From a virus (taxonomy: Duplodnaviria > Caudoviricetes), in the IMG/VR virus record IMGVR_UViG_3300033069_001940, positions 1-64,000 of that record: a DNA stretch of 64,000 nucleotides; one strand, given 5' to 3'. The notes under the pieces were generated by a model, which ran no database searches, was not told the origin of the DNA, and saw nothing but the letters and a program-made list of their open reading frames with translations. Every line of letters starts with the position of its first letter. Positions within the stretch are counted from its first letter, which is position 1. Position numbers and translations under genes: made by a program. Of the stretch, positions 1 through 64,000 are shown one piece after another.

Positions 1-1713
1 CAATATGCTGATGTTAATGTAGATAATTGTAAATTTGTTAATTGCTATGGAACAAGCTTTTTAACTTCTGAGTATCAAGCAATTGATAATTCATTATTAT
101 CTGCTGGAGATTTTACTGATTATATTAAAATAATCGGGTCTAATGTTACAATAAATAATTGTATTTTTAATACTCCATCACAAGAATTTACTTATTCTGG
201 AGAGGATTATGCAGTTGTTGGTCTGTCCGTAATTCCAAGTAATAATTGTATTATAACAAATACTAATTTTATAGACGGAGCTTCACAATGTCAAATTAAA
301 GGTTTAGATAAATTAAATTATAATGGAATGGTTAAAATTGATGGTTGTAATTTTTCTAGTATAACTAGTACCACCCTATTAGATGTAGACTTTGAATTTT
401 CTAGCGCTCCAACATATGAACCAACAATTATTATTCAAAATAATAGATTTGTTCAAGATCATTATGGTGCTAATCAAGTTTTACATTCTTATAATGAAAG
501 ATATCCTGATGGATATTATGAAGGTCAGGCTGCTGTTCAAATTTATGCCCCATATTGTGGTGTTAATTTTAATAATAATTATGTTATTGGGAGATTTGAA
601 GAATGTCAAGCTCCAGCAACAGAATTTCAAAATTATTCAACTGTTTATATTGACAATATTAATACTAGTTATGATATAGTAGACTCTTATACAAAAACTA
701 ATTTATTACAATTTAATAATAATACAGTTAATTTTAATATAGGTAACGGGGGCTGGTCTAATCAGGCTAATTTAGCTTGTTTGATAACCGAAACTAATGG
801 CGCAAGAATTTGTCAAAATGCATTTAATATTTCTAGCGAATATAATTATGGAGTTTGGACTTCATTTGAAGGGTGTTTAATAATAAAAACAGCTAATTTG
901 CCATCAATTATTAGCAATAATACATTTGGTAATCTTAAAGAAGATAACTCTACTTATTGCAATTTAACAGTTGGTTATGCTCAAATTTCTCCAGCTTATG
1001 CAGTTAGTTCCCCAGCAACAGGTATGTTTGTTGATAATATTTTCTTAAAACCTATGTATGAAGATGGATATTATGGATTAGTAACTTCAGTAGGCACTGT
1101 GAAAAGTTTAATCTCAGACGCTAGTTGGACTAGCGCTTTATATAATTGGATTATTGCTAGAAATAAAAATCAACCGGAAGAATATGTTTTAAACATTGCA
1201 AATGGAACATTTTCTATTCATCAATATCATCAAAATAGAATTTTAGCTTCTGGAAGAGGTAATGCAAATGCTGTAACAGATATACATTCAGCAATATATT
1301 CTATTGATAAAAATTCTATAAGATTTAATTTTGATAATGATGATAGCCATTCTAATGCAACTTATTTTGGATGGGATATAGATCTATCTGATATACTTCC
1401 GGTTGGCTCTAGAGTTTTATCAGTAAGTTATGATTATGATATAAGCAACACATCAGCTACTAGTAGAGATCTTACGGTTCAAATATCAGGCAATGTGGAT
1501 ACGCCAGTTCCAACGACATCTCATACAGTAACTAATACTTTTACTTTGAGCAGTTCTTCTGGAACAAAATCTTATAGTAATTTTTCTAATGGATCTTATC
1601 CATATTTTATTTATCCAAGAAATAATTGCATTTTGTCAATTTATGCTGAATTATGTGATAATTCAGATTTTACTGTAGATATTTCAAACGTAACGATTAC
1701 ATTTATTCAATAA
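1..1713 (+). CDS. Tail spike/fibre-like protein with parallel beta-helix repeats (5' truncated by window edge)
   Basis: Frame 1 is open from base 1 into the listed ORF at 328. Asn/Cys-ladder strands (VDNCKF, INNCIF, IDGCNF, IQNNRF, ISNNTF) are typical of right-handed beta-helices. Beta-rich C-terminal domain; lies in the tail region. Confidence 0.6.
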   Translation, partial: QYADVNVDNCKFVNCYGTSFLTSEYQAIDNSLLSAGDFTDYIKIIGSNVTINNCIFNTPSQEFTYSGEDYAVVGLSVIPSNNCIITNTNFIDGASQCQIKGLDKLNYNGMVKIDGCNFSSITSTTLLDVDFEFSSAPTYEPTIIIQNNRFVQDHYGANQVLHSYNERYPDGYYEGQAAVQIYAPYCGVNFNNNYVIGRFEECQAPATEFQNYSTVYIDNINTSYDIVDSYTKTNLLQFNNNTVNFNIGNGGWSNQANLACLITETNGARICQNAFNISSEYNYGVWTSFEGCLIIKTANLPSIISNNTFGNLKEDNSTYCNLTVGYAQISPAYAVSSPATGMFVDNIFLKPMYEDGYYGLVTSVGTVKSLISDASWTSALYNWIIARNKNQPEEYVLNIANGTFSIHQYHQNRILASGRGNANAVTDIHSAIYSIDKNSIRFNFDNDDSHSNATYFGWDIDLSDILPVGSRVLSVSYDYDISNTSATSRDLTVQISGNVDTPVPTTSHTVTNTFTLSSSSGTKSYSNFSNGSYPYFIYPRNNCILSIYAELCDNSDFTVDISNVTITFIQ

Positions 1714-1722
1714 AGGTTATAT

Positions 1723-2127
1723 ATGGATTTCGAAACTATTTTTCAAAACACTTTTGGTAATTGGCAGAGCTTAGTATTAATGATATTTGTTTTTATATTT
1801 ACCGCTTTAATAAGGCGAGTTGTAGAAACATTTTGGAAAAAAGCTAAAAATAATAAAATATGGCGAGAAATAATTCTTCCTTTTGGAACAATTATTAATG
1901 GGGCTTGGATGGCATTTTTAATGACCGTCCCAGAACTTTTTGCTCATAAATTTGTAGATAAAATCATGTGGGGATCAATTTGTGGTTTATGTGCCGGATG
2001 GGCATATGCTCGTATTAAGGCATGGTTTGCAGTAAAAAATTCAAACACCGCTACTAATACCGCTACAACTTCACAAGAAAACCCTCTTGATCAACCTCCC
2101 GCTTCAATCGAAGAAACCCAAAAATAA
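1723..2127 (+). CDS. Small membrane protein, holin-like
   Basis: 134 aa with three hydrophobic segments separated by a basic loop and a hydrophilic C-tail. SD-like AAGG upstream. Confidence 0.5.
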   Translation: MDFETIFQNTFGNWQSLVLMIFVFIFTALIRRVVETFWKKAKNNKIWREIILPFGTIINGAWMAFLMTVPELFAHKFVDKIMWGSICGLCAGWAYARIKAWFAVKNSNTATNTATTSQENPLDQPPASIEETQK

Positions 2128-2139
2128 AATTGGAAAAAT

Positions 2140-5100
2140 ATGACAGTTTACCCTAATGAAATTGATTCAGATGCTGATATTGGTCGCGTAGACGATAATA
2201 TTGTCGAAATTGGCGGCCAAATAATTAACCAGTTACGTGATGCTGTTTTTGCTTTAGAAGCAGAATTAGGAATTGCGCCAAGCGGTTCTGCTGACTCTGT
2301 GGCAGATCGTTTAAATATATCTTTAAATCCAGATGGGACAATTAAAACTTCAGCCCTTGATGGAATTGGATTAGTTTCATTACCAATTACTAATGCTCAG
2401 GTAGGAACAAACGCTAATATATCTGAGTCAAAATTAAATCTAAATCATAGCACATCTGATTTATATACGTTAATTATTGGCGCTAAAAATCTATTAGACC
2501 AGTATGTATTAAAAACACAAGAATTAATTTCAAATTTAACTGCTCATATTGCTGGTTCATCTACATTATTGGACGGAAGCCCAGGAAAACATCTTTTAAG
2601 TCATATTTTAGTTAATCAGAATCCGGTTGACCCCCGCGATTTGAGTTATACATGGGGAGGACTAAAAGATAAGGATGGAAATGCTAGATCGGCAACTCAA
2701 GCTATGCAGGCATTAGACCAAATTAATACAGATTTGGTTAATCATGAGAATTCTACTTCTGAAGCTCATCAAGCCGCAGGTATTGTTGTTAATACTACAG
2801 AATTTATTGAAATTCCAGAAACAGCAACAGACGCACAAAAAGTATTTAATTATTTAGATCAAGCTGAAGTATTAAATATGGGTTTGCATCGTGCAGTAGA
2901 GCATGTTAATTGTATTCCTAGAACCGCTCGCTCACAGCATTTAAATCAGGACGGTTATTCTACTAATATTGTAGAAGAAACGCCTATTGTTACTTATTTA
3001 GTTTATAGCGGCGATGGTCCTAATGATAGTATTTCATCAGGAGACGACGTTATTAGTTTTAATCCGGTACTGCCATACCTATTAGATTCTCAATTTAGCA
3101 GAATTAGAGTAGGAGATATAATTAATGTCAATTATAACAATGGATTAAAGGCATCATTTCCAATAGTTTCTATTAAATATGTTCCTGGTAGCATGTGGTA
3201 TGTCAGGATTAATGGAAATAATCTTTGCGACGGCGCTGGAACAGCTACAATTAATAGGCCTTTGTTTGATGAAAATGTTTTTGGAGTTTTAGCACCAGCT
3301 TATGCCAATCCGGCTCCAACATCTTCTTATAGCAATATACTTCCAAGTTTAATTCTCGGTAATCCAAAAGCCGCGACAGCTTTGGGCATTGGTTTTGATC
3401 CAAATCAATTAGATCAAAATCATTATAAATTATATTTAGAATTTTATCCAACTGGAAATCCTAGTACAAAGAAAATTTCATTACCAGCTATTGACGTTAC
3501 TGGAAATGCCGGCGTAACTCCTGGACTTTATACCTTAGAAAGTGTTGTCAAGAGTATAAATAAAGGTTTTAGAACCATAGGATACAATTATAGATTTATT
3601 GCATTTTCGGCTGAAGGTCAGATTGGAATTATGCTATCTGATGCAATTGATAATGCCAGCTTTGCAATAATTTCTGGTCTAAATAGCGCTGGAACGCTTG
3701 TAACATCTACGTACACAAAAAATGTTATTGGCGGCAATGATATTACTACTGATGATTTTGATGCTTTAGGCTTAGGACCAAATAGAGCGAATATTGCCTC
3801 TGCCGCTTATGATATGACTCAATTTGGTAGCGAAGCTGGCGCGCAGCAAGCTACTAAAATTATCTCACCATTAGCAAAAAGACATTTTATAGTTAATGGA
3901 CGTCGTAGAGATACATTTGGTAATATGTACATGGCAAATGCTGATGGTTATTGGAGTGCAACAATTACTGATCGTATTCCAGTCGGCATTTCTAGCGTTG
4001 AAGTTGAATATACTGTAAATACTGATCTATCTCCGTCTGGATTAAAAGCCGGTAAAACTATTACCGTTCAGCCAACAGTTTCTTTTCAAGACCCACAATA
4101 TAGTGATGTTGATTATGGAAGATTTTTAATTAAAGATGTTGTTTATTCAACGCCTTGTGGCGGAAATGATGGATATACAAAAATAACTGTTATTAACGGT
4201 ATTCATGCTGCTGGTACAGGCTATACCTCATCGGCGGCTGCTGGATTGCCAGTTAAATTATATTTTTCTTATGATTCTGTTGGTTTTGATATTGAGAATC
4301 TAGTTGATCTTTCTCCTACAGCCGATCTTTATAACAGGTATCATGAAATATTTATTAACGATGAAGGTAAAACTTTTTCATATGAAAGAGCTAGAATGCC
4401 TCGTCAATCTCTAAGCGGAACATTGCTTGATACTAATAAATGGCAAATATTATCAGTCTCTCCAAAACTTAGAGGTTATCGTGGACCTGACCCATTAATA
4501 TTTAATAGATATCTTAGAGTAAAAGTTTTAAGTTATGATGCTGACTCTGGAGAATTCACCATTGAAATGGGTCAACCAAATACAATTTCAAGCGCAGTCA
4601 TGCGTCCTGGATTAACTGTCACTGGAAGAAAAAATGTTCCTGTTAGGATTTATGACGAAACAAATATTGATTTTATTGAATTAATTTTTGTTGATAATGA
4701 AAGCCCCGGAACAACAATTACGGCTGACAGGATAGTTGATATAGAAGTATTCCCATCACTTAACTATGATCAAGAATTAATGCTTCTTGCTTCTTGTGAA
4801 GTCTGTTGGCCGGCAATTTCTGGTCAAGAAGTTATTAGAAATCTTAGAGATTTAAGACAATTCGGAAGTGTTGGAGAAATTAACTTCACCCAATCAGCCA
4901 CAGAATTTTTGACAGTGGCCGATCGAGAACTACATCAGAATGGAATAATTAGAGGTTATGAATTCGATTCCGTGAGTGCCGTTAATCCTCTTGAAGCATA
5001 TTTTGATGGTGGTTCAGCTTTAGTTAATGGAAAAGTTGTAGTTAGCAATAATTGTTTTGTATCTATTCCGAATATTAGACAATTTGGTGATTCGTTAGGA

Positions 5101-7299
5101 ACAACTTATAATTGGGCGGTTTGCGTTAACGAGTCTGGAATCTTAGAGCCAATACTTATTACTACTGCAAAAGATGAATTTTTTGCCACAGTAGATGGCG
5201 TTAATAGTTATTATGTTCCATCTACTACATTCGCAGAATTAATAAATACTAGAAGAGATTTGACACCAATCTATATAGCTGCTGCTACTATAGATACAGT
5301 TTCTTCTTTATCATTAAGTGATGTTAGAAAATTTGTACATCAAAAAAGTTCAGATATTAATTTTTCTTGGTCTGATGAATTTAATTCTGCTAGTTTTGCA
5401 AATGCATCATCTATAAAAAATTGGATTAATTTTTATCAAGCGCCACAAAATATTATTAAAGTTAAAGGTTATTTTTCTGGCACATATGACCTTACTGGTT
5501 TTAATTATCCGACTTGTTTTGATGGTGACGGGGCTACATTTGAATCAACAAGCGCAACTGTTATTACAATTGGCAATAATATACATTTAAAAAATATTAA
5601 ATTTATTTATAATCCGTCTTCATCATATACAGCATCCGATAATGTTAATTTTGGAAATGGATGCATTTATGGTAGTGGTTCTCTTGATAATGTTAAGGTA
5701 ACAGATTGTAGTTTTGAATGCAGTTTGTTGACTAGTCAAAGACACCCATTTATAAATCTTGAAATGGCAACAAATCAAATTTTATCCAACGTTATAATTA
5801 ATGGAAATAAATTTAATGACGGATATGCTACAGCTAATCAAAGCGCAATAGCTATTATTAATAATAATGCTGGAGGAAGTTCTAATCCAGCATTATTATT
5901 AAATTGCATCATTTCTAATAATATATGCAATGCTTTTCAAAATATAGTAGTTACTTCACCAGCTAGTTTGGCATCTTATATTTATACTTTCGGTAGGCCA
6001 GGATTATCATGTATTAATGTAAATATAATTAATAATATTTCTGGTTCAATTGGATATGATATTTCATCTGTATTAAATCAAAACAATAGTTATGGCTCTT
6101 GTATAGGTAGTAATTTAGTTATTCAAAATAATTCTGCTAATTTTATAGGCACGCTTACAGCTACAGGTAAAAATGTTGTAGGAAACTTTATTGCGCACCC
6201 ATATGGTACTGGTAATGTTATTATTTCTGGAAATAATTGTAATTGGATTGGCACAATATCTACTGATTATTCTACAAATAATGAAAAATCATCTGTTATT
6301 ATAACAGATAACAATATTTTAGCTTATGATTATACTCATTTAACATCTAATTACGGAGCAAACGCAGTTAATAACAATATTGCAATTGGAGTGGTTTCCA
6401 CATTATCAGATATAGGTAATGCAATAATTAGTAATAATAAAATTGATAGCGGCGTTGTAAATGGAACTTCATATAATTATATGTATGGAATATTAACAAC
6501 ACAAAGTTCATATATAAATAAAAATATTATAAAAGGAGTTGGAATATCTGGAAGTGGAAGAATAATAGTTATTTCGCCATATACTGCCGGTCCTAAATAT
6601 TATACATTTAGTATATGTGAAAATCAGTTATTTAGAGGTTCTGAGGTTATTGATGATTATATTGCTTTGCCGTCATCTTCAACATACAATAATGGAATTA
6701 TAAGTCAAAATATATTTGACAGCACAACTGTGGATGGTGCTTCAAATACTGTTTTGATAACTGGAGCGGCTATATCTGGATGGGGAGTATTTTTAAATAG
6801 GAATTATCAATTTGATAAGATTTATGTTAGCACAAATAGTATTAAATTTCAATCTCCAATAACAGGAACAATGAATGTAACCGCTGATTTAAATACTTCT
6901 GGAGATACTGTGATTGCTGGAACATTAAGATATAATACATATCCACAATATAGGACATATATTTTATCCGGAATTACTGCTAGCTTAACAATTGGTTATG
7001 GTACTTCTTATAATGCTGATGTTTTTGTTTTGCCTCAATCTTCTATTGGCCAAACCATAACCATAAAAGATCCGACTGTAAATTCTGCATTATATAATCA
7101 TAATTATATTAAATTTACCAGAGATACTTCGTTAGCCACTGTTGGTAATATAGTTATAAAAAGAGAAGATGGTTCAACTATAGTAACTGCCGCCAACGGT
7201 ATCGTTCAATATTCTGTTGTATGGGCAGATTTAGCTTTTATTAATGGAAAATGGAGATGTGTGTCTTCTGATGGTTTCTCTGTTGGTGATTCTTGGTAG
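2140..7299 (+). CDS. Large tail fibre/spike protein (1719 aa) with C-terminal beta-helix
   Basis: N-terminal YPxxxD...INQLRDAVFALEAELG helical virion-attachment-type segment. Internal NGIIRG...GSALVNGKV adaptor-like segment. From about aa 1130, repeated IxxNxF/IxNN beta-helix strands. Confidence 0.65.
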   Translation: MTVYPNEIDSDADIGRVDDNIVEIGGQIINQLRDAVFALEAELGIAPSGSADSVADRLNISLNPDGTIKTSALDGIGLVSLPITNAQVGTNANISESKLNLNHSTSDLYTLIIGAKNLLDQYVLKTQELISNLTAHIAGSSTLLDGSPGKHLLSHILVNQNPVDPRDLSYTWGGLKDKDGNARSATQAMQALDQINTDLVNHENSTSEAHQAAGIVVNTTEFIEIPETATDAQKVFNYLDQAEVLNMGLHRAVEHVNCIPRTARSQHLNQDGYSTNIVEETPIVTYLVYSGDGPNDSISSGDDVISFNPVLPYLLDSQFSRIRVGDIINVNYNNGLKASFPIVSIKYVPGSMWYVRINGNNLCDGAGTATINRPLFDENVFGVLAPAYANPAPTSSYSNILPSLILGNPKAATALGIGFDPNQLDQNHYKLYLEFYPTGNPSTKKISLPAIDVTGNAGVTPGLYTLESVVKSINKGFRTIGYNYRFIAFSAEGQIGIMLSDAIDNASFAIISGLNSAGTLVTSTYTKNVIGGNDITTDDFDALGLGPNRANIASAAYDMTQFGSEAGAQQATKIISPLAKRHFIVNGRRRDTFGNMYMANADGYWSATITDRIPVGISSVEVEYTVNTDLSPSGLKAGKTITVQPTVSFQDPQYSDVDYGRFLIKDVVYSTPCGGNDGYTKITVINGIHAAGTGYTSSAAAGLPVKLYFSYDSVGFDIENLVDLSPTADLYNRYHEIFINDEGKTFSYERARMPRQSLSGTLLDTNKWQILSVSPKLRGYRGPDPLIFNRYLRVKVLSYDADSGEFTIEMGQPNTISSAVMRPGLTVTGRKNVPVRIYDETNIDFIELIFVDNESPGTTITADRIVDIEVFPSLNYDQELMLLASCEVCWPAISGQEVIRNLRDLRQFGSVGEINFTQSATEFLTVADRELHQNGIIRGYEFDSVSAVNPLEAYFDGGSALVNGKVVVSNNCFVSIPNIRQFGDSLGTTYNWAVCVNESGILEPILITTAKDEFFATVDGVNSYYVPSTTFAELINTRRDLTPIYIAAATIDTVSSLSLSDVRKFVHQKSSDINFSWSDEFNSASFANASSIKNWINFYQAPQNIIKVKGYFSGTYDLTGFNYPTCFDGDGATFESTSATVITIGNNIHLKNIKFIYNPSSSYTASDNVNFGNGCIYGSGSLDNVKVTDCSFECSLLTSQRHPFINLEMATNQILSNVIINGNKFNDGYATANQSAIAIINNNAGGSSNPALLLNCIISNNICNAFQNIVVTSPASLASYIYTFGRPGLSCINVNIINNISGSIGYDISSVLNQNNSYGSCIGSNLVIQNNSANFIGTLTATGKNVVGNFIAHPYGTGNVIISGNNCNWIGTISTDYSTNNEKSSVIITDNNILAYDYTHLTSNYGANAVNNNIAIGVVSTLSDIGNAIISNNKIDSGVVNGTSYNYMYGILTTQSSYINKNIIKGVGISGSGRIIVISPYTAGPKYYTFSICENQLFRGSEVIDDYIALPSSSTYNNGIISQNIFDSTTVDGASNTVLITGAAISGWGVFLNRNYQFDKIYVSTNSIKFQSPITGTMNVTADLNTSGDTVIAGTLRYNTYPQYRTYILSGITASLTIGYGTSYNADVFVLPQSSIGQTITIKDPTVNSALYNHNYIKFTRDTSLATVGNIVIKREDGSTIVTAANGIVQYSVVWADLAFINGKWRCVSSDGFSVGDSW

Positions 7300-7313
7300 T
7301 ATAAAGGTAAATT

Positions 7314-8111
7314 ATGGGCACTTTAAATACATTTAAAACAGACCTTTATCACCTGCATGGTTATGTGCAAAATACTTTAATTTCACATCCAAAACAGGCG
7401 ATAATTGGCGCTTTGAGAGAGTTTTTCGCCCAAGACAGTTATTACCATTACGTTAGAGATCAGTGGGGCTTTCCAAAAGTTGAAGATCAGACTAATTTAC
7501 CTTCAAACGCTGGAATGGAAGATGATTCAACGACAAGAATTTACATAGGAGAACAATATCGCGATGGTCCTATTTTTTATCCTTCAATTACTGTTAAACA
7601 TGGTGGAGCTAGATCTGTTCCGATTTCAATGAATCGTGAAAGGGATTCTGTTCAATATCAGGCAATTAAATATATAGATGGCTATGGACATGAAAAAGAA
7701 GTTAATACTCCAGCTTATTTTATTAATGCAGGCGCTTGGGAAGGTAATATTATTGTAGATATTACCGCTAGAGCTATTAGATCTAGAGATGAATTAACTG
7801 AGTTAGTTTCTTTACAATTTGTAGATTATCATCATCAACAACTACAAAATGCAGGAATTGCTATCAAATCTACTAATGTTGGCAGCCCATCCGAGTCAGA
7901 AGATAGAAATTCTAAATTATTTAAATGTTCCGTAACATTCGATATTAGAACAGAATGGAGAAGATTAACTCCTGTTGGAAATATTATTGATATGATTAAT
8001 TTTGCGGTTGAGTTTAGAAACATTTCAGATATTAATACATCTCAAGAAACAGCACCCAATTTAAAAATTAATACCTCCATAGATTTAATTAATGCTTTTC
8101 AAAATCTATAG
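7314..8111 (+). CDS. Putative tail completion/terminator (neck) protein
   Basis: 265 aa immediately upstream of the sheath. YPSITV strand, IxVDIxARxxxxRDELxxxV helix and terminal strand pattern resemble tail terminator folds. Mainly a positional call. Confidence 0.45.
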   Translation: MGTLNTFKTDLYHLHGYVQNTLISHPKQAIIGALREFFAQDSYYHYVRDQWGFPKVEDQTNLPSNAGMEDDSTTRIYIGEQYRDGPIFYPSITVKHGGARSVPISMNRERDSVQYQAIKYIDGYGHEKEVNTPAYFINAGAWEGNIIVDITARAIRSRDELTELVSLQFVDYHHQQLQNAGIAIKSTNVGSPSESEDRNSKLFKCSVTFDIRTEWRRLTPVGNIIDMINFAVEFRNISDINTSQETAPNLKINTSIDLINAFQNL

Positions 8112-8216
8112 CAATATTTAGAGATTTTGATATTAAGAGTTTATTTTTAAAAGTAAATTGGTAATATTACCATATCTGATCGAGGTTTTAGAAACCAAAA
8201 GTTTTAGAGGAAAATA

Positions 8217-10661
8217 ATGGCAAATATCAAAGGTGCATCAAATCCGCTTCCAGGCGCTTATTCAGATGTATTTACTCAATCTAAAGGGCTTAGCCTTCCA
8301 GGCGGAACAAGAATTTCAGTTCTCGTTGGAGAGGGTTCGCGCTCAGAACGACTCGTAGTATCAGCTTTGGGCGCTGGTAAAGATGGTTTTAATAAAGAAT
8401 ACACTTCTACCAACGGATCTGACGGTAGGCACTTTCAAGTTGCTTATCCTCCAATGATTTCTAATAGAACGACCGTTTATAAAAACGGATTGCCTTTAGT
8501 TGGTTTAGAGAAGGCTTTTGATTCAAATTCTGGTAGCTTTAGTTCTAAATATGATTATCGCGTAGATATAACTACGGGTCATATTGAATTACAAACAGCT
8601 TCTTTAGTTGATCAAAATGGTTCATATTTTACCGCTAGTTCTGCTAATCAAGGAACAGGTACGATTGCTGGTTTGACATTAGTTGATACTAATGCTCCAA
8701 CAGAAACTTGGACTATTCGTTGTTCAACTACCAGAAAAGATGGCAATGGAGATCCAATAGACGGATATGCTAAATTTATCGCTCAAGGTAGTGTAAGCGG
8801 TATTTTATTAGACGGTTATGGAAATCAAATTACTTGGCAATCAGATGACCAAATTATAAGCAACGGAATAATTAGTTTTGCTTTAAGCGAAGGTCTTGAG
8901 CCTTTCCATGAGGGAGATCGTTTTACGGTTAAAGTTAAGAGCGGAGCTTTATCAAAAGGTGATTCATTAACTGTTTCATATATTTCTGAATCAGATTTAA
9001 ATGATCCAGAATTCTTTACTGATCTGGACCTTCTACATCAAAAACATGGTATGCCGAGCACAACCAATCGTTTAAGTTTAGGTGCTCAGCTTGCGTTTGC
9101 AAGCTCTCCTCCTGGAATTTATGCATGCCAAGCGGCTCCGTCAATTCCACGAAGAGTTTCCTATCCTCTTCAAACATCGGCAACTGGTGGCGCCACATTA
9201 GATGATTTAAGTTTTTATCTACCATTAGGAGTTGTTCCTGATGTAGATTCAAATATTAACTTTTTCATTACAGACCCAGTAACTAAAGTTGAGACACAAA
9301 TTTTACCAAATAAAGTAGATTTTTACGACGCTTCTTATACTAGCTCTCCTGGCGGTTTCTGTTTTGGAGTACATGCGTATTCTTATACAGTAGTTTTGGA
9401 AGATTCTGTTGTTAAACAGGCTGAAGATGGCGTAATAACATCTATTGGACCAAGCTCAGCCACGCTTTCAAGCCAATTAGTTAATTTTGATATTAGCGAT
9501 GAAGGCAAAACACTAGTTATTCCTGCTGGTTATACTAATGCCGGAACTTATACTATTTCAGATGTTACAGACGGAGTAGCCACTATTACTGGCGGTTCTT
9601 TTACTGATGCAACAGATATTGAATTTCACGTTGTTGATGCAGATGCACAAAGCGCTGTTGTTCTTTTAACAGATGATTTAGCTTTAGGCGCTGGTCAATC
9701 TCTTAGAGTTACAGTTGTAGATCAAAAAGATGCTGATTTTTATGATGCTAATTGGCAGAATGCTTTGGAAGCCTTGGAAGCGATTGAATGTGATATCGTA
9801 GTTCCACTTCCATCACAAACTATTAGTTCGATTTTTGGAACAACTGTTGCTCATTGTAATTCAATGAGTTCAATTGAAAATCGTAAAGAAAGAATTCCTT
9901 TTATTGGTGCTATTCAAGGATTAACTCCGGATAATGTTACTGGAGTTAAAGCTGCGGCAGTTGAAGATTTAGGAGTTCTAGAAGGTATTCAGGGAGATTC
10001 AGTTTCAGAGATTTTGGCCGGAAACGTTGAAGACTTAACAAATTATGGCGTTCCAAATTCTTTTGGAAATACATTTAGATGCGTTTATGGTTATCCAGAT
10101 GAAATTGTTGTTCAAGTTGGAGCGGATAGAACTAAAGTTAATGGATTCTTTGCAATGGCTGCTGTAGCTGGATATTGCTCTAGCAATCCAAACATTGAAG
10201 TTCCTCTTACCAATAAGGTAATTCCTGGCTTTACCATTCTTCGTGATAAACTTTATCGTCCTGCTATTCTTAAAAATCTTACTGCGGCCGGTATCTTTGT
10301 TCTTCAACCAGCAGTCGGCGGTGGTAAAGTTGTTTGGTCTAAGACTACAACGCAATCAGGTTATCCAGAAGAAGAAGAATTAAGCATTGTTTTTATTAGA
10401 GATAGAATTGCTAAATCAATTCGTCAAGCAATGGAGGGTTTTGCTGGAAATGCGGAATCTCCAACAACTCAAGGAACTATTATGGCTAGAGCCATGAGTG
10501 CCCTTCAAAGTTTCGTTGGGCAAAACTGGATTACAGCATTTGCTGATCTTCGAGTTTATCGTGACTCAGTAGACCCAAGACAATGGAATATCAGTGTAGC
10601 GGTTCAACCTACATACCCGATAAACTGGATCTATATCCGTATCGGTCTTGGAGTTCTTTAA
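8217..10661 (+). CDS. Contractile tail sheath protein with large inserted domains
   Basis: N-terminal PGAYS motif. Core ALEALEA..DIVVPL..HC..MS...RKER. C-terminal ELSIVFIRDRIAKSIR and WNISVAVQPTYPINWIYI sheath signature. SD GAGG. Confidence 0.93.
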   Translation: MANIKGASNPLPGAYSDVFTQSKGLSLPGGTRISVLVGEGSRSERLVVSALGAGKDGFNKEYTSTNGSDGRHFQVAYPPMISNRTTVYKNGLPLVGLEKAFDSNSGSFSSKYDYRVDITTGHIELQTASLVDQNGSYFTASSANQGTGTIAGLTLVDTNAPTETWTIRCSTTRKDGNGDPIDGYAKFIAQGSVSGILLDGYGNQITWQSDDQIISNGIISFALSEGLEPFHEGDRFTVKVKSGALSKGDSLTVSYISESDLNDPEFFTDLDLLHQKHGMPSTTNRLSLGAQLAFASSPPGIYACQAAPSIPRRVSYPLQTSATGGATLDDLSFYLPLGVVPDVDSNINFFITDPVTKVETQILPNKVDFYDASYTSSPGGFCFGVHAYSYTVVLEDSVVKQAEDGVITSIGPSSATLSSQLVNFDISDEGKTLVIPAGYTNAGTYTISDVTDGVATITGGSFTDATDIEFHVVDADAQSAVVLLTDDLALGAGQSLRVTVVDQKDADFYDANWQNALEALEAIECDIVVPLPSQTISSIFGTTVAHCNSMSSIENRKERIPFIGAIQGLTPDNVTGVKAAAVEDLGVLEGIQGDSVSEILAGNVEDLTNYGVPNSFGNTFRCVYGYPDEIVVQVGADRTKVNGFFAMAAVAGYCSSNPNIEVPLTNKVIPGFTILRDKLYRPAILKNLTAAGIFVLQPAVGGGKVVWSKTTTQSGYPEEEELSIVFIRDRIAKSIRQAMEGFAGNAESPTTQGTIMARAMSALQSFVGQNWITAFADLRVYRDSVDPRQWNISVAVQPTYPINWIYIRIGLGVL

Positions 10662-10665
10662 TTCT

Positions 10666-10695
10666 AATTGGGGGATTTTATCCCCCAATTTCTTT
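10666..10695 (+). terminator. Hairpin between sheath and tube (terminator/attenuator-like)
   Basis: Perfect 11-bp inverted repeat AATTGGGGGAT-TTT-ATCCCCCAATT followed by TCTTT. Confidence 0.55.
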
Positions 10696-10757
10696 CAATA
10701 TAATAATATCTATTTAGATTAATCAAATTTTCCTACCTCTAAATTTGGAGTAAAATC

Positions 10758-11384
10758 ATGCCTGCTACTAGAAATACTAATACAAAACTTTTTGATAGTC
10801 AAAATAACAATAGAACGGCTACTCATTTATCAACTAACATAGTAATTAAAGTTGGTAATAATGTTATTGGCGCTGTTAAATCATTAGACATCACCGAAAG
10901 CCGCGGACAAATTAAAATGATCAATGAAGTTGGGACCGATGGACATATCGATTCTGCCCCAGGTTCTTCAGTTGATATTTCTGGCTCATGTCAAAGAACT
11001 AGATTTGATCGCATGAGAATAGCCGAAGCTTTTGGTCGTTCATTTATTCACGTAGGTTCGCAAAGAATTCCATTCGACATTGAGATTCATGATATTTTTG
11101 CGGATTCTGATCCTAATAATGCTGTCATCACGGTAATTCAAAATGTTTGGATTAAAGATATTCGTTATACTTATAGCTCAGATGACTTTGTTATCGTAGA
11201 TAACATGAGTTGGACCGCTGAAAGAATTTTCAGCTTCCTTAATAACAAAAATGTTGTTCAAGCGACTGCTAATGGTCGAGCTAATCCAATCGTTCTTAAC
11301 GTTTTTGAACAACAAGCTGACATGGGCACTTATACTGGCGCTCTCGATGCCGCCGGCCTCCTCAATGCCTTCATCTCTGGTTAA
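10758..11384 (+). CDS. Tail tube protein
   Basis: 208 aa directly after the sheath. IVIKVG...IGAVKSL.ITE...EVG, IPFDIEI and IQNVWI...YTY..DDFVIV strand pattern of myovirus tube proteins. SD GGAG. Confidence 0.85.
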   Translation: MPATRNTNTKLFDSQNNNRTATHLSTNIVIKVGNNVIGAVKSLDITESRGQIKMINEVGTDGHIDSAPGSSVDISGSCQRTRFDRMRIAEAFGRSFIHVGSQRIPFDIEIHDIFADSDPNNAVITVIQNVWIKDIRYTYSSDDFVIVDNMSWTAERIFSFLNNKNVVQATANGRANPIVLNVFEQQADMGTYTGALDAAGLLNAFISG

Positions 11385-11425
11385 TTCTAACCAAATCCCT
11401 CCTCAAACTCCAAAAAATTTAGATA

Positions 11426-11454
11426 TATCCCCCTTCGGGGGATAATTGTATTCT
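11426..11454 (+). terminator. Hairpin downstream of tail tube gene
   Basis: TATCCCCC-TTC-GGGGGATA 8-bp stem followed by an AT/T-rich tract. Confidence 0.55.
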
Positions 11455-11489
11455 TAATCCGCCAATAATTTAATATTTAAGAGGAAAGT

Positions 11490-12176
11490 ATGACTCAATA
11501 TAATAGTCCATTAGGAAAGAAAACTTTTTCATCTAGTCAAAATCCAAGAATTTTTGATATTCCAGATGAATCAGAGACTTTAGAAGCCAAGCTGAATCAG
11601 CAATCTGCTCCACCACAATATAATGAGGTTAATAGTGCAGAGGGCATTGATCCGACTAAATGGAAACCCGGAGTAGCTGTTCAATTAACTCCAGAACAAT
11701 TTAATGCCATGATGGCTCAGCGTCAAGCTGTCAAAGAAGATGTTAAAAAAGTTAGCCAATTTTCTAGAGAAAGAATAAATATTCTTACCAATATAGGCAG
11801 AGTTAAAGTTCAGGTGCCTATTGGTGAAAATACTTTTACGCTTAGATCTCTTAAAGATAAAGAAGTAAAACAAATTTTTAATAATTTAGGAGATGTTAAA
11901 AATGCCTCGCAACTAGCCTTAGCTCTAAGAACAGGATATTTATCTTATTCAATTTGTGAGATTGATGGGCACCCTATTGCCGATGTACTAGGTATTAGTC
12001 AAACTTCAGATAATTATTATGAAGCAATTGCTGAATTTTTAGAAGAGTCTGAAGATTATGTTATTAATCATCTATATGATAAATATAATGAAATGGTTAA
12101 TGATATTAGAAAAAAGTTTTCAGTCGACACGGATGAAAAATCTAAGGAGGTATTGGAAGAAATAAAAAAATCGTAA
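11490..12176 (+). CDS. Tail assembly chaperone (lambda gpG analogue)
   Basis: Between tube and tape measure. FTLRSL and ICEIDG motifs. Ends in the slippery sequence ATA AAA AAA TCG TAA. Confidence 0.8.
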   Translation: MTQYNSPLGKKTFSSSQNPRIFDIPDESETLEAKLNQQSAPPQYNEVNSAEGIDPTKWKPGVAVQLTPEQFNAMMAQRQAVKEDVKKVSQFSRERINILTNIGRVKVQVPIGENTFTLRSLKDKEVKQIFNNLGDVKNASQLALALRTGYLSYSICEIDGHPIADVLGISQTSDNYYEAIAEFLEESEDYVINHLYDKYNEMVNDIRKKFSVDTDEKSKEVLEEIKKS

Positions 12177-12204
12177 AACAACCAGATCAAAGATTTCACT
12201 GGTT
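12144..12204 (+). promoter_or_regulatory. Programmed -1 ribosomal frameshift signal
   Basis: A-AAA-AAA heptamer at 12164-12170. Internal SD AAGGAGG at 12144-12150 with no suitably spaced start codon. Downstream AACCAG/CTGGTT stem (12180-12204). Confidence 0.8.
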
Positions 12205-12526
12205 TTTATGTAAAACCTTTGGTAAATTACCTGACGATCAATGGTTGGAGGATTTGAATCCTTTTATGAAATTATGGATGTTTGAGTCTTGGTACGCTGA
12301 TCAAGAAGAACAGCATGAGTTTGCTAAAAATTATGCTATTCTAGAAGGATCTTTTACTAATCCAGACGCTGCTAAGAAAATGTTAAAAGCTGATAATCCA
12401 GATTTTGAATCAGATGATGAAAATTACGAAAATATTTCAAAACAAATGATTGAGGAAAATAAGGCAAAAGAAAATAAAAAATCTTTATTAAGTAGAAGAA
12501 GAAAATTAGCCGCTAATAATGGATAA
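12164..12526 (+). CDS. -1 frame extension of tail assembly chaperone (gpGT analogue, fusion about 345 aa)
   Basis: The -1 frame is open from the slippery site (IVKQPDQRFHWFLCKTFGKLPDDQW...) into the listed 12245-12526 ORF, which has only a TTG start. Confidence 0.8.
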   Translation, partial: KKIVKQPDQRFHWFLCKTFGKLPDDQWLEDLNPFMKLWMFESWYADQEEQHEFAKNYAILEGSFTNPDAAKKMLKADNPDFESDDENYENISKQMIEENKAKENKKSLLSRRRKLAANNG

Positions 12527-12528
12527 AC

Positions 12529-14667
12529 ATGGCAGAAATTGACATAGAAACCGCAAAAGCATTACTTTTAAAACCAGAGGTAATGGAATATTTTAATAAG
12601 CATATGAAAGATTTGCCACAACAATTGCAATCTTTTTTTGCAAGCGCTGCATCGGGCGGATTAAAAGCAACTGAAAGTGTTAAAAATGTTGGTGCGGCAA
12701 TTCAGACAATGACCAAAGACATTTCTGAATCAAGCGAACATCTTAAAGGTTTAATTTCAGGATTTGAAGCGCTTCATAATATCAGTTTAGACCATGCAAT
12801 TCAGGGTCTTTTTGGATTAAATAAAGGGTTATCAGAATCGGCCATTAAGGTTGCTGAATTTTATGCAGCTATGTCAGGAAAGATGCCTATATCGGATACC
12901 TTACAGGCTGCCGGCGATCAAGCTAAAGTCACTACTGCTAGTTTAGTCGAAACTGCTAATAGTATAAACGATCATTTTGCTAAAATTGGCAATAAAGCTG
13001 GTCAAGAATTTATGCAAGTTGTTAAGAATATTTCTGCGGTAGCAGAGCCAGCAAAAAGATTTGAAGAAAGCATGACGGCTATGCAAATTTCTTCTGGAAA
13101 TTTAAATAAATTTCTGCAAGAGGTTGGTTCAAATTTTGAAGGACTTCCAAGATATGCTCAAAAATTCTCCGATGTAACTACATCGGTAGGAAATGCAACT
13201 GGAATGACTTCAGCAGAAGTTGCTAAGTACGCTATGCAATTAGGTAAAATACCTGGTGCTTTAGAACAAACAATTAAGTCCTATGAATCTGGGGCCGCCG
13301 GAACAACTATTTTACAAGGCGCCATTACAGTTGCAACAGCGGCGGGAGTTAGCCATAGTGATGTCATTGAGGAAATGAGTAAAAAATATAGAATATTTAA
13401 TACTAGCGGAGAAGATGTTTTAAAACAATTTTCTAGAATGGCTCAAGTTTCTAGAGATGTTAATATGCCGATGGATTTGGTTAAAGGCGCCGTTGAAAGA
13501 ACTAGTCAAGAATTTAAATATTTGGGAGATAATACTTTAGCTTCAATTAATATTTTAGAAAGATTTGGTTCAAGTTTAGAAGGTAAGCTTGGAGTCGGCG
13601 CAATTTCTGAATTAGCCAGCAATGTTATTAGTAGCATGAATAAATTAGATACCGCTCAAAGTGCTTTTTTATCTAAGAGTTCTGGTGGTCCCGGTGGATT
13701 AAGAGGAGCAGCGCAGATTGAGCAATTAAAGTCTGAAGGCCGTACAGATGAAATATTTGATATGGTCAAACAAAGTTTGAATAAACAATTTGGTGGTAAA
13801 ATTGTTACTAGAGAAGAAGCTGCCCAAGATGAAAAAGCAGCCGGTCAATATTATAAGCAAGTTCAATTATTAACACAAGGCCCAACTAAAATGGCTAGTT
13901 CGTCGGCCGAAGCTGCTGCTCTGCTCCAAATGATGAAAGAAGATAAAGGTTATGATAAATCAAAAACTGGCGATAAAGCTTTAAAAGAAACTATGGAGCT
14001 TGGTCAAGACATTCAGAAGAGACATTTAGATCAGTTGCTTTTAATTAGAAATTCTGTTTCAGCTATTGCTAATAGTGTAGCGATTCGCCAATATGATAAT
14101 GTTAGGTCAATGACTGGCAGCGAGGGGCCTGCAAAATCTATGTTTGTAAGCTCAATGATGAAAGAAGAATCTTTAGCGGCGGGAGAAAAAGCTAAAAATG
14201 CCGGGAGAGATCCGCATGCAATTATTTCACAAGCGGTAGAAGATCCGACAGCCATTCTACACGGAAGATTTAAAGATGGTGTGAGTGCTATTATGTCAGA
14301 TGCAAAAGGAAGTTTAGGTAAAATGATGGAAGAGGTAGGATTTACTAGATTCATTCCTAAAGCCTTTCTTAATGAAGGCCCGCAAGCTCCTTCTCAAAGA
14401 GAAATGCCTCAATCCAAACAACAAGTTGTACAAACGATGCAAAAAGTTGAAGATAAAGAAGGTAAATCTGTTCCGCACGTTCATACTCCAGTACCGGCCG
14501 CTCATGGCGGACAAGGAGGCAGAGTAGACGTAGTTTCTCATCATATCTGTAGTTCTTGCAAGAAGACAATAGACTCTCAATTAATAGCCACTGTTATTGG
14601 TGGCGCTATTCAAGAAAGAGAAAATTCTAAAAGAATGGCTCAATTAACTGGGAGCGAAACTCAATAA
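12529..14667 (+). CDS. Tape measure protein
   Basis: 712 aa, Ala/Ser/Gln/Lys-rich, predicted all-helical. Canonical position after the frameshifted chaperones. Confidence 0.75.
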   Translation: MAEIDIETAKALLLKPEVMEYFNKHMKDLPQQLQSFFASAASGGLKATESVKNVGAAIQTMTKDISESSEHLKGLISGFEALHNISLDHAIQGLFGLNKGLSESAIKVAEFYAAMSGKMPISDTLQAAGDQAKVTTASLVETANSINDHFAKIGNKAGQEFMQVVKNISAVAEPAKRFEESMTAMQISSGNLNKFLQEVGSNFEGLPRYAQKFSDVTTSVGNATGMTSAEVAKYAMQLGKIPGALEQTIKSYESGAAGTTILQGAITVATAAGVSHSDVIEEMSKKYRIFNTSGEDVLKQFSRMAQVSRDVNMPMDLVKGAVERTSQEFKYLGDNTLASINILERFGSSLEGKLGVGAISELASNVISSMNKLDTAQSAFLSKSSGGPGGLRGAAQIEQLKSEGRTDEIFDMVKQSLNKQFGGKIVTREEAAQDEKAAGQYYKQVQLLTQGPTKMASSSAEAAALLQMMKEDKGYDKSKTGDKALKETMELGQDIQKRHLDQLLLIRNSVSAIANSVAIRQYDNVRSMTGSEGPAKSMFVSSMMKEESLAAGEKAKNAGRDPHAIISQAVEDPTAILHGRFKDGVSAIMSDAKGSLGKMMEEVGFTRFIPKAFLNEGPQAPSQREMPQSKQQVVQTMQKVEDKEGKSVPHVHTPVPAAHGGQGGRVDVVSHHICSSCKKTIDSQLIATVIGGAIQERENSKRMAQLTGSETQ

Positions 14668-14677
14668 AGGATAATTT

Positions 14678-15562
14678 ATGGCATTCCCTACAATGGACCC
14701 CTTAGCGGCATTTCAAGCCGGAACACAATTTACCAGCGGTGGACAAAAAGTTGATGCTTTTGCCGCCCCAGTTATTCCAGGAGTTAATGGATTTGGTACT
14801 CGCCAATCATCTATTCCAGATCAGAGAATGGCTAGAAGCACTAGAAAATTAATGCGTTGGCTGATTCCAGAGGGGCCAATTATTCAAATGTATATTAATC
14901 CACAAAACGTTTCAATTAGCAATAAAAAAGACATTTCTCATCAAAGAACCAAAGGTGGATATGTTCTGCAATATTGGGGCGAAGGATTAACTACTATTAG
15001 TTTACAAGGAACTACTGGAACTTCTGGGATAGAGGGGATTAATGTTTTGGGTGACGTTTATCGCTCAGAACAATTAGCGTTTGATCCTTATGCTTTATTT
15101 TTAGCCAAAAAAAATTATCAAGATAGTTTTTCAGGTGATGTTTTCGGAACTAATTCCGCTTTAGGCGCAGATAATTTTGTTGGCGCTTTAATGGGTGCGG
15201 CGCAAGAAGCGGGCCCGCAGGCTGGCCAAAACGCCCCTTCGTTAGCTTCATTTGCTTTTACTGTAGAATTATATTGGTCCGGAGAAGTTTATCGAGGATT
15301 CTTTACTGATTTTAATGTAACAGAAAACGCTAATGAGCTTGGATTTTTTAATTATACATTAACATTTCTCGCTACTCAAAAACGTGGCATGCGTCAAAAT
15401 TTCCTTGCTTGGCATCGTTCGGCCACTTCTGGTCCAAGCGGTTATGCTCAATATAGTTTTGGTAATTTATCAGCAGATAATTTAATGCCTGGCGGCGGCG
15501 ACAGAAGCCCAAACACAAGCGAAGATGTTTTATCAGGAATACAGAAATCATTAGGATTTTAA
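14678..15562 (+). CDS. Baseplate tube-initiator / tube-like protein
   Basis: MYINPQN.SI..KK.I...RTKGG....YWGE.L..ISLQGTTG and YRGFF..F.VTE......F.Y.LTF motifs typical of this class. Follows the tape measure gene. Confidence 0.7.
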   Translation: MAFPTMDPLAAFQAGTQFTSGGQKVDAFAAPVIPGVNGFGTRQSSIPDQRMARSTRKLMRWLIPEGPIIQMYINPQNVSISNKKDISHQRTKGGYVLQYWGEGLTTISLQGTTGTSGIEGINVLGDVYRSEQLAFDPYALFLAKKNYQDSFSGDVFGTNSALGADNFVGALMGAAQEAGPQAGQNAPSLASFAFTVELYWSGEVYRGFFTDFNVTENANELGFFNYTLTFLATQKRGMRQNFLAWHRSATSGPSGYAQYSFGNLSADNLMPGGGDRSPNTSEDVLSGIQKSLGF

Positions 15563-15571
15563 AAGGTAAGA

Positions 15572-18500
15572 ATGGCTTTTTTGGACGATCTTGGTTCGGC
15601 TTTATCTTCACAATTAGGAGAGCAATTTGGTTTAGGCAATGGAGGCCCTTCAAGCTTAGATGCTGTGCCTGATAACTCTCCTTTTAGCGATAGTGTTACT
15701 GATATAAAAATGCCATATGGCAAATTAAAAGATTTTGCTAATCAAATAGATCAATCGGCAAATAGATCTTACGTGGAAAGCGGCTCTCTTAGAGGCATTC
15801 GTCCCAGAGCTTTAGAGATAATTATGCAACAGCCCGATGTTACTGTTGTAGTAAAAAAAAGAATGTTCTCTTCTTTGGCCGAAAATTATAAATCTGAATT
15901 AATGAATTCAGATGAAAAATTATTTTTAAAAGCTAGTAAAAGATTATTTCAAAACAAATGCAGAGCTATAGCTGCATATGAAAGATTATCTAAAATTGAA
16001 AAATTAATTAATGCTGGTGTTTTTAATGATAGTATGTTATCTAGCCTTTTTACTTTTGTTGATGTTTTGAATTCATTCGATTCAACAAAAATGTCTACAA
16101 AAACACAAAACGTATTTGATACATTAAAAGAAATTCAAAATTATTCTAATCCAAATACTTTTACCACTTGGACTATGGACCAAAATATTCCTTACACTTC
16201 AGATGCTGGAGAAGGAACTGGAACTTTTGAATTAACTACAATTGCTAGCGTTAACTGGACAAATACTATTTCATTAGGGACAAGTAGCGCGTCTATTACA
16301 TTAGAAGATCCTTATAAATTAATGGTAATTTTCCCAGAAGATATTGATCAAGCAATAGCTGATGTGACTAGTTTATCTCAAAATAGTTTTTTTAAATTAG
16401 CTAAAACCAATTTAGAAAAAGCATCTTCAGATCTTAAAGATAGATTGAATCAAGAGCGTCTTAATAGAGGAGTTTCAACAATTACTTTTTTTGTTAATGA
16501 ACAATCTTTATTATATTACAAAGTTAGAGCAGTAATTGATGGAATTGGAAAAGAAATAAGGTTTTCTTATGATAGCGGAGCCTCATTTGTTTCTTTAGGC
16601 TTAGCTAATTCGGTAGATATTGAGCCGGAGTATTTGATTGAATCAACTACTTCTCTTGATAAAGAAGCTCTTACTGCTAAAGAAGCTGAAATATTTAGCC
16701 AAATAATAGAAAATTTATTTAATTTGATAGCTCAGAAACAAACAACCCAAAATCAAATAAATCAATTCAATAAGAAAATGAACTATGTTCGTAACAAAAT
16801 GAGACTACAATTTAGTGGTAAAAATATAGTTCAGCCAATGGATGAAATTCATATTTATGTTAGTTCAAAAACTTTATTTGATTCAGAGATTAGCAAAGGT
16901 TTAACTGCTAATTTTTCTAATAATTCATTGGTAAATAAATTAAATGATACAGTTGAAGGAATAGATAGTATGATTAGTAATATTAAAGATTCCTTTACTG
17001 GTAAGTCCGGGACTTCTTTAGACATAGAAAAAAATGCAATAGTTGGAGAGGATTTTCCTACTTGGCTTTGGGGTATGATTAGAAATAATATGACACGGCA
17101 AGCTGCTGGAATGCATGTGTTTGGAGGTATTGTAGATTCATGCCCGCACACCGGAAGTGGTAATAAATATACTATGAGTATATCTGTTAAAGGCAATGAT
17201 GCTTATTTTGATTTTGGACAAATAAATATTAATCCTTCTGTTGATGTTTGGAATGGTGATTTATACGATCCTTTAACTCCATTTGATACTAATTTTAATC
17301 CTTCTTCTGGTTTTCTAGATGAGCATCCATCTCTTTTAGATGAGAATAAACAATTATTAAATTCTGGAGTTATTAAAGCCAGATTAGGGAAAAAGACAGG
17401 TCAAATTATTGATGAAAAATCTTGGAGTAATGGTGAAAAGGAGTCTGTCCCATCAGCTTATTCTAATTTATTTAGAACAAAATTTAATGATCCTTATGGT
17501 TTCGTTTATCGGTGGAAGGATGGGATTGGAACTAAAACTATGTTTGGGGAGCCTCATGCTTCAGCTTCTTTTCCAAAAGAATCTTCTCCTAATTTATATA
17601 AAGATCCTTTTATTGGGCAAAATACAATCAATGCTTTATCTTTGTTAGTAACAGGACAGCCGTATGATTTTAGTTCATTTTTAAAAGCAGCACTTTCATC
17701 CGGCACACTCTCCCAAGAAGATCTGGAAAAAGGCGGCGGTGGTAATTCTTATTTAAAAGGATTATTAGGGGATTTGAATCAAAATAATAAAACTTGGGGT
17801 AATTTTTATCCATTTAAACGTTTGACAATTAATGAATTAGCTTACTCTTATATAATTCGTGGTGAATTAGATGTAACTACCAAGAATAGTAAATTAAATT
17901 CGCTATTAAAACAAAGAGCGGCCAGATTTGATCAATTAGTTACAGGGCTTCCAGAGCTTGTTAATAATCCTCAATTTTATACTAGCATAGCCGCAATAGA
18001 TAATGCTAACAAATTAAATCCACAATCTATTCAAACTATTGGTAAAGAAATTATTGAATTGGATATGCAAATTGAAGCTTATACAAATAGTTTTACTAAA
18101 GATATTGATAAATATAGCACTTCACAAAGCGGCAATCTTAATGTTATTGGTAATGATATTACTTTTGAACCATCTTATAATTCTGGCGGAACACAATCAA
18201 AACAAGCTATAAATAAAGAAAATTTTAGAAAGAAATTAAATTATTTAACTCAACGAAGATTATGGCAAGTTAAAGCTAATAAAGATAAAAATTTATTTAT
18301 TGTAGATGATACGTATGATAAAAATCATGATATTCAAGCTTTTGAAGCCGCCCTAGCTTCAGGATCCTTTAGCACGTTTATTAGCACTTATACTACGGTA
18401 AAAGAAAGAATTCAAGCCATCTCTCAATTATTAGGGTTAGAAGTATTTGCTAATAGCCAAGGACATATTGAAGTTAGAATTCCTCAATACAATAGGATGC

Positions 18501-20542
18501 CAAGCAGTGTATTTAGAAATATGCTTGAAAAGAAAGCTAAATCAGGGATTCAATTATATCCAGATTATTTAGAAAGTTTATTTGTAGATCAAATTTCTGG
18601 GCTCACTGATCGCATTGAAATAATTGAAGATCAAATTCGCCTTCAAGCTGCGGCTCTAGGTGCAAAAGGAGATTCTGAAATACCTGATATTTTATCAAGA
18701 GGATCATATTTTGGTTTTGTACTAGTAACCGATTCCAATGGAAAAATTTCTTCTAATGGATTGAAGAATCTTGTATTTCAATCGGAGCCAGATTATAAGG
18801 CTGCTATTTCAGAATTAAAATCTTTAGATAATACTATTTCTACAGCAATATCTTCTAGTAAGATATTTACCGCCACTCAAAGAGTAAATCTTTTAAATTC
18901 AAATTCAACATTTAGTTCTATTACTAATAATTTTGGTGATAATTCTGTTTCAAAATATATTAATGATGTTAGCGTTAGATTGCGTCAAAAAGGAATTGTT
19001 CCGCCAAGTATAAATAATTTACTTGGTTCAAAACTAAGCCCAACAGGAATTAGTCAGTTAAGTTTAATAAAAATTACAGAAACTTTATCACAATTAATCT
19101 CTGAAAGACAATCGCTTTTAAAAATGTTAAATAATTCTGTTAGAAATCTTAATCAAGGATTGAATTTAAATGCAGACCCAAATATTGCTAAAAATTTCTT
19201 GTTTTCCGCTTTAAATAAAAAAAGCGATAATCAATTTCCAGAAATATTAGAACATGTAATAGAAGATGAAGACTATGATGATTTTGGACCAAATTCTGGT
19301 AAAAGATATATAATTAAAGATAGTCAAATAATGAATATTACTATTAATGAAAAATCTCCAGATTGGACTATGGTTGAAGTTAATGGTGCTATTGATAATA
19401 AATTAGTTGATGCTCCCTCAAGCCTTGGAATAAGCTCTGGCGGTGGTAACGCAATGGTTTCTGCTTTTGCTGTAGACTATGATATGTGGAGAATGTACGG
19501 CTTTAAACAAAGCCATCCTGTTCAGGCTCCATTTCTAAGTGACCCAGAATCACAATGCGCTCCTTATGCTGTAGGTATTTTAAATATGGCTAGAAAAAAT
19601 ATTTTGCAAGGAAATGTTTCTATGGTTGGAAACGAATATATTCAACCTGGAGAAGTTTATTATATAGAAGATAGAGACTTATTATTTTACGCTGATTCTG
19701 TTAGCGGTAGTATTTCTTACAATAGCCAATTCCAAACCTCAATGTCATTAAAATATGGTCATTCTCCTGGAGAGTTTATACCAAACATGCTTGACATATT
19801 AGGCAAAGCTTTATATTCAAGAAGAAATCAGGCAGATTTAATTCGTCATGATAGATTTGGAAATTCCTCTGGTGATATTTCTGTTGGCGCTTTAGTTGCT
19901 GACCCAAGTTATTCTGATCCTTTTGATAGTTTATTATTAGGATTTATGGGCAATGATAATAGAAAAACTCTTTATAATCTTTTACTAGCCGCCAGTGGAG
20001 TAGCTAACCCTCCCGAATATGGTAAAGAAATAAAAATAAAACTTCGAGCTTATTATAATTCCGCTGATGCTCAGTCCGCTTTAAAACAATTGAATTTTAA
20101 TTTAGAAAAAGTTTCTAATGCAGTAGTAGAGTGGGTAGTTAATCCAAGAAAAGCTAATTTATTTGGAAAAGAAAAAGACTTATTACCAGACAATACAATC
20201 ACTGATTCTGTACCATTAGATCCTCAATTAATTAGAAAAAGTATAGTATTTGATCCAATTGATTTAGGGCCAGATAAATCAATTGCTAATGCTTCTTCTG
20301 CCGCCTGGGAAATGGCGCGGCAGCTATCAATCTCTAGAAGCGCAGAAATAAAAAATGATCAAAATGCTAAGCTTCGCGAGATGTTATTTAAATATGTTAT
20401 AGATATTTGGATTACATATGAAAATGTTCAGCAGGGAGTTAAGGAAATAAAAAATATTAAAGATCCAATTATCGATCAGGCCACGGCTCAGAAATATGCT
20501 TCTTATCAAGAAAGTTTTAATGATAAGATTAAACAACCATAG
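15572..20542 (+). CDS. Baseplate hub protein (T4 gp27 / late control D-like), greatly enlarged
   Basis: Hub motifs ASITLEDP, VQPMDEIHIY, VFGGIV, LEVFANSQGHIEVRIPQYN and GNVSMVGNEYIQPG...YADSVS.SI......TSMSLKYG, interrupted by helical/coiled-coil inserts. Confidence 0.7.
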   Translation: MAFLDDLGSALSSQLGEQFGLGNGGPSSLDAVPDNSPFSDSVTDIKMPYGKLKDFANQIDQSANRSYVESGSLRGIRPRALEIIMQQPDVTVVVKKRMFSSLAENYKSELMNSDEKLFLKASKRLFQNKCRAIAAYERLSKIEKLINAGVFNDSMLSSLFTFVDVLNSFDSTKMSTKTQNVFDTLKEIQNYSNPNTFTTWTMDQNIPYTSDAGEGTGTFELTTIASVNWTNTISLGTSSASITLEDPYKLMVIFPEDIDQAIADVTSLSQNSFFKLAKTNLEKASSDLKDRLNQERLNRGVSTITFFVNEQSLLYYKVRAVIDGIGKEIRFSYDSGASFVSLGLANSVDIEPEYLIESTTSLDKEALTAKEAEIFSQIIENLFNLIAQKQTTQNQINQFNKKMNYVRNKMRLQFSGKNIVQPMDEIHIYVSSKTLFDSEISKGLTANFSNNSLVNKLNDTVEGIDSMISNIKDSFTGKSGTSLDIEKNAIVGEDFPTWLWGMIRNNMTRQAAGMHVFGGIVDSCPHTGSGNKYTMSISVKGNDAYFDFGQININPSVDVWNGDLYDPLTPFDTNFNPSSGFLDEHPSLLDENKQLLNSGVIKARLGKKTGQIIDEKSWSNGEKESVPSAYSNLFRTKFNDPYGFVYRWKDGIGTKTMFGEPHASASFPKESSPNLYKDPFIGQNTINALSLLVTGQPYDFSSFLKAALSSGTLSQEDLEKGGGGNSYLKGLLGDLNQNNKTWGNFYPFKRLTINELAYSYIIRGELDVTTKNSKLNSLLKQRAARFDQLVTGLPELVNNPQFYTSIAAIDNANKLNPQSIQTIGKEIIELDMQIEAYTNSFTKDIDKYSTSQSGNLNVIGNDITFEPSYNSGGTQSKQAINKENFRKKLNYLTQRRLWQVKANKDKNLFIVDDTYDKNHDIQAFEAALASGSFSTFISTYTTVKERIQAISQLLGLEVFANSQGHIEVRIPQYNRMPSSVFRNMLEKKAKSGIQLYPDYLESLFVDQISGLTDRIEIIEDQIRLQAAALGAKGDSEIPDILSRGSYFGFVLVTDSNGKISSNGLKNLVFQSEPDYKAAISELKSLDNTISTAISSSKIFTATQRVNLLNSNSTFSSITNNFGDNSVSKYINDVSVRLRQKGIVPPSINNLLGSKLSPTGISQLSLIKITETLSQLISERQSLLKMLNNSVRNLNQGLNLNADPNIAKNFLFSALNKKSDNQFPEILEHVIEDEDYDDFGPNSGKRYIIKDSQIMNITINEKSPDWTMVEVNGAIDNKLVDAPSSLGISSGGGNAMVSAFAVDYDMWRMYGFKQSHPVQAPFLSDPESQCAPYAVGILNMARKNILQGNVSMVGNEYIQPGEVYYIEDRDLLFYADSVSGSISYNSQFQTSMSLKYGHSPGEFIPNMLDILGKALYSRRNQADLIRHDRFGNSSGDISVGALVADPSYSDPFDSLLLGFMGNDNRKTLYNLLLAASGVANPPEYGKEIKIKLRAYYNSADAQSALKQLNFNLEKVSNAVVEWVVNPRKANLFGKEKDLLPDNTITDSVPLDPQLIRKSIVFDPIDLGPDKSIANASSAAWEMARQLSISRSAEIKNDQNAKLREMLFKYVIDIWITYENVQQGVKEIKNIKDPIIDQATAQKYASYQESFNDKIKQP

Positions 20543-20548
20543 GAATTT

Positions 20549-22588
20549 ATGTCCAGACTAGGAACGCCAATTGGCATTTTAAGAACAGGAACCATTCTTT
20601 CAAAAAATAATAATGGAACTGTTAATGTTTCTTTTAATCAAGCCGGCCAGCAAATTAAAATTGTAACACCTATTCCTTCAGGATGGCTAGGCCCAAACGG
20701 GCAATTTATGGGAGGCGACGCTATTGTTGGAACCTCTGTAATTTTAGCAGAAGTAGATATCGCAGGTAATTGGAAAATAGTTTCTCAAGAGCCATCAACT
20801 AATATATTTAGAAATGCTCAATTAAATTCAACAACAGTTTATCAAGATCAAATGTCGGCCTTAACAAATGGCCGGGCCTTGATGCAGGTTAATAATGGTA
20901 TTCGTTTATTTTTAGACCCAAATGATGGTGTTGAAATAGGAAGCTCTAATAATTTTTTAAAAGTCAATCCAATAGATAATATTATTAGCCATAATGTTCA
21001 ACAAAGTTTAGAGTTTACAGAATCATATAGAAAAATTAGTGGTTCTGTTAAAAGAGATTTAGATCAAAATTCTGTTAGAGATTTATTGGGTTCAGTTTTA
21101 GATTCCCATCAATATGATGAGTTTCTAAAAACTATAGGTATGGATCCAAGTCTATCAACATCTTATAGTTCTAAATTTATTAAAATTAGAAATCCCGCAT
21201 TAGCAGAAACTAGGGAATTATTTTATGAATTTTCTCATAGTTATAATTTTAATAATATTCAAGAAGAAATAGATAAGTATTCAAATTCTAGATCTGATAT
21301 TACAATTCCAGTTAATGATCGGACTGATAATAGAACTGATACTGCTAATCTTAACTGGATTAGACCAAATCATTTAATAGAAAGTGTTAAAGGTACTTTA
21401 GTTGATACGTTTGGTAATATATTAGACATAAATAAAGTGCCACTTTTGATTGGTAAATTAGATAATTTATCGTTAAAAAATAGCACTGATAAAGCCGATG
21501 CTTTTAAAAGAATTCTAGCAGAATTAAGGAAAAGCATTTCATTTCATTTTGAAATTAATGCTAAAAAAGGTACGGAAGATTATGCTAATATAGTTAATGT
21601 TGATAATAATCTTCTTGATAATGTTGATTACTCTAGAGATGAAAGTAAATTCTCTATAGATATTGATAAAGAAGGTCAATTTAAAATTAATATTCCGGCT
21701 TCTAGCAATACAGGAAACATTCCGCTTTGTACTAGAGTAGCTAATTTTGCTTCAATTATTGCCAAACAAGACCCATCAATTAGCCCAAATGAATTTTTAA
21801 GAAGCGAAACTTATCAAGAACTTTTTGTTAAGGATTTTTCTAGCGGGTCAGCAATTGCTTTAAGTTCATCTGACGATTTATTAGATGGATATGCTTCTCC
21901 GCATAGTTTTGTTGATGATGAAATAATTAAATACGGAACAGCTTATCATGATATTACTGATGTTTGTGATAGCTTTTTAAAATCTGCCGGGTATTTATCA
22001 GTGGGTCAGAAATTAGTTAATTTTGATGAAAATCATCATCTTAATACTGATTTTAAACCTTTAGAAAAAATTGTTTCGGATACAATTATTATTTCTGGAC
22101 CTAAAGCTAATGCTGGTGGTAGAAGCGGCAGCATTAACGCTGATGGTTTTATTTCATTTAATATTGGTGCCAATACAATTGATCGACAATCTCTTTGGTT
22201 AGATGCGGCTGGAAGTGTTGTTTCTAGAATTGGTAGAGACAAAAATGGAATAAGCTATGCTTCATCTTTAGATGGAGATATGTTTATTGAAATCGGAGGT
22301 GCTGGTTTAGGAAATACTTTAGACTCTAGATTCTCTAAAGAAAATGATGCTTTTAGAAATGGCACATTAGATATTAGAGTTTTAATTAATGGACAATATA
22401 TGATATTTAGAATGGGACCAACAGGTATTGATATAGTTAGTCCTGGAACTATTACTTTATCTTCTCAGCAAGATATGATATTTAAGAGCAATGCCAGTAT
22501 GAAGTTCGAAGCAGAGAATATTATTATGTATGCTGAAACTTCTAAACGTATAATTAATAGACATCCATATGGTAGAACTATCGGATAA
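20549..22588 (+). CDS. Baseplate central spike (gp5/gpV-like)
   Basis: N-terminal OB-fold-like segment (GTIL....GTVNV...G...G..VIL) and C-terminal short beta-strand repeats (GIDIVSPGTITLSSQQDMIFKS..SMKFEA). Follows the hub. Confidence 0.6.
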   Translation: MSRLGTPIGILRTGTILSKNNNGTVNVSFNQAGQQIKIVTPIPSGWLGPNGQFMGGDAIVGTSVILAEVDIAGNWKIVSQEPSTNIFRNAQLNSTTVYQDQMSALTNGRALMQVNNGIRLFLDPNDGVEIGSSNNFLKVNPIDNIISHNVQQSLEFTESYRKISGSVKRDLDQNSVRDLLGSVLDSHQYDEFLKTIGMDPSLSTSYSSKFIKIRNPALAETRELFYEFSHSYNFNNIQEEIDKYSNSRSDITIPVNDRTDNRTDTANLNWIRPNHLIESVKGTLVDTFGNILDINKVPLLIGKLDNLSLKNSTDKADAFKRILAELRKSISFHFEINAKKGTEDYANIVNVDNNLLDNVDYSRDESKFSIDIDKEGQFKINIPASSNTGNIPLCTRVANFASIIAKQDPSISPNEFLRSETYQELFVKDFSSGSAIALSSSDDLLDGYASPHSFVDDEIIKYGTAYHDITDVCDSFLKSAGYLSVGQKLVNFDENHHLNTDFKPLEKIVSDTIIISGPKANAGGRSGSINADGFISFNIGANTIDRQSLWLDAAGSVVSRIGRDKNGISYASSLDGDMFIEIGGAGLGNTLDSRFSKENDAFRNGTLDIRVLINGQYMIFRMGPTGIDIVSPGTITLSSQQDMIFKSNASMKFEAENIIMYAETSKRIINRHPYGRTIG

Positions 22589-22598
22589 TTAGGAAAAC

Positions 22599-24689
22599 AT
22601 GCCTTGTAGCCCAAATCAGATTAATATAGATCCTTCAACAACTCCTGGAATTCCTATTCCAGGATTTGGTCTACCTTTCAGCCCTGTTCAAATTCCATTA
22701 CCAGATTTTGATCTTCCAACAGATTTGATTGAGGATTTGCTTGGATTGATGCAAAAATTAGGAGCAATTTTTCCTGGCGGTTTAATTAAAGCTCAGCTTG
22801 ATTTAAATATGAAAAGTGTAATGGATTTTATTGCTAAAATTCTTGCACATATAGCACCATTTTTGTCTATTTATAATTTTTTTATGGCGGTATTAAAATT
22901 AATTACTTGCGTAATTGAGGTTCTATGCGCTATTCCTAATCCTTTTGCAGTCGCCATGAAATTGAAAAAACTTTTCATGGAATGTTTACCTCCATTTTTA
23001 AACTTATTTCCATGGCTAGCTTTAATAGCTATGATTATAGCTCTTTTACTTCTCATATTGGCTTTGATTGAATTTATCATTGCTACAATTATGAAATTAA
23101 TAGAAGACTTAATAAGAAATTTAAAAGTCTTTTATGATTCAATTAGACTACATGATTCTCATTCTATTTTAGCGGCTTTACAAAAGTTCGCTGCCGCTTT
23201 GTGTTTTCTACAAAATATTATGGCTGTTTTTATTGCTTTAGCTGCAATAATTGCAATAATAAAATCATTAGCTCAATTGGCTGGTTTTGGTATTTGTTCT
23301 GATGATGATCCGGATGGTTGCTGCCCAATCCAACTTTGTCCTCCATTTGTTAAAAATACACCAGATGGGATTAAAGTTACGAACGGAAAATTAATTTATA
23401 GAAAAGAAATTGGAACAGACGCTTCAAAATTATTTCCGGACATTCCTGATATAGCCAAGATTTTCCCAATCCCAACTACCAGGCCAGAAAGATGGCAGCT
23501 TTTGGATACTTCTATTGAAGAGCCAACTTATCCAATTAATAGTATTATTATTCCAATAATTGGAAATATATTTTGGCCAGATCCGTTGGAATTTAAATCA
23601 GACACTCAGCCTAAAAAAGCCCCATATACTGTTGATTTGACATTAACAGTAGATCCTATAGTTTTAGGCAAGCCTAGCCTAGGTGTTAAAAGAGAATTTG
23701 TTATTAAAGATTGTATTGTGGTTAGAAAGCCATATCTAGGAACTTATGACTATCAAAATAATCTTGTAATTGATAATGTTAGAGGAACTCTTAATATTGA
23801 AGGAGGTTTGGTTTTTGAATCGGATGGTGAAACTAAAGTTATGCTTGATGACAAGCAGGCTACTTTAAATTCTTTTATTTCTCAAGAAGCTTTATCTGCC
23901 GGGTCGGCGAGCGATTTACCAGCATCGGAAGATGGCTTAATTATTGAAAACCTTTCATTTGTTTGGAAACCAAATGCTCCGACTTTGGCGGGGTATAATT
24001 TAGTAACTGTGGGCTGTATTCCAGAAGTCTCTGTAGAAAAAGCAGTACAAAATGCAATTATCTATGCAGAAGGTATTGCTCCAGTTCTAGAAAAAATGAA
24101 AGATACTGGTGTTGCTCCTGATGTCGAAGGAGCACAAGCCTGCGTATCTAATGCGATTGATGAATTAAGAAAAAATATTTCAGAAGAAAGCATTGCTTTA
24201 TTTAGTGCTAATTGTATGTCTTGTATGGATAATTTAAAACAAGAAACTTTAGCAATATTAAATAATGCTTTAAAGGTTGGAGTTAGTCAATTTAAATCTT
24301 CTGTGTCAATTGATACAGATTTGCAATTTTTAAATAGAGAAATTACTGCAAGTGTTGTTCTTAAAGACCCATCTGGAACCTCTATTGCAACCAATTTACC
24401 AGATTCTGCCGCTATTGAAACAGCAAAAAGAATTTCTGCAAACGTTACTCTTGGTAAGATAACAAACTTTACTTATAATGGTGAAATATTTACTGCAAAA
24501 ATTTCTAGTAAACAACCTGGAGACGGAGAATTAAGCGTTTCTTACGATGGAAAAGTTTTGAGTAACGTAATACCTGGCGACAATACTAAAAATTCTTCTA
24601 TTCAGGAGAATGTTATTAAATACACATTTGTTGGAGCCACAACTGAGCCCGCCGTTCGTCGTGATAATTCTGATATTGGAAATAGTTAA
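22599..24689 (+). CDS. Baseplate-region protein with hydrophobic membrane-type helices and C-terminal Ig-like domain
   Basis: Pro-rich N-terminus. Long hydrophobic helices (WLALIAMIIALLLLILALIEFII; IMAVFIALAAIIAII). Many Cys. Big-1-like C-terminal strands (VVLKDPSG...FTAKISS..PG.GELSVSYDG). Confidence 0.5.
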   Translation: MPCSPNQINIDPSTTPGIPIPGFGLPFSPVQIPLPDFDLPTDLIEDLLGLMQKLGAIFPGGLIKAQLDLNMKSVMDFIAKILAHIAPFLSIYNFFMAVLKLITCVIEVLCAIPNPFAVAMKLKKLFMECLPPFLNLFPWLALIAMIIALLLLILALIEFIIATIMKLIEDLIRNLKVFYDSIRLHDSHSILAALQKFAAALCFLQNIMAVFIALAAIIAIIKSLAQLAGFGICSDDDPDGCCPIQLCPPFVKNTPDGIKVTNGKLIYRKEIGTDASKLFPDIPDIAKIFPIPTTRPERWQLLDTSIEEPTYPINSIIIPIIGNIFWPDPLEFKSDTQPKKAPYTVDLTLTVDPIVLGKPSLGVKREFVIKDCIVVRKPYLGTYDYQNNLVIDNVRGTLNIEGGLVFESDGETKVMLDDKQATLNSFISQEALSAGSASDLPASEDGLIIENLSFVWKPNAPTLAGYNLVTVGCIPEVSVEKAVQNAIIYAEGIAPVLEKMKDTGVAPDVEGAQACVSNAIDELRKNISEESIALFSANCMSCMDNLKQETLAILNNALKVGVSQFKSSVSIDTDLQFLNREITASVVLKDPSGTSIATNLPDSAAIETAKRISANVTLGKITNFTYNGEIFTAKISSKQPGDGELSVSYDGKVLSNVIPGDNTKNSSIQENVIKYTFVGATTEPAVRRDNSDIGNS

Positions 24690-24691
24690 TT

Positions 24692-26299
24692 ATGGCATTT
24701 ATACCAGGACAGCAAAAAACATCTCAAATTGAAGATTTTCAATATGTTGAAAATGATATTGAAGCATTATATCAAAAGTATATTGTTCCTATTGATCAAA
24801 TTAGAAGTCAAGTAGGTCCGGGAGAAGGCTTTGATCCAAAAACCAATACAACTACTTCAAAAATAGATGCTGGATTTATTTATGAATCTAGAGTTAATGC
24901 TTTTTATAGACTCATAGGATTTCCTGCCGTCGCTCCAGACGGCAGCTATTATAATACCGGCTACCCAATAGTTTCTGGCGTAGACCAAACAAGTAGATTC
25001 AATACTGATGATAAGATTTTAAAAGATACAGATCTTAAAAAAAGTTTAAACGCCAGACAAGAACTTTTTGCTTTTCAAAATCTTTTTTATTCAGGTCAAT
25101 ATGAAATGCCAGTTGTTATTAGGTCTATTATTATGGGGCGGGTTCCTCCGAAATTTAATAATCTTGGAGATACCGAACCATTAAAATTTGATGAACAAAA
25201 ATATAATATAGACGAAAGAGCAAATGAATTTCTTAAATTAAAATTTCAATATGATGATTTAAATAAATATTTTGATTCAGCTAGTGAGGCCGTCTCTTCA
25301 ACAATAATTGGGGCTAATTTTAATTCTGGAAAACATTTATTAAAACCATTTATAGTTGACCCATCCATTAGCTATGTAGTCTCTCCAGAAGAAAATAGCG
25401 TAGCTTTGCCATTTTTAAAAAATAGAGATTATTTGGTTATTTCTTCTAGTCCAAAAAAAGAAGTTAAAAGACCAGTTATTGAATCAATTTTAAGACAAAG
25501 ATTAACTGCCGTTAATAGTAATGTAACATTTACTAATATTGCTTCAATGTTAAGAATTGACTTAACCCAATTAGATGAAAAAGAATTTAAATTAACAAAA
25601 GATACTGAATATGAAAATGTTACTGATTTAATTAAAACCATAATGATTTGTGTTGATAAATTAATTAGTAATATTGAAATTTTAGACAAGGTTAGTCAAA
25701 ACATTACATGGTTTCCGATTAGTCCCAATTTAGGTCCGGAAAAAGGTGATGTTGGCGCCGACGTATTGAAGCTTGGTACCAAATACGCTTCTGCTTCTGA
25801 AATAAAATTAAACGCTTTAAATTTTAAAAAAATATTAGCTCAAGGAATTTTAGCTATTGATGAAGATTTAGGAGATTTTGCTGGCCCATTTGCTGTTAAA
25901 AGCACAAATGATAAAGTAAAAGATTATGATAATGAAATTAATGCTCTTACAGAAAATAATAAAAAATGGGCAACCATAGGATTTAAGGCATTAAGAGAAA
26001 TAGAAATAATTACCGGAGAAGTTAGCGGATTAGGTTTGATTGATATTTTAGCAATTTATACTGCATTATGGAGTATTGATATAAAGACCTTAATGGGTTT
26101 TTTGGACGATCCATCTTATGAAAGATTGCTCAAGTTTAATCCTTCATTAGAACCTTCCGCCAGACTAGCTTACGGCAAATCAATCCTCAGTTCACTTCAA
26201 GATTTTGAAAAAAGCGTAAAATTAATTTTAACAATTGTTGACAAGCTTATCCAGAATCAAATCCTAAATCCAAATCAAAGAAATAGTATTAATATGTAG
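24692..26299 (+). CDS. Hypothetical virion/baseplate protein
   Basis: 535-aa ORF tightly packed within the baseplate operon; no recognised motif. Confidence 0.4.
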   Translation: MAFIPGQQKTSQIEDFQYVENDIEALYQKYIVPIDQIRSQVGPGEGFDPKTNTTTSKIDAGFIYESRVNAFYRLIGFPAVAPDGSYYNTGYPIVSGVDQTSRFNTDDKILKDTDLKKSLNARQELFAFQNLFYSGQYEMPVVIRSIIMGRVPPKFNNLGDTEPLKFDEQKYNIDERANEFLKLKFQYDDLNKYFDSASEAVSSTIIGANFNSGKHLLKPFIVDPSISYVVSPEENSVALPFLKNRDYLVISSSPKKEVKRPVIESILRQRLTAVNSNVTFTNIASMLRIDLTQLDEKEFKLTKDTEYENVTDLIKTIMICVDKLISNIEILDKVSQNITWFPISPNLGPEKGDVGADVLKLGTKYASASEIKLNALNFKKILAQGILAIDEDLGDFAGPFAVKSTNDKVKDYDNEINALTENNKKWATIGFKALREIEIITGEVSGLGLIDILAIYTALWSIDIKTLMGFLDDPSYERLLKFNPSLEPSARLAYGKSILSSLQDFEKSVKLILTIVDKLIQNQILNPNQRNSINM

Positions 26300-26307
26300 G
26301 GAGCAAA

Positions 26308-26736
26308 ATGTCATTTGAATTTAAACTTGAAAATGGTGATATTAAAATTGATAATGGAGATATTGTTAAATTACAAAATGAACAAAAATTAGTGCAAGAT
26401 ATAATTAAAAACTGCATTTTGCCGATTAAAGGGAATCCTCATCATACTAATCTTGGTTGTGGAATTAATAAAACAATGGTCGGTGCTGCTTATGACCCAG
26501 AATTTACATATGATATGTCTGTTCAGCAAATTAGAAATACTTTAGATATGATTCAACAATTACAAAAAATTCAAGCACAATATCAATATTTATCTCCTGG
26601 AGAGCAATTAGCTGCTATAAATAATATAATGATTACAAGAAATACGACGGACCCAAGATATTACTCTACGGTAATTAATGTACTAACCAAGTCATTAAGC
26701 AATATAAGTCCCAAATTTGATATTAATCCAATATAA
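26308..26736 (+). CDS. Baseplate wedge / sheath initiator (gp25-like)
   Basis: 142 aa with GDI.I..GD......KLVQDI.K...P..GNP.H..LG pattern and R...DPR. Directly precedes baseplate J. Confidence 0.75.
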   Translation: MSFEFKLENGDIKIDNGDIVKLQNEQKLVQDIIKNCILPIKGNPHHTNLGCGINKTMVGAAYDPEFTYDMSVQQIRNTLDMIQQLQKIQAQYQYLSPGEQLAAINNIMITRNTTDPRYYSTVINVLTKSLSNISPKFDINPI

Positions 26737-26763
26737 TAATTGGATATTTAATTAGGTGAATTC

Positions 26764-29700
26764 ATGGCCAAAATTAGAAGTTTTAATGAGCTTGTTTTAA
26801 ATTCAATTGCTTTTTATTCTATTGCTCAACCAGATTTGGATACCAAACCAGGGACAGTAGTTAGAGATGTTTTTATTGACGGTCCAGCGACGCAGGTTGC
26901 GGCAGGTTATGATGAATTAAATAGCGTTTCTGTTCTTCAATCTTTAAGAACAGCGGTTGGGTCCGATCTTGACAAATTGGCATTGAATTGGGACGCTACT
27001 CGTCGAGGAGGGTCTAAAGCGGCAAATATTTGTGTCATGACTTTTAATTCCTTAAATAATGATTTTTTAATACCGGCTGGAAAAATAATTGGAGCTAAAA
27101 ACGGCTCTACATTTATAGTAAAAAACAATTATACTGTTTCTAGTATTTCTGGTAGTTTTTATAAAGCAGTAGCGGCTAAGTATGCATCAGATTTAAGTTT
27201 TTTAAATATCACAGATCAATACGCTGTAGAAATTTTAATTGAAGCTACGGCAATTGGAGCGCAGGGTAATATTTCAAAATATTCATTAAATAAAGTTGGA
27301 ATATCTGGAATTAATAATGTATTTAATGCAATTCCATTTTCTAACGGTAAATTTGCAGAAGATGATAATACTTTTAGAAATAGAGTTTTGGCCATCTTTT
27401 CTGGTTCAAATACTGGAACTGCTACTGGATATGAAAACGCCGCCAAAACTGACTCTGCTGTTATTGATGCTATTACTATTCAGCCAGGCGATACACTGAT
27501 GACCAGGGATGGAACTGTTGTTGAAACAGATTCTTCTGGTAATGATGTAATTGTCTCAGAGGGTAGCGGTGGAAAAGTTGATCTTTTGGTTTTTGGTTCT
27601 AGATTACAAGAAGTTTTAGATGGTTTTATTTATCATGATAAATCAAATACCAAAGACCCGACACATCCTTTGAATGATTTTGTTTTGGGACAAATTAGAG
27701 GAGATGAAAATAAAACAATAACCAGAAAAAGAATTGATAATATGACGTCTGGAACTTTACCGAACCAGCCGGTTAACAATATAATTTCTGTTGTTGGGTC
27801 TATTAGTGGTGCTAATTTTAAATTAAAAACAACAGATGAATTTGGTAGAGTTTCTGGAAACTATGAATTAATTAGAGATACAGGATCTTATCAAGGATCT
27901 CCTTGGAGCTTAGATCGCGTTCATTGGATATCTAATAAAATATCGGGATATCAAGAGGATAAAACAAAAAATTCTTTTAATAATCAAGATACAACTAATT
28001 TTTCTGATGTTTTATCTGTTAATTCTGTTACTCAAGATATTTCAATTACCAATGAAAATAGTCAAGTTTTATCTAGCGACCGTTCTATTATTCAGCTTTC
28101 ACATTATCCATGTAATAGCGTAACAAGAGTTTTTAATGTTACTACTGGTGAAAGATATACTATTGTTTCTCAAAATGTAGATGGGACTGGAACCAATAAT
28201 TTAACTGGTAGAATTAGAATTGGAGGAAAGAGCCTTCCGTCAATCAGCGATATATTGCAAGTTGATTATACTTGGGTTTTTTCTTATGATAGATATTTTG
28301 ATTTTGATAATAAAGAAATTTCTTATAATTCAAGAAGCTCGGGAGATACAATTGATTGGGGCTATTCAAATTTAATAAAAAGAGAACAGTCTATTTTAAT
28401 TGCTTCTGGAGATTTATTAAAAGTTAGTTTATCGCATCCGATTAGTTCTGTAATTAATTGTAATGTTTTTGATCAAAAATCTTCAAGTATTTCTTTAATA
28501 TCTAGTCGTCTTTCTGTCGTAGTGGATAAAACTGTTAATAATGTTGTCTCTATTACAAGAGATAGCGATGGTAGAGAACTATGGGATACTAATACTCAAG
28601 ATGGTGCATTTAGCGGGATGACTATTTATTTGCCTTCAGATATATCAAATACTGCAACAGTAGGCCAATCGGTTACTGTTATTTATAATGCTGTTGATGT
28701 TTTTGGTTCTACGGGCAATTTTAATGAGTCTCAATTAAATATTACCTCAACTAGCCCAGCGTCTGCCGGTAAGTTAGTAGAGTGTACTTATATTGCTAAT
28801 GTTTCTAATTTACTACCATCAACTCTTTTATCATCATTGCCGGCGGTTAGATCTAATAATAAATTTGTTGTTAAAAATAATACAATTGGCATGCAGCCAA
28901 CTTCTCATATATTTGATAATTCTAATATTTATTCAAATTTAAGAATAGCTCCATCTAATCTTGGATTACAAATTAATGGAACTATTTCTCCAGGCAACTT
29001 AGCAATTACTGGAACAACTTTTCATGGCATTTTTGATGCAGTATTGACTGTTTCAAATACAGGATTAAGACATAATCTTTCTAGTTTAATAAAATCATTT
29101 TTAGGTATTAGTTCCGTTAGTTCAATTCCTTCCAATGTCAAAATTTCTCGTGTTTGTAAGGTTGAACTAGTAACAGCAGATGATAATAATAATGTTTTAT
29201 CTTCTGATTATACTTATGATTTAAAATGGTATTCAATTAAGGATAATAGTTTTTGTAAAAACGAATCAATTCAAAATAATTCAATGAATTATTTTGAATT
29301 TGAACTACCTTTTACATCAGATAATTATCAAAATTCTCCCAGTATTGGCGATAAAATTAGAGTAAGTTTTTATATTTCAATAGGAACTGAAGCATCACCA
29401 GATGTGGAAATTCTTAGTTTTACTAAAAGTGGAACTTTGTATACAAATAAAAAATTTGCTTTAGTTAAATCAATTTCTATTTCTAGCGGATTCTCTTCTA
29501 ACTCTTCTGGTTCGGCCACATTGACAGTTTTTAGCATGAATCAGCCATTGGCCAAGTCTAGATATAAAAGCTCATATGAATACTCTGCTCCAAAAGAAAA
29601 TGAAAGAATATCCATCTCATATAATTATGATAAATTAGTTAGCGATGTAACTCAAGCAATTGAAGTGGTTAGACCAATAAATTCTGATGTTCTAGTTAAA

Positions 29701-30009
29701 AATACTAATCCGGTATTAGTTGATGCCACATTAGCAATAGTTATATCTGAAGATTTATCCGACTCAGAAGCATTAATAATTCAAAATGTTATTAATGCTG
29801 TTACTACGAATGTAACAAGCGATAAACTTGGATTAACAGTAGATGCTTCCGATCTTATTAACATAGCTTACTCGGTATCAGGAGTAGATCGTGCTAGAAT
29901 TGTTAAGTTTAACAAATCTGGAAATAATGGTTCAGTCTTAAGTATTTCTGCTAAGAAAAATCAGTATTTAGTAGCTAATAACATTAATGTTTATAAAGAA
30001 AAAAGATAG
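26764..30009 (+). CDS. Baseplate J / gp6-like wedge protein with large insertion
   Basis: PGTVVRD, GSDLDKLA.NW..TR, IPAG, EATAIGAQGNI, EDDNTFRNR, GTATGY and GKVD motifs. C-terminal ASDLI...YSVSGVD. Confidence 0.88.
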   Translation: MAKIRSFNELVLNSIAFYSIAQPDLDTKPGTVVRDVFIDGPATQVAAGYDELNSVSVLQSLRTAVGSDLDKLALNWDATRRGGSKAANICVMTFNSLNNDFLIPAGKIIGAKNGSTFIVKNNYTVSSISGSFYKAVAAKYASDLSFLNITDQYAVEILIEATAIGAQGNISKYSLNKVGISGINNVFNAIPFSNGKFAEDDNTFRNRVLAIFSGSNTGTATGYENAAKTDSAVIDAITIQPGDTLMTRDGTVVETDSSGNDVIVSEGSGGKVDLLVFGSRLQEVLDGFIYHDKSNTKDPTHPLNDFVLGQIRGDENKTITRKRIDNMTSGTLPNQPVNNIISVVGSISGANFKLKTTDEFGRVSGNYELIRDTGSYQGSPWSLDRVHWISNKISGYQEDKTKNSFNNQDTTNFSDVLSVNSVTQDISITNENSQVLSSDRSIIQLSHYPCNSVTRVFNVTTGERYTIVSQNVDGTGTNNLTGRIRIGGKSLPSISDILQVDYTWVFSYDRYFDFDNKEISYNSRSSGDTIDWGYSNLIKREQSILIASGDLLKVSLSHPISSVINCNVFDQKSSSISLISSRLSVVVDKTVNNVVSITRDSDGRELWDTNTQDGAFSGMTIYLPSDISNTATVGQSVTVIYNAVDVFGSTGNFNESQLNITSTSPASAGKLVECTYIANVSNLLPSTLLSSLPAVRSNNKFVVKNNTIGMQPTSHIFDNSNIYSNLRIAPSNLGLQINGTISPGNLAITGTTFHGIFDAVLTVSNTGLRHNLSSLIKSFLGISSVSSIPSNVKISRVCKVELVTADDNNNVLSSDYTYDLKWYSIKDNSFCKNESIQNNSMNYFEFELPFTSDNYQNSPSIGDKIRVSFYISIGTEASPDVEILSFTKSGTLYTNKKFALVKSISISSGFSSNSSGSATLTVFSMNQPLAKSRYKSSYEYSAPKENERISISYNYDKLVSDVTQAIEVVRPINSDVLVKNTNPVLVDATLAIVISEDLSDSEALIIQNVINAVTTNVTSDKLGLTVDASDLINIAYSVSGVDRARIVKFNKSGNNGSVLSISAKKNQYLVANNINVYKEKR

Positions 30010-30015
30010 GTAATA

Positions 30016-33000
30016 ATGGCTAATTTAAGAATATTAGAAATAAAACATTATGAAAGTGATACTATCAAAGTCAGATTTTCTGAAGAATTAGATAGTAGAA
30101 TTAACTCATCAAATATTAGTATAACTTCTTTAACTGAATCTATACCAGATTGTAAAATTGTTTCTGTTGATGTTATTTCTGATTATTTAATTATTTATAT
30201 TTTGCCTATCACTCCATTAGCGACTTATAAAATAGAATTTAAATCAAGTAATTCTGCTAAATTTAAATCAATAAACAATTCTTTCTTAATAGAAGACGGT
30301 AATAGTAATTCAAAATTGATTGTTGGTGCAGAGAGCCCAGATAATAATATTAGAGATCGTTTATTATCATATTTATCTCAAGGCCCTTATTCTTTAGATC
30401 CGGGGACCGTAGTAAGAACCGCTAATGAACATTTGGGGCAATTAATTTCAAGATTTATATATGATATTGGTCAGCTTAAAAATGATAATTATTTATCACA
30501 TACTGTAAAAGATGAAAAGAAAGTTAGAGGTAATGGTCCTTTTGATAGATTAAATGAAGAAGGCTCCTATCAATTAATTAGAGTAGGTAAAGAACCTACT
30601 GGAAATTATGTTACAAAAAGCATATCATTTTCTTCATTCCCAAGCAAGCCAATATCATTACAGCAACAAACCGTAACAGAAGAGATTTTAATTGCTGGAA
30701 GTTCTTCTGGTACTTTTGATGGATTAATTTTAAATTTAATAAAAAAACCTGTTTTAAAAGTCCATAGTATAATTATTAATTATAATAATGGAAGCAAATA
30801 TGAGTATCCTATTTCATCTAAAGGTTATCAGATTAAAAATAACAGATATGATAAATTTGCTTCATCATATTTATTATTAGAAGATAATCAAGTTAAACTT
30901 AATGATTCTGTTTTAGAAGACCCTAACTTTAAATTACCATCAGCTATTGATGAAATATTTGTTAGTTATGATTATAAAAATCTAGGTATTTTTATAGACC
31001 CAGAATCAATTAATGTTTCTGAATTATTAACTGCAACTAGAGAAACTGTAGAACCTTTGGTTACTTCATTTTTTACTAATCATTGTCCAATTGTTAATGA
31101 TGAAGATATTATTTCAAAAACAGGCGGAATATTATTTTTAGATCCATTAGCTAATCCTCCTTTTTCTTCAACGCATCCGGCTTTTATTAAAGAAGTTCCT
31201 CTTCAATTAGACGCCTTGCCATTTAAGGCCGGGGATTATGCTGTTAATTACGAAACAGGACAAGTCTTTGTTTTTGGAGAAGAAAACAAAGATGGAACAG
31301 GAAATTATCCTCCAATAATTTCTTATAATTACAGAAGCAAGTATAGCTCAAAAATAGATTTTACTTATGACCCAGAGACTTGTGAACTTGTTGGAAATCC
31401 AAATCGAGATATTATTGGCAAAAATATAAAAATAACCTTTAATTATGAATTAGTTTTGGTAGATGGGTTTGATTTTAAATCACAAACTCACCAAGAATCA
31501 TTAGATGAAAGAGTTAATAATAAAGTTTATTCAAATGGTTCGTTAAAAGTATCTAATTGGCCAGTTACTAATGTTTTTAGAATTTACAATGAAACTACTG
31601 GAGAAGTATATTCATCTAGAAATTATATTAATGATACAATATATTTTGATTATAAAAAACCATTAAATTTTTCTAATATATTTAGAGAGCGTGTTAATTT
31701 TAAAAATGTTTATGATGAATTATTATTGGTTAGCAGTGTTATTGAAAACAATAATAATATTAAAATTTTTAAGATTAAATTAGGAAATGAAATAATTGGA
31801 GCTAATACAGAAGACTGCATAGGATCTTCTTTTAATACTAGCGTTTCATTTAGTAGAAAAGATTTATTTAATCAAGAGATTTATTTTGATAATCAAACTG
31901 GGTCAGAATCATCTAATATAGATTTACTTTCTGTTGGATATTATCAAATAGATTATCTTTCTGGAATTATTTACCTCGGCGTATCAGATACGCAAGATTA
32001 TGATTTAGGAAATGTTAATTATAAATCAATAAATATTTCAACAAAAAATAAACATATTACTGGAGTTAATGAAGTTTATACCAGTCTTGGAATATCCAAT
32101 GGTGTATCTCAAAGATTTAATGTTTTAAATTTTAAAGATGATTATGTTGTATGTAATTTAACCAATAGGTCGGATGAAAGATTTAATGCTCAAGATGAAA
32201 TGAATCCCTACTATTTTGATAGTGGTAGTATATATTTATCATATGACGCAAAAGAAATTAGACATATTTTTGACCATTATGATTTGGTTAATAATAATAC
32301 TCCTGTTAATTTTGCTAATTCTAATGTTAATATTTTAGGTAATAAATTAAGTTTAGGTCTAGGTCCAGAGAAAAAAGAAAATTTAATTATTTCTAATGAA
32401 ATAACATTAGAAGCTGAATTTTTATCAGACGGAATTGAAATTCAAAACGTTTTGTCAATTAGAAAAGTTTCTGATAATTCTGAATTAAGTGTTTCTAATA
32501 TTTCTGGATATACAATTGTTCTTGATCAAAATATTAACTATCCATTAGCTGGCGAAGAGGTTGAGGTTATTTATAATTTGACTTTGAACGGATCCAGTAC
32601 GCCCATTGTTGATTATGATCATGGCGAATTATTTATTGATTATACATATTTAAATGATGAAATTTTGGTATCCTATGAATACGGGGATAATTGTTTGGAT
32701 TTTAGAGAATCTGAAACTGTATCCTCTGGAGAAACGTATTATGTGACTTATAAAGTAGGAGCATTGAGAGATGCTTTATTAAAGAATTTTGGTTCTTTAA
32801 TAAATATTCCTGTACTTAATCATTTTGATAATTCAATGGTTAGGGAAAGATACAGAGATGCTTTAAGTGCTGCTCTTCAGAGTTTTACTAAAGGCCCAAC
32901 AAAAATATCAATGGAAAATTTGGTTTCAAAAATAACTCATATTAAACCAGAAATAAACGAATCTATTTTTAAAGTTTGGTCGCTTGGATCTAGCTATTTA

Positions 33001-36000
33001 TATTCAAATAGTATTTTGGTTAATGGAGATGTTCAAATTGTTCCAGGAAAATTTGATTATGGAATGTTGATTGAAAAAGATGGTCAAAATATTGTTTTTC
33101 CAGTTTCGGGTAATTTAAAATTAGAAGAAGGAACCTTAGAAACATTTGTAACGCCTCAGTGGTTTGGTTTGGATAATGACGCGACTCTAACATTTAAATT
33201 ATTTTCTGATGAGTCTGTGTTAGATTCTGATAAAATTTATATTGGTTCAAAAGGATACCATCCAACATATGATATTACTAATTCATTTTCTTTAAATAAA
33301 AATGATTTAGAAAGTCCAAAAGGAATACCATATCAAATTAGCGATACATATTCAAATGGTATATTTATTTATTTTGATGAAGATAATAAAGTGTGGAAAT
33401 TATTAGCAAAAGATTCATCAAATAAATCATATACTGGAAATATTATTTCATCTGGGGAAATTTATAATGCCAAGTTAATTCCTGGTCTAGCTGATATTAG
33501 TGATTATATAAGAAGTGGATTAAAAGAGATTAATTTTAAATTAAATATTGATAACTATGATTTTATGTATCCAGACGGATATGCCGACGGTTATGCAGAC
33601 GGATACGTTGATGGATATGGTTATGTAGATGGGTATACAGATGGTTACGTTCAAGGATTTTCTTTCGACGGTCTACAATTTATGGCGGACGAAGAGCATT
33701 ATTTATTTGATTTTGGAGATTCAGATAAAAATAGATTTTCAATATTTAAAGATGGAAGTGGGTATTTAAATTTTCTTGTAAAAGATAAATTAGGTAATAA
33801 TAGAAGAGTAAGTACGGATATTTCTAATTGGAAGTCGGGGCAAACTCATCATATTGCAGCTTCATGGAAAATAGATACTTTTGATGAAAAAGATGAAATG
33901 CATTTATTTGTAGATGGTTTTGAGGTTCCAAATATAATTAAATATGGCGGTAGGCCCGAGACTTATATTGATGAAAAATTTAGATCAGTTAAATCAGAAA
34001 CAATTTTAGGTTCTTTAAGTAAAACAATATTATTTGGCGCCGATCTTCATACGCAGGCTGGTAGTCCGATTGTTTATTCTGACTCTATTGATTTTGATAG
34101 TAAAGGAATAATTCCTGGTGATTCAATAAAAATAATAGAATCTGGGTTTAATGATTATACAATTATTAGCGTTTTGGGAAATTATCTTACACTTGACGCT
34201 AATATGCCTGCCTCATTAACTGATGCAAGATTTTCGGTCAATGAATTTAGTTCAGTAGTTTCTAGTGAAATAAACCTTTACAGTAATATCGCTGTCTATC
34301 TTTTAAGATCTGGAGAAGAAATTGAATTACCAGGAGTTAGAGCCCAATTTCCTGGTTATGAAATTAGTAAGAACATGTTAAATCAAGATGTTCTTACTAT
34401 AATTGGTAATGCGGAAATTGGTGATAAAATAGTTATTAGAACTTTTGGTATCAATCATAAGCGTTGTCGAGATAGACAATTTATCTGGGGCAACTACTCT
34501 AGTATTTTTAAAACATCATTACCATCTCCAATTAATTTAGATGAAGTTAGTATTAAAAAAATATTATTACCAATGACTAATTTGAGTTTAGAAAATTCGT
34601 CATACGTTGGACCTGCTTTGGTATCCTTGAATATACAAACGTCACAACCTTCAAATATTACAGAAGGAAGAACTTTAGCGGTTAGAGTTAATGGTAACAA
34701 TGTTGATTTTTCAACCCCCACACAAATTACTATTAACGGAGTTACTAATGGGGTTGCTACATCAGAAGTTTTATCATTTACTAGTGCTGGAACACAATAT
34801 ACAACCAATAAGTTTCTTAATATTAGTGGCGTAGATGCTACAACATATACTATTGCTACAAATAAGCCAGGAATTTCATTTGAAATTTCTGAAAAATATT
34901 CTATTACATATTCTGAAGGTAATGAAAATTATCCGGTAATTAGATTTAGTTACAAAACGCAAACCGGCAAATCTCTTTCTGGATCAGGTTTAGATGTCGT
35001 AACCGATCAATCTGGTTATTTTCTTAATTCAAACGTTGGACAAAAATTAGTAATTAAAACACCTTTATCTGTGGCTGGAACTTATTTAATAACAGAAAAA
35101 ATTAATGATACCTCTATTAGATTAGACCCTCCTCCACCTACTAATTTTAGTGGTGGAACATATGATATTTTTAATGTTAGTTTGGGAAGGTCTGGATTTC
35201 AAAATGGTTTTTGGACATTAGAAACTGCTGGACAGGTTAATGTTCCATATCTTTTAACAGAAGGATTTTATGAGTTTGATTATTCGGTCTATTTAACTAT
35301 TCCATTCGATCCTATTTCAAAAGGCGATGTTTATATAGGGTCAGACATATTCGGTAAAAAACAGGCTAAGGTAGTATTTGATGAATTTATTATTTGGTCA
35401 AAGCAATTGACCGACACAAGGGTTGGAGAAACAATTCAAGATAACGAATTTTCAATAACATCAAATGCATTAAGAATAATTCCGCAAGAAAAAAACAAGA
35501 ATATTTTAGTTCTTTTAGATTTTAATAAAGTACCATTAATAAATAATTCAGATTATTGGATTTCATCAACTAGCGAATATCTTCAATCAGATTCAAGTGT
35601 TAATAGTAATTTTGAAAAAAGCCTTTTAATTACTGAAAAACCTTTTGTTTTGGATAATTTTGGTTTATTGCAAACTAACTCCGAAGGAACAATAGAATTC
35701 TGGGTTAGTCCGAAATACGATACATATAATGACCCGACTGTTAGATTTTATTTTGATGCCACCTCTGCTGTTTATGAAGATGTAACATCTTCAACAACAT
35801 CATCTATTGTTTTAACTGGTAAAGCTAATAAAATAGTTGGAATATATTTGCAAAAAGATATTAATAATCTGAATAATCTAACTGATGGTTCAATTTTATC
35901 CAATGATGGGCAGACAATTAGGTTAAGCCGCCCACTACCTTATCAGCAAACTCCAGTTAGAGTATATTATATACCAAATGGCATATCACAAGGAAGAATT

Positions 36001-36687
36001 TCTATTTATAAAGATTCTTACGGATATATTACTTTTTCTGTATTTACTCAAGATCAAACTTTTGAGGTAAAGCAACCAGTTTTTTGGTCTAAAAATACCT
36101 GGCATAGAATACAAGCTACTTATAAATTTAACAAATTAAATAACCAAGATGAAATAAGATTATTTATTGATGGAGAAGAAAAAGGAACTGTTAAATTTGG
36201 CCAAGGATTCTTATTTGGAGAGGGTGTTGTTTTCGGACAAAGCTTTGCAGGGGTTAACAAGGCGAGACTAGTAGCCGATATAAATTTTATAGATCCAATT
36301 AATCAAATTTATATTGGTTCAAATTATTTAAATTCATCAACAGCATTTGCTAGAATAGATAATTTAAGATTAAGTAATATATCTAGGCCTCCAACGGTAA
36401 TTGCTTATCAAGACACAGATATTAATTTTAGCAGTAATCTTTCATTAGTTTATCCTGTTGTTTCTGATGCATTTACAACGTATTTGATGGATTTTAATAC
36501 TCTATTTCAAAAGAATACTGATTTTTCTATCTTAGTTGATGAAAAATATGGTATCTTTAATTTTGATCTAAATATCTTAGACTCTTTTGGTATATTATCA
36601 AGCGATCTAAGATTAAAACAAATTTTAGAGACATTAATAAAAGTTCTTAAGCCTGCTGATAACAAAGTAAATATTATATATGGGTAG
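30016..36687 (+). CDS. Giant baseplate wedge-associated protein (gpI/gp7-like) with Ig-like and LamG/concanavalin-like domains
   Basis: N-terminal IKVRFSEELD Ig-like strand. ERYRDAL....SF.KGPT and C-terminal LIKVLKPA motifs of gpI-type wedge proteins. Two LamG-type sets (EGTLE.FV.P.W / HHIAASW..MHLFVDG; EGTIEFWVSP / WHRIQATY..LFIDG / IDNLRLS). Confidence 0.65.
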   Translation: MANLRILEIKHYESDTIKVRFSEELDSRINSSNISITSLTESIPDCKIVSVDVISDYLIIYILPITPLATYKIEFKSSNSAKFKSINNSFLIEDGNSNSKLIVGAESPDNNIRDRLLSYLSQGPYSLDPGTVVRTANEHLGQLISRFIYDIGQLKNDNYLSHTVKDEKKVRGNGPFDRLNEEGSYQLIRVGKEPTGNYVTKSISFSSFPSKPISLQQQTVTEEILIAGSSSGTFDGLILNLIKKPVLKVHSIIINYNNGSKYEYPISSKGYQIKNNRYDKFASSYLLLEDNQVKLNDSVLEDPNFKLPSAIDEIFVSYDYKNLGIFIDPESINVSELLTATRETVEPLVTSFFTNHCPIVNDEDIISKTGGILFLDPLANPPFSSTHPAFIKEVPLQLDALPFKAGDYAVNYETGQVFVFGEENKDGTGNYPPIISYNYRSKYSSKIDFTYDPETCELVGNPNRDIIGKNIKITFNYELVLVDGFDFKSQTHQESLDERVNNKVYSNGSLKVSNWPVTNVFRIYNETTGEVYSSRNYINDTIYFDYKKPLNFSNIFRERVNFKNVYDELLLVSSVIENNNNIKIFKIKLGNEIIGANTEDCIGSSFNTSVSFSRKDLFNQEIYFDNQTGSESSNIDLLSVGYYQIDYLSGIIYLGVSDTQDYDLGNVNYKSINISTKNKHITGVNEVYTSLGISNGVSQRFNVLNFKDDYVVCNLTNRSDERFNAQDEMNPYYFDSGSIYLSYDAKEIRHIFDHYDLVNNNTPVNFANSNVNILGNKLSLGLGPEKKENLIISNEITLEAEFLSDGIEIQNVLSIRKVSDNSELSVSNISGYTIVLDQNINYPLAGEEVEVIYNLTLNGSSTPIVDYDHGELFIDYTYLNDEILVSYEYGDNCLDFRESETVSSGETYYVTYKVGALRDALLKNFGSLINIPVLNHFDNSMVRERYRDALSAALQSFTKGPTKISMENLVSKITHIKPEINESIFKVWSLGSSYLYSNSILVNGDVQIVPGKFDYGMLIEKDGQNIVFPVSGNLKLEEGTLETFVTPQWFGLDNDATLTFKLFSDESVLDSDKIYIGSKGYHPTYDITNSFSLNKNDLESPKGIPYQISDTYSNGIFIYFDEDNKVWKLLAKDSSNKSYTGNIISSGEIYNAKLIPGLADISDYIRSGLKEINFKLNIDNYDFMYPDGYADGYADGYVDGYGYVDGYTDGYVQGFSFDGLQFMADEEHYLFDFGDSDKNRFSIFKDGSGYLNFLVKDKLGNNRRVSTDISNWKSGQTHHIAASWKIDTFDEKDEMHLFVDGFEVPNIIKYGGRPETYIDEKFRSVKSETILGSLSKTILFGADLHTQAGSPIVYSDSIDFDSKGIIPGDSIKIIESGFNDYTIISVLGNYLTLDANMPASLTDARFSVNEFSSVVSSEINLYSNIAVYLLRSGEEIELPGVRAQFPGYEISKNMLNQDVLTIIGNAEIGDKIVIRTFGINHKRCRDRQFIWGNYSSIFKTSLPSPINLDEVSIKKILLPMTNLSLENSSYVGPALVSLNIQTSQPSNITEGRTLAVRVNGNNVDFSTPTQITINGVTNGVATSEVLSFTSAGTQYTTNKFLNISGVDATTYTIATNKPGISFEISEKYSITYSEGNENYPVIRFSYKTQTGKSLSGSGLDVVTDQSGYFLNSNVGQKLVIKTPLSVAGTYLITEKINDTSIRLDPPPPTNFSGGTYDIFNVSLGRSGFQNGFWTLETAGQVNVPYLLTEGFYEFDYSVYLTIPFDPISKGDVYIGSDIFGKKQAKVVFDEFIIWSKQLTDTRVGETIQDNEFSITSNALRIIPQEKNKNILVLLDFNKVPLINNSDYWISSTSEYLQSDSSVNSNFEKSLLITEKPFVLDNFGLLQTNSEGTIEFWVSPKYDTYNDPTVRFYFDATSAVYEDVTSSTTSSIVLTGKANKIVGIYLQKDINNLNNLTDGSILSNDGQTIRLSRPLPYQQTPVRVYYIPNGISQGRISIYKDSYGYITFSVFTQDQTFEVKQPVFWSKNTWHRIQATYKFNKLNNQDEIRLFIDGEEKGTVKFGQGFLFGEGVVFGQSFAGVNKARLVADINFIDPINQIYIGSNYLNSSTAFARIDNLRLSNISRPPTVIAYQDTDINFSSNLSLVYPVVSDAFTTYLMDFNTLFQKNTDFSILVDEKYGIFNFDLNILDSFGILSSDLRLKQILETLIKVLKPADNKVNIIYG
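33574..33648 (+). repeat. Protein-level tandem (x-D-G-Y) repeat, six DGY units
   Basis: Encodes DGYADGYADGYVDGYGYVDGYTDGY; the six DGY units each use a different codon combination. Confidence 0.9.
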
Positions 36688-36689
36688 AT

Positions 36690-39587
36690 ATGAAGAAAAA
36701 AGAAATTTCAATACCAGAAACATTATGGCAAAATTCAATGCGCGTACAGCAATCAGATTTGATTGCTCAACAAAATCACAGCAATCAAGTAGATTCTGCG
36801 ATAGTAAATAATCATTTTGGTTCTGGTGTTTTATTAGAAGGCTTGAATAAAACGATTATTTTTGATTCTGATAATCTTACTACAGACCAAACTAACTTAA
36901 AAAATATTAATTCATTTGATGGTGTTGGGATTACCCCTCATAATCAACCTTCGGATTTAACATATGGTAATCAGTTAGAGGTTATTTTAACTGATTCAAA
37001 TGTTTTTGGAAGATTATCAGTTAAGGTAGCGATCATCGGATTAGATTTTAATGGCAATCTGCAAAGTGATACTTTTTATTTTTTTGAAAATGAAAAGCAG
37101 ATTACATCCAAACATTATACCAAGGTCTTAAGTATTTTATTTTATGATTTTTTTGGAAATTTTATTTCTAGAAATCTTGGTGGAAGAATTTTAATTCAGG
37201 AAACAAATTCATTACAAATTTCCAAAGAATCTGTAATGATTGCTCAGGATACTTATCCATCTTTATTTTGGAGAGATTTTAAACCAAATACCACAACATC
37301 AAATTTATCAAATATCTTACAAACAGCAATAGGCCCAGAATATAATGTTGATGGTTTAAATATTAATATAAGCGGAATAACTTCCAAGCAATTAGAGCCA
37401 GACGACGTTGTTTCGCAGGTTGGACAAAAGTTTTTAGCAAAAACTAATAATATTCAAAAAATAACATTGCTTTTAGGAGTTGTAGCTGACGGTTCTGTAT
37501 TTGATTGGTCAGGTGATTTGGTTGTTAGTATATATCCATTACAAACAGACGTCGTTAATCCTGGCGATATTCTACCAGGATTGCCAATTGAATTTACTCC
37601 ATCTAATCAACCTTTAGTTCAAATTAGTTATAGTCAACAAACATTAAAAGAAATTGGATATCAATTAAATGATGTACTTCAACCAATTGATTTTGTATTT
37701 TCTGGAACAAAAGTTGGAAAATCTGGCGGAATAGTTCCAGATAAATATTATGTGGTAACTGTAAAACGCTCAGGTTCTGCTGATACTGGCACAATTTTAT
37801 TAGGAGCAGGTTTAAGCTCATCATCTGATTATAGAGTTACACTTTACAATAGCGTGTGGGTTGATATTCCAGAAGAATCATTATGGTTCCAAGTCTGGAC
37901 CGATGCTGCTAAAGTATCAGACGGAATGGGATATGATAATGGTATTGGTATTAGCATTCCTAAAACAAAATTAGATCCAAAAACTGGATCCATTATTGAT
38001 AACGAAGAAAAATATTATTCAATTTTTTCTACATCAGAAAACACTTTAAATACAGCTATTATACAGGCGGTTGAAGAAGATTTTCTAGTTTCTCAAAATG
38101 AAAGAACGGGATCAAAAACATTTATTAGAAAAAGAATGGTCCCATCGTTAAATTTTGTTAGTTCTTCTAAGCTTAATGAGTTAAAAAATGAATATTTACC
38201 ATTAATAGTGGGTGCTGCCCAAGATTTTAATCCAAAAAAGAATTTGACTTTAACTAAAGTTCAAACATATCCTGGATTAGGACTTAATGATGCATTTATC
38301 ATTATTAATCCTGACTCTGACTTATTATCATTTAATTTGGTCGGAAGCAAACTAAAACCAAATGTTCTTAATACTAATGAATATAGAATATTTAAACAAA
38401 CTCTATATACTAATTATTATGGAGACGTTAATGGCGATGGTATAATTGATAATTTAGATGTAATTAGAGCTACGGAATTATTAGGATATTCTTTATCAAG
38501 CCCTGTAACACAGCAAAAGATTTTAGACGGTGAAGTTACCACTTTAGAAATTTTAAGAGCAGATGTGGATGGCGATGGAACAGTAACATCAACAGATATA
38601 GACTTAATTACACAATATGTTAATAAAGAAATTTCTGGGTTCTCTGCTGGAACTTATTTTAAACACTTGTTATTAAAAGTACAACAAAGCGTTGGTCGTT
38701 ATGATTATTATTATGATTGTACTAATGGAAGAATAAGATTAGATGGAGTTACTAGTCAAAATATTATTTCGGTAGGTAGCGTCAGTGAGTCAACCGCAAT
38801 ATTAGACGGGTACATGTTTGATCAATCAATAGAGTCTGACCCAGCTTATTCAACTACATCATTTGTTGATGTAACATATGAAATATTACCACAATTATTT
38901 TGGCAGTCTTATTTATTCTGTGTTAATGATGATGTTAGATTAGTACCATCTTCATTTATAAATGAAAATGCAATAGTACCGTATACCGACCCCAACATTT
39001 CTTTGTCTGAGGATAAATCAAAATCTACACCAACAGTTGATACTGGAAGAAATGATGTATTTTTCCCAGGCCATATTTATCTTAATAATGGCCAATTACT
39101 TAATAAAGATGGCACTTATTACAAAATAGATTTTGAAATTGGAAACATTACTTTAGAATTACCAATTCAAGCTTTAATCGAATCTAATATTAATATTTTT
39201 GAAAAATTTATTTGCGAATATAATAACACTGGATTAACTGCGGCTAAATACAAAGCAATGAAATATGCTGATGGAAGTTTTGTTCAGCCAAATGATTTAG
39301 CATATAATAGAATAAGATTTGCAGCGGCGATTCAGAGTATTGCAAAAAATTCTGATGGTTATTCTGTCGATGATGGTTATGGAATAATTTTAGACGATAT
39401 ATTCGGGGTTTTAATAGATCATTCAACCGGCATTTTAACTTTAAATGTTCAGAATCTGTCGATAGATCCTATTTATTTAACTTTGATTACAAAAATTCAA
39501 ATTACCGTTTATCTTAAGAAAGGCAGTTGGAACAATACTCCTATTGTTGTTAATGCTTCTGAAATAGCGGGTTTAATTTCTTCGTAA
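36690..39587 (+). CDS. Baseplate/tail-associated protein containing a type I dockerin-like domain
   Basis: N-terminal W.N..RV...DL..QQ......GSGVL attachment-type motif. Duplicated Ca-binding repeats GDVNGDGIIDNLD and ADVDGDGTVTSTD at about 38421-38620. Confidence 0.65.
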   Translation: MKKKEISIPETLWQNSMRVQQSDLIAQQNHSNQVDSAIVNNHFGSGVLLEGLNKTIIFDSDNLTTDQTNLKNINSFDGVGITPHNQPSDLTYGNQLEVILTDSNVFGRLSVKVAIIGLDFNGNLQSDTFYFFENEKQITSKHYTKVLSILFYDFFGNFISRNLGGRILIQETNSLQISKESVMIAQDTYPSLFWRDFKPNTTTSNLSNILQTAIGPEYNVDGLNINISGITSKQLEPDDVVSQVGQKFLAKTNNIQKITLLLGVVADGSVFDWSGDLVVSIYPLQTDVVNPGDILPGLPIEFTPSNQPLVQISYSQQTLKEIGYQLNDVLQPIDFVFSGTKVGKSGGIVPDKYYVVTVKRSGSADTGTILLGAGLSSSSDYRVTLYNSVWVDIPEESLWFQVWTDAAKVSDGMGYDNGIGISIPKTKLDPKTGSIIDNEEKYYSIFSTSENTLNTAIIQAVEEDFLVSQNERTGSKTFIRKRMVPSLNFVSSSKLNELKNEYLPLIVGAAQDFNPKKNLTLTKVQTYPGLGLNDAFIIINPDSDLLSFNLVGSKLKPNVLNTNEYRIFKQTLYTNYYGDVNGDGIIDNLDVIRATELLGYSLSSPVTQQKILDGEVTTLEILRADVDGDGTVTSTDIDLITQYVNKEISGFSAGTYFKHLLLKVQQSVGRYDYYYDCTNGRIRLDGVTSQNIISVGSVSESTAILDGYMFDQSIESDPAYSTTSFVDVTYEILPQLFWQSYLFCVNDDVRLVPSSFINENAIVPYTDPNISLSEDKSKSTPTVDTGRNDVFFPGHIYLNNGQLLNKDGTYYKIDFEIGNITLELPIQALIESNINIFEKFICEYNNTGLTAAKYKAMKYADGSFVQPNDLAYNRIRFAAAIQSIAKNSDGYSVDDGYGIILDDIFGVLIDHSTGILTLNVQNLSIDPIYLTLITKIQITVYLKKGSWNNTPIVVNASEIAGLISS

Positions 39588-39589
39588 TT

Positions 39590-40684
39590 ATGAAAATTTG
39601 TATCAAAGGTTTTTTCGGTGAGAATCACTCTTGGGCAGTATGTCATCGCGGTCTAGCTAATTCCTTAATTAAAAAAGGACATGATGTAGATATCTGTTCT
39701 ACAGATGGAAGTAGATTTCTTCCAAAAAATCTACTTCCATTTCTTAAAAAAGAAAATCAATTATATCATGATTATGATATGCAAATTAGTTATACTGCTA
39801 TGATTAATTTTCCGAGACATTTATCGCGCGGAACCAAAAATAGATTTGGTATTTGGAATTATGAATTTACGGTTTTGCCAAATAAACCACAACCATTTAA
39901 TAAATTTTATACATTTACTGATAAATTTCTGCCATCCTCGAATTTTTCAAAAGAAATTTTTTTAAAAAATAATATTCCAGAGAGTCATATGGAAGTGGTT
40001 TCTCATGGAGTTGATTTAGAACATTGGAATAATTTAGAGCCATTTAAATTAAATACAAATAAAAAAGTTAAAATATTAGCCAATATAGCACAGCCTCATA
40101 TAAGAAAAAATCTATCAGGATTACTAGACGCTTATGGTTTAGCATTTAATAAAAGCGATGATGTTTGTTTAGTGTTGAAGGTAGTTGATAAACCGCCTTC
40201 ATTTTCTTTTGAAGTTTCTTTTTCAGAAATATATAAAGACTTTAATAAAAAATTCCCTAATCATGCGGAATGCGAAGTTATTAAAGCTTTTATTCCAGAG
40301 ATAGGAAGTTTATATAAATCAACAGACATAGTATTTACTATGTCAAATTCTGAATGTTTTTATTTTCCTGGATTAGAAGCATTAGCAACTAATAATATAA
40401 ATGTTTGTCCTCGTTATGGTGGACAATTAGATTTTTTAAATGATGGCAATGCTTTGTTGATAAGTGGAAAAGACGTCAGAGCCCCAATTGCGGCTCAATA
40501 CTGGAATGGTTCGCCATACTCTTCTATGTTTGAGCCATCAGTTAGTGAAGCCGTAGATAAGTTAAGGTTCGCGGTATCAAATGTAAATGATTTAAAAAAT
40601 AAATTTTCAACAAATTCTAAAGAGATATTGAAAGAATATACTTGGGACAAAGTTACTGACAAAATTATTAGTTTGGCAAAATAA
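39590..40684 (+). CDS. Glycosyltransferase family 4 (GT-B)
   Basis: V.HGVD, RKNLSGLLDAY and S.SECFYFPGLEALA (E-x7-E motif), YGGQLDF, YTW. Confidence 0.88.
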   Translation: MKICIKGFFGENHSWAVCHRGLANSLIKKGHDVDICSTDGSRFLPKNLLPFLKKENQLYHDYDMQISYTAMINFPRHLSRGTKNRFGIWNYEFTVLPNKPQPFNKFYTFTDKFLPSSNFSKEIFLKNNIPESHMEVVSHGVDLEHWNNLEPFKLNTNKKVKILANIAQPHIRKNLSGLLDAYGLAFNKSDDVCLVLKVVDKPPSFSFEVSFSEIYKDFNKKFPNHAECEVIKAFIPEIGSLYKSTDIVFTMSNSECFYFPGLEALATNNINVCPRYGGQLDFLNDGNALLISGKDVRAPIAAQYWNGSPYSSMFEPSVSEAVDKLRFAVSNVNDLKNKFSTNSKEILKEYTWDKVTDKIISLAK

Positions 40685-41646
40685 TGTCATTTAAAATTTT
40701 TCCTTTTTCGGCCGGAATCCCTTGGGAAATAAATAAGGGAATCTTAAATCCTAAGATTCCATTTAATATTTTAAATAATGCTATTTCAGATAAAAATATT
40801 ATTGTTACTTGTTATGGTGGTTTGCTAGAATCTTATTTAAGTCTTTCTTATCTTGAAGCTTTTAATAAAATTTGGCCATCTAAAAAATTAACTTGGTCAG
40901 GCAACCCTATATTCAAAGATTTGATAGAAGCAAATGGTCTGTCTAAATTTAGCGAAGAAATACCTGGAGAGATTTTATCAAGATACCCTGTACCGTTATT
41001 TTTTGATAAATTAAATAACGCAATATTTAATCCATTAAATAATTACATAAAAATAAAACCTTATTATGGAGGCTTGAAATCATTCAATAATAATAATGTT
41101 TATTTAAAACAAATCTGGAATAATTCTCTTCTTGATTTTAAAAATTTTTATTTGCCTTTAATTAGAAATGATTTTGATAATAATAATTTTAAAAATCATT
41201 TATTATTATCAAAATTTGATTTTAATAAACCTTATATTATTATTATCCCTGATGATTTAAAATATTCAATTCATTCTCAAAAATGTTTGCCTTGGAATAT
41301 TCAACAGGTTAAATCTTTTGCTACAATTATATCACAATTAGGATATTCTACAGTTATCTTAACTGATAACGTTTATAAATATTATTCAAATAATTTGCCT
41401 TTTGTTTTTGAATTTAATTTTACTGCATTTTTTACTTTAATTAAGAATTCAAAAATGATTTTATCTAATGAAATAGATTTTTTATTAATTTCACAGTTAA
41501 TATCGGACAATTATTTGGTATCAAATAAGGTAAAAAAATATCTAGATTTTGGTAAAATTGATTATTTATTAAAAACAAAAAGTAAAATTAAAATATTCAA
41601 ATCAATGAATCAAAATGATGTTATTGGATTATTAAATAAAATATGA
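40684..41646 (+). CDS. Divergent GT9 (heptosyltransferase-like) fold protein
   Basis: GGLLE...L..L....P.KKLTW, KPYIIIIP...K..PW and LIKNSKMILSN segments parallel the GT9 layout. Degenerate. Confidence 0.4.
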   Translation: MSFKIFPFSAGIPWEINKGILNPKIPFNILNNAISDKNIIVTCYGGLLESYLSLSYLEAFNKIWPSKKLTWSGNPIFKDLIEANGLSKFSEEIPGEILSRYPVPLFFDKLNNAIFNPLNNYIKIKPYYGGLKSFNNNNVYLKQIWNNSLLDFKNFYLPLIRNDFDNNNFKNHLLLSKFDFNKPYIIIIPDDLKYSIHSQKCLPWNIQQVKSFATIISQLGYSTVILTDNVYKYYSNNLPFVFEFNFTAFFTLIKNSKMILSNEIDFLLISQLISDNYLVSNKVKKYLDFGKIDYLLKTKSKIKIFKSMNQNDVIGLLNKI

Positions 41647-44252
41647 AATCATATATTACAGCATTTAAAAATTGTAGATTTACTAACTATGGATTATTAT
41701 TTGAATCTAAAACTGGAAGGTGTTTTTTAGATTTGTCTGGATATAGTAAAGTTAAGTTATGTTTTACCAGAATTTCTGGAGATGGCAAAATTATTCTTTG
41801 TTCTGACGGATTAGATAAAGAATATTCAATATTATCAAAATATAATTTTGAATTAGAGATTGAATTTAACGATCCAAAAATTCAAATACTTCGCCCTAAG
41901 AGTAGCCTTGGAGAGATTGTTTTAACTAATGTTATAGTACAGGATGGTATGTCAAAATGGAATGAAATTTTTAAAAAGATTGATTCTAAATATATTAGAG
42001 TTGTTAATGATAATTTATATGCCAATGACGGGGCTTATATAGCGCCTAAAGATCTTGTAGATAATTTAATAACAATTCCAGAAAAAAGTTTTGTTTATAA
42101 GGAAGATAAAATTGTTTTTAGTCAATGTCAAATAAGCGCTTTGTCTTTAAAAGACAAATTAGAGACGACAAAAGAAGAAAAATATACTGAAATATATAAT
42201 TCAAATCAAAGTCTTTCTTTTAAAAATTATAATTATAATAGTAAAAAACTTAAATATATTTATAGTTGCGGGGAGCATTTTTTATTATTAAAACCAATCT
42301 CCAATGCGAGTTTTTCTGTTTCTAATCTTGAAGAAAACACAAAATATTACATTAAAATTAGAGCAAAAAAATTAAATGGCAATGGTAGATTTCATTTTAA
42401 TATTTCTCCAAAAAATAATCTTGGATTTGCTGACTGTACAATAGACGCTGGTTCTAATTTTAATGAATTTAATCTAACTGTAGAGACTGGTTCTATAGAA
42501 TTTCCTGGCAATTTATTTAAAATAAATGTAGGTATGTTAGATGATGGTATAGGCGAAGTTTTAATATCTAACATAACAATTTATTGCGATTCAGAAAAAT
42601 GCAATATTGTAAATATACCAAAAAATATACCAAAAAATACATTAAATAAATTAAAAGAAAATGAAACAAAAGTTATTTTAAATAAAAATATTAATAACAA
42701 ATCAATAATATCTAAAAATCTCCCACAATTATTAAATCCATCCAAATTAAGACCATCTTTTGATTTAAAAGCAAATACAGATAGAAAATTTGTTATAGTT
42801 ATTCCAAGCTATAAAAATGAGAAATGGGTTGAAAAAAATATCACTTCAGCATTAAATCAAAATTATAATTTTTATAGAGTTATTTTTATAGATGATTGCT
42901 CCCCGGATAATACATTTGAAGTGGCTCAAAATGTTATTAAAAAATTAAATTCACAAATTAAAACAACTCTAATTAAGAATCAAGTTAGAAAAGGCGCTCT
43001 TTGCAATTTATATAATGCCATTCATAGTTGCGCTGATGACGAAATTATTGTTACTCTTGATGGCGATGATTGGCTTGCACATGATAATGTTTTAAGTTTT
43101 CTTAATACCGTTTATAAGTCTGGAGATACTTGGATGACTTATGGCCAATATAAAAATTGGCCAGATGGCGGCAAGGGTTTGTGTAAACAAATTCCAAAAC
43201 ATATTATTGATAGTAATGCTTATCGAGCGCATGAATGGTGCTCTTCTCATTTAAGAACATTTTATGCCTGGCTATTTAAATCAATTAAGTTAGAAGATTT
43301 TAGATATCAAGACCAAGAATTTATGAGTATGGCTTGGGATATGACTATGTGTTTCCCAATGTTAGAAATGTCTAAAAATCACCATAAATTCATTCCAGAT
43401 ATTTTGTATATTTATAATCTTGAAAATCCACTCAATGATCATAAGGTTAATAAAAAATTACAACAAGACACCGATGCATTTGTTAGAGCTAAAAATAAAT
43501 ATCAACCTAAATTACCAGAACAATATAATGGTAAAAAAACTAAAATTGGTCTTTTAATTATTGGGACTAATAAATATGTACAATTTTTAAATCCATTAAT
43601 TTCATCTGCCGATAGATATTTTTTTGTTGATGATAAGTATGATGTAACTTATTTTGTTTTTACCGATGGTAAAATTAATTTTGCTACAAACAGAAACGTT
43701 GAAGTAATACCTATTGAACATAAATCATTTCCGTTTGCGTCTATGGATAGATTTAAACATTTTTCAAATAATAAAGAAATTTTAAGTAAAATGGATTATC
43801 TTTATTATGTAGATGCGGATAGTTTGTTTGTTGATAGTATAGATGATGAAATTTTAGGTGATTTAGTTGGCGTTACTCATTGTGGTTATTACAAGCGCCA
43901 AGGAACCTTTGAGACAAATAAAAATTCTAAATTATACCATCCATTAGAAAAAACAAAAAATGCAGTTTATTATGGAGGAGGATTCTCTGGAGGTTTGTCT
44001 TCTAAATATTTAGAGTTAAGTCAGGAAGGTGCGAGACTGATCGAAGAAGACCTAAATAATAACATCATGCCCCTTTGGCATGATGAGACTTTTTTAAATT
44101 ATTACTTTATTAATAATCCTCCACAAATTACTCTTTCTCCAAGCTATCATTATCCACAAGATAATCCAGAAATATATAAAAAATGGAGCCCTGATAATTT
44201 TATTCCTAAAATATTGTTGCTTGAAAAAAATCACAGAGATATTAGGTCTTAA
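41643..44252 (+). CDS. Multidomain glycosyltransferase: CBM-like N-region + GT2 + GT6 (ABO-type)
   Basis: GT2: IVIPSYK, SALNQNY, IDDCSPD, LDGDDWL. GT6: IGLLIIGTNKY..F, VTYFVFTD, YVDAD, YYGGGFSGG, WHDETFLN.Y. Upstream jelly-roll-like domain. Confidence 0.88.
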   Translation: MKSYITAFKNCRFTNYGLLFESKTGRCFLDLSGYSKVKLCFTRISGDGKIILCSDGLDKEYSILSKYNFELEIEFNDPKIQILRPKSSLGEIVLTNVIVQDGMSKWNEIFKKIDSKYIRVVNDNLYANDGAYIAPKDLVDNLITIPEKSFVYKEDKIVFSQCQISALSLKDKLETTKEEKYTEIYNSNQSLSFKNYNYNSKKLKYIYSCGEHFLLLKPISNASFSVSNLEENTKYYIKIRAKKLNGNGRFHFNISPKNNLGFADCTIDAGSNFNEFNLTVETGSIEFPGNLFKINVGMLDDGIGEVLISNITIYCDSEKCNIVNIPKNIPKNTLNKLKENETKVILNKNINNKSIISKNLPQLLNPSKLRPSFDLKANTDRKFVIVIPSYKNEKWVEKNITSALNQNYNFYRVIFIDDCSPDNTFEVAQNVIKKLNSQIKTTLIKNQVRKGALCNLYNAIHSCADDEIIVTLDGDDWLAHDNVLSFLNTVYKSGDTWMTYGQYKNWPDGGKGLCKQIPKHIIDSNAYRAHEWCSSHLRTFYAWLFKSIKLEDFRYQDQEFMSMAWDMTMCFPMLEMSKNHHKFIPDILYIYNLENPLNDHKVNKKLQQDTDAFVRAKNKYQPKLPEQYNGKKTKIGLLIIGTNKYVQFLNPLISSADRYFFVDDKYDVTYFVFTDGKINFATNRNVEVIPIEHKSFPFASMDRFKHFSNNKEILSKMDYLYYVDADSLFVDSIDDEILGDLVGVTHCGYYKRQGTFETNKNSKLYHPLEKTKNAVYYGGGFSGGLSSKYLELSQEGARLIEEDLNNNIMPLWHDETFLNYYFINNPPQITLSPSYHYPQDNPEIYKKWSPDNFIPKILLLEKNHRDIRS
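42612..42640 (+). repeat. 12-bp tandem repeat in interdomain linker
   Basis: AATATACCAAAA x about 2.4, encoding NIPKNIPKNT. Confidence 0.6.
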
Positions 44253-44972
44253 ATGTCAGTTATGTTTTCAAAATTGGGACAAATGGGGCGTCTAGGTAAT
44301 CAGTGCTTTCAGGCGGCTGCCGCCATAGCATTGGCAGATGAATATAGCGTCCCCTACTTATTACCTAAAACAGAATTACATGAAGCTTTTCCTAATTTAA
44401 AATATTGTAGTATTCCAAATAGCTCAATGGTATATAAAGAACCAGATTTTTCTTATAAAGAAATACCGTATGTTGAAAATATGGATTTATTAGGATATTT
44501 CCAATCTTGGAAATATTTTAATAATTGTAGAGGCTTAATAAATAATTTATTTAAATTTCCCAATGATGTGCCAGAATTAACAGGAGTTACTGCTATTCAT
44601 GTACGTCGTGGTGATTATGTAAAACTTGGTCAAGAATATTATGTCGATTTGTCTTTTACAGATTATTATGTCCAAGCAATAGGATATATTAAGTCTAGTA
44701 AATATTATGTTTTTTCAGATGATTTAGAATATTGTAAAAAAATGTTTAAAGGTAATGAATATGAATTTATATCATCTGGAAGTCCGTGGAAAGATTTACA
44801 GATGATAAGTTCTTGTGAAAATGTTATTATGGCCAATTCATCATTCTCTTGGTGGGGAGCTTATTTAAATAATAATCAAAATAAAATAGTAATAGCTCCT
44901 AAAAAATGGTTTGGTAGTAAATTGTCGCATAGTACAAATGATTTATATAACTCAGAATGGGTTATAATATAA
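44253..44972 (+). CDS. Alpha-1,2-fucosyltransferase, GT11
   Basis: GRLGNQ, GYFQSWKYF, IHVRRGDY, VFSDD and NSSFSWWGAYL family motifs. Confidence 0.92.
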   Translation: MSVMFSKLGQMGRLGNQCFQAAAAIALADEYSVPYLLPKTELHEAFPNLKYCSIPNSSMVYKEPDFSYKEIPYVENMDLLGYFQSWKYFNNCRGLINNLFKFPNDVPELTGVTAIHVRRGDYVKLGQEYYVDLSFTDYYVQAIGYIKSSKYYVFSDDLEYCKKMFKGNEYEFISSGSPWKDLQMISSCENVIMANSSFSWWGAYLNNNQNKIVIAPKKWFGSKLSHSTNDLYNSEWVII

Positions 44973-44981
44973 AGGTTTTTT

Positions 44982-45761
44982 ATGACAAGCTGGTGGAATA
45001 AAAATGTAGAATCAAGGCTTGATGACTTTAAGTCATGGGTTGGGGACCATAATCAGGCAAGTAAAGTTTATTGTAGAAAATATATTGTAGAAAAACAATA
45101 TAAAAGTATGGTAGATTGTGGTTGTGGGTTAGCCACAGATTTTTTTGCATTAAAAAATGATGGTTATAGCATTGCTTATACCGGCATAGACAGTTGTAAA
45201 TTTATAGTTGATACTAATAGGTCTAATGGAATAGACATGGTGGAGGCAGAATTAGAACAACCTTTACCAATAGAAGATAATAAATACGATGTAGCGTATT
45301 GTAGAGAAGTTCTTGAACATCTATCTTATTATGAAAATGCAATAAATGAATTTATAAGGATAGCTTCAAAAGAAGTAATAATTGTATGGTTTATAAAACC
45401 AATAGAAGAATGGCAGTGGGAAGAAGAGATAAAAGATAAAATTCTTAGAATGAAAAAAGAGCATTTTGAAGAACAATATAAAATAAATACAGAGAATGGA
45501 TTAACTGATCCTCTTCTAGTAAAAGATATAGATATAGTAATTTCCGATGATAATAAAGAAATCAATTATTGGAAGCCAGAAGATCTTTATCATAACAAAT
45601 ATGATAAAAATAAATTAGAGAATTTTATCTTAAGCAATCCAAAAGTAGAAAAAATATTTTGGAATGATGTGTGTGATGAACCATATCCAGTTCAATGTGA
45701 AACTGATAATAAGCCCAATTTCATAAAATCAGTATTACATATAGTTTTAAAGGAAAAATGA
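44982..45761 (+). CDS. Class I SAM-dependent methyltransferase
   Basis: VDCGCG, YTGID, LP..D..YD....EVLEHL. Confidence 0.85.
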   Translation: MTSWWNKNVESRLDDFKSWVGDHNQASKVYCRKYIVEKQYKSMVDCGCGLATDFFALKNDGYSIAYTGIDSCKFIVDTNRSNGIDMVEAELEQPLPIEDNKYDVAYCREVLEHLSYYENAINEFIRIASKEVIIVWFIKPIEEWQWEEEIKDKILRMKKEHFEEQYKINTENGLTDPLLVKDIDIVISDDNKEINYWKPEDLYHNKYDKNKLENFILSNPKVEKIFWNDVCDEPYPVQCETDNKPNFIKSVLHIVLKEK

Positions 45762-46837
45762 AATTTTTTAATATCGATCAACATGTTTCAGTCATAGCGG
45801 ATATCGCTCATATATTTAAAAATTTAGGTCATCAGGTTGATGACTGGTCATTGTCTGGACATCATTGGGTTTTAGGTAAACCAAAACCAAAAATTATGTT
45901 AAGCGACGGAAGTCAACTCATTGGATCTAATGTTTGCACTCAAGAAACATGTGATAAATTTTACGAACAATATAAAGATCAATTAGAACAATATGACGCT
46001 TTTATTGTTTGTTATCCAGTAGAATTTGCGCTCCTTTATGAAAAATGGAACAAACCAATTATAGTCGTAAATTGTGTTAGATATGAAGCGGATATGAATA
46101 TCCAAACATGGACACGAATAATTAAAAGTAGGCTAGATAATTTTTTAAAGCTTAAACAAAGTGAAGGTAAATTATATTATATTTGTAATAATAAAGGAGA
46201 CCAATATTATACAAAATATTTTACAGGCATAGATGGTGTGCATATTCCAAGTTTGTGCGAGTATACTAACGCAAAATATACTGGAACAAAAAATAAATAT
46301 ATAATACATGATAGAGCAGAGATTTCTGTTAATAATAATTTATGTATTAACTTAGATAATATAAGGGATAAAAATAGGAAATATACTTGGCAAGATTTAT
46401 ATGATTATAAAGGGGTTATACATGTACCTTATAATAATGGTTCAATGTCTATATTTGAACAATATACAGCAAATGTTCCAATGTTTTTCCCATCAAAACA
46501 ATATGCAAAAAAACTTATTAGTGAAAATAAAATGTTTTCTGATTTGACGTTTTATAAAATTAACAAAGTTAATGAGCCAGAAGATTATAATAATCCAAAT
46601 AGTTTAAGAAATCCAGAAATTTTAAATAAATGGATTGATACATCTGATATGTATGATGTTGACAATATGAAATATATTCAATATTTTGATTCGCTTGCTC
46701 ATTTAGAGCATTTATTAAAAACAGTTAATTTGAAAGAAATTAGTAGTAATATGTCGGCACATAATGTATTAAGAAAAGAATCTATATATAATAGCTGGAA
46801 TCAAATTATTACAAGTGTTAAAAGTAAAATTAATTAA
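45758..46837 (+). CDS. Putative glycosyltransferase (GT-B-like), unclassified
   Basis: LGHQV N-terminal motif and YKGVIHVPYN..SMSIFEQYTANVPMFFP C-terminal nucleotide-sugar-binding-like segment; cluster context. Confidence 0.5.
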   Translation: MKFFNIDQHVSVIADIAHIFKNLGHQVDDWSLSGHHWVLGKPKPKIMLSDGSQLIGSNVCTQETCDKFYEQYKDQLEQYDAFIVCYPVEFALLYEKWNKPIIVVNCVRYEADMNIQTWTRIIKSRLDNFLKLKQSEGKLYYICNNKGDQYYTKYFTGIDGVHIPSLCEYTNAKYTGTKNKYIIHDRAEISVNNNLCINLDNIRDKNRKYTWQDLYDYKGVIHVPYNNGSMSIFEQYTANVPMFFPSKQYAKKLISENKMFSDLTFYKINKVNEPEDYNNPNSLRNPEILNKWIDTSDMYDVDNMKYIQYFDSLAHLEHLLKTVNLKEISSNMSAHNVLRKESIYNSWNQIITSVKSKIN

Positions 46838-46852
46838 ATAAATTAGGATAAT

Positions 46853-47638
46853 ATGAAGGTTGCTATTTTTTCATTCGCTGTTAATTTTCAATTTCCAATT
46901 GATATTATGAATAGACAATTCAAAAAATATTTAAAAGATGATTATGAATTAATCATTTTTAATGATGCTTCTGATAAACAAGAAGAAAAAAATATTAATG
47001 TTGTTACTTCATCTAATCAAATTAAATGCGTACGTGTGCCACAAGAAATACATAAAATATTTAGTCCATCAGTAGCATATGCTGAAACTTTAAATTGGGC
47101 CGTTCACAATTATGCAGCATCAAAAGATTTTGATATTATTGTATTAATGCATTCTGATATATTTCCAATATGTCAAATTTCTATGGTTGATATTTTAGGA
47201 GATTATACTGTGGCTAGCACTTCTGAGTTCCGTAAAATTGGCGAAACAGGAATAACATATTTATATCCAGCTTTTACAATTGTTAATATGAAATCTTTAA
47301 AACAATTAGGTGTTCATAAATTAGATTTTGGTTTGGAGCCAGGCGTAGACACTGGAGGTAAAACTAAAGATTTTATTATAAAATATCCAAATTTAGTTAA
47401 ATTATTACCTAATTATCAAGCTTCATATTTTTTACAAACATTAGATAATTCTGAAATATTAGCGAAATATTTTAAAGAAGATTTAGAAATTTCTAGAGCA
47501 CACGGATTAAGTTCTGGATGGATTGCAGAGGGTATGTACCATTATATGGCGGGGTCTAGATGGAATTTGAATGATAATCCATTATTTGCCGAAGGGCATA
47601 AAAAAAGAATGGATTTATTTTTAAAATATTTTTATTAA
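46853..47638 (+). CDS. Putative glycosyltransferase (GT-A-like), unclassified
   Basis: IIFND, MHSDIFP (DxD-equivalent position), DTGG, YHY.AGS.W; cluster context. Confidence 0.5.
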   Translation: MKVAIFSFAVNFQFPIDIMNRQFKKYLKDDYELIIFNDASDKQEEKNINVVTSSNQIKCVRVPQEIHKIFSPSVAYAETLNWAVHNYAASKDFDIIVLMHSDIFPICQISMVDILGDYTVASTSEFRKIGETGITYLYPAFTIVNMKSLKQLGVHKLDFGLEPGVDTGGKTKDFIIKYPNLVKLLPNYQASYFLQTLDNSEILAKYFKEDLEISRAHGLSSGWIAEGMYHYMAGSRWNLNDNPLFAEGHKKRMDLFLKYFY

Positions 47639-47646
47639 AGGTGGAT

Positions 47647-48288
47647 ATGACATATTATTCTCAAGCGTGGCAAGATGAATTTGTAGCAAATATTCTAAAT
47701 TTTAAAAAGAATGGATATTATTTAGATATTGGTAGTACAGATGGAATTAATCAAAGCAATTCATATTTTTTTGAAAACGAACTTGGCTGGAAAGGAGTTT
47801 GTATTGAAAGGGGTGTTGGATATACAGAACACTACAAAAATAATAGGAATTGTGTTTTTTTAAATGAAGACGCGACACAAATTGATTATAAAAAGTTATT
47901 AGATAATTTATCTTATCCAAAGCAAATTGATTATTTATCAGTTGATATAGATGAAAATACCGTTGCTGCTTTAAATAAGCTTCCGTTAGAAGATTATAAA
48001 TTTAGTGTAATAACAATTGAGCATGACGCTTATCGTTTTAATGATTCTTTAAGATTAGAAGAAAGAAGAATATTAAGTTCATATGGTTATACCTTATTGT
48101 GCTCAGACGTTTTAGTTCCGCTCGGCTGTGGTATGGGTACAAATCTTCCATTTGAAGATTGGTGGGTGGATAATAAAGTTTTTAATATGGATAATACACA
48201 TAGGTTATGTTGCGATAAACAGTATCCAGATGATATAGTTAAAAAAGTAAAGCAAGAAAAAGTACAATGGCTAAAAGGAAATGAATGA
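47647..48288 (+). CDS. FkbM-family methyltransferase
   Basis: YSQ..QD, GYYLDIGS.DG...SNSYFFE..LGWKGVCIE, IDYLSVDID, ITIEH, EDWW. ATG at 47647 preferred over GTG at 47641 on SD spacing. Confidence 0.88.
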   Translation: MTYYSQAWQDEFVANILNFKKNGYYLDIGSTDGINQSNSYFFENELGWKGVCIERGVGYTEHYKNNRNCVFLNEDATQIDYKKLLDNLSYPKQIDYLSVDIDENTVAALNKLPLEDYKFSVITIEHDAYRFNDSLRLEERRILSSYGYTLLCSDVLVPLGCGMGTNLPFEDWWVDNKVFNMDNTHRLCCDKQYPDDIVKKVKQEKVQWLKGNE

Positions 48289-49121
48289 AAAAAATTATAA
48301 GTTATTCTTTATATAATTCTATACCAAAAAATACAATTAATGCAATTATTAATTGTATGTTAGCCGAAAAAATTTATCCAGGTTGGGTGGTGAGATTTTA
48401 TTTAGATGATACTGTGCCAAAACCTATAGTTGATATATTGAGAACATTTTCTCATGTTGAGGTTGTAGAAATGCCGCGCGGAACAGGAAGCGAAAGAATG
48501 CTATGGAGATTTTTAAGTTGTAGTTCGGAAATAGAAACAGATTACCAATCTATTATGATTAGTCGTGATGCTGACTCTTATTTATCGGTTAGAGAAAAAG
48601 CTTGTGTAGACGCTTGGCTTGCTGGTAATAAGAATTTTCATAAAATTATTGGTCATTGTTATCACACAGACCCTAAGGTTAAAATTATGGGAGGTTTATG
48701 GGGCTGTAGAAATTCTATTTTATCAAAAATGAAAGAAGAAGTTGATAAGTTTATTAATGGAGGCGAGACATATGACCAAGGATTTTTAGCCAATGTGATT
48801 TACCCAAATGTACTGCATGATTTAATTTGTCATTATGACGACCCATCATTTAATAATAAAGGTCAAAGAGTTTATGGTCAGCCAGAAGAAAAAGGAAGTG
48901 CATTTCCAATTCCTCCATATAAAGAGTGGGATGAGCCTGTTGAGGGAATTTCTTGGCTTGAAGCTAATAAACTAAATGAATTTTATTGCGCTCATTGTAA
49001 TAAAAAACACAAAGAAGTTATTGGCGGTATTATTGAGCATATTCCATCGAGAGCGATGGAGGTCGTTCGAAAATATGTCGCAGAAAAAGGAATTTCTGTA
49101 GAAGGTTGCCCCGGTTTTTAA
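48285..49121 (+). CDS. Putative GT-A glycosyltransferase of an unclassified family
   Basis: IISYSLY, YPGW.VRFY, MLWRFL, SRDADS (DxD), IMGGLWG, DQGFL...IYP. Confidence 0.55.
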   Translation: MKKIISYSLYNSIPKNTINAIINCMLAEKIYPGWVVRFYLDDTVPKPIVDILRTFSHVEVVEMPRGTGSERMLWRFLSCSSEIETDYQSIMISRDADSYLSVREKACVDAWLAGNKNFHKIIGHCYHTDPKVKIMGGLWGCRNSILSKMKEEVDKFINGGETYDQGFLANVIYPNVLHDLICHYDDPSFNNKGQRVYGQPEEKGSAFPIPPYKEWDEPVEGISWLEANKLNEFYCAHCNKKHKEVIGGIIEHIPSRAMEVVRKYVAEKGISVEGCPGF

Positions 49122-49133
49122 TAAAGGATAAAA

Positions 49134-50033
49134 ATGATAAATAATGAAGTTGGTATATTATGTAACGAACAACATGGTGACATAGGTTTGTGTACATCTG
49201 TTTTAAAATATAAAGATCTATTATGGCCAGGTAAAAAAGTAATATGGTATTGTAATTTTGCTCCAGAGAAAGTTACATATATGGATATGTTAAAATTCAA
49301 TGATGCTATATCTGAAATTAGAGAATGGCCAAAAGTTTGGTTTAAAGATATAATGGATGAAAATTTTCAAATTAGACATGATAAAAAACATGAATTTGAA
49401 CAATTAAAAACACTTGATGTTGGATATTTTCCAGCACCTTGGGCAGCATTACCAAATAATTTATTTAATAACAAAAATTATTCAGAAATACCAAGACATA
49501 TATTCGGAGCAGACCCCTCTTGGGAGTGGCGGCCGTGTTTGGGATTTTCAAATGAAGAGAGAGAGATGGTTAAAGATTTTTCTTCAAAACTACCTCATTC
49601 AAAAACCGTAATGCTTGAAACTCAATTAAGATCTGCTGGTAATTTTAATCTAAGCGAAGATATTATAAGAAATACCATGAGCCTTTGTAGAAAAAAATGG
49701 GGGAAATGTAATTTTATTTTTGCTAGCAAAATAGATCATACTAAATTTGTTGATGACGCTGGCGTAGTTTCAGCCGCGGATTTCACTGTAAGGCAAACTT
49801 CATTAATACATGACCAATCAGATTTATTTATATCTGTATGTAGTGGGATTACTGTTGCTTCAAGTTGCTGGGGTTCGAAGCCGGTTCCGAGAGTCGAGAT
49901 GTGTAGTGTAAATACAAGTTATAAAAATTTATGTTATGGACCGACCATTAGTGTTTTTTGTGAAAATTGGACAGAAGAACAATTAAAAAAAGGTTCTGAA
50001 GATGCAATTATTCAGATTTTAAATAAATTATAG
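49134..50033 (+). CDS. GT9-like glycosyltransferase
   Basis: HGDI....VLK....WPGKKVIW start, P.L.FS.EE linker and LFISVCSGI segment equivalent to GT9 FIGxDSG. Confidence 0.55.
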   Translation: MINNEVGILCNEQHGDIGLCTSVLKYKDLLWPGKKVIWYCNFAPEKVTYMDMLKFNDAISEIREWPKVWFKDIMDENFQIRHDKKHEFEQLKTLDVGYFPAPWAALPNNLFNNKNYSEIPRHIFGADPSWEWRPCLGFSNEEREMVKDFSSKLPHSKTVMLETQLRSAGNFNLSEDIIRNTMSLCRKKWGKCNFIFASKIDHTKFVDDAGVVSAADFTVRQTSLIHDQSDLFISVCSGITVASSCWGSKPVPRVEMCSVNTSYKNLCYGPTISVFCENWTEEQLKKGSEDAIIQILNKL

Positions 50034-50043
50034 CAGGGGAAAT

Positions 50044-51261
50044 ATGGAAGAATTATTTACATTAGGTGAGTTTTATTTATGTGACTTTCTTAAAAGCGAG
50101 GAATCTTATAGAGGAAGCAAACATGAATTAAAGTTAGTTTTAACTGATGATGGTAATGTTAGACTAGATAAACCTGCGCCATTAAATCAAATGTTTGGTC
50201 GTTACTTTTATAGGAGCGGAACAAATCAAACAATGAGAGATGAATTAAAAAATATTGTAAATTCAATTCTTCATGTGTCAAAATTAAAAGAAAATGATCT
50301 TTGGGTGGATATTGCTTCAAATGATTTAACTTTATTAGGATTTGTTCCAAATAATTTAATTAGAATTGGAATAGACCCTTGTGAAGATTCTTATTTAACC
50401 GACGCCTCTCAGAAAACTAATTTGGTTATTCAAGATTATTTTACAGCAGATGTTTTTAAAAAATGTATTTTTGGAAAACAAAAAGCAAAAGTAATAACTT
50501 GTATAGCTATGTTTTATGATTTAATTGAACCAGATAAATTCCTTCAAGATGTTAATGAGGTCTTAGATGATTCTGGTTTATTTGTAGTACAATTATCTTA
50601 TACCCCTTTGATGCTTAAGCAATTAGCGTTTGATAATATACTTGGAGAACATTACTATTATTATTCGCTTTTTAATTTAAAAGCTTTATTTGAAAAAAAT
50701 GGATTTAAGATTTTAGATTGCCAGTTGAATGATACGAATGGCGGTTCATTTAGAGTATATGCTTCAAAAATAAATTCTAATGAGTCTCATTTTGCTACTC
50801 AGCCGTATCGTGATGTAGCTGAATTTAGAGTTAAATCAATTTTGGAGTATGAAAAATCTTTAAAATTAGATAAAAAAGAAACATGGTTGGAATTTAAAGA
50901 AAATATTGATAAGCTTAAAGCTAAAGTTTTATCATTTTTAAATGAAAAAAAATCTCAAGGTAAAACTATATATGGCTATGCGGCTAGTACAAAATCAGCA
51001 ACTTTACTTCAATATTTTGGAATAGGGTCAGATTTAATCACATCTATTGCAGATAGGAATCCTTTAAAATGGGGTACGACAATGCCTGGAATAAATATTC
51101 CAATTGTTTCTGAAGATGAAGTAAGGAGCGCTAAACCAGATTATTTATTAATTTTAAGCTGGCATTTTGCCAAAGAATTTATTGAAAGGGAAAAGGATAT
51201 GTTACTTAATGGTACAAAATTTATTATTCCGTGCCCTCAATTTGAAATAATTTCAATATGA
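50044..51261 (+). CDS. NDP-hexose C-methyltransferase-like protein
   Basis: YFYRSG, DIASND.TLL, GIDP, FDNI.GEH.YYYS, GGSFRVY, GYAA..K..TLLQY, DRNPLKWG...PG..IPI, PDYLLILSWHF..E. Confidence 0.85.
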   Translation: MEELFTLGEFYLCDFLKSEESYRGSKHELKLVLTDDGNVRLDKPAPLNQMFGRYFYRSGTNQTMRDELKNIVNSILHVSKLKENDLWVDIASNDLTLLGFVPNNLIRIGIDPCEDSYLTDASQKTNLVIQDYFTADVFKKCIFGKQKAKVITCIAMFYDLIEPDKFLQDVNEVLDDSGLFVVQLSYTPLMLKQLAFDNILGEHYYYYSLFNLKALFEKNGFKILDCQLNDTNGGSFRVYASKINSNESHFATQPYRDVAEFRVKSILEYEKSLKLDKKETWLEFKENIDKLKAKVLSFLNEKKSQGKTIYGYAASTKSATLLQYFGIGSDLITSIADRNPLKWGTTMPGINIPIVSEDEVRSAKPDYLLILSWHFAKEFIEREKDMLLNGTKFIIPCPQFEIISI

Positions 51262-52049
51262 ATTTAGTTATAGGCAATACCTCACAGCTTTCATATTATT
51301 TCCCAAACGATTATATTAAAATATCATCAAGAAATATAAATTTAGATTATATTAAAAATAACAAATGGAATGCTGTATATATCTGTTTTGCAGAACAAAG
51401 AATATATGATTCTAATATAGATTATATTACACCTAATTATATTTATACTTTACAAATAATAAATTCTATTTTGGAATGCACTGATAAAATAGTTTGTTAT
51501 ACTAGTTGTGAATTATGGAATAATTTATCTGGTTATATAGATTTAGATACCGCCCCTAATTTTGATATAAATAACGAATATACTATTTCAAAATTTTTAT
51601 TGCTTAATAAAATTAAGCAATTAAGAAAAATTAACGAGAGATATAATAAAGTAATATTTATCCATCCATTCTATTTTAATTCTGCTTATAGATCAAATTA
51701 TTTTTTGTTTGGAAAAATTTTTGATTCAATTCTTAATAAAAAAGTTATAGATGTTGGTAATTTAAATTTTTATCGAGATATAGTTCATGCACAATATATT
51801 GTAGATAAAAGTATTGAAGCAAACAGCGATCTTGTGGTTGGGGCGGGAAAGTTATTTAATGTCAAAGATTTTATTGTAGATCTTTATAATTATTTTGATA
51901 TGGATTTTGAAAATTATACAAAAATTAATAATTTTTCTTCTTCTGGAAAAGAAAAATTAATTATGGCAAAAGTAAATATTAATTGGGATTATACATATCA
52001 AAATTTATTAAACGACACAGTGAATGATTTAAAAAAAGTTAAAGGATAG
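51258..52049 (+). CDS. Divergent NAD-dependent sugar epimerase/reductase (extended SDR)
   Basis: TSCELW, YTISK (YxxxK), FNSAYR...F, GNL..YRDIVH. The nucleotide-binding motif is degenerate (GNTSQLS). Confidence 0.65.
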   Translation: MNLVIGNTSQLSYYFPNDYIKISSRNINLDYIKNNKWNAVYICFAEQRIYDSNIDYITPNYIYTLQIINSILECTDKIVCYTSCELWNNLSGYIDLDTAPNFDINNEYTISKFLLLNKIKQLRKINERYNKVIFIHPFYFNSAYRSNYFLFGKIFDSILNKKVIDVGNLNFYRDIVHAQYIVDKSIEANSDLVVGAGKLFNVKDFIVDLYNYFDMDFENYTKINNFSSSGKEKLIMAKVNINWDYTYQNLLNDTVNDLKKVKG

Positions 52050-52050
52050 T

Positions 52051-52308
52051 ATGGAAGTAACTTTAGGAAATCTTATAGACCAGCTTTCGGTTGTTAATTT
52101 AAGAATCTGGCATGCCGAAGATAAAAAACGAGATAAGAGCGCTACTGATAAAGAGATAGCTGACGCCTGCCGTTTAACCAATATATGTAATAGCCAAAGA
52201 AATGATTTAATTGAAGAGATAGATAAAAAAATAAATCATATGGTTCAAACTGGTGAACTTCAAAAACTTTATGGACAGGGCTCAACAAAGATGTATGGTG
52301 GAAAATGA
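52051..52308 (+). CDS. Small helical protein (DUF4254-like)
   Basis: TLG.LIDQLS..NLRIWH.ED..R...[11 protein letters not shown] pattern, which I associate with glycosylation clusters. Confidence 0.55.
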
Positions 52309-53309
52309 CTCAAACGGCAATAATTACTGGAATTACTGGACAGACTGGCTCATATCTTGCAGACGTTCTTTTGGAAAAAGGTTACAAAGTATATGGTTTA
52401 AAAAGAAGAGCTTCAACAATTAATACTGAGCGTATAGATCATTTATATGTTGATCCTCATAAAGAAAGTAATTTAGAATTGGTTTATGGTGATTTGGCCG
52501 ATTATTCATCTATTGTGAGTATAGTAGCTGATGTTAAGCCGGATATGTTTTTTAATATGGCCGCACAATCGCATGTTCGAGTTTCTTTTGATATTCCTGA
52601 ATATACAATGGATGTTACTGGCAATGGTGTAATGCGTTGTTTAGAAGCTATAAGAAAATATAGTCCAAATACAAGATTTTTACAAGCCTCGTCTTCGGAA
52701 TTATTTGGCAGTTCGCCCCCACCACAAAATGAACAAACTAGATTTCAACCAAGGTCTCCGTATGCTGTAGCTAAAGCGGCCGGATATTATGCTGCTGTGA
52801 ATTATCGAGAGGCATATAATTTATTTGCTTGTAATACAATATGTTTCAATCATGAATCTCCACGTCGCGCTGAAACATTTGTTACAAGAAAAATAACAAA
52901 AGCGGCCTCCAGAATAAAATTAGGTTTACAAGACTTTTTATGGCTTGGTAATTTAGAATCTAAAAGAGATTGGGGTCATGCTAAAGATTACGCTAAGGCT
53001 ATGTATTTAGTTATTAATTCCGACCATCCAGATGATTATGTTGTTTCAACTGGTCAAATGCATTCTGTTAAAGAATTTGTTCAAATAGTTTTTGATAAAC
53101 TAGATTTAGATTGGACTAAATATGTTAAATTTGATCCAAAATATTTAAGACCATCTGAGGTAGATGCGTTGTTGGGTGATTCTTCTAAATTAAGAAATAC
53201 ATTAGGTTGGAAACCAGAGTATGATTTTAATATGCTTGTTGATGAAATGATTGAAAGAGATATGCAAGATGCTAAAAAAGAACAGTATATATTAAATTCA
53301 AAATTATAG
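52305..53309 (+). CDS. gmd: GDP-mannose 4,6-dehydratase
   Basis: [83 protein letters not shown]. Confidence 0.96.
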
Positions 53310-53366
53310 CTGATAACTGTCGAGTAGCTTCATTTTAAATTTCATCTCCTGTGTTGGAGAATAAAA

Positions 53367-54299
53367 ATGAGCATTAAGGTATTAGTGACCGGCGCCGCTG
53401 GAATGATAGGGTCGCATTTATCAGATAAATTAATCGATCTAGGTTTCGAGGTTATCGGATTGGATAATCTTTCGACCGGCAAAATAGAAAATTTAAATAA
53501 AAAAATGATTCTTGATAATCATTTTTATCAAGATAGTATTACTAATAAATATCTTGTTAAAGAGTTATTTGAAAAATACAAATTTAATTATGTATTTCAT
53601 TGTGCCGCTGAAATTGATTTAAGAAAAAGTTTTAAAGATCCGATTGGAAGCGCAGAGACTAATATTTTAGGTTCATTAAATTTGATTGAGCAATCTGTAA
53701 AACATCAATCTAAATTTATTTTTTCTTCTACTGGTGGCGCAATATATACATCATCTGATGAATTGCGTCTTCCATTTACAGAATGGAGAGATGCTTTACC
53801 ATCAAGTCCATATGGGTTAACTAAGTTAACAATAGAAAATTATTTAAAGATTTTTCATGAACATGATAATTTATCTTATGTAGCATTAAGATATTCTAAT
53901 GTTTATGGAACAAGACAAGCATTCGGAGAATGTGGTGTTTTGTCTATATTTATTAATAAACTTCTCAAATCTGAAAGTATTAATGTTTTTGGTGATGGTA
54001 ATCAAATAAGAGACTACATATATGTTAGTGACGTAGTGGATGCCAACATTAAAGCTATGAATTTATCTGGTGTTTATAATGTTGGAACAGGAGAAGGGAC
54101 TTCAGTTAATACAATTATTTTACATTTGAATAAATATTTTGGAATGATTGATGTTAATTATTTAGATGCTATTCCTGGAGAAATGAGATATAGTGTTTTA
54201 AATTGTGATAAATTAAAACGTCAAGGATGGTCTCCGTCTTTTAACCTAGACCAAGGTATAGCACAAGTTCTATCAAAAAGTGAGAAGTTAAATGTCTAA
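53367..54299 (+). CDS. UDP-glucose/UDP-GlcNAc 4-epimerase-like SDR
   Basis: VTGAAGMIGSH, DNLSTG, FSSTGGAIY, SPYGLTK, LRYSNVYG.RQ, GDGNQIRDYIYV.DV, YNVGTG. Confidence 0.85.
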   Translation: MSIKVLVTGAAGMIGSHLSDKLIDLGFEVIGLDNLSTGKIENLNKKMILDNHFYQDSITNKYLVKELFEKYKFNYVFHCAAEIDLRKSFKDPIGSAETNILGSLNLIEQSVKHQSKFIFSSTGGAIYTSSDELRLPFTEWRDALPSSPYGLTKLTIENYLKIFHEHDNLSYVALRYSNVYGTRQAFGECGVLSIFINKLLKSESINVFGDGNQIRDYIYVSDVVDANIKAMNLSGVYNVGTGEGTSVNTIILHLNKYFGMIDVNYLDAIPGEMRYSVLNCDKLKRQGWSPSFNLDQGIAQVLSKSEKLNV

Positions 54300-55185
54300 A
54301 AAAATATTATGTGTTGGAAGTTGCGGATTCATTCTTTCTAATTTTGTTAGAAAAGTAATTAAAGATAAATTAGATTATCAAGTTTGTAGTATAGATAAAA
54401 TATCTTCATCAAAAGATATTCATAATGTCTATAGTAATAGAAATCATAATTTCTATATTGGAAATACATTAGATAAACATTTTCTTAAAACTGTTTTTGA
54501 AATTGAAAAGCCTGATATTGTTATTCAAGGCTCTTTAACTAACCAAGAAGAATTCCTTCTTTCCAATGTAATCGGAACTGATAATTTGTGTCAAGTTTGT
54601 GAGGAATATGGCTCTAAATTATATTTATTAAGTTCAGATATAGTTTATGGCGTTTCTGAAGATGAGGAGCTAAGCCATAAAGAAACGGACTCTTGTGTTA
54701 TTTATAGTAAATATATGACATCACTAATTTCATCAGAGGATTTAGTGCAACATAGTGGGGGAACAGTTTTAAGACTATCGAATGCTTATGGTCCAAGATC
54801 CAAAAAACAAATCATCACTGATCTTATTCGTTTTCATTTAAAAAATGAAACTCCATATATTTGGAATGTTGGCTATGATTTTACTCATGTAGAAGACGTA
54901 ATATCTGCAATCCTTGTGATTATAGAATCAGGAAAAGAAAAAATATATAACGTATCATCTTCTCATCAATTTTCTGAGAAAGAAGTGTATAATGAAATTG
55001 CTAAATTAATTGAGTTAAAAGACCCAATAATAAATCAGAATACAAATTCGGTATCTACTCTTTTTAGAAGTAGCGATAATTCAAAACTAAGAGCTTTGGG
55101 CTGGAAGACTCAGCATACGTTGCAAGGTTGGTTGCCGTCGGTTGTTCAGTGGTATCTTAATAATCAATGGTTTTTAAAAGAATGA
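54292..55185 (+). CDS. Degenerate dTDP-glucose 4,6-dehydratase (RmlB)-like SDR
   Basis: GSCGFI.SNFVR, SIDK, SNVIGT..L, SSDIVYG, RLSNAYGP, HVED, V.WYLNNQW. Catalytic YxxxK reads YMTSL. Confidence 0.65.
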   Translation: MSKKILCVGSCGFILSNFVRKVIKDKLDYQVCSIDKISSSKDIHNVYSNRNHNFYIGNTLDKHFLKTVFEIEKPDIVIQGSLTNQEEFLLSNVIGTDNLCQVCEEYGSKLYLLSSDIVYGVSEDEELSHKETDSCVIYSKYMTSLISSEDLVQHSGGTVLRLSNAYGPRSKKQIITDLIRFHLKNETPYIWNVGYDFTHVEDVISAILVIIESGKEKIYNVSSSHQFSEKEVYNEIAKLIELKDPIINQNTNSVSTLFRSSDNSKLRALGWKTQHTLQGWLPSVVQWYLNNQWFLKE

Positions 55186-56357
55186 AAGACTTAACTATTA
55201 TCTCTAATGTTATGATGAGCGACGGAATTGGCCGTCAAGGAATTGGTATGTTAAAATGTGTACATCAAGATCTTGATGTTAACATATTTCCTATCGGCTC
55301 ACCTAATTATAAAGATGTCCCGCCAGAATTATTAAATACTGTATCAAAGCCATTTGATGGTTTTGGTAAGGTGGCTTTTTGGACCTATATTTTAGGTTTA
55401 AATGAACAAATGATTTCTGTTCATGCTAGGCTTAATTCAAATATTAAAATTGCTTATACTATGTTTGAATCAGATGCAATTCCTAATCTGTGGGTAAAAA
55501 TTTTAAATACTTATTATGACTTAGCAGTTGTACCAGACCCTTGGCTAGTTAAAGTATATAAAAAATGCGGAGTTAATATTCCTATTTTTGTAGTACCATT
55601 AGGCATTTTAATAGAAGATTTATTAGAATACCCATTAAAATCAAAACCAAATGATATTTTTACATTTGGGATGTCTGCCGGTTTCTGGCAAAGAAAAAAT
55701 CATATTAAGTTATTAAATGCTTTTGCTCAAGAATTTGGCAATAATGATAAATTTAGACTCAAGCTTCATGGTAGATTTGGGCCTTATAAAAATAATGTCC
55801 AAAAGGAAGTGGTTGGCCTGCATCTAAAAAATGTAGAGTTAATAGATGTTCCATTATCTAATCAACAATATAATGATTTTTTAAAAAGCTTGGACTGCTA
55901 TGTTTTCCCCTCACAAGGCGAGGGCTTCTCAGTGACTCCACGAGAAGCTATAGCTTTAGGTCTGCCTTGCATTCTTACTAATAATACAGTTCACAAAACG
56001 ATTTGTGATTCCGGGTTTGTGTTACCGATTGAGGCTAATCAAAAACAACCAGCTATATATGAAGTTTTTAATAATTCACAACTTGGACATTTCTATGATT
56101 GTTCTGTAGAAGATCTTCGCAAGGCTATGGTTGAAGTTTACAATAATTACGAAAAATATATTAAAAATTCAACAGAAGGTCGAGAGTGGGTAAAACAATA
56201 TTTATGGAGTAATCTTAAGCCCATTTATCTTAATCTCTTTAAACCAAAAGAGATCATTTTGGGAAATGAAAATTTAGTAACAGATTCTGTACTACAAACA
56301 AATAACAAAAAATTGTATAAGAAATATAATGATAGTAACTTGGTCAATCATAAATAA
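55182..56357 (+). CDS. Glycosyltransferase family 4 (GT-B)
   Basis: YTMFES, VVPLGI, RKN..KLL.AF, YVFPSQGEGFSVTPREAIALGLP (E-x7-E). Start 55182 gives an ATGA overlap with the upstream stop. Confidence 0.88.
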   Translation: MKDLTIISNVMMSDGIGRQGIGMLKCVHQDLDVNIFPIGSPNYKDVPPELLNTVSKPFDGFGKVAFWTYILGLNEQMISVHARLNSNIKIAYTMFESDAIPNLWVKILNTYYDLAVVPDPWLVKVYKKCGVNIPIFVVPLGILIEDLLEYPLKSKPNDIFTFGMSAGFWQRKNHIKLLNAFAQEFGNNDKFRLKLHGRFGPYKNNVQKEVVGLHLKNVELIDVPLSNQQYNDFLKSLDCYVFPSQGEGFSVTPREAIALGLPCILTNNTVHKTICDSGFVLPIEANQKQPAIYEVFNNSQLGHFYDCSVEDLRKAMVEVYNNYEKYIKNSTEGREWVKQYLWSNLKPIYLNLFKPKEIILGNENLVTDSVLQTNNKKLYKKYNDSNLVNHK

Positions 56358-57111
56358 TGAAGAAGATTATCTAAAAGATGTTATAGAACATCATCTACCC
56401 TGGGTAGATGCTATGTATTTTTTAGACACTGGCTCAACTGATTCTAGTTTAGATATTTTAAAACAATATAAATCAGATAAATTATATTTTGAAGAATATC
56501 ATACCAAATATATTCCTCAATATGAACTACCTTGGGAGAAAATGGTTAATCCTTTTCCAGAGGTAGAAGTAAGAAATTTTGCCATCAAAAGATGCCAGGA
56601 GATATTTAAACCAGATTGGTTAATTCAATTGGATGGAGATGAAATATTTTTACCATCACTCAAGTCTGTAATAGAAAAATCTGGTAAAGGAATATCTATA
56701 ACGCATAGTACAATCAATCCTGTTTGCGAATTAAAACATCATAATCCAGAGCGTCGAGGAGGCTATGTTTTATATGATCCTCATGCCAGAATCTGGAAAT
56801 CTGGGCATAAAATTGAATATATTAATAATCCTAATATAAAAACAGGCCAATTTCATTGCATTCCGGTTTTTAGACCTGATGTTGGACATAGAGGTCATAT
56901 ATTTAATCATCCATTAAATCTAGTAACAAATTTACCAATTCATTTTCATTTACACTGGATGTATGGTAAAAAATTACAAATGTTTTATGCTAAGCAGGGA
57001 ATAACAGAACGCAAAGAAATTGTTAAAGGGCAACCTATTAATACTTTTAGTAATATGGTTCCTCAGGTTTTTTGGGATAAAAGAGAGCAATGGATTCAGG
57101 AAATTAAATGA
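56329..57111 (+). CDS. Glycosyltransferase family 2-like (GT-A)
   Basis: NEEDYL, LDTGSTD.S..IL, RNFAI, WLIQLDGDE. Confidence 0.8.
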   Translation: MIVTWSIINNEEDYLKDVIEHHLPWVDAMYFLDTGSTDSSLDILKQYKSDKLYFEEYHTKYIPQYELPWEKMVNPFPEVEVRNFAIKRCQEIFKPDWLIQLDGDEIFLPSLKSVIEKSGKGISITHSTINPVCELKHHNPERRGGYVLYDPHARIWKSGHKIEYINNPNIKTGQFHCIPVFRPDVGHRGHIFNHPLNLVTNLPIHFHLHWMYGKKLQMFYAKQGITERKEIVKGQPINTFSNMVPQVFWDKREQWIQEIK

Positions 57112-58436
57112 TTAAAACAGAAATTATAACTCAAGAAAATAAAATTATAGATGATGTTTCAGATGTAAATCAAGAAACTTTACAACAATTAAAAGAAAAA
57201 TTAGCTAAAAAGAAAGAAAAAGATATGACAATAAATATCGTAGCTCCAGTTAAAAGAAGTATTAAATTTGGCGTTGTTGGAAGCGGGCAAGCAGGCACAA
57301 GATTGGCTGAACAATATTTTTCTTTAGGCTATCCCGCTGTAGCTTTTAATACAGCGCCACAAGATTTAGAACACATAAGAATGCCAGATGAAAACAAATA
57401 CCTCTTAGAATACTCTCTAGGCGGCGCGGCTAAGGATTTAGAGATTGGCCGAGAGGCGGCCGAGCAGCATAAAGAGGCAATCTATTCTTTGGTTGCTGAA
57501 AAGTTAGAAGAGGCTCAAGTTTTTATTCTTTGTACTAGTTTGGGAGGAGGTTCCGGTGCCGGTTCTTTGCCGGTTATGGTTGACGTGCTAGCAGCTTTAG
57601 GCAAACCCATTGTGGTAATGGCAATTTTACCGATGTCTTCTGAAGATGCTCAAACTAAAAAGAATGCTCTTGAAACCTTAAGCTCCTTATCAAAAGAAGC
57701 TCAGGCTAAAAGAATTCATAATTTAGTAGTTGTTGATAATGCTAAGATTGAAACAATTTATAGTGACGTTAGTCCTATGGAATTTTTCAATGTTTCTAAT
57801 AAAGCAATTATCTCACCAATCAATGCTTTTAATGAATTATCATCATTGCCATCTTCTATGAAGCCTTTAGACCCTATGGAATTTACCAAACTTTTAATTG
57901 ATGGTTCTGGTTGTTCTGTTTATGGCGAAGTTATAGTTTCTGATTTTCAAGATGAAACAGCTATTTCAGAGGCTATTATTAATGTTAATTCGGGATTGTT
58001 AGCTAGCGGTTTTGATATTAAACAAGCCAAATATGTTGGTGTTATTATTGAGGCTAATAAATCAGTATGGGATAAAATTCCTAGCTCTAGTTTGAATTAT
58101 GCCAACTCTTTGATTTTGGAGCTTTGCGATGTGCCGACAGGTATTTTTAGGGGAACGTACGCTACAGATCTTAAAGATAATGTAGTTAAAGTCTACTCTA
58201 TGTTTTCTGGTTTAGGATTACCAGAAAGCCGCGTCTCTCAATTAAAAAAAGAAACTCAAGAGTTTGCGTCTAAAGTAAAAACAAAGGATGCAGAAAGAAC
58301 AGTTAATCTTAAATTAGATACTGGAACAGACGATACGGTTTCAGCAGCCGATAAAGTTAGACAAAAAATAGCAGCTAAGAAATCTGCTTTCGGCAGTATG
58401 ATTGGAAGTATTGCTCAAGATAAACGTAAAAAATAA
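57108..58436 (+). CDS. Tubulin/FtsZ-superfamily GTPase (phage tubulin; PhuZ/TubZ/CetZ-like)
   Basis: GSGQAGTRLA (T1), FNTA.QDL (T2), GAAKD..IG (T3), SLGGGSGAG (T4 signature), ILP...E, VVDN, LDPME (T7 loop), plus a C-terminal domain. Confidence 0.92.
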   Translation: MIKTEIITQENKIIDDVSDVNQETLQQLKEKLAKKKEKDMTINIVAPVKRSIKFGVVGSGQAGTRLAEQYFSLGYPAVAFNTAPQDLEHIRMPDENKYLLEYSLGGAAKDLEIGREAAEQHKEAIYSLVAEKLEEAQVFILCTSLGGGSGAGSLPVMVDVLAALGKPIVVMAILPMSSEDAQTKKNALETLSSLSKEAQAKRIHNLVVVDNAKIETIYSDVSPMEFFNVSNKAIISPINAFNELSSLPSSMKPLDPMEFTKLLIDGSGCSVYGEVIVSDFQDETAISEAIINVNSGLLASGFDIKQAKYVGVIIEANKSVWDKIPSSSLNYANSLILELCDVPTGIFRGTYATDLKDNVVKVYSMFSGLGLPESRVSQLKKETQEFASKVKTKDAERTVNLKLDTGTDDTVSAADKVRQKIAAKKSAFGSMIGSIAQDKRKK

Positions 58437-58459
58437 TTTAAAATCATAGATTGATTTAT

Positions 58460-58498
58460 AAATATGCCGTAGTAAACTACGGCATATTTTTTTATTTT
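58460..58498 (+). terminator. Rho-independent terminator
   Basis: 13-bp perfect stem AAATATGCCGTAG-TAAA-CTACGGCATATTT running into a T tract, just after the tubulin stop. Confidence 0.85.
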
Positions 58499-58501
58499 CA
58501 T

Positions 58502-59635
58502 ATGGACATTTTAGTTTTATCAAAAAAATTTTTAAAATTAGCTGAAGAAATAATTGATTATAATTTGATTAGATTATCTCAAGTAATGTCAATTTTGCTT
58601 GGCAAAAACATTTCTAAAAATAATATAAAAGAATGGATCTCTATCAATAATTTATCTTTTAAAGATTATTTTTATATCAATAATGATAAATATATTTATT
58701 ATTATCCTCCAGGTTATTCTGTATTTTCTGGAACAAATCGGCCTATGGTTGTTGTTACAAATAAATACGAAAATTTGCCGAATAATTTAGATGCCACATT
58801 TGAAAAATTATTATTACCTTGTGGTTTAATTCCAAAATTATTTTTGGTTGCTGGAAATACTTTCAAAGTATCAAAAGACCCTAAAATTTTTTCAGAAAAT
58901 AATTTTATTATAAAATCTATAAGGGCATTAACGAAATTTTCAGATGAAGAAATATTAAAGTTATTGACGGATAATAAAGAAAAAATAGATTCTATTAGAA
59001 GGTTGATTCAAATGCAACCAGAATATCTTGGCGGTGGAGTAGATGGCGAAGCATACAAAATCAATAATTCTATGGTTTTAAAAATATTTGTTAATAATTT
59101 TGCTTATATAAAAGCGAAAGAATCGCAGGATCTGTTATTTAAAAATCCAAATCTGGCAGGCACAGAGGCTATGATTTATGATGTTGGAGAATTTAAAAAT
59201 GATATTTACCCAATCTATTATTACATTATAGAGCTATTTAAAATACCTAAAGATCGAGATAATTTAGATTATGTTATTAGAAATATTGAATCAACAATTT
59301 CATTTATTGAATGGAGATCTAAATTTGAAATTAAAAAAATAAGACTAGAATATTATAATAAAGAAATTACAGAATCAGATTTTAAAAATAAATTAAAATT
59401 ATTTACTGAATTAGTTTATAGGCAATTAATGCAGTCAAATCCTTTTATATCCAGAATGAAAATTATGCAAAAAGAAGAAGGCTTGTCTAAAGATTGGTTA
59501 AAAAGAATAATAAAAGAAGTTATTTTTAAAAAAATTACTGAAAGAAATGATTTACATTCTGGTAATTTAGGTGTTAATCAACGCGGTCATTTAAGATATT
59601 TTGATCCAGCTTTTAAAACATTAAATGTGCTTTAG
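58502..59635 (+). CDS. Atypical protein kinase-like protein 1 (T7 Gp0.7-like motifs)
   Basis: [11 protein letters not shown] Gly loop, [19 protein letters not shown] catalytic loop, YFDP. Start moved to ATG 58502 because the listed TTG start lies upstream of the terminator and the paralogues align from here. Confidence 0.75.
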
Positions 59636-59655
59636 GCATATTTTTCTATGTAAAC

Positions 59656-60759
59656 ATGTATAATTTCTCGTTAAATTTATCAAAAAATTTTTTAAAATTA
59701 GCGGAAGAACTTCATTTATACGAAGTAATTCGTTTAAAAAAAGTTTTATCAAGATTTCTTGCAAAAAATCTTTTAGATGAAGATGTTAAAGAATGGTATA
59801 AAATTAACAATTTAGATATTATTTTGAATTATTATAATAATGATATTGATGCAATTTTTGTATTAACAAATAATAATAAAAACGCATTAATTACTTGGCC
59901 AAATCATAAATTAAACATTGATGCCGCTTTTGAAAAATTATTATTGCCACATAAAAATATTCCAAAATTATTATTTGCTATTGGGGAAGTAGTTGAACAA
60001 AATATTCCAAAGAATGTTGCTGAAAATGAATTTATGTATGTAGCTTTAAAACAACTTTTACGTATGACTCCAGAAGATTGTTCAATAATTTTAAATAAAA
60101 ACAAAGAAAAAATAAATTCAATTAGATCATTTTTTCAATTTAAACCAAAATATTTAGGCGCCGGCATCGATGGCGTAGCATTTAAAATTAATGATTCTAT
60201 GGTATTAAAAATATTTAAAAGCGAATTTGCTTATGAAAAAATACAAAATTCTCAACAGTTATTATTTGAAAATAAAGACTTGGCAGAAACAGAGATTATG
60301 ACTTATGATTACGGAGAATTAAATCTATTTTATGATAAAAAGATATATTATTGTATAAATCAATTAGTTAAAACTTTTCCATATAGTTCGCATAGTGATG
60401 ATTTAATTAAAGACGTAGTAAGTCAAATTAAAGAATATATTAATATCAATTTATATAATAAATTAATAGAATTATATAATAAATATAATTTAAAATTAAT
60501 AAAAGATTTAGAATTAAAAGAACAAATAATCTTATTATCTAATAATGTATATAATAATTTAAAAAGCTATATTAATAAAAGCGTTCTTGAGTTAGAATTA
60601 ATGTATGATTTACAAAATGATTGGGTTTTGAAGTTAATTCAAGAAATTCTATTTAAATTAATCTCAGGCAGAAGGGATTTGCACAGTGGTAATTTAGGTA
60701 TTAATAATCAGGGATATTTTAGATATTTTGATCCCGCATATACATTTTGGGCGCCATGA
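59656..60759 (+). CDS. Atypical protein kinase-like protein 2
   Basis: [28 protein letters not shown]. Aligns with kinase 1 throughout (e.g. DAxFEKLLLP..IPKL). Confidence 0.75.
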
Positions 60760-60875
60760 ACAATTCAATAATTAAACCTCATATTTATCCTTTGGTGAGA
60801 GGGCGTTCACACATGGGTAATATTGGATATAGTAATATGAGCTATTTTAATTATTTTGACTCGTCTGGGATATAA
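60756..60875 (+). pseudogene. 39-aa mini-ORF, remnant of a kinase paralogue C-terminus
   Basis: ATGA overlap with the kinase 2 stop. Translates to [39 protein letters not shown], which aligns without gaps to [18 protein letters not shown]. Confidence 0.65.
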
Positions 60876-60877
60876 AT

Positions 60878-62173
60878 ATGAATTTAATAAATATATCTAA
60901 AATTTTTTTAAAATTAGCTTATCAATTAAAAGAAGCTAATAAATTTACATCTTTACCTTTAAAATTTATTAAATATTTTAAAGATTTTATTAATCCAGAT
61001 CTTAGTATGGAAGATGTATTGATTTGGTATCAAAAAAATGAAAATGTTTTCAAAAAAATAGCATCTCGCGGAGATAGATTAACTAATCTATCTTGGAATA
61101 TTACTGATGATGAAGACGGTCAACCTCCGCACTTAGAGGCGGGTCTGGCGGAAATTGTAAGTTATTATTATAGATTACAAACTTATCAAGGGGTTCCTGA
61201 TTTTTTAAAAACAAGTAGTTCCTATTTTCTTAGTGGAACACAAAATATTCCTAATTTATATCTTTATAGGGTCAGTTACGTTGATAATGTTCATGAATAT
61301 AATTTAGATATTAGTCATAATTTCTTTTTGGCTCAATATTTATCCAATACTTTTAATCTTAATTTAGATAAAGAAGATGTTCAAGATTTAATAACAATTT
61401 TTCTCAAAGAGAACAGAGATAAAATTAATGATATTAAAAGATTAACAACTATGCATCCCAAGTTTCTCGGAAGAGGCTCCGATGGTACTGCTTTTCAAAT
61501 TTCTGAAGATTTAGTATTAAAACTATCTACTAAAAAATTTAGTCAACAAGAGGCGATTAAATCTATGAATAGGATATTTAGTGGCTCTGACCTAGCTGCC
61601 ACTGAGGCTATGATTTACGATGCCGGAATCTTCGGAGAATTTGAAGGAAATACTATTTATTATTATATCGTTGAAAAAATGAAACCGTTGACTGGAAGGA
61701 ATACAATTTTAACCCAGAAAACGAAATATTATTTCATGACAATTTTTAGAATGATTTTTACTTATGCAGATGAAATGAGAGAAGAATTAAGATATAGAAA
61801 AGAAAATATATCAGATTTAGAAACTCATAAAGAGGTAAAACAAGAGATTAAAAATAAAGCTAGCAGAATATTAAAATTAGTAAAAGATGAATATGAAGAT
61901 TTAAGAGAGGTCAAAGAGATAGAGGCTAACAATACGGGGATGGATATAAGACTTCCTCCATTTGAAGAAGCTTTGAATGAAATATCTCAAGTTTCCGGTT
62001 TACATGGTGATTGGTTTTTAGAATTAATTGAAGAAATATTAACAAAATATGTTACTAATAGAACAGATCTTCATGTTGGAAATTTAGGCGTAACTAGTTA
62101 TGGTAAATTAAGATATTTTGATCCATCTTATGAAGGTTGGGTTTCACGATTTCCAGCAAATGTTTTTTGGTGA
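60878..62173 (+). CDS. Atypical protein kinase-like protein 3
   Basis: FLGRGSDGTAF, VLKL, LAATEAMIYD, YYYIVE, DLHVGNLG, YFDP. Confidence 0.75.
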   Translation: MNLINISKIFLKLAYQLKEANKFTSLPLKFIKYFKDFINPDLSMEDVLIWYQKNENVFKKIASRGDRLTNLSWNITDDEDGQPPHLEAGLAEIVSYYYRLQTYQGVPDFLKTSSSYFLSGTQNIPNLYLYRVSYVDNVHEYNLDISHNFFLAQYLSNTFNLNLDKEDVQDLITIFLKENRDKINDIKRLTTMHPKFLGRGSDGTAFQISEDLVLKLSTKKFSQQEAIKSMNRIFSGSDLAATEAMIYDAGIFGEFEGNTIYYYIVEKMKPLTGRNTILTQKTKYYFMTIFRMIFTYADEMREELRYRKENISDLETHKEVKQEIKNKASRILKLVKDEYEDLREVKEIEANNTGMDIRLPPFEEALNEISQVSGLHGDWFLELIEEILTKYVTNRTDLHVGNLGVTSYGKLRYFDPSYEGWVSRFPANVFW

Positions 62174-62176
62174 AAA

Positions 62177-62584
62177 ATGAATTATATAAATAAAATTGTA
62201 AAATTAGCTGCTGAATTTGAAGAAATGATTCCAGAAACATTACGCACTCCTTATTCTTCTGAGTATTCATTCTCTACGCCTGTAGTCGAGACGGAGCTTA
62301 GCGATGATGTTTTAGAATTAAAAGATAATTTATCTGATTTAGAATCAAAAATAGATCCTTTATTTTATATTTTAAAAAATATTAAAGAAAATATACAGTC
62401 ATCAAAATCTGCTTTAATAACATCTGATAAAGAACAATTATATTTAGATTTAGATACTTATTTATATAGTATTAAAAAATCTTTTTTATCATTTGAATCT
62501 TCTTTAAAAAAGATGCCAGAAATTAAAAATAAAATTATTGAAGTAGCTAATATGCATGTTCAATTGGGGCAACAACAAGATTAA
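62177..62584 (+). CDS. Hypothetical coiled-coil protein
   Basis: 135 aa with heptad-like helices; N-terminal KIVKLAAEFEE resembles the kinase N-termini. Confidence 0.5.
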   Translation: MNYINKIVKLAAEFEEMIPETLRTPYSSEYSFSTPVVETELSDDVLELKDNLSDLESKIDPLFYILKNIKENIQSSKSALITSDKEQLYLDLDTYLYSIKKSFLSFESSLKKMPEIKNKIIEVANMHVQLGQQQD

Positions 62585-62642
62585 TCAATTATATTGGCGA
62601 GTCGATCTAAATATAATTTAAAAAGCTCTTTAAAAGGCTAAC

Positions 62643-64000
62643 TTGAGTTTAATTTTGATTCATGGTAAAAATTGTGAAATAGTTGAAGAAAACGATATTA
62701 ATTTTCTTCGAATGTTAGATGATGAATTATCATTTAAAATAATGGGCGCACAATATTCACGAGCATATATAGCTGGTCGATGGGACGGGATCTATCGTGT
62801 TTTAGAACGAGATTTAACTTTTAGTTATGGATTGCTTTCAAGGGTAATTGATTTATATAAAAAAAATAATAAATCAGTTAGGATTATAGACCAAAGGCCA
62901 GAAAAATCTAAAGTCTCTTCAATAGATATTATTACCCCTTTGACACAAATGGGCAAACCCCCTTATCAACATCAATTAGAGGCTTTAGAAGCGGCTAAAA
63001 ATAATGATTGCGGCATTATTAGATCGGCAACAGGGTCAGGAAAAAGTTTAATTTCCGCTTTAGTTACTGCACATTTTGGAAAGAAGACTATTATTTATGT
63101 TATTGGAACTGATTTATTGTATCAGTTTTATAAATTCTATCAGTCGATTTTTGGTCAAGATGTTGTCGGAATTGTTGGGGATGGATTATGTGAAATAAAA
63201 GATATTAATATTGTGAGTATTTGGACCGCCGGTCAGGCTTTAGGTTTGAAAAAATCACAAATAGTATTAGATTCTAGTGATGAGGAAAAAACCGATCCAT
63301 CAAAATATGATCAAATCAGAGAACTTCTTAGAACAGCTAAAGTTCATCAATTAGATGAATGTCACTTAGCTAGTTGTGATACTATTCAAGAAATTAATAA
63401 GGCTATTAATCCTGAATATATTTATGGAATGTCGGCCTCGCCTTGGCGTGATGATGGTTCTGATTTATTAATAGAATCGATTTTGGGTAAAAATATAATT
63501 GATATTTCTGCATCTTTGTTAATTGATCGCGGCATTTTGGTTAAACCAACTATTTTATTTAAAAAAGTTCCTTCTATGCGGATTAAAAAACAATATCAAA
63601 CAGTTTATAAAAATTATGTAATTAATAATGATGTAAGAAATAATATTATTGTTGATTCTACAATTCAATTAATAGAGCAAGGATACAAGCCATTAATTTT
63701 GTATAATAATATTAATCATGGTAAAAATATTTTTGACAAAATTAAAAATAAAATACCTTGTGTTTTACTGTCCGGAGCAGATGATTTATTAATTAGACAG
63801 CAGGCTAAAGAAGATATTGAGTCCGGTAAAATTAAAGCAATTTTAGCTAGTAAGATATATGACATAGGTGTTGATATTCCATGTCTATCCGGTTTAGTTT
63901 TAGCAGGCAGTGGGAAGTCGAGCGTTAGAGCTTTACAAAGAATAGGTCGAGTAATTAGAAAGTACGAGACGCCTTCATACAAAAAGAAAAGAGCTGCTAT
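62643..64000 (+). CDS. Superfamily 2 helicase, UvsW/XPB-like (3' truncated)
   Basis: Not in the ORF track because it runs off the window. TTG start after the in-frame TAA at 62631, with AAGG upstream. GRWDG N-terminal motif, PY.HQ, ATGSGKS (Walker A), LDECH, SASPWRDDG, GVDIP and QRIGR. Confidence 0.9.
   Translation, partial: MSLILIHGKNCEIVEENDINFLRMLDDELSFKIMGAQYSRAYIAGRWDGIYRVLERDLTFSYGLLSRVIDLYKKNNKSVRIIDQRPEKSKVSSIDIITPLTQMGKPPYQHQLEALEAAKNNDCGIIRSATGSGKSLISALVTAHFGKKTIIYVIGTDLLYQFYKFYQSIFGQDVVGIVGDGLCEIKDINIVSIWTAGQALGLKKSQIVLDSSDEEKTDPSKYDQIRELLRTAKVHQLDECHLASCDTIQEINKAINPEYIYGMSASPWRDDGSDLLIESILGKNIIDISASLLIDRGILVKPTILFKKVPSMRIKKQYQTVYKNYVINNDVRNNIIVDSTIQLIEQGYKPLILYNNINHGKNIFDKIKNKIPCVLLSGADDLLIRQQAKEDIESGKIKAILASKIYDIGVDIPCLSGLVLAGSGKSSVRALQRIGRVIRKYETPSYKKKRAA

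What the first reader, a model, noticed from the sequence alone, without database searches (positions are those of the whole stretch)
508..39380. Asp-Gly-Tyr (DGY) tripeptide enriched across virion proteins: possible modification sequon
Seen, counted by eye: isolated DGY codons start at about 508, 1063, 2950, 3943, 4168, 5818, 7677, 8760, 8811, 21884, 38805, 39354 and 39372 (13 sites in 6 structural genes), plus 6 tandem copies at 33574-33648 in a seventh. I find only one DGY in the non-structural ORFs from 39590 on (about 45159). A rough composition estimate gives about 3-4 expected in the structural region. Both sheath copies lie in the inserted, presumably outward-facing domain. Known: Tyr O-glycosylation occurs on some bacterial S-layer proteins. 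Inference: DGY is a recognition tag, either the acceptor site for the neighbouring GTs, a kinase site, or a docking site for a decoration protein.
Basis: partly seen in the sequence, partly recalled or inferred. Interest (0 to 1): 0.85.

Follow-up and report, generated by a model that had tools for sequence, protein, structure and literature searches.

The report
DGY tag on huge-phage virion proteins
The outer virion proteins of this uncultured huge phage and all its relatives carry the tripeptide Asp-Gly-Tyr about 5 to 16 times more often than chance; it behaves like an undescribed surface tag, most plausibly a tyrosine sugar-attachment site for a conserved phage glycosyltransferase, though no modification has been shown.

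Summary
There are 13 isolated DGY sites plus a 6-copy array in seven structural ORFs (1-39587), against 2.4 expected. DGY is the most enriched of all 8000 tripeptides (family-wise 3/400 shuffles). The signal is at protein level: 19 of the 21 GAYGGNTAY matches on the two strands of 1-39587 lie in the coding frame.

It holds across the clade:
- 519 vs 60 expected around the sheath gene in 77 relatives.
- 848 vs 54 in the fibre genes upstream of a conserved GT4 gene in 77 loci, but 26 vs 32 in the sugar genes downstream.
- 69 vs 6.2 in the virion modules of a complete 459-kb relative, and 15 vs 17 in the rest of that genome.

D, G and Y are each specific: DGF, NGY and EGY are not enriched. Sites turn over: 17 alignment columns in the sheath, and arrays of 2-6 copies. 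Tube and tape-measure proteins have none. Four unrelated myoviruses show only about 2-fold.

The best reading is an acceptor sequon (Tyr-O) for the soluble glycosylation cluster that starts 2 nt after the last fibre gene. Its GT4 (39590-40684) is the conserved candidate enzyme. This is inferred, not shown, because I found no relative lacking GT4 to use as a contrast.

This scan has noted the same tag on other genomes (43 notes in at least 26 genomes). I found no paper describing it.

The parts
508..516 (+). DGY site in ORF 328-1713 (461 aa, variable virion-module protein)
   Evidence: a second site lies at 1063-1071
1063..1071 (+). DGY site in ORF 328-1713
2140..7299 (+). 1719-aa virion protein with DGY at 2950, 3943, 4168 and 5818. 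Its homologues carry 2-11 DGY each.
   Evidence: In the AF2 model of residues 1-1000, D and G lie in coil and Y starts or precedes a strand. No known fold was found.
7314..8111 (+). 265-aa protein just upstream of the sheath, with one DGY at 7677-7685 that is conserved in 45 of 51 homologues
8217..10661 (+). Tail sheath (814 aa) with DGY at 8760-8768 and 8811-8819 in the inserted peripheral domain
   Evidence: phrog_2839; structural match to phage 812 sheath, Z 33.9; DGY columns; AF2 model
21884..21892 (+). DGY site in ORF 20549-22588 (679-aa tail/baseplate-module protein)
33574..33648 (+). Array of six DGY (spacings 4, 4, 4, 6, 4 residues) in the 2223-aa protein 30016-36687. The array is conserved in place in homologues, with 2-6 copies.
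36690..39587 (+). 965-aa distal fibre protein with DGY at 38805, 39354 and 39372. It is the last structural gene before the GT cluster.
39590..40684 (+). GT4-family glycosyltransferase and candidate tag-reading enzyme. It starts 2 nt after the fibre gene and has orthologues at the same place across the clade.
   Evidence: Pfam hits (PF13439, PF00534) just under the curated cut-offs; orthologues in 17 of 18 large relatives and in the sister-lineage records G019, G026 and G027; Atlas model is GT-B and GT1-family-like
40684..41646 (+). Conserved 320-aa protein with a GT9-like fold (lead only)
   Evidence: 33-36% identity in 5 of 5 relatives; Atlas structure match to a GT9 cluster, TM 0.63; no Pfam hit
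41643..57111 (+). Rest of the soluble glycosylation cluster: GT2-GT6 fusion, GT11, three methyltransferase-domain proteins plus a sugar C-methyltransferase, GDP-mannose 4,6-dehydratase, two epimerase/reductases, GT4, GT2 and several ORFs without Pfam hits
   Evidence: no polytopic membrane protein; content varies between relatives

Best explanation
DGY is a short surface tag that is not tied to fixed positions. It is under positive selection in the outward-facing virion proteins of a large clade of uncultured huge myoviruses: the sheath insertion domain, a 1719-aa protein, a neck-region protein, giant baseplate or fibre proteins, and head-module proteins in relatives.

The most likely mechanism is as follows. 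The tyrosine hydroxyl is the acceptor of a cytoplasmic, phage-encoded protein glycosylation system. A conserved soluble GT4 enzyme (39590-40684), encoded directly after the last fibre gene and apparently co-transcribed with the late structural genes, would recognise Asp-Gly-Tyr in exposed loops at the entry of beta strands and add the first sugar. The variable downstream enzymes (GT9-like, GT2-GT6, GT11, methyltransferases, GDP-mannose dehydratase and reductases) would then extend it into a lineage-specific glycan, probably fucosylated and methylated, that coats the virion.

Shown here: the enrichment, its specificity, its turnover and the synteny. Inferred: that the tag is modified at all, that Tyr is the acceptor, and that GT4 is the initiating enzyme.
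For: (1) Enrichment in the window: 13 clusters vs 2.36 expected, top of 8000 tripeptides.

(2) Clade-wide and independent of G+C content (23-56%):
- 519 vs 60 expected in 77 sheath-anchored loci.
- 848 vs 53.5 upstream and 26 vs 31.9 downstream of GT4 in 77 GT4-anchored loci. Every locus with at least 1000 aa upstream is enriched.
- Complete relative G001: 69 vs 6.2 in the virion modules, 15 vs 17.0 elsewhere.

(3) Each residue is specific. In G001 structural proteins DGF is 7/6.0, NGY 1/5.1 and EGY 0/4.1.

(4) Turnover resembles that of a sequon:
- DGY occupies 17 different columns in the sheath, against 0-4 for equal-composition controls.
- All 58 full-length sheaths of the close clade keep at least one DGY, and three that lost the common site gained others.
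- There are 23 DGY columns in the first 1000 residues of the 1719-aa family.
- Arrays vary from 2 to 6 copies, including perfect (DGY)6.
- Where DGY is absent the same columns hold unrelated residues, so the fold does not need it.

(5) Internal or non-virion proteins have none: tube, tape measure, chaperones and tube initiator.

(6) In two AF2 models all five sites have D and G in coil and Y at or just before the start of a strand. The sheath sites lie in the peripheral insertion.

(7) GT4 lies directly after the DGY-rich fibres in all relatives that reach that point, down to 31% identity. Some relatives have only GT4 plus about four genes and are still DGY-rich (G025).

(8) The cluster has no polytopic membrane protein. 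Genes from 2140 to 58436 are on one strand with gaps of at most about 110 nt.

(9) Sulfotransfer_3 and Pkinase families are not conserved in the clade.

(10) Four unrelated myoviruses without this GT4 show only 22 vs 10.4 in total.
Against: - No chemical evidence of any modification.
- GT4 and DGY are both traits of the whole clade, so their co-occurrence may be shared ancestry. I found no relative without GT4 to serve as a contrast.
- One sister-lineage fragment (G020) has 0 DGY in about 14,400 aa of tail proteins. Its contig ends before the GT4 position, so it neither supports nor refutes the link.
- In sister lineages that have GT4 (G019, G026, G027), DGY is largely confined to the two distal fibre proteins, with 1-2 in the sheath. 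GT4 presence therefore does not by itself predict virion-wide DGY.
- Tyr O-glycosylation by a GT4 enzyme has no precedent that I could cite.
- GT4 gives only generic GT1-family matches.
- D-G followed by a strand residue is also a common turn pattern. T4 structural genes show 10 vs 2.8.
- Non-structural phage proteins do not avoid DGY (15 vs 17).
Confidence: 0.4

Rival explanations
1. DGY is a docking or binding motif with no covalent modification. The exposed Asp and Tyr would bind a partner: a decoration or cement protein, an assembly chaperone, or a host-surface or environmental polysaccharide. Tandem arrays would add avidity.
For: It shows the same surface restriction, positional flexibility and tandem amplification. 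Asp plus an aromatic residue is a common sugar-contact pair (general knowledge). The tag occurs on many different proteins, as expected for a generic adhesive feature.
Against: Three residues are very few for a specific protein-protein interface. No conserved candidate partner was identified. This reading does not explain the invariable GT4 directly after the DGY-rich fibres.
Confidence: 0.2
2. DGY is a purely structural element: an Asp-Gly turn followed by a strand-initiating tyrosine. It would be favoured in the beta-rich peripheral domains of this lineage and spread by duplication and drift, with no reader.
For: All five modelled sites have D and G in coil and Y at or just before the start of a strand. 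Unrelated myovirus structural regions show about 2-fold enrichment, and T4 shows 10 vs 2.8. Some sites are conserved like ordinary structural residues: 45/51, 23/25 and 20/25.
Against: A turn motif should tolerate N for D, and F, W, V or I for Y, yet NGY, EGY and DGF are not enriched. Columns that lack DGY hold unrelated residues such as AGT, DAN and NAM, so the fold does not require it. Perfect (DGY)5-6 arrays and spacings of 3-6 do not fit one structural unit. Beta-rich inner tail proteins have none.
Confidence: 0.17
3. DGY is the site of another modification of Tyr or Asp: phosphorylation, sulfation, nucleotidylylation, ADP-ribosylation, or Asp-Gly isomerisation or cross-linking. The enzyme would be a host enzyme or an unrecognised phage enzyme, and the GT cluster would serve another purpose, such as host-surface or DNA glycosylation.
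For: The motif has one hydroxyl and one carboxylate. Lys is depleted next to it. Most ORFs of these huge genomes have no known function.
Against: Sulfotransfer_3 and Pkinase are not conserved in the clade. No such enzyme lies in the conserved neighbourhood, where the conserved genes are glycosyltransferases, sugar-nucleotide enzymes, a tubulin and a helicase. Placing the GT genes in the late operon fits virion modification better than DNA modification (inference).
Confidence: 0.13
4. The enrichment is chance or a by-product of composition, dipeptide bias or a DNA-level motif.
For: A first-order Markov model that includes the array raises the expectation to 6.35.
Against: The family-wise shuffle test gives 3/400 for the window alone. 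The effect is 8.6-16-fold over hundreds of kilobases of relatives with G+C from 23 to 56%. The DNA pattern is confined to the coding frame.
Confidence: 0.01

Closest known systems
Virion glycosylation of mycobacteriophages by phage-encoded glycosyltransferases (Freeman et al. 2023, Cell Host Microbe; read here only through its summary in PMC12619734)
   Same: The glycosyltransferase genes are phage-encoded. The glycosylation would be cytoplasmic and act on assembled or assembling virion proteins. The proposed role is a glycan shield.
   Different: In those phages the glycans sit at the C-termini of the capsid and tail-tube subunits. Here the tag is an internal tripeptide in loops of many outer proteins, the tube has none, tyrosine is the only hydroxyl in the motif, and no glycan has been shown.
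Sequon-directed bacterial protein glycosylation, for example the Bacteroidota general O-glycosylation motif D-(S/T)-(A/I/L/V/M/T) and the Campylobacter N-sequon D/E-X-N-X-S/T (own knowledge; see also PMC8698959, listed)
   Same: A three- to five-residue motif with an acidic residue near the acceptor. It is not tied to fixed positions and is enriched in the target class of proteins.
   Different: Those systems use lipid-linked glycans and membrane oligosaccharyltransferases acting outside the cytoplasm. This cluster has no membrane proteins. The acceptor would be Tyr, not Ser, Thr or Asn.
Tyrosine O-glycosylation of S-layer proteins in Paenibacillus alvei and thermophilic Bacillota (PMC2943079, listed; details from own knowledge)
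   Same: Tyrosine is the glycan attachment residue on a self-assembling surface protein.
   Different: The S-layer glycans are built on a lipid carrier and transferred by a polytopic O-oligosaccharyltransferase. No DGY sequon is described for them, and no such enzyme is present here.
Chlorovirus PBCV-1 capsid glycosylation by virus-encoded soluble glycosyltransferases (own knowledge; the PBCV-1 GT B736L, PDB 3oy2, is a weak profile match of the GT4, E 2e-4)
   Same: The virus carries its own soluble glycosylation machinery and non-canonical attachment sites on its structural proteins.
   Different: It is a eukaryotic virus with N-linked glycans on Asn. The relationship of the enzymes is only at the level of the GT1/GT-B family.

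Membership tests
Phage virion glycosylation system (mycobacteriophage type) | Phage-encoded glycosyltransferases next to or within the structural gene module | tested here: met
   The GT4 starts 2 nt after the last fibre gene, and 39590-57111 holds GT and sugar-enzyme genes. The same synteny holds across the clade.
Phage virion glycosylation system (mycobacteriophage type) | Glycans demonstrably attached to virion proteins | not testable with these tools
   This needs mass spectrometry or glycan staining of virions. No cultured member is known.
Phage virion glycosylation system (mycobacteriophage type) | Attachment at the C-termini of capsid and tail-tube subunits | tested here: not met
   Tube homologues have 0 DGY in 83 sequences, and the DGY sites are internal. 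The feature is as summarised in PMC12619734.
Sequon-directed protein glycosylation | A short motif, not tied to fixed positions, enriched in the target protein class and containing a possible acceptor residue | tested here: met
   Tyr provides the only hydroxyl in the motif.
Sequon-directed protein glycosylation | Membrane oligosaccharyltransferase and lipid-linked glycan assembly (flippase or polymerase) | tested here: not met
   A hydropathy scan found no polytopic membrane protein in 39590-57111, and there are no such Pfam hits.
Asx-Gly beta-turn structural motif | D and G in a turn or coil leading into a beta strand | tested here: met
   5 of 5 sites in two AF2 models.
Asx-Gly beta-turn structural motif | Interchangeability of Asn for Asp, and of other strand-forming residues for Tyr | tested here: not met
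   In G001 structural proteins NGY is 1/5.1, EGY 0/4.1 and DGF 7/6.0, against DGY 69/6.2.
Collagen-like Gly-X-Y repeat | Gly at every third residue over a long uninterrupted run | tested here: not met
   Most sites are isolated. Array spacings are 3, 4, 5 or 6 residues, and the longest perfect run is six triplets.
Contractile tail sheath protein (ORF 8217-10661) | Sheath core fold | tested here: met
   phrog_2839, E 1.7e-14. VIA-align Z 33.9, rmsd 2.5, 321 residues aligned to phage 812 sheath chain 8q1i_I.

The most novel reading that the evidence does not exclude
Asp-Gly-Tyr is the first defined sequon for phage virion glycosylation and a new tyrosine-directed, cytoplasmic protein O-glycosylation system. 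A soluble GT4 would read DGY in surface loops, and variable downstream enzymes would build lineage-specific fucosylated and methylated glycans that coat head, sheath and fibres of a widespread clade of huge environmental phages.
Probability: 0.35. Interest if true: 0.9.

Novelty: new variant of a known kind. Interest (0 to 1): 0.78.

Why it matters
If the tag is a glycosylation sequon, it would be a simple sequence rule for where a large group of uncultured huge phages decorate their particles. Surface-exposed virion proteins could then be predicted from sequence alone in genomes where almost nothing has a known family. It would also add a tyrosine-directed soluble protein glycosyltransferase to the enzyme repertoire, with possible use as a three-residue glyco-tag. 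It would extend phage glycan shields well beyond mycobacteriophages.

Tried and rejected
- DNA-level motif: rejected. The pattern is confined to the coding frame and uses mixed codons.
- Shared DGY-bearing domain: rejected at sequence level. An HMM of the sheath insertion (residues 125-270) hits only sheaths and four foreign proteins, and no other window or G001 virion protein.
- Collagen-like repeat: rejected.
- Extended motif: none found. Lys is depleted beside the tag, and Trp and Gly are enriched just after Tyr.
- Literature: no paper holds 'DGY motif', and the single paper holding DGY, phage and tail is unrelated.
- Pfam and PHROGs leave most DGY-bearing proteins unnamed.
- Foldseek found no match for residues 1-1000 of the 1719-aa protein.
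- Search for relatives with DGY-free sheaths:
  - The look-up of encoding contigs gave no usable DNA.
  - The P0011 lineage gave short contigs. Of the two longer ones, G019 has GT4 and fibre DGY, and G020 ends before the GT4 position.
  - P0031 relatives are short contigs.
  - The P0086 scan found nothing, and the G020 wedge scan found only itself.
- TubZ-anchored loci: no case of a fibre gene without a following GT4.
- The Freeman 2023 paper is not held.
- Solvent exposure of the tyrosines could not be computed, because the models' coordinates are not returned.

Full report
**What the window is.** The 64-kb window is the first half of a 125,608-bp viral contig. All large ORFs lie on the + strand and G+C is about 30%. 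Few proteins match a family. Those that do are:
- a tail sheath (8217-10661, phrog_2839);
- a tube-initiator-like protein (14678-15562);
- a baseplate protein (26308-26736);
- a gp6-like baseplate wedge (26764-30009).

From 39590 to 57111 there is a glycosylation cluster. It holds GT4, a GT2-GT6 fusion, GT11, several methyltransferases, a sugar C-methyltransferase, GDP-mannose 4,6-dehydratase, two epimerase/reductase genes, a second GT4 and a GT2. A TubZ/PhuZ-like tubulin (57108-58436) and a UvsW-like helicase follow. No cultured phage is close: the best sheath match is 26% identity. The contig is collinear with positions 279-445 kb of a complete 458,729-bp relative (G001). It is therefore a fragment of a huge phage genome that begins inside the virion module.

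**Checking the observation.** All coordinates in the finding are exact.
- The 12,905 aa of structural ORFs hold 19 DGY, against 2.36 expected from per-protein composition.
- With arrays collapsed there are 13 clusters, P = 1.3e-6.
- DGY is the most extreme of all tripeptides. Only 3 of 400 shuffles produced any tripeptide as extreme.
- The rest of the contig has 5 DGY in 26,664 aa.
- The DNA pattern GAYGGNTAY occurs 19 times in frame, once out of frame and once on the other strand, with mixed codons. The constraint is therefore on the protein.

**The signal extends across the clade.**
- *Sheath-anchored loci.* Seventy-seven IMG/VR relatives of the sheath (44-65% identity, G+C 30-56%) were fetched with 10-kb flanks. 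They hold 519 DGY against 60 expected. Other tripeptides with high ratios occur about once per locus, which marks single conserved positions. DGY occurs about seven times per locus.
- *Which proteins carry it.* The carriers are homologues of the 1719-aa protein (4.5 per protein, up to 11), the 265-aa protein (one conserved site) and the sheath (2.1 per protein). The tube, tape measure, chaperones and tube initiator have none, and the 1656-aa protein has one DGY in 57 homologues.
- *Complete relative G001.* The virion modules have 69 DGY against 6.2 expected. The other 120,945 aa have 15 against 17.0.
- *GT4-anchored loci.* In 77 loci anchored on the GT4 orthologue, the 10 kb upstream (fibre genes) hold 848 DGY against 53.5. 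The 10 kb downstream (sugar genes) hold 26 against 31.9. Every locus with at least 1000 aa upstream is enriched, down to 31% GT4 identity.

**Specificity.** In G001 structural proteins DGF is 7/6.0, NGY 1/5.1, EGY 0/4.1 and DGW 1/1.6. Asp, Gly and Tyr are therefore each required. Control regions of Eggerthella phage LE2-3, Bacillus phage G, phiKZ and T4 give 4/3.2, 3/2.3, 5/2.1 and 10/2.8. There is a generic tendency of roughly 2-fold, strongest in T4. The clade's 9-16-fold enrichment sits on top of it.

**Behaviour in evolution.**
- *Sheath family.* DGY occupies 17 different alignment columns, all between residues 67 and 459 of the window protein. Equal-composition controls occupy 0-4 columns (NGY 4, GYD 4, YDG 2, EGY 0). 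Subclades use different columns. All 58 full-length sheaths of the close clade keep at least one DGY. The three that lost the common site have gained DGY elsewhere, partly in insertions. Where DGY is absent the same columns hold unrelated triplets (AGT, GGT, DAN, NAM, DGV, DGE), so the fold does not require it.
- *1719-aa family.* The first 1000 residues show 23 DGY columns in 25 sequences. Three are widely conserved and the rest sporadic.
- *2223-aa family.* The array at 33574-33648 is conserved in place but has 2-6 copies with spacings of 3-6 residues. One relative has perfect (DGY)6 and (DGY)5 runs.
- *No shared domain.* An HMM of the sheath insertion domain finds no other virion protein, so the enrichment is not explained by one shared domain.
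- *No extended motif.* Lys is depleted next to the tag, and Trp and Gly are enriched right after Tyr.

**Structure.**
- The sheath model (pLDDT 82.6) places both DGY sites in coil just before strands, inside a beta-rich region.
- Minimal sheaths such as the R-pyocin and PVC sheaths align to only about 320 of the 814 residues, with Z of 25-29. The best match, phage 812 sheath, gives Z 33.9.
- In established sheath structures the N- and C-terminal core faces the tube and inserted domains face outward. I apply that here by inference.
- The model of residues 1-1000 of the 1719-aa protein (pLDDT 70.7) shows the same local pattern at 271, 602 and 677. It has no recognisable fold match.
- Solvent exposure itself could not be computed.

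**The neighbouring enzymes.**
- *Operon layout.* The GT4 gene starts 2 nt after the last fibre gene. Genes from 2140 to 58436 are on one strand with gaps of at most about 110 nt. This suggests late co-expression (inference).
- *No membrane machinery.* No ORF of the cluster is a polytopic membrane protein. There is thus no flippase, polymerase or oligosaccharyltransferase, and the acceptor is likely soluble.
- *Conserved core.* Across five relatives the conserved members are GT4 (46-49% identity), a 320-aa protein with a GT9-like predicted fold (lead only), GDP-mannose dehydratase and an epimerase, with the GT6 domain clearly matched in four of the five. The rest varies.
- *GT4 distribution.* GT4 orthologues are present in 17 of 18 large relatives. 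In the eighteenth, the expected position falls off the contig end.
- *Minimal clusters.* In TubZ-anchored loci many relatives have only GT4 plus about four genes between fibre and tubulin, and their fibres are still DGY-rich. No locus shows a fibre gene without a following GT4.
- *Other enzyme families.* Sulfotransfer_3 and Pkinase are not conserved in the clade.
- *Controls.* The four control phages lack a match to the GT4 profile. The tool warns that an empty answer shows nothing by itself.

**Limits of the co-occurrence argument.** Sister lineages (GT4 33-38% identical; G019, G026, G027) have GT4 at the same place. In them DGY is largely confined to the two giant distal proteins, with 1-2 in the sheath, and their homologues of the 1719-aa protein have 0-1. 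A further fragment, G020, has 0 DGY in about 14,400 aa, but it ends before both the distal fibres and the GT4 position. Some more distant sheath representatives also lack DGY, and I could not obtain their genomic context. I therefore found no relative without GT4, so the link between tag and enzyme rests on invariable synteny, not on a contrast. Earlier notes of this scan on other genomes state that the motif is missing in the few relatives lacking a neighbouring glycosyltransferase. I could not reproduce or refute that here.

**Interpretation.** The tag is real and selected, and I put that at over 0.95. It has the properties of a short recognition motif on exposed loops.
- *Tyr-O-glycosylation sequon read by the conserved soluble GT4 and extended by the variable cluster: confidence 0.4.* It accounts for the residue specificity, the restriction to outer proteins, the turnover, the arrays and the synteny.
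- *Non-covalent docking or adhesion motif: 0.2.*
- *Lineage-specific structural turn: 0.17.*
- *Another modification: 0.13.*
- *Chance or compositional artefact: excluded.*

**Novelty.** Phage virion glycosylation, tyrosine O-glycosylation and sequon-directed glycosylation are each known. A DGY tag, a tyrosine-directed cytoplasmic system and a virion-wide sequon in phages are not described in the literature I could search. This scan has already recorded the same tag on other genomes of the clade (43 notes in at least 26 genomes). My analysis was done before reading those notes and agrees with them.

Noticed in passing
window 41643-44972 and 52305-55185: The phage encodes a GT6-family domain (fused to a GT2), a GT11-family fucosyltransferase-like protein, GDP-mannose 4,6-dehydratase and two epimerase/reductase genes. 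This is the enzyme set used elsewhere to make fucosylated, ABO(H)-like glycans. GT6, GT11 and the dehydratase recur in several relatives.
   Followed up: partly
window 57108-58436: A TubZ/PhuZ-like tubulin is conserved (40-60% identity) directly after the glycosylation cluster in all relatives examined. A UvsW-like helicase (62643-64103) follows it.
   Followed up: partly
window 22599-24689: A 696-aa protein in the baseplate/tail module has six strongly hydrophobic segments between residues 81 and 235, which is unusual for a virion protein. It may be a membrane-inserting ejection protein.
   Followed up: no
window 1-64000 and the rest of the contig: The 125.6-kb contig is collinear with 279-445 kb of a complete 459-kb relative. 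It starts inside the virion module, so the head genes are missing. It also lacks a roughly 18-kb block of G001 (358-376 kb) that includes three further DGY-rich proteins at 358.2-367.7 kb.
   Followed up: partly
window 328-1713: The 461-aa ORF with two DGY sites has no BLAST match (E <= 1e-5) in five relatives that share all neighbouring genes. It is a variable member of the virion module.
   Followed up: no
window structural ORFs, DGY codons: Asp at DGY sites uses GAC in 8 of 19 cases (42%), against 17% GAC over all Asp codons of the structural ORFs.
   Followed up: no
L120 (phage T4, 73-122 kb): The T4 structural gene region has 10 DGY against 2.8 expected, as single sites in gp7, gp8, gp12, gp18, gp27 and others. 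This hints at a weaker general preference for this triplet in myovirus structural proteins.
   Followed up: partly
L204 (IMGVR_UViG_3300010883_028422), 1513-aa ORF upstream of GT4: It holds perfect tandem runs (DGY)6 and (DGY)5 within one fibre protein, the most extreme amplification of the tag seen.
   Followed up: no
L298-L300 (G025) 40328-47580, and many loci L221-L297: Many relatives have a minimal cluster of GT4 plus about four genes, ending in an epimerase-like gene, between the last fibre gene and the tubulin. The window has 18 genes there. The variable part therefore looks like lineage-specific glycan elaboration.
   Followed up: partly
G001 structural proteins (L090-L096): The near-cognate triplets EGY (0 vs 4.1 expected) and NGY (1 vs 5.1) are depleted in the virion modules. 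One reading is that single-base neighbours have been converted to DGY.
   Followed up: no

Follow-up and report, generated by a model that had tools for sequence, protein, structure and literature searches.

A hypervariable glycan-synthesis island between a tail-region gene and a tubulin gene in uncultured huge phages

The window analyzed here, a 64,000-nt stretch of DNA (positions 1 to 64,000 of IMG/VR record IMGVR_UViG_3300033069_001940), comes from an uncultured huge bacterial virus that is a distant relative of Bacillus phage G. Between positions 39590 and 57111 it carries 18 tightly chained ORFs, all on the + strand and referred to below by their first nucleotide, which are bounded upstream by the gene for a 965-aa distal tail/baseplate-region protein (36690..39587, +) and downstream by that for a TubZ/PhuZ-like tubulin (57108..58436, +; Tubulin, E 7e-18; TubZ-like_C, E 2e-9). 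The 965-aa protein contains a dockerin-type calcium-binding module (Dockerin_1, E 2.4e-9) and is preceded by baseplate J (phrog_6) and a 2223-aa LamG-domain protein, and it is from this place after the baseplate genes that we infer it to be the last tail gene. The first cluster ORF begins 2 nt past its stop codon, and the junctions that follow measure, in order, -1, -4, 0, 9, -4, 15, 2, -4, 12, 10, -4, 1, -4, 57, -8, -19, -29, and -4 nt, in agreement with a preliminary description of this DNA as 18 chained genes starting immediately behind the tail genes. The same unbroken co-directional block extends past the island into the tubulin gene and is closed by an intrinsic terminator (58460..58489, +; a 13-pair stem, then a T run) that is the strongest terminator site within 39000-58999, consistent with the earlier statement that no strong terminator lies before 58460. 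Tight chaining is found genome-wide, with one strand carrying 137 of the 146 ORFs and gaps of at least 35 nt being very rare.

The preliminary description counted about 10 glycosyltransferases, of which seven, with eight catalytic domains, are firm, five by HMM (39590, 41643, 44253, 55167, and 56329) and two by predicted fold (40684 and 45758), while 46853, 48285, and 49134 are leads only. The first, a GT4-type enzyme (39590..40684, +), matches the phrog_2170 glycosyltransferase family (E 5.8e-25), its Pfam GT4/GT1 matches falling under their cut-offs. It is followed by a GT-B fold, GT9-like protein (40684..41646, +) for which HMM searches gave no match; its AlphaFold model (pLDDT 82, pTM 0.81) finds its best solved matches in the heptosyltransferases WaaF and WaaC and in TibC, a cytoplasmic protein heptosyltransferase (E 3e-8 to 1e-5). 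The third gene (41643..44252, +) encodes an 869-aa fusion of a conserved N-terminal domain of unknown function (approximately residues 1-380), a GT2 domain (residues 385-495, E 7e-18), and a GT6 domain (624-840, E 1.7e-37); a fusion of the same three parts is present in relatives G005 and G007, and the N-terminal domain stands alone at the same position in six other islands. Next is a GT11-type enzyme of the alpha-1,2-fucosyltransferase family (44253..44972, +; Glyco_transf_11, E 8.9e-26). The second protein assigned by fold (45758..46837, +; AlphaFold pLDDT 91), also unmatched in HMM searches, is a GT-B enzyme with 595 homologues whose solved matches are GT1/GT4 enzymes (LanGT2, OleD, PimA, and MshA) as well as CalG. 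Near the downstream edge lie a second GT4-type gene (55167..56357, +; Glycos_transf_1, E 3.9e-12) and a GT2-type gene (56329..57111, +; Glyco_tranf_2_4, E 2e-8), which form a mobile pair found together on L102 only; 55167 has no match among 80 related loci and is absent from every related island, and its homologues, at 58-63% identity, sit in other genomic contexts. Among the leads, 46853 (46853..47638, +; 61% identity to its G007 counterpart) is a possible GT-A, GT2-like protein, weakly linked to the clade GT2 profile (E 0.0012) and with only low probability by hhalign. Language-model neighbours of 48285 (48285..49121, +), which gave no HMM match, include a 'Hexosyltransferase (fragment)' cluster (score 0.98) and a GT8 cluster (0.93), making it a candidate GT-A hexosyltransferase-like protein, and 49134 (49134..50033, +), with no HMM match and no sequence match to solved structures, may be GT9-like, as 13% of the members of one of its language-model neighbour clusters carry Glyco_transf_9.

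All three methyltransferases previously proposed were recovered by family matches: a class I SAM-dependent enzyme (44982..45761, +; Methyltransf_11, E 2.4e-10; 49% identity to its G007 counterpart), an FkbM-family enzyme (47641..48288, +; Methyltransf_21, E 9.6e-6, over its cut-off; 66% identity to G007), and an NDP-hexose 3-C-methyltransferase (50044..51261, +; Methyltransf_14, E 4e-48) that matches the solved D-mycarose 3-C-methyltransferase (E 4e-34) and TcaB9 (E 4e-32). Three of the four supposed SDR enzymes are firm, namely a GDP-mannose 4,6-dehydratase, Gmd (52305..53309, +; TIGR01472, 452.8 bits against a cut-off of 415; 57-68% identity in eight relatives), a GalE-like UDP-hexose 4-epimerase (53367..54299, +; Epimerase, E 3e-54; E 1.1e-74 to the solved UDP-glucose 4-epimerase 4zrm), and a dTDP-glucose 4,6-dehydratase-like SDR (54292..55185, +; E 6.6e-22 to 2hun). 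For the fourth (51258..52049, +), which may be a ketoreductase or an epimerase, the likeness to SDRs comes solely from profile comparison: hhalign gave a probability of 86% for Gmd (C-terminal half) and 45% for the SDR cluster, BLASTP grouping places it with SDRs, and a Pfam search gave no match. The single small protein (52051..52308, +) belongs to DUF4254 (E 4e-11) and is 69-76% identical to counterparts in loci L042 (G007) and L003.

The 18 genes are one version of a hypervariable glycan-synthesis island found clade-wide in uncultured huge phages. Sugar genes occupy the slot between the tail-protein homologue and tubulin in all 80 related huge-phage loci, and the order of tail gene, GT4, variable genes, SDR, and tubulin is kept in the 44 loci having both flanks, that is, those whose tail-gene homologue lay within the 10 kb retrieved on the upstream side of tubulin. 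The same flanks occur in 10 records of the window's own subclade, so that the linkage to tail genes noted earlier is retained in relatives. Homologues of the 965-aa protein (36-52% identity) form the upstream edge, and the tubulin is 42-61% identical across the 80 loci. Two enzymes anchor the island: the GT4 at 39590, whose orthologues (38-54% identity) occur in every one of the 10 subclade islands and in 47 of the 80 loci, and the SDR at 54292, which has homologues (29-37% identity) immediately before the tubulin gene in 76 of the 80. Among the 96 protein families of 11 islands, only these two are present in every island and 63 are confined to one; the GT9-like gene 40684 is found in nine and the GT11 gene in seven of the 10 subclade islands. 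The variable genes include methyl-, pyruvyl-, sulfo-, formyl-, and acetyltransferases, a DegT aminotransferase, and a nucleotidyltransferase, and an Fpg/Nei DNA glycosylase lies within the island of 31 distant relatives, where homing endonucleases also occur. A nine-gene cassette (45758-53309) is 60-72% identical to that of G007, whereas the tail gene, GT4, SDR, and tubulin that flank it reach 34-55%, a difference that suggests cassette exchange between phages. Slot length is 4.1-9.4 kb in the 44 distant-relative loci and 16-35 kb (15-43 ORFs) in the subclade, for an overall range of 5-43 ORFs between tail gene and tubulin. The window cluster is typical of its subclade in size and not the largest, and its description as much larger than known phage systems was overstated, given also that cyanophage S-SCSM2R already encodes 13 glycosyltransferases (PMC12801897).

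The enzyme families fit together, as proposed earlier, into a soluble pathway that would make a complex methylated glycan. None of the 18 proteins has a clear membrane helix (maximum Kyte-Doolittle value of 1.79 in 19-residue windows), no Maf-type or GtfA/B-type enzyme was identified, and the whole 125-kb fragment encodes no polytopic protein besides one 696-aa tail-module protein. The reported absence of a flippase and priming transferase was borne out, as Bac_transf, MraY/WecA-type, and Wzx families were found neither in the fragment nor in four complete relatives (CheckV-complete, 447-481 kb), while control genomes matched. Inside the infected cell, these soluble enzymes would produce activated sugars, with the GalE-like epimerase yielding UDP-Gal or UDP-GalNAc and Gmd yielding GDP-4-keto-6-deoxymannose, from which the C-methyltransferase and the SDR-like reductase could derive 6-deoxyhexoses, including a 3-C-methyl branched sugar. 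Judging from their families, 7-10 soluble glycosyltransferases would then assemble an oligosaccharide stepwise in the cytoplasm, with the clade-wide GT4 as candidate first enzyme, together with the GT9-like enzyme, the GT2+GT6 fusion, the GT11, another GT-B, and the terminal GT4/GT2 pair, and the two other methyltransferases would decorate the product. Cassette exchange may alter the glycan between lineages, as in the diversification of O-antigen loci.

With lipid-priming enzyme, flippase, and polymerase all missing, the acceptor is most likely a protein made in the same cell. We tentatively favor, at a little under even confidence, the phage's own virion proteins, with outward-facing proteins glycosylated before or during assembly to give the particle a sugar coat. 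The tripeptide DGY, the most over-represented in the structural block (17 seen versus 2.25 expected), offers supportive but indirect evidence for this; in the island enzymes of relatives it is only slightly in excess (16 versus 10.2), and in the baseplate-region proteins of phage G, which also lacks the island, not at all. The match of the GT9-like fold of 40684 to TibC, which glycosylates protein, points the same way. The position of the operon beside a tail gene is weak evidence for a virion acceptor, since the block also holds tubulin and, in relatives, the DNA glycosylase and homing endonucleases, and since packing is tight genome-wide. Two features of the sequences may count against virion proteins: no mycobacteriophage relative of the conserved GT4 was detectable, Streptomyces phages alone matching it at ~25% identity, and two or three GT2 genes kept by every other island are missing from the window.

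A host target is possible despite the missing membrane parts, because the host could supply export; soluble phage glycosyltransferases of the TarM/TarS/TarP type could modify lipid-linked or teichoic-acid intermediates that the host then exports. The enzymes would in that case add to or rebuild LPS O-units, teichoic acid, or capsule intermediates at the cytoplasmic face, using the host's lipid carrier and exporters, to block superinfection or free progeny from debris. We consider this unlikely, even though Gmd, the GalE-like enzyme, GT11, GT6, GT2, GT4, and C-/O-methyltransferases are the repertoire of bacterial surface-polysaccharide loci, hypervariability within conserved flanks also suits a surface-receptor arms race, and polymorphic cyanophage glycosyltransferase clusters have been so interpreted (PMC7824862; PMC12801897). 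Bacterial homologues of 45758, moreover, often adjoin homologues of Gmd and 48285, which may likewise speak against virion proteins. Yet a phage without priming transferase or flippase, and with a single polytopic protein, would depend entirely on the host having compatible machinery, despite up to 43 island ORFs of its own, and the island is fixed next to a fibre-like gene clade-wide.

It is improbable that the sugars end up elsewhere, whether in an oligosaccharide that stays free or is secreted, on a small molecule or a lipid, or on a phage or host protein outside the virion, for instance the neighbouring tubulin or a defence protein. The tubulin always adjoins the island, 3-C-methyl deoxysugars characteristically occur in antibiotic glycosides (TcaB9, TylC3), an overview of jumbo phages raised secondary-metabolite clusters in cyanophages (PMC7824862), and GT-B enzymes such as 45758 resemble natural-product glycosyltransferases (LanGT2, OleD, CalG) in fold; such likeness, however, tells little of the acceptor, the island genes include no polyketide, non-ribosomal peptide, or terpene synthase, and 7-10 transferases imply a long glycan rather than a decorated small molecule. 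Glycosylation of modified phage bases to evade restriction is very improbable, for although there are known phage clusters, some of them close to structural genes, that attach mono- to trisaccharides to 5-hydroxymethylcytosine (bioRxiv 10.1101/2023.12.21.572611), a DNA glycosylase lies within the island of 31 relatives, and the fragment encodes a thymidylate-synthase-family protein, that family is absent from three of four near-complete relatives retaining the island core, a Tet/JBP dioxygenase search of the fragment and the four complete relatives gave no match (its controls being silent too), and 7-10 transferases, branched methylated deoxysugars, and GT6/GT11 far exceed known DNA glycans.

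With bacterial O-antigen and capsule loci and flagellin and adhesin glycosylation islands, the phage island shares hypervariable cassettes, conserved flanks, and signs of cassette exchange, as well as Gmd, GalE, GT2, GT4, GT11, GT6, and methyltransferases, but O-antigen and capsule loci depend on a priming transferase together with a flippase or ABC exporter, none of which was found in the phage. In flagellin and serine-rich-adhesin systems, soluble cytoplasmic transferases act on a structural protein encoded nearby; unlike those islands, the window has no identified Maf-type or GtfA/B-type enzyme. Mycobacteriophage glycosylation systems, whose phage-encoded glycosyltransferases are also soluble, consist of a few genes each and modify capsid and tail-tube subunits at their C-termini, whereas the window has 18 genes including sugar-nucleotide synthesis and a GT4 without a mycobacteriophage match. 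Enzymes of the Che8/Corndog type are believed to work in the cytoplasm, modifying capsid and tail proteins of the phage that encodes them (Freeman et al. 2023, as cited in PMC12619734). Clusters described from jumbo and T4-like cyanophages likewise bring together, in a lytic phage, many paralogous glycosyltransferases, including GT11 and GT2, and epimerases, and are polymorphic among related phages (Iyer et al. 2021, PMC7824862; PMC12801897); these clusters differ in including sugar kinases and nucleotidyltransferases, are interpreted as modifying the host surface, belong to another lineage, and are not described as a fixed slot behind tail-fibre genes. The fibril glycan clusters of Megavirinae comprise 6-33 genes, vary in size by clade, and in most clades have a conserved gene on either side (Notaro et al. 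2022, PMC10117803). Like the phage islands, they combine nucleotide-sugar pathways, many glycosyltransferases, and methyl, pyruvyl, and sulfo tailoring enzymes in one size-variable cluster within conserved flanks, but Megavirinae are eukaryote-infecting Nucleocytoviricota whose fibril glycans have been shown chemically, whereas the island described here belongs to a tailed phage of bacteria. What is new is that the cluster in the window is not a one-off, but occupies a fixed slot that holds variable sugar genes throughout this clade of huge phages.

The 18 ORFs of the sugar island at 39590-57111 (+ strand), named here by their start coordinates, all proved to be real, as the preliminary description had proposed, and they meet at junctions of -29 to +57 nt, mostly 4-nt overlaps or gaps of less than 16 nt. 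HMM searches assigned glycosyltransferases (GTs) at 39590 (GT4), 41643 (GT2 and GT6 on a single 869-aa protein), 44253 (GT11), 55167 (GT4), and 56329 (GT2), together with three methyltransferases (44982, the FkbM-type 47641, and the C-methyltransferase 50044), Gmd (52305, over the equivalog cut-off), the SDRs 53367 and 54292, and a DUF4254 protein (52051). Matches to solved structures identify 50044 as an NDP-hexose 3-C-methyltransferase and 53367 as a UDP-glucose 4-epimerase (E 1e-74), while 54292 is dTDP-glucose-4,6-dehydratase-like. Six ORFs (40684, 45758, 46853, 48285, 49134, and 51258) had no match in Pfam, PHROGs, or NCBIfam, even at E 5, and a sequence search of solved structures returned none for 40684, 45758, 49134, 51258, or the GT4 39590. 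The structure modeled for 40684, with an input alignment of 10 sequences from relatives, has a GT-B fold (pLDDT 82) closest to the GT9 heptosyltransferases WaaF and WaaC and the protein heptosyltransferase TibC; the model of 45758 (22 sequences) is also a GT-B fold (pLDDT 91), nearest to GT1/GT4 enzymes. Local profile-profile comparison among the island families settled a single ORF, 51258, as SDR-like, and there are weak leads toward 46853, 48285, and 49134 as possible glycosyltransferases. The HMM, structure, and profile assignments thus bear out, in essence, the earlier count: some 10 genes for GTs or GT-like proteins, three for methyltransferases, four for SDRs, and one for a small protein.

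These enzyme families support the reading of the cluster as a soluble system for glycan biosynthesis, and a tentative chemistry can be drawn from them. The GalE-like 53367 would supply UDP-Gal or UDP-GalNAc to the GT6 domain, Gmd would form GDP-4-keto-6-deoxymannose, and the 3-C-methyltransferase together with an SDR-like reductase could convert the Gmd product to a branched 6-deoxy-3-C-methylhexose, with the two other methyltransferases predicted to decorate the glycan. The GT11 enzyme would add a fucose-like sugar; Gmd is present, but a clear GDP-fucose synthase was not found, the best SDR reaching 51 bits with the Fcl model against a cut-off of 500, and 51258 or 54292 might serve in this role. 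The GT6 and GT11 domains score 129 and 91 bits, each over its own cut-off, and this ABO-type pairing also occurs in two close relatives (G005 and G007).

As had been claimed from the sequence, the proteins of the cluster have no segment resembling a membrane helix. The sole polytopic-looking protein of the 125-kb fragment is a 696-aa tail-module protein (22599-24689), perhaps the tape measure, with six hydrophobic segments in residues 81-233. The fragment and four complete relatives gave no match to either priming-transferase family, Bac_transf (PF02397) or MraY/WecA (PF00953), in searches where 9 and 12 of 14 control genomes, respectively, were matched, and the Wzx family (PF01943) was absent from the same records, with positive controls matched. 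Judged by the PF01943 search and by membrane segments, the island has no Wzx/Wzy- or ABC-type exporter or polymerase. It resembles surface-polysaccharide loci in combining nucleotide-sugar genes with several GTs, varying between conserved flanks, but differs from them in lacking a priming transferase and a flippase, exporter, or polymerase. Serotype conversion by GtrABC depends on the GtrA flippase, the membrane-anchored GtrB, and a polytopic serotype-specific Gtr transferase, and the island is unlike this system in having no membrane protein, as judged by hydrophobic segments.

The window covers the first 64 kb of its parent IMG/VR record, which is 125.6 kb long and whose CheckV completeness of 29% implies a phage genome of roughly 430 kb. 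For the baseplate J protein encoded there, more than 1000 homologues were retrieved, on contigs reaching 459 kb, the nearest being 88% identical on a 188-kb contig; the match of this protein to Bacillus phage G is a distant one, at 30% over one-quarter of the protein. No near-identical DNA to the window was found among 50,697 phage records. A full-length thymidylate-synthase-family gene lies beyond the window (E 1e-91; 96324-97142 of the parent record, G000:C1). On the fragment, 137 of 146 ORFs are on the + strand, and the island follows baseplate genes (phrog_2669 and phrog_6), a 2223-aa protein with LamG/ConA-like domains (30016-36687), and a 965-aa tail protein with a dockerin-type module (36690-39587), and is followed by a TubZ/PhuZ-like tubulin (57108-58436) and a terminator (58460-58489). 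This terminator is the strongest site in the scanned interval 39000-58999, in agreement with the earlier statement that no strong one interrupts the cluster before 58460. The sole intergenic gap of at least 35 nt within 12.2-60.8 kb is 53310-53366, and between 11489 and 53310 there is no hairpin/T-run site in any gap of that length, the terminator scan itself having covered 39000-58999. Farther upstream, G+C-rich hairpins with T-rich runs at 10662-10757 and 11385-11489, 3' of genes for 814-aa and 208-aa proteins, look like terminators behind highly expressed structural genes. Matches to sigma-70-type promoters number 125 against 128.8 expected, no more than chance would give, and so are uninformative on internal promoters. 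Two paralogous ORFs of 394 aa (58451-59635) and 367 aa (59656-60759) lie 3' of the tubulin gene; because the first, from its TTG start, overlaps the terminator, its true start probably lies further downstream, and a 26%-identical homologue occurs inside the island of one related locus (L048).

The island occupies a fixed slot in related viruses. Searches of viral contigs with single proteins gave no locus for the tail protein and one for the tubulin, and an alignment of two tubulins provided 80 viral loci, with at most 10 kb upstream of each. A recurring order is seen in which a homologue of the 965-aa tail protein is followed by an orthologue of GT4 39590 (47 of 80 loci, 40-54% identical), variable genes, a homologue of SDR 54292 (76 of 80), and tubulin. 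The linkage to the tail gene, for which a check of synteny had been proposed, is thus kept in relatives, with both flanks visible in 44 loci. In these 44 the slot measures 4.1-9.4 kb, and 5-9 ORFs are typical, with a maximum of 13; the usual set in these more distant relatives comprises the GT4, two GT2 paralogues, a 332-aa unknown, an Fpg/Nei DNA glycosylase, and the SDR. Profiles of the 332-aa, 279-aa (Fpg/Nei), and 236-aa island proteins of these distant relatives hit nothing in the window or in its nearest relatives. The glycosylase gene lies inside the island in 31 loci of the more distant relatives and is missing from both the window and its closest relatives; in one of the 31 (L038:6793-7671; H2TH, E 2e-18), it sits between a GT2 gene and the 332-aa unknown. 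No island of this kind lies 3' of the baseplate genes in Bacillus phage G, the closest cultured relative.

Where the tail gene was more than 10 kb away, it was located in the full records, and whole islands were retrieved from ten of them. These ten are the closest relatives of the window in the collection (tail protein 45-52% identical), and their slots hold 15-43 ORFs in 16-35 kb, which makes the 17.5 kb of the window typical; the exceptional size suggested for it is not upheld, since larger islands exist in G007 (22 kb, 25 ORFs), G009 (27 kb), and G015 (35 kb). The idea of a unique, largest phage glycosylation system was rejected on the same ground, and a cyanophage with 13 glycosyltransferases has also been published (PMC12801897). 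More interesting is that the island is hypervariable, holds two anchor genes, and shows signs of having exchanged cassettes. Its 5' core in the nearest relatives consists of the GT4, GT2a, GT2b, a GT9-like enzyme (equivalent to 40684), GT2c, and a large protein with the N-terminal domain of 41643, followed by a variable middle and then by Gmd and SDRs. The window, unlike this core, lacks GT2a, GT2b, and GT2c; its fusion of the N-terminal domain with GT2 and GT6 (41643) is common to G005 and G007, and its terminal GT4/GT2 pair (55167 and 56329) is found in no related island. Among 96 families of proteins of at least 150 aa in the eleven islands, 63 are confined to a single island, and the GT4 and the SDR alone are present in all eleven, with pairwise Jaccard similarities between islands of 0.10-0.58. 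The variable genes are overwhelmingly related to glycans, encoding class I and FkbM methyltransferases and pyruvyl-, sulfo-, formyl-, and PglD-like acetyltransferases, as well as a DegT aminotransferase, ATP-grasp and HAD enzymes, and a nucleotidyltransferase. Sugar nucleotidyltransferases are also encoded 125-170 kb from the island in two complete relatives (G001:C1:176003-176698; G003:C1:205502-206071 and 214750-215436), so these phages may have further sugar loci.

Gene order in G007 is that of the window from the GT11 gene (44253) through Gmd, except for two inserted ORFs. The nine-gene stretch from 45758 to Gmd (~7.5 kb) is 60-72% identical between the two, compared with 34-55% outside this cassette for the tail protein, GT4, 40684, 41643, SDR 54292, and tubulin, a pattern that carries signs of cassette exchange between phages. 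Homologues of 45758 number 595, on contigs of huge-phage size, most of them 57-75% identical among the matches listed, and the gene is absent from six near-complete relatives; bacterial homologues (32-47%) often adjoin homologues of Gmd and 48285. We read the cassette as one of bacterial polysaccharide origin that appears to move between phages. Homologues of 55167 in a metagenome scan (58-63% identical) occur only in unrelated contexts (L101, L102, L103, and L105), and the GT4/GT2 pair is intact only on L102 (L102:223-2200); L105 also carries a partial homologue of 41643, 55% identical, on the opposite strand. Several islands of relatives contain selfish elements, including a LAGLIDADG intein-like insert (720 aa) that splits a Gmd gene, GIY-YIG and LAGLIDADG_2/NUMOD3 endonucleases, and a DUF4379 zinc-finger family (L064:4317-6479; L007:4723-5430; the islands of G009, G013, and G015).

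Virion proteins are a plausible but unproven target of the glycan, with a chance that we put slightly below even. A protein target in the cytoplasm is favored by the absence of both types of priming transferase and of Wzx from the fragment and the four complete relatives, by the fixing of the slot beside a fibre-like gene across the clade, by the resemblance of 40684 to TibC among others, and by DGY being the most enriched tripeptide of the structural block. This motif occurs there 17 times against 2.25 expected, the next-ranked tripeptide being enriched just 2.7-fold, and six tandem copies fall within 25 residues (1187-1211; 33574-33648 of the window) of the 2223-aa protein, before a LamG/ConA-like domain. 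The island enzymes of relatives show little excess (16 against 10.2), and the baseplate-region proteins of phage G, which also lacks the island, show none (2 against 1.08). The enrichment of DGY in virion proteins only suggests a candidate glycosylation site.

Position in the operon was rejected as proof of a virion target: the block continues into the tubulin gene before the terminator, the islands of relatives include the DNA glycosylase and selfish endonucleases, the genome is tightly packed throughout, and promoter-like matches do not exceed chance. With the positional argument weak, the host envelope stays a serious rival as the target, as soluble transferases can use lipid-linked or teichoic-acid intermediates of the host and leave export to it. 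Published readings of similar cyanophage clusters prefer the host envelope (PMC7824862, PMC12801897). Glycosylation of DNA is unlikely, as no Tet_JBP match was found in 5 records (controls in the same search were silent too), the thymidylate-synthase family is sporadic (the fragment of the window and one of four near-complete relatives), and the number and kinds of transferases go far beyond known DNA glycans.

If virion proteins are the target, the island could be a variable "serotype locus" of this huge-phage clade, a recombining, GT4-anchored island of 5-43 ORFs that would build lineage-specific glycans with heavy methyl, pyruvyl, sulfo, and amino tailoring on tagged sites of outer virion proteins, possibly at the tyrosine of the DGY motif, and the variable sugar coat of the particle itself would then be a counterpart of the bacterial O-antigen. 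As a whole, we consider this elaboration doubtful. Virion glycosylation in mycobacteriophages is reportedly a precedent among phages, as a small system; it is alike in using soluble phage-encoded glycosyltransferases, but the anchor GT4 39590 is not related to its enzymes and in a tblastn search of 50,697 phage records matched Streptomyces phages only (~25% identity) and no mycobacteriophage. In logic, the closest analogue is the glycosylation clusters of Megavirinae, which comprise 6-33 genes, are clade-specific, lie between two conserved flanking genes in most clades, and make glycans shown on virion fibrils (PMC10117803). Clustered sugar-nucleotide pathways and transferases, lineage-specific content, and a conserved genomic slot are common to both; the fibril glycans were demonstrated chemically, and those of the phages are predicted from genes. 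No account of a conserved tail-to-tubulin sugar island in huge phages turned up in full-text literature searches.

A glycan on the virion would mean that tailed phages can be coated with complex and rapidly evolving sugars, in a way comparable to giant viruses and bacterial cells, with a bearing on host recognition, evasion of hosts and grazers, particle stability, and competition between phages, and the islands would represent a large natural stock of soluble glycosyltransferases and sugar-tailoring enzymes. Should the host envelope be the target instead, a lytic huge phage would be remodeling the surface of its host at a scale undocumented so far. With either target, the fixed slot and its two anchor genes allow the system to be readily recognized and compared across metagenomes, and the anchor GT4 offers a concrete, testable enzyme.

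Follow-up and report, generated by a model that had tools for sequence, protein, structure and literature searches.

A putative GT2, GT11 and GT6 glycan-capping module, partly fused into one protein, in a very large environmental phage

What does a phage build with a GT6 and a GT11 glycosyltransferase encoded side by side, and on what would the product be placed? This question is raised by a locus in a stretch of 64,000 nucleotides (the window), which covers positions 1 to 64,000 of the IMG/VR record IMGVR_UViG_3300033069_001940. The record has 125,608 bp and is about 29% complete. A sequence-only reading of the window had put the end of a GT6 domain at 44252 and the start of a GT11 gene at 44253. 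Both coordinates are confirmed, as the junction reads ...TCT TAA ATG... and the stop codon abuts the start codon. The two family assignments hold as well: Glyco_transf_6 (PF03414) matches with 129.4 bits (E 1.7e-37, cut-off 25) and Glyco_transf_11 (PF01531) with 91.2 bits (E 8.9e-26, cut-off 23.9). The GT6 is no separate gene; it forms the C-terminal part of an 869-aa protein in which three parts are fused (41643-44252), and the fusion gene lies on the + strand like all window genes described below.

The N-terminal region of this CBM-like–GT2–GT6 fusion (residues 1-316, 41643-42590) has no match in Pfam or PHROGs. Its AlphaFold2 model (mean pLDDT 83.7) predicts three CBM-like beta-sandwich modules, which are followed by a low-confidence linker at residues about 326-362. 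Foldseek matches the model to tandem CBM22, tandem CBM51, malectin-like ectodomains and Cry C-terminal domains. The E values range from 1e-8 to 1e-6, yet the TM values are just 0.2-0.3. As these matches are to generic beta-sandwiches at low TM, we do not name a specific CBM family or ligand. The middle part is a GT2 domain (residues about 380-621, 42780-43505) in which the match to Glycos_transf_2 (PF00535, E 6.8e-18) spans residues 385-495. Its closest solved relatives are the GlcNAc transferases TarP and TarS (E about 7e-8), and there is a weak match to PHROG 841 (GtrB-like, O-antigen conversion). We infer that this domain, with an inverting GT-A fold, makes the beta-linked acceptor sugar. 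The GT6 domain (residues 624-869, 43512-44252; Pfam match at residues 624-840) also matches PHROG 3317 and reaches 172.9 bits on NCBIfam Gltr_6 (NF041524), which is below the subfamily cut-off of 250. In the PDB its best solved relative is BoGT6a from Bacteroides ovatus (E 1.2e-37), and the human ABO transferase is found with E 2e-29.

The residues of the GT6 domain give a hint about its donor and acceptor. The donor segment YYGGGFSGG starts at 43968, exactly as reported before; the metal motif DAD lies at 43812, a His-Cys-Gly motif at 43878 and WHDET at 44076. In the alignment BoGT6a has NAN and the human ABO transferase DVD in the place of DAD. Both aspartates (Asp724, Asp726) are invariant among 26 homologues, and the catalytic Glu815 in WHDET, equivalent to Glu303 of GTA and Glu192 of BoGT6a, is kept in 26/26. 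The donor tripeptide GGG aligns with AGG of BoGT6a and LGG of GTA, which places small residues at the equivalents of GTA positions 266 and 268; the resulting pocket is larger than that of any assayed GT6. On the acceptor side, His122, Gly124 and Ile228 of BoGT6a versus Gln, Trp and Trp of alpha3GT separate the H-antigen users from alpha3GalT (PMC3516806). At these positions the fusion carries His746, Gly748 and Leu859 and is thus of the H-antigen type. Across 26 fused homologues His746, Gly748, a Thr, Tyr776, Trp812, Leu859 and Lys862 are invariant or nearly so, and the same applies to the catalytic Glu, the DxD and the GGG pocket. Leu859 and Lys862 belong, together with Arg868, to the C-terminal motif L..K.....R; the C-terminus itself (...KNHRDIRS) has neither a hydrophobic stretch nor a basic-hydrophobic-basic (BHB) membrane tail.

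Donor and acceptor residues therefore agree with those of H-antigen-using GalNAc transferases (GTA, BoGT6a) and not with alpha3GalT. The earlier proposals that small residues favour UDP-GalNAc and that the GT6 is metal-dependent fit the GGG pocket and the DxD motif, and as far as residues can tell we predict a metal-dependent UDP-GalNAc-type enzyme acting on an H-antigen-like acceptor. DxD had, however, been regarded as unusual, and in this branch it is not: it is found in 116/116 fused homologues with a readable motif and in all of the best 80 bacterial GT6 relatives. It is typical here because a DxD clade with GT6 proteins of Prochlorococcus phage P-SSM2 and of Parachlamydia (PaGT6) has been published (Thiyagarajan et al. 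2012, PMC3516806). PaGT6 from Parachlamydia acanthamoebae, the sole assayed member of this clade, transfers GalNAc to the H antigen and depends on Mn2+ or Mg2+, and it does not act on LacNAc (PMC3516806).

We suggest that GT2, GT11 and GT6 probably form a single three-step glycan-capping module. The inverting GT2 would add a beta-linked hexose, most likely galactose. GT11, to judge by its family membership, would then add an alpha-1,2-linked 6-deoxyhexose, fucose if GDP-fucose is on hand. The retaining, metal-dependent GT6 would add alpha-1,3-GalNAc to the same sugar as an optional final step, as its donor and acceptor residues and the example of PaGT6 suggest. The product would be a blood-group-A-like GalNAc-alpha1,3(Fuc-alpha1,2)Gal-beta-R that caps a larger methylated glycan made by a cluster of 18 genes. 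One could also imagine that GT6 extends the sugar added by its fused GT2 without prior fucosylation and that GT11 modifies another position or another glycan, so that no ABH-type branch arises. The fusion indeed unites the enzymes of steps 1 and 3 in one polypeptide and skips step 2, and in bacteria GT2 orthologues (41-50% identity) adjoin GT6 in 62/80 loci, whereas GT11 lies close to GT6 (within 6 kb) in just 24/80. Fucosylation may thus not always precede GT6. For the phage enzyme we nevertheless consider this direct route quite improbable: its acceptor residues His, Gly and Leu are of the fucosylated-acceptor type and not Gln, Trp and Trp, PaGT6 does not use LacNAc, and all phage loci with GT6 have a GT11 within 10 kb except one that is truncated by the contig end (L008).

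The second step of the module would fall to the putative alpha-1,2-fucosyltransferase-type GT11 (44253-44972, 239 aa), which is the sole GT11 of the 125,608-bp record. PHROG 2644 covers the protein over its full length (E 4.1e-46), and the motifs GRLGNQ, HVRRGDY (residues 116-122, the donor motif) and SSFSWWGAYL are canonical; a sequence search of the PDB returned no solved relative. As noted before, Gmd (GDP-mannose 4,6-dehydratase, 52305-53309; TIGR01472 452.8 bits, cut-off 415) and a 4-epimerase are encoded in the same cluster. The latter is a GalE-like UDP-hexose 4-epimerase SDR (53367-54299) whose best solved relative is a UDP-glucose 4-epimerase (PDB 4zrm, E 1.1e-74); it scores 172.8 bits on TIGR01179, below the cut-off of 262, and is a candidate source of UDP-Gal or UDP-GalNAc. 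The statement that a clear Fcl is missing is true for the whole record (best score 43.7 bits, cut-off 500), in which no sugar-1-phosphate nucleotidyltransferase was found either. The SDR of 297 aa that follows (54292-55185) was considered as the missing fucose synthase and rejected. When aligned to the RmlB of a relative (L007) it proves to be a degenerate RmlB-like protein, in which the catalytic Lys of YxxxK is changed to Leu, the TDE triad to SDI, and 8 residues are deleted; on TIGR01181 the near-canonical RmlB of L007 reaches 356 bits and the window protein only 117 bits.

Syntenic relatives keep an Fcl-like gene adjoining Gmd, and the window phage record is without it. In the complete relative G002 Gmd is followed by an Fcl-like gene (435 bits), and a second Fcl-like gene and an RfbH/ColD-like aminotransferase-fold gene are also present, a set that suggests a colitose-type branch. 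Since Fcl is missing from the record while relatives have it, the GT11 donor may be host-derived or may not be fucose; since the record is far from complete, Fcl could also sit elsewhere in the genome. If the donor is not fucose, GT11 would use another Gmd-derived GDP-6-deoxyhexose (for instance D-rhamnose, 6-deoxytalose, colitose or a sugar bearing a C-methyl group); the resulting cap would resemble the A antigen in shape without being it, and neither anti-A nor anti-H reagents would recognise it. The cluster encodes a sugar C-methyltransferase (50044-51261), which could divert the product of Gmd, as well as two other methyltransferases. The GalE-like nature of the SDR beside Gmd, the degeneration of the next one and the colitose-type genes of G002 point in the same direction. 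A further hint is WbgN, a colitosyltransferase in E. coli O55, which is similar to alpha-1,2-fucosyltransferases. Nevertheless, we regard a donor other than GDP-L-fucose as unlikely, given the canonical GT11 motifs, the Fcl-like genes next to Gmd in the relatives and the fact that hosts commonly provide Fcl; a 4-reductase for an alternative sugar was likewise not identified.

The surroundings of the module bear on the target of the glycan. The cluster (39590-57111) starts 2 nt past the last tail gene, the tail-fibre genes occupying 30016-39587, and its genes follow closely on one another without a change of strand; the sole strong terminator-like site is found at 58460 and none earlier in the cluster. 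It begins with a weak GT4-like gene (39590-40684, Pfam score under threshold) and a gene for a 320-aa protein (40684-41646), whose Pfam scores are likewise under threshold and whose predicted fold is GT9-like (TM 0.63 to a GT9 cluster of the Atlas by structure). These two genes precede the fusion gene in the same order in all close relatives. Downstream of GT11 follows a variable part (44982-52049; Pfam, Atlas) with a SAM methyltransferase, an FkbM methyltransferase, a phage-specific GT-like protein (45758-46837), the sugar C-methyltransferase and four genes without assigned function. It is kept in the relatives L009, L012, L015 and L054, and L007 has pyruvyl transferases instead. Six cluster ORFs have no match in PHROGs, Pfam or NCBIfam. 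DNA glycosylation was dropped as a possible function because GT6, GT11 and GT2 build oligosaccharides and no DNA-modification genes were noticed in the cluster.

No protein of the cluster contains a transmembrane-grade hydrophobic segment, and Pfam and NCBIfam revealed no flippase or polymerase (Wzx, Wzy), exporter or initiating transferase in it. As the genes follow the tail genes on the same strand and encode soluble proteins only, without these three functions of flippase, polymerase and initiating transferase, we tentatively favour, at just under an even chance, cytoplasmic glycosylation of virion proteins over remodelling of the host envelope. DGY tripeptides occur 19 times in the virion proteins of the window, several-fold above the composition-based expectation, and once in 17 cluster genes. 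The envelope reading supposes that LPS, capsule or S-layer glycan is altered in the infected cell, perhaps so that superinfection is prevented or receptors are hidden, and that the virion is not glycosylated. It is a real possibility, though decidedly below an even chance. In cyanophage papers the homologous genes are given a role in modifying the cell wall or LPS (PMC9602691), the bacterial homologues lie in polysaccharide-type loci, the GT2 resembles GtrB-like proteins in its weak PHROG match, and O-antigen assembly normally has peripheral, soluble transferases. The place of the cluster directly behind the tail genes with no strong terminator-like site before 58460 and the missing membrane protein, exporter and initiating transferase argue against it, and the distribution of DGY is a lead in that direction. 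Soluble transferases without an exporter are also compatible with action on undecaprenyl-linked intermediates of the host.

The fusion is widespread: its family exceeds 146 protein clusters, and the contigs that encode them reach 478 kb. Gene neighbourhoods of the relatives were read from IMG/VR loci, for which an alignment was needed as query, as a search with the lone GT6 domain gave no matches. GT2 orthologues adjoin GT11 in many phage loci, and fusions join GT2 to GT6 in 11 loci and GT2 to GT11 in 4, among them an 873-aa CBM-like–GT2–GT11 protein (L014). GT6 is missing from the entire syntenic relative G011 (392 kb, 91% complete), and the same search finds GT6 in 4 positive controls. The conserved core is thus GT2 plus GT11, and GT6 is an optional cap, so that some related phages stop at GT2 and GT11 (H-like). 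In a quick unrooted tree (SH-aLRT), made without a vertebrate or NxN outgroup, the window GT6 falls within a separate fused-phage clade with support 99. The nearest cellular GT6 relatives are found in protist endosymbionts (Chlamydiae, Dependentiae). A 'moraphage' lineage for which core glycosyltransferases are mentioned (PMC12619734) was looked at, and nothing there links it to the window phage.

Phages with a GT6/GT11 pair were known before: GenBank holds 72 phage records with GT6, and in Synechococcus phage B23 the GT11 (gp347) overlaps the GT6 (gp348). Of the proposed A-like epitope made by a metal-dependent GT6, the GalNAc- and H-antigen-type residues and the DxD stand, whereas the rarity of DxD and the novelty in a phage do not. 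The GT11-GT6 pair of published cyanophage genomes and the DxD GT6 clade are already known; the present analysis adds the GT6 as the end of a CBM-like–GT2–GT6 fusion, its optional character, the GT2-GT11 fusions and the Fcl-like genes beside Gmd in relatives. What is known of the GT6 family is unchanged, as its phage and DxD members have been in the literature for over ten years. If the proposed capping module is real, a widespread group of very large environmental phages would make a sugar like that of human blood group A, and the enzyme set for it would be self-contained and in part fused. The natural fusion would then reveal the GT2 that supplies the ABO-type step with its acceptor, and compact soluble enzymes for glycan synthesis would be at hand. 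Such phages would also allow one to test whether their particles bear a glycan coat and whether such a coat differs among relatives like blood groups. Other parts of the cluster vary too among relatives (Fcl or colitose genes, C-methylation, pyruvylation). A speculative extension, which we think improbable, is an ABO-like virion polymorphism in this huge-phage clade, all members having GT2 and GT11 ('H-type') and some lineages in addition GT6 ('A-type'); the particle surface would thereby be diversified, as a protection from hosts, protist grazers or defence systems that recognise it in a lectin-like manner.

Several known systems can be compared with this locus. BoGT6a (PDB 4ayj, 4ayl, 4cj8) shares equivalent acceptor-binding residues and a small donor pocket with the window GT6 and has the blood-group-A synthase activity that is predicted here from residues. 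It differs in having NAN for DxD, in being metal-independent and in its membrane-binding C-terminus. The P-SSM2/PaGT6 clade is closer in that DxD and the catalytic Glu are kept and the C-terminal BHB region is absent; between the GT6 domain of the window and the P-SSM2 GT6 the identity is 36.5%. In contrast to these proteins the window domain ends an 869-aa fusion, has GGG for the AGG of most stand-alone relatives and a longer C-terminal tail, and belongs to a separate fused clade.

For E. coli O86 we take WbnJ, WbnK and WbnI to be GT2, GT11 and GT6, respectively, and presume that the locus has gmd and fcl. These three enzymes build the O-unit in this sequence (PMC4506291). Three linked transferase families, a GDP-sugar supply and an ABH-type branched cap, here predicted, are common to both systems. 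In O86, however, the cap is B-type (Gal), an undecaprenyl carrier is used and Wzx and Wzy are present, whereas the window residues predict GalNAc, carrier and export machinery as well as Fcl are absent from the window cluster, and one polypeptide unites two of the enzymes.

Virion glycosylation has been described for mycobacteriophages (Freeman et al. 2023, as cited in PMC12619734). According to that citation they resemble the window phage in having transferase genes beside structural genes and in needing no export machinery; they use one to few transferases and have proven glycans on the C-termini of capsid and tail tube proteins, whereas the virion proteins of the window phage are a candidate target.

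The closest parallel among phage loci is found in T4-like cyanophages such as B23, in which GT11 and GT6 are also phage-encoded and adjacent or overlapping. Phage S-SCSM1 has gmd, fcl and an alpha-1,2-fucosyltransferase in its glycan cluster, and the GT2/GT11 core occurs in many phage contigs. The cyanophage GT11 and GT6 are, however, separate genes that do not directly follow tail genes in the loci examined, whereas the window phage is much larger, encodes tubulin and carries its GT6 in a fused enzyme.

The 869-aa ORF at 41643–44252 (+ strand) matches Pfam GT2 at residues 385–495 and Pfam GT6 at residues 624–840 (E 1.7e-37), and its TAA stop codon abuts without a gap the ATG of a 239-aa ORF at 44253–44972 (+ strand) which Pfam assigns to GT11 (E 8.9e-26). 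The sequence-only reading had placed the end of the GT6 domain and the start of GT11 exactly at this junction and had named a DAD metal motif, found at 43812, and the segment YYGGGFSGG from 43968; in fact all its statements on the sequence are correct. A WHDET motif is found at 44076. Among solved structures, the GT6 domain matches the Bacteroides ovatus A synthase BoGT6a with E 1.2e-37 and the human ABO transferases with about 2e-29; in the alignment to BoGT6a, DAD corresponds to NAN and GGG to AGG. Inside the GT6 coding region a palindrome at 44063–44085 with a 9-bp stem (CATCATGCC...GGCATGATG), followed by a T-rich run, covers the codons immediately preceding WHDET and those at the motif, probably as a chance product of the coding sequence.

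Genes for a baseplate J protein, very large tail/fibre proteins, a UvsW-like helicase and a tubulin of the TubZ/PhuZ type identify the window as part of a huge tailed phage genome. The parent IMG/VR record comprises 125,608 bp and is ~29% complete (CheckV); the window is its first 64 kb, with all large ORFs on the + strand. The contigs that carry homologues of the fusion protein reach 478 kb, and several measure 420–480 kb. The predicted structure (pLDDT 83.7) has three beta-sandwich modules in residues 1–316, whose Foldseek neighbours are tandem carbohydrate-binding-module-like domains, followed by a disordered linker, GT2 and GT6. The fusion family comprises at least 146 clusters at 90% identity (limit E 1e-3) and occurs with either of two N-termini, beta-sandwich as in the window (about 870–930 aa) or SAM-methyltransferase (about 730–800 aa). 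DxD together with GGG occurs in 116 of 121 fused members, and DxD with AGG in most stand-alone GT6 relatives. A quick unrooted tree, built without a vertebrate or NxN outgroup, unites the fused phage domains in a single supported group (SH-aLRT 99) and places the sequences of Chlamydiae, Dependentiae and Pseudomonadota in a separate one (SH-aLRT 100). Another clade, of stand-alone GT6 with AGG, takes in the 642-kb phage LR756502, P0139 with contigs of up to 551 kb, and a contig binned as Flavobacterium (locus L088), which may be phage DNA within the MAG or a hint to the host.

The specificity of the GT6 domain can be inferred from its residues. In BoGT6a, 2'-fucosyllactose is contacted by His122, Thr134, Tyr153, Trp189 and Glu192, the C-terminal lid contains Lys231, and users of the H antigen are separated from alpha3GalT at His122, Gly124 and Ile228, where alpha3GT has Gln, Trp and Trp (PMC3516806). 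The aligned residues of the window protein are His746, Gly748, a Thr, Tyr776, Trp812, Glu815, Leu859 and Lys862, the Thr and Trp812 being equated from the alignment to solved structures only. All the numbered positions except Trp812 are invariant across 26 fused homologues. The Parachlamydia enzyme PaGT6 of the DxD clade transfers GalNAc to the H antigen, requires Mn2+ or Mg2+ and does not use LacNAc (PMC3516806). Taken together, the residue matches and the activity of PaGT6 support the prediction that the window GT6 depends on a metal and transfers GalNAc in alpha-1,3 linkage to 2-O-fucosylated galactose.

The fusion alignment retrieved 80 IMG/VR loci, in which GT2 directly followed by GT11 is the recurrent unit; 20 of these viral loci contain GT6: fused behind GT2 in 11, as a separate gene 3' of GT11 in five (L026, L036, L037, L042, L061) and otherwise arranged in four. 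GT11 lies within 10 kb of GT6 in each of them except L008, where the contig ends at the gene. Four viral loci have GT2–GT11 fusions, and one of the four, L014 (9917–12538), encodes a single 873-aa beta-sandwich–GT2–GT11 protein without GT6, that is, the architecture of the window with GT11 replacing GT6. In the best 80 bacterial loci, mainly from Dependentiae/Babeliales and Chlamydiae with some Pseudomonadota and Verrucomicrobiota, GT6 always has DxD (80/80), adjoins an orthologous GT2 (41–50% identity) in 62 and has GT11 within 6 kb in 24. Of the computational evidence that the three enzymes would act on one glycan, the alternative fusions, GT2–GT6 and GT2–GT11, are the strongest.

Gene order is shared among the relatives and runs from the tail fibre through the GT4-like and GT9-like genes to (beta-sandwich) GT2 and GT11. 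GT6 was not found in the locus of the syntenic relatives L014, L016, L018–L024, L039, L047, L055 and L076, nor in the whole records of five of these, including the 392-kb, 91%-complete G011, by a profile search that detected all four positive controls. Since GT6 is missing in these relatives, a single phage clade has both putatively H-like (GT2 and GT11) and putatively A-like (plus GT6) gene sets. Relatives exchange the distal end of the cluster and keep the GT4-like, GT9-like, GT2 and GT11 positions constant; in a 301-kb relative (L007:13335–17996) GT11 is followed by polysaccharide pyruvyl transferases and other methyltransferases, not by the C-methyltransferase set of the window.

Concerning the sugar nucleotides, Gmd (452.8 bits, over the cut-off) and the proposed 4-epimerase, a GalE-like SDR matching 4zrm (E 1e-74), do share the cluster, and the noted absence of a clear Fcl extends to the whole 125,608-bp, ~29% complete record, in which profile searches found neither Fcl nor NTP_transferase. 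Gmd and the GalE-like gene are followed by an RmlB-like SDR (54292–55185) retained as an intact ORF which looks catalytically dead: the Lys of YxxxK is Leu, TDE is SDI with loss of the catalytic Glu, Leu also replaces the third Gly in the NAD motif, and there is a deletion of eight residues. In L007 the corresponding gene encodes a near-canonical dTDP-glucose 4,6-dehydratase (356 bits). In the complete 428-kb relative G002 the order is C-methyltransferase, an unknown gene, Gmd (451 bits) and a full-length Fcl-like gene (435 bits); Fcl-like genes of about 240 bits adjoin Gmd in G006, the most syntenic relative, and in G010, and the record G001 is also without Fcl. Elsewhere in the G002 cluster (L167:13391–15489) an RfbH/ColD-like PLP enzyme (310 bits) stands beside a second Fcl-like SDR (167 bits), which looks like a GDP-colitose-type branch beside GDP-fucose synthesis. 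As the record has no Fcl and the RmlB-like SDR is degenerate, the GT11 donor would depend on a host Fcl or on one in the unsequenced 70%, or would be a different GDP-6-deoxyhexose; we regard a non-fucose donor as rather unlikely.

The glycan cluster (39590–57111) follows the last tail gene at a distance of 2 nt, and its genes lie close together on one strand; the only strong terminator-like hairpin is at 58460. None of the cluster proteins has a membrane-grade hydrophobic segment, and no match in Pfam or NCBIfam pointed to an exporter, a polymerase or an initiating transferase. This context would fit cytoplasmic glycosylation of virion proteins, as described for mycobacteriophages (Freeman et al. 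2023, as cited in PMC12619734). Action on host lipid-linked intermediates would fit as well, and cyanophage papers interpret homologous genes as acting on the host envelope (PMC9602691). DGY tripeptides occur 19 times in the 17 structural proteins (328–39587), versus ~2.6 expected from composition, and once in the 17 cluster genes, within the methyltransferase at 44982. A type I dockerin domain (residues 577–645, E 2.4e-9) is present in the last tail-fibre-like protein (36690–39587, 965 aa). Two cluster proteins without a match in Pfam, NCBIfam or PHROGs look like further transferases: the Atlas model of one (40684–41646, 320 aa) matches a GT9 cluster (TM 0.63), and the other (45758–46837, 359 aa) falls in virus-only clusters auto-named glycosyltransferase.

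The GT2–GT6 and GT11 feature is real, and phage GT6, the DxD clade and GT11–GT6 adjacency were already known. GT6 has been known in phages since P-SSM2, and in 2012 sequences from phages, marine metagenomes and Parachlamydia were grouped as the DxD clade (PMC3516806); 72 GenBank phage records contain GT6, and both families are in PHROGs. Our literature searches found no paper on the beta-sandwich–GT2–GT6 architecture, the set of alternative GT2/GT6/GT11 fusions, the presence and absence of GT6 among syntenic relatives or the loss of Fcl in this lineage. In phage B23 the GT11 and GT6 genes overlap, whereas in the window GT6 is fused to GT2 and GT11 abuts; the unannotated LR756502 has a GT2–GT6 protein, GT11 and a C-methyltransferase in a single cluster. 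WbnJ, WbnK and WbnI of E. coli O86 are GT2, GT11 and GT6 enzymes. In that strain the three are used sequentially (PMC4506291).
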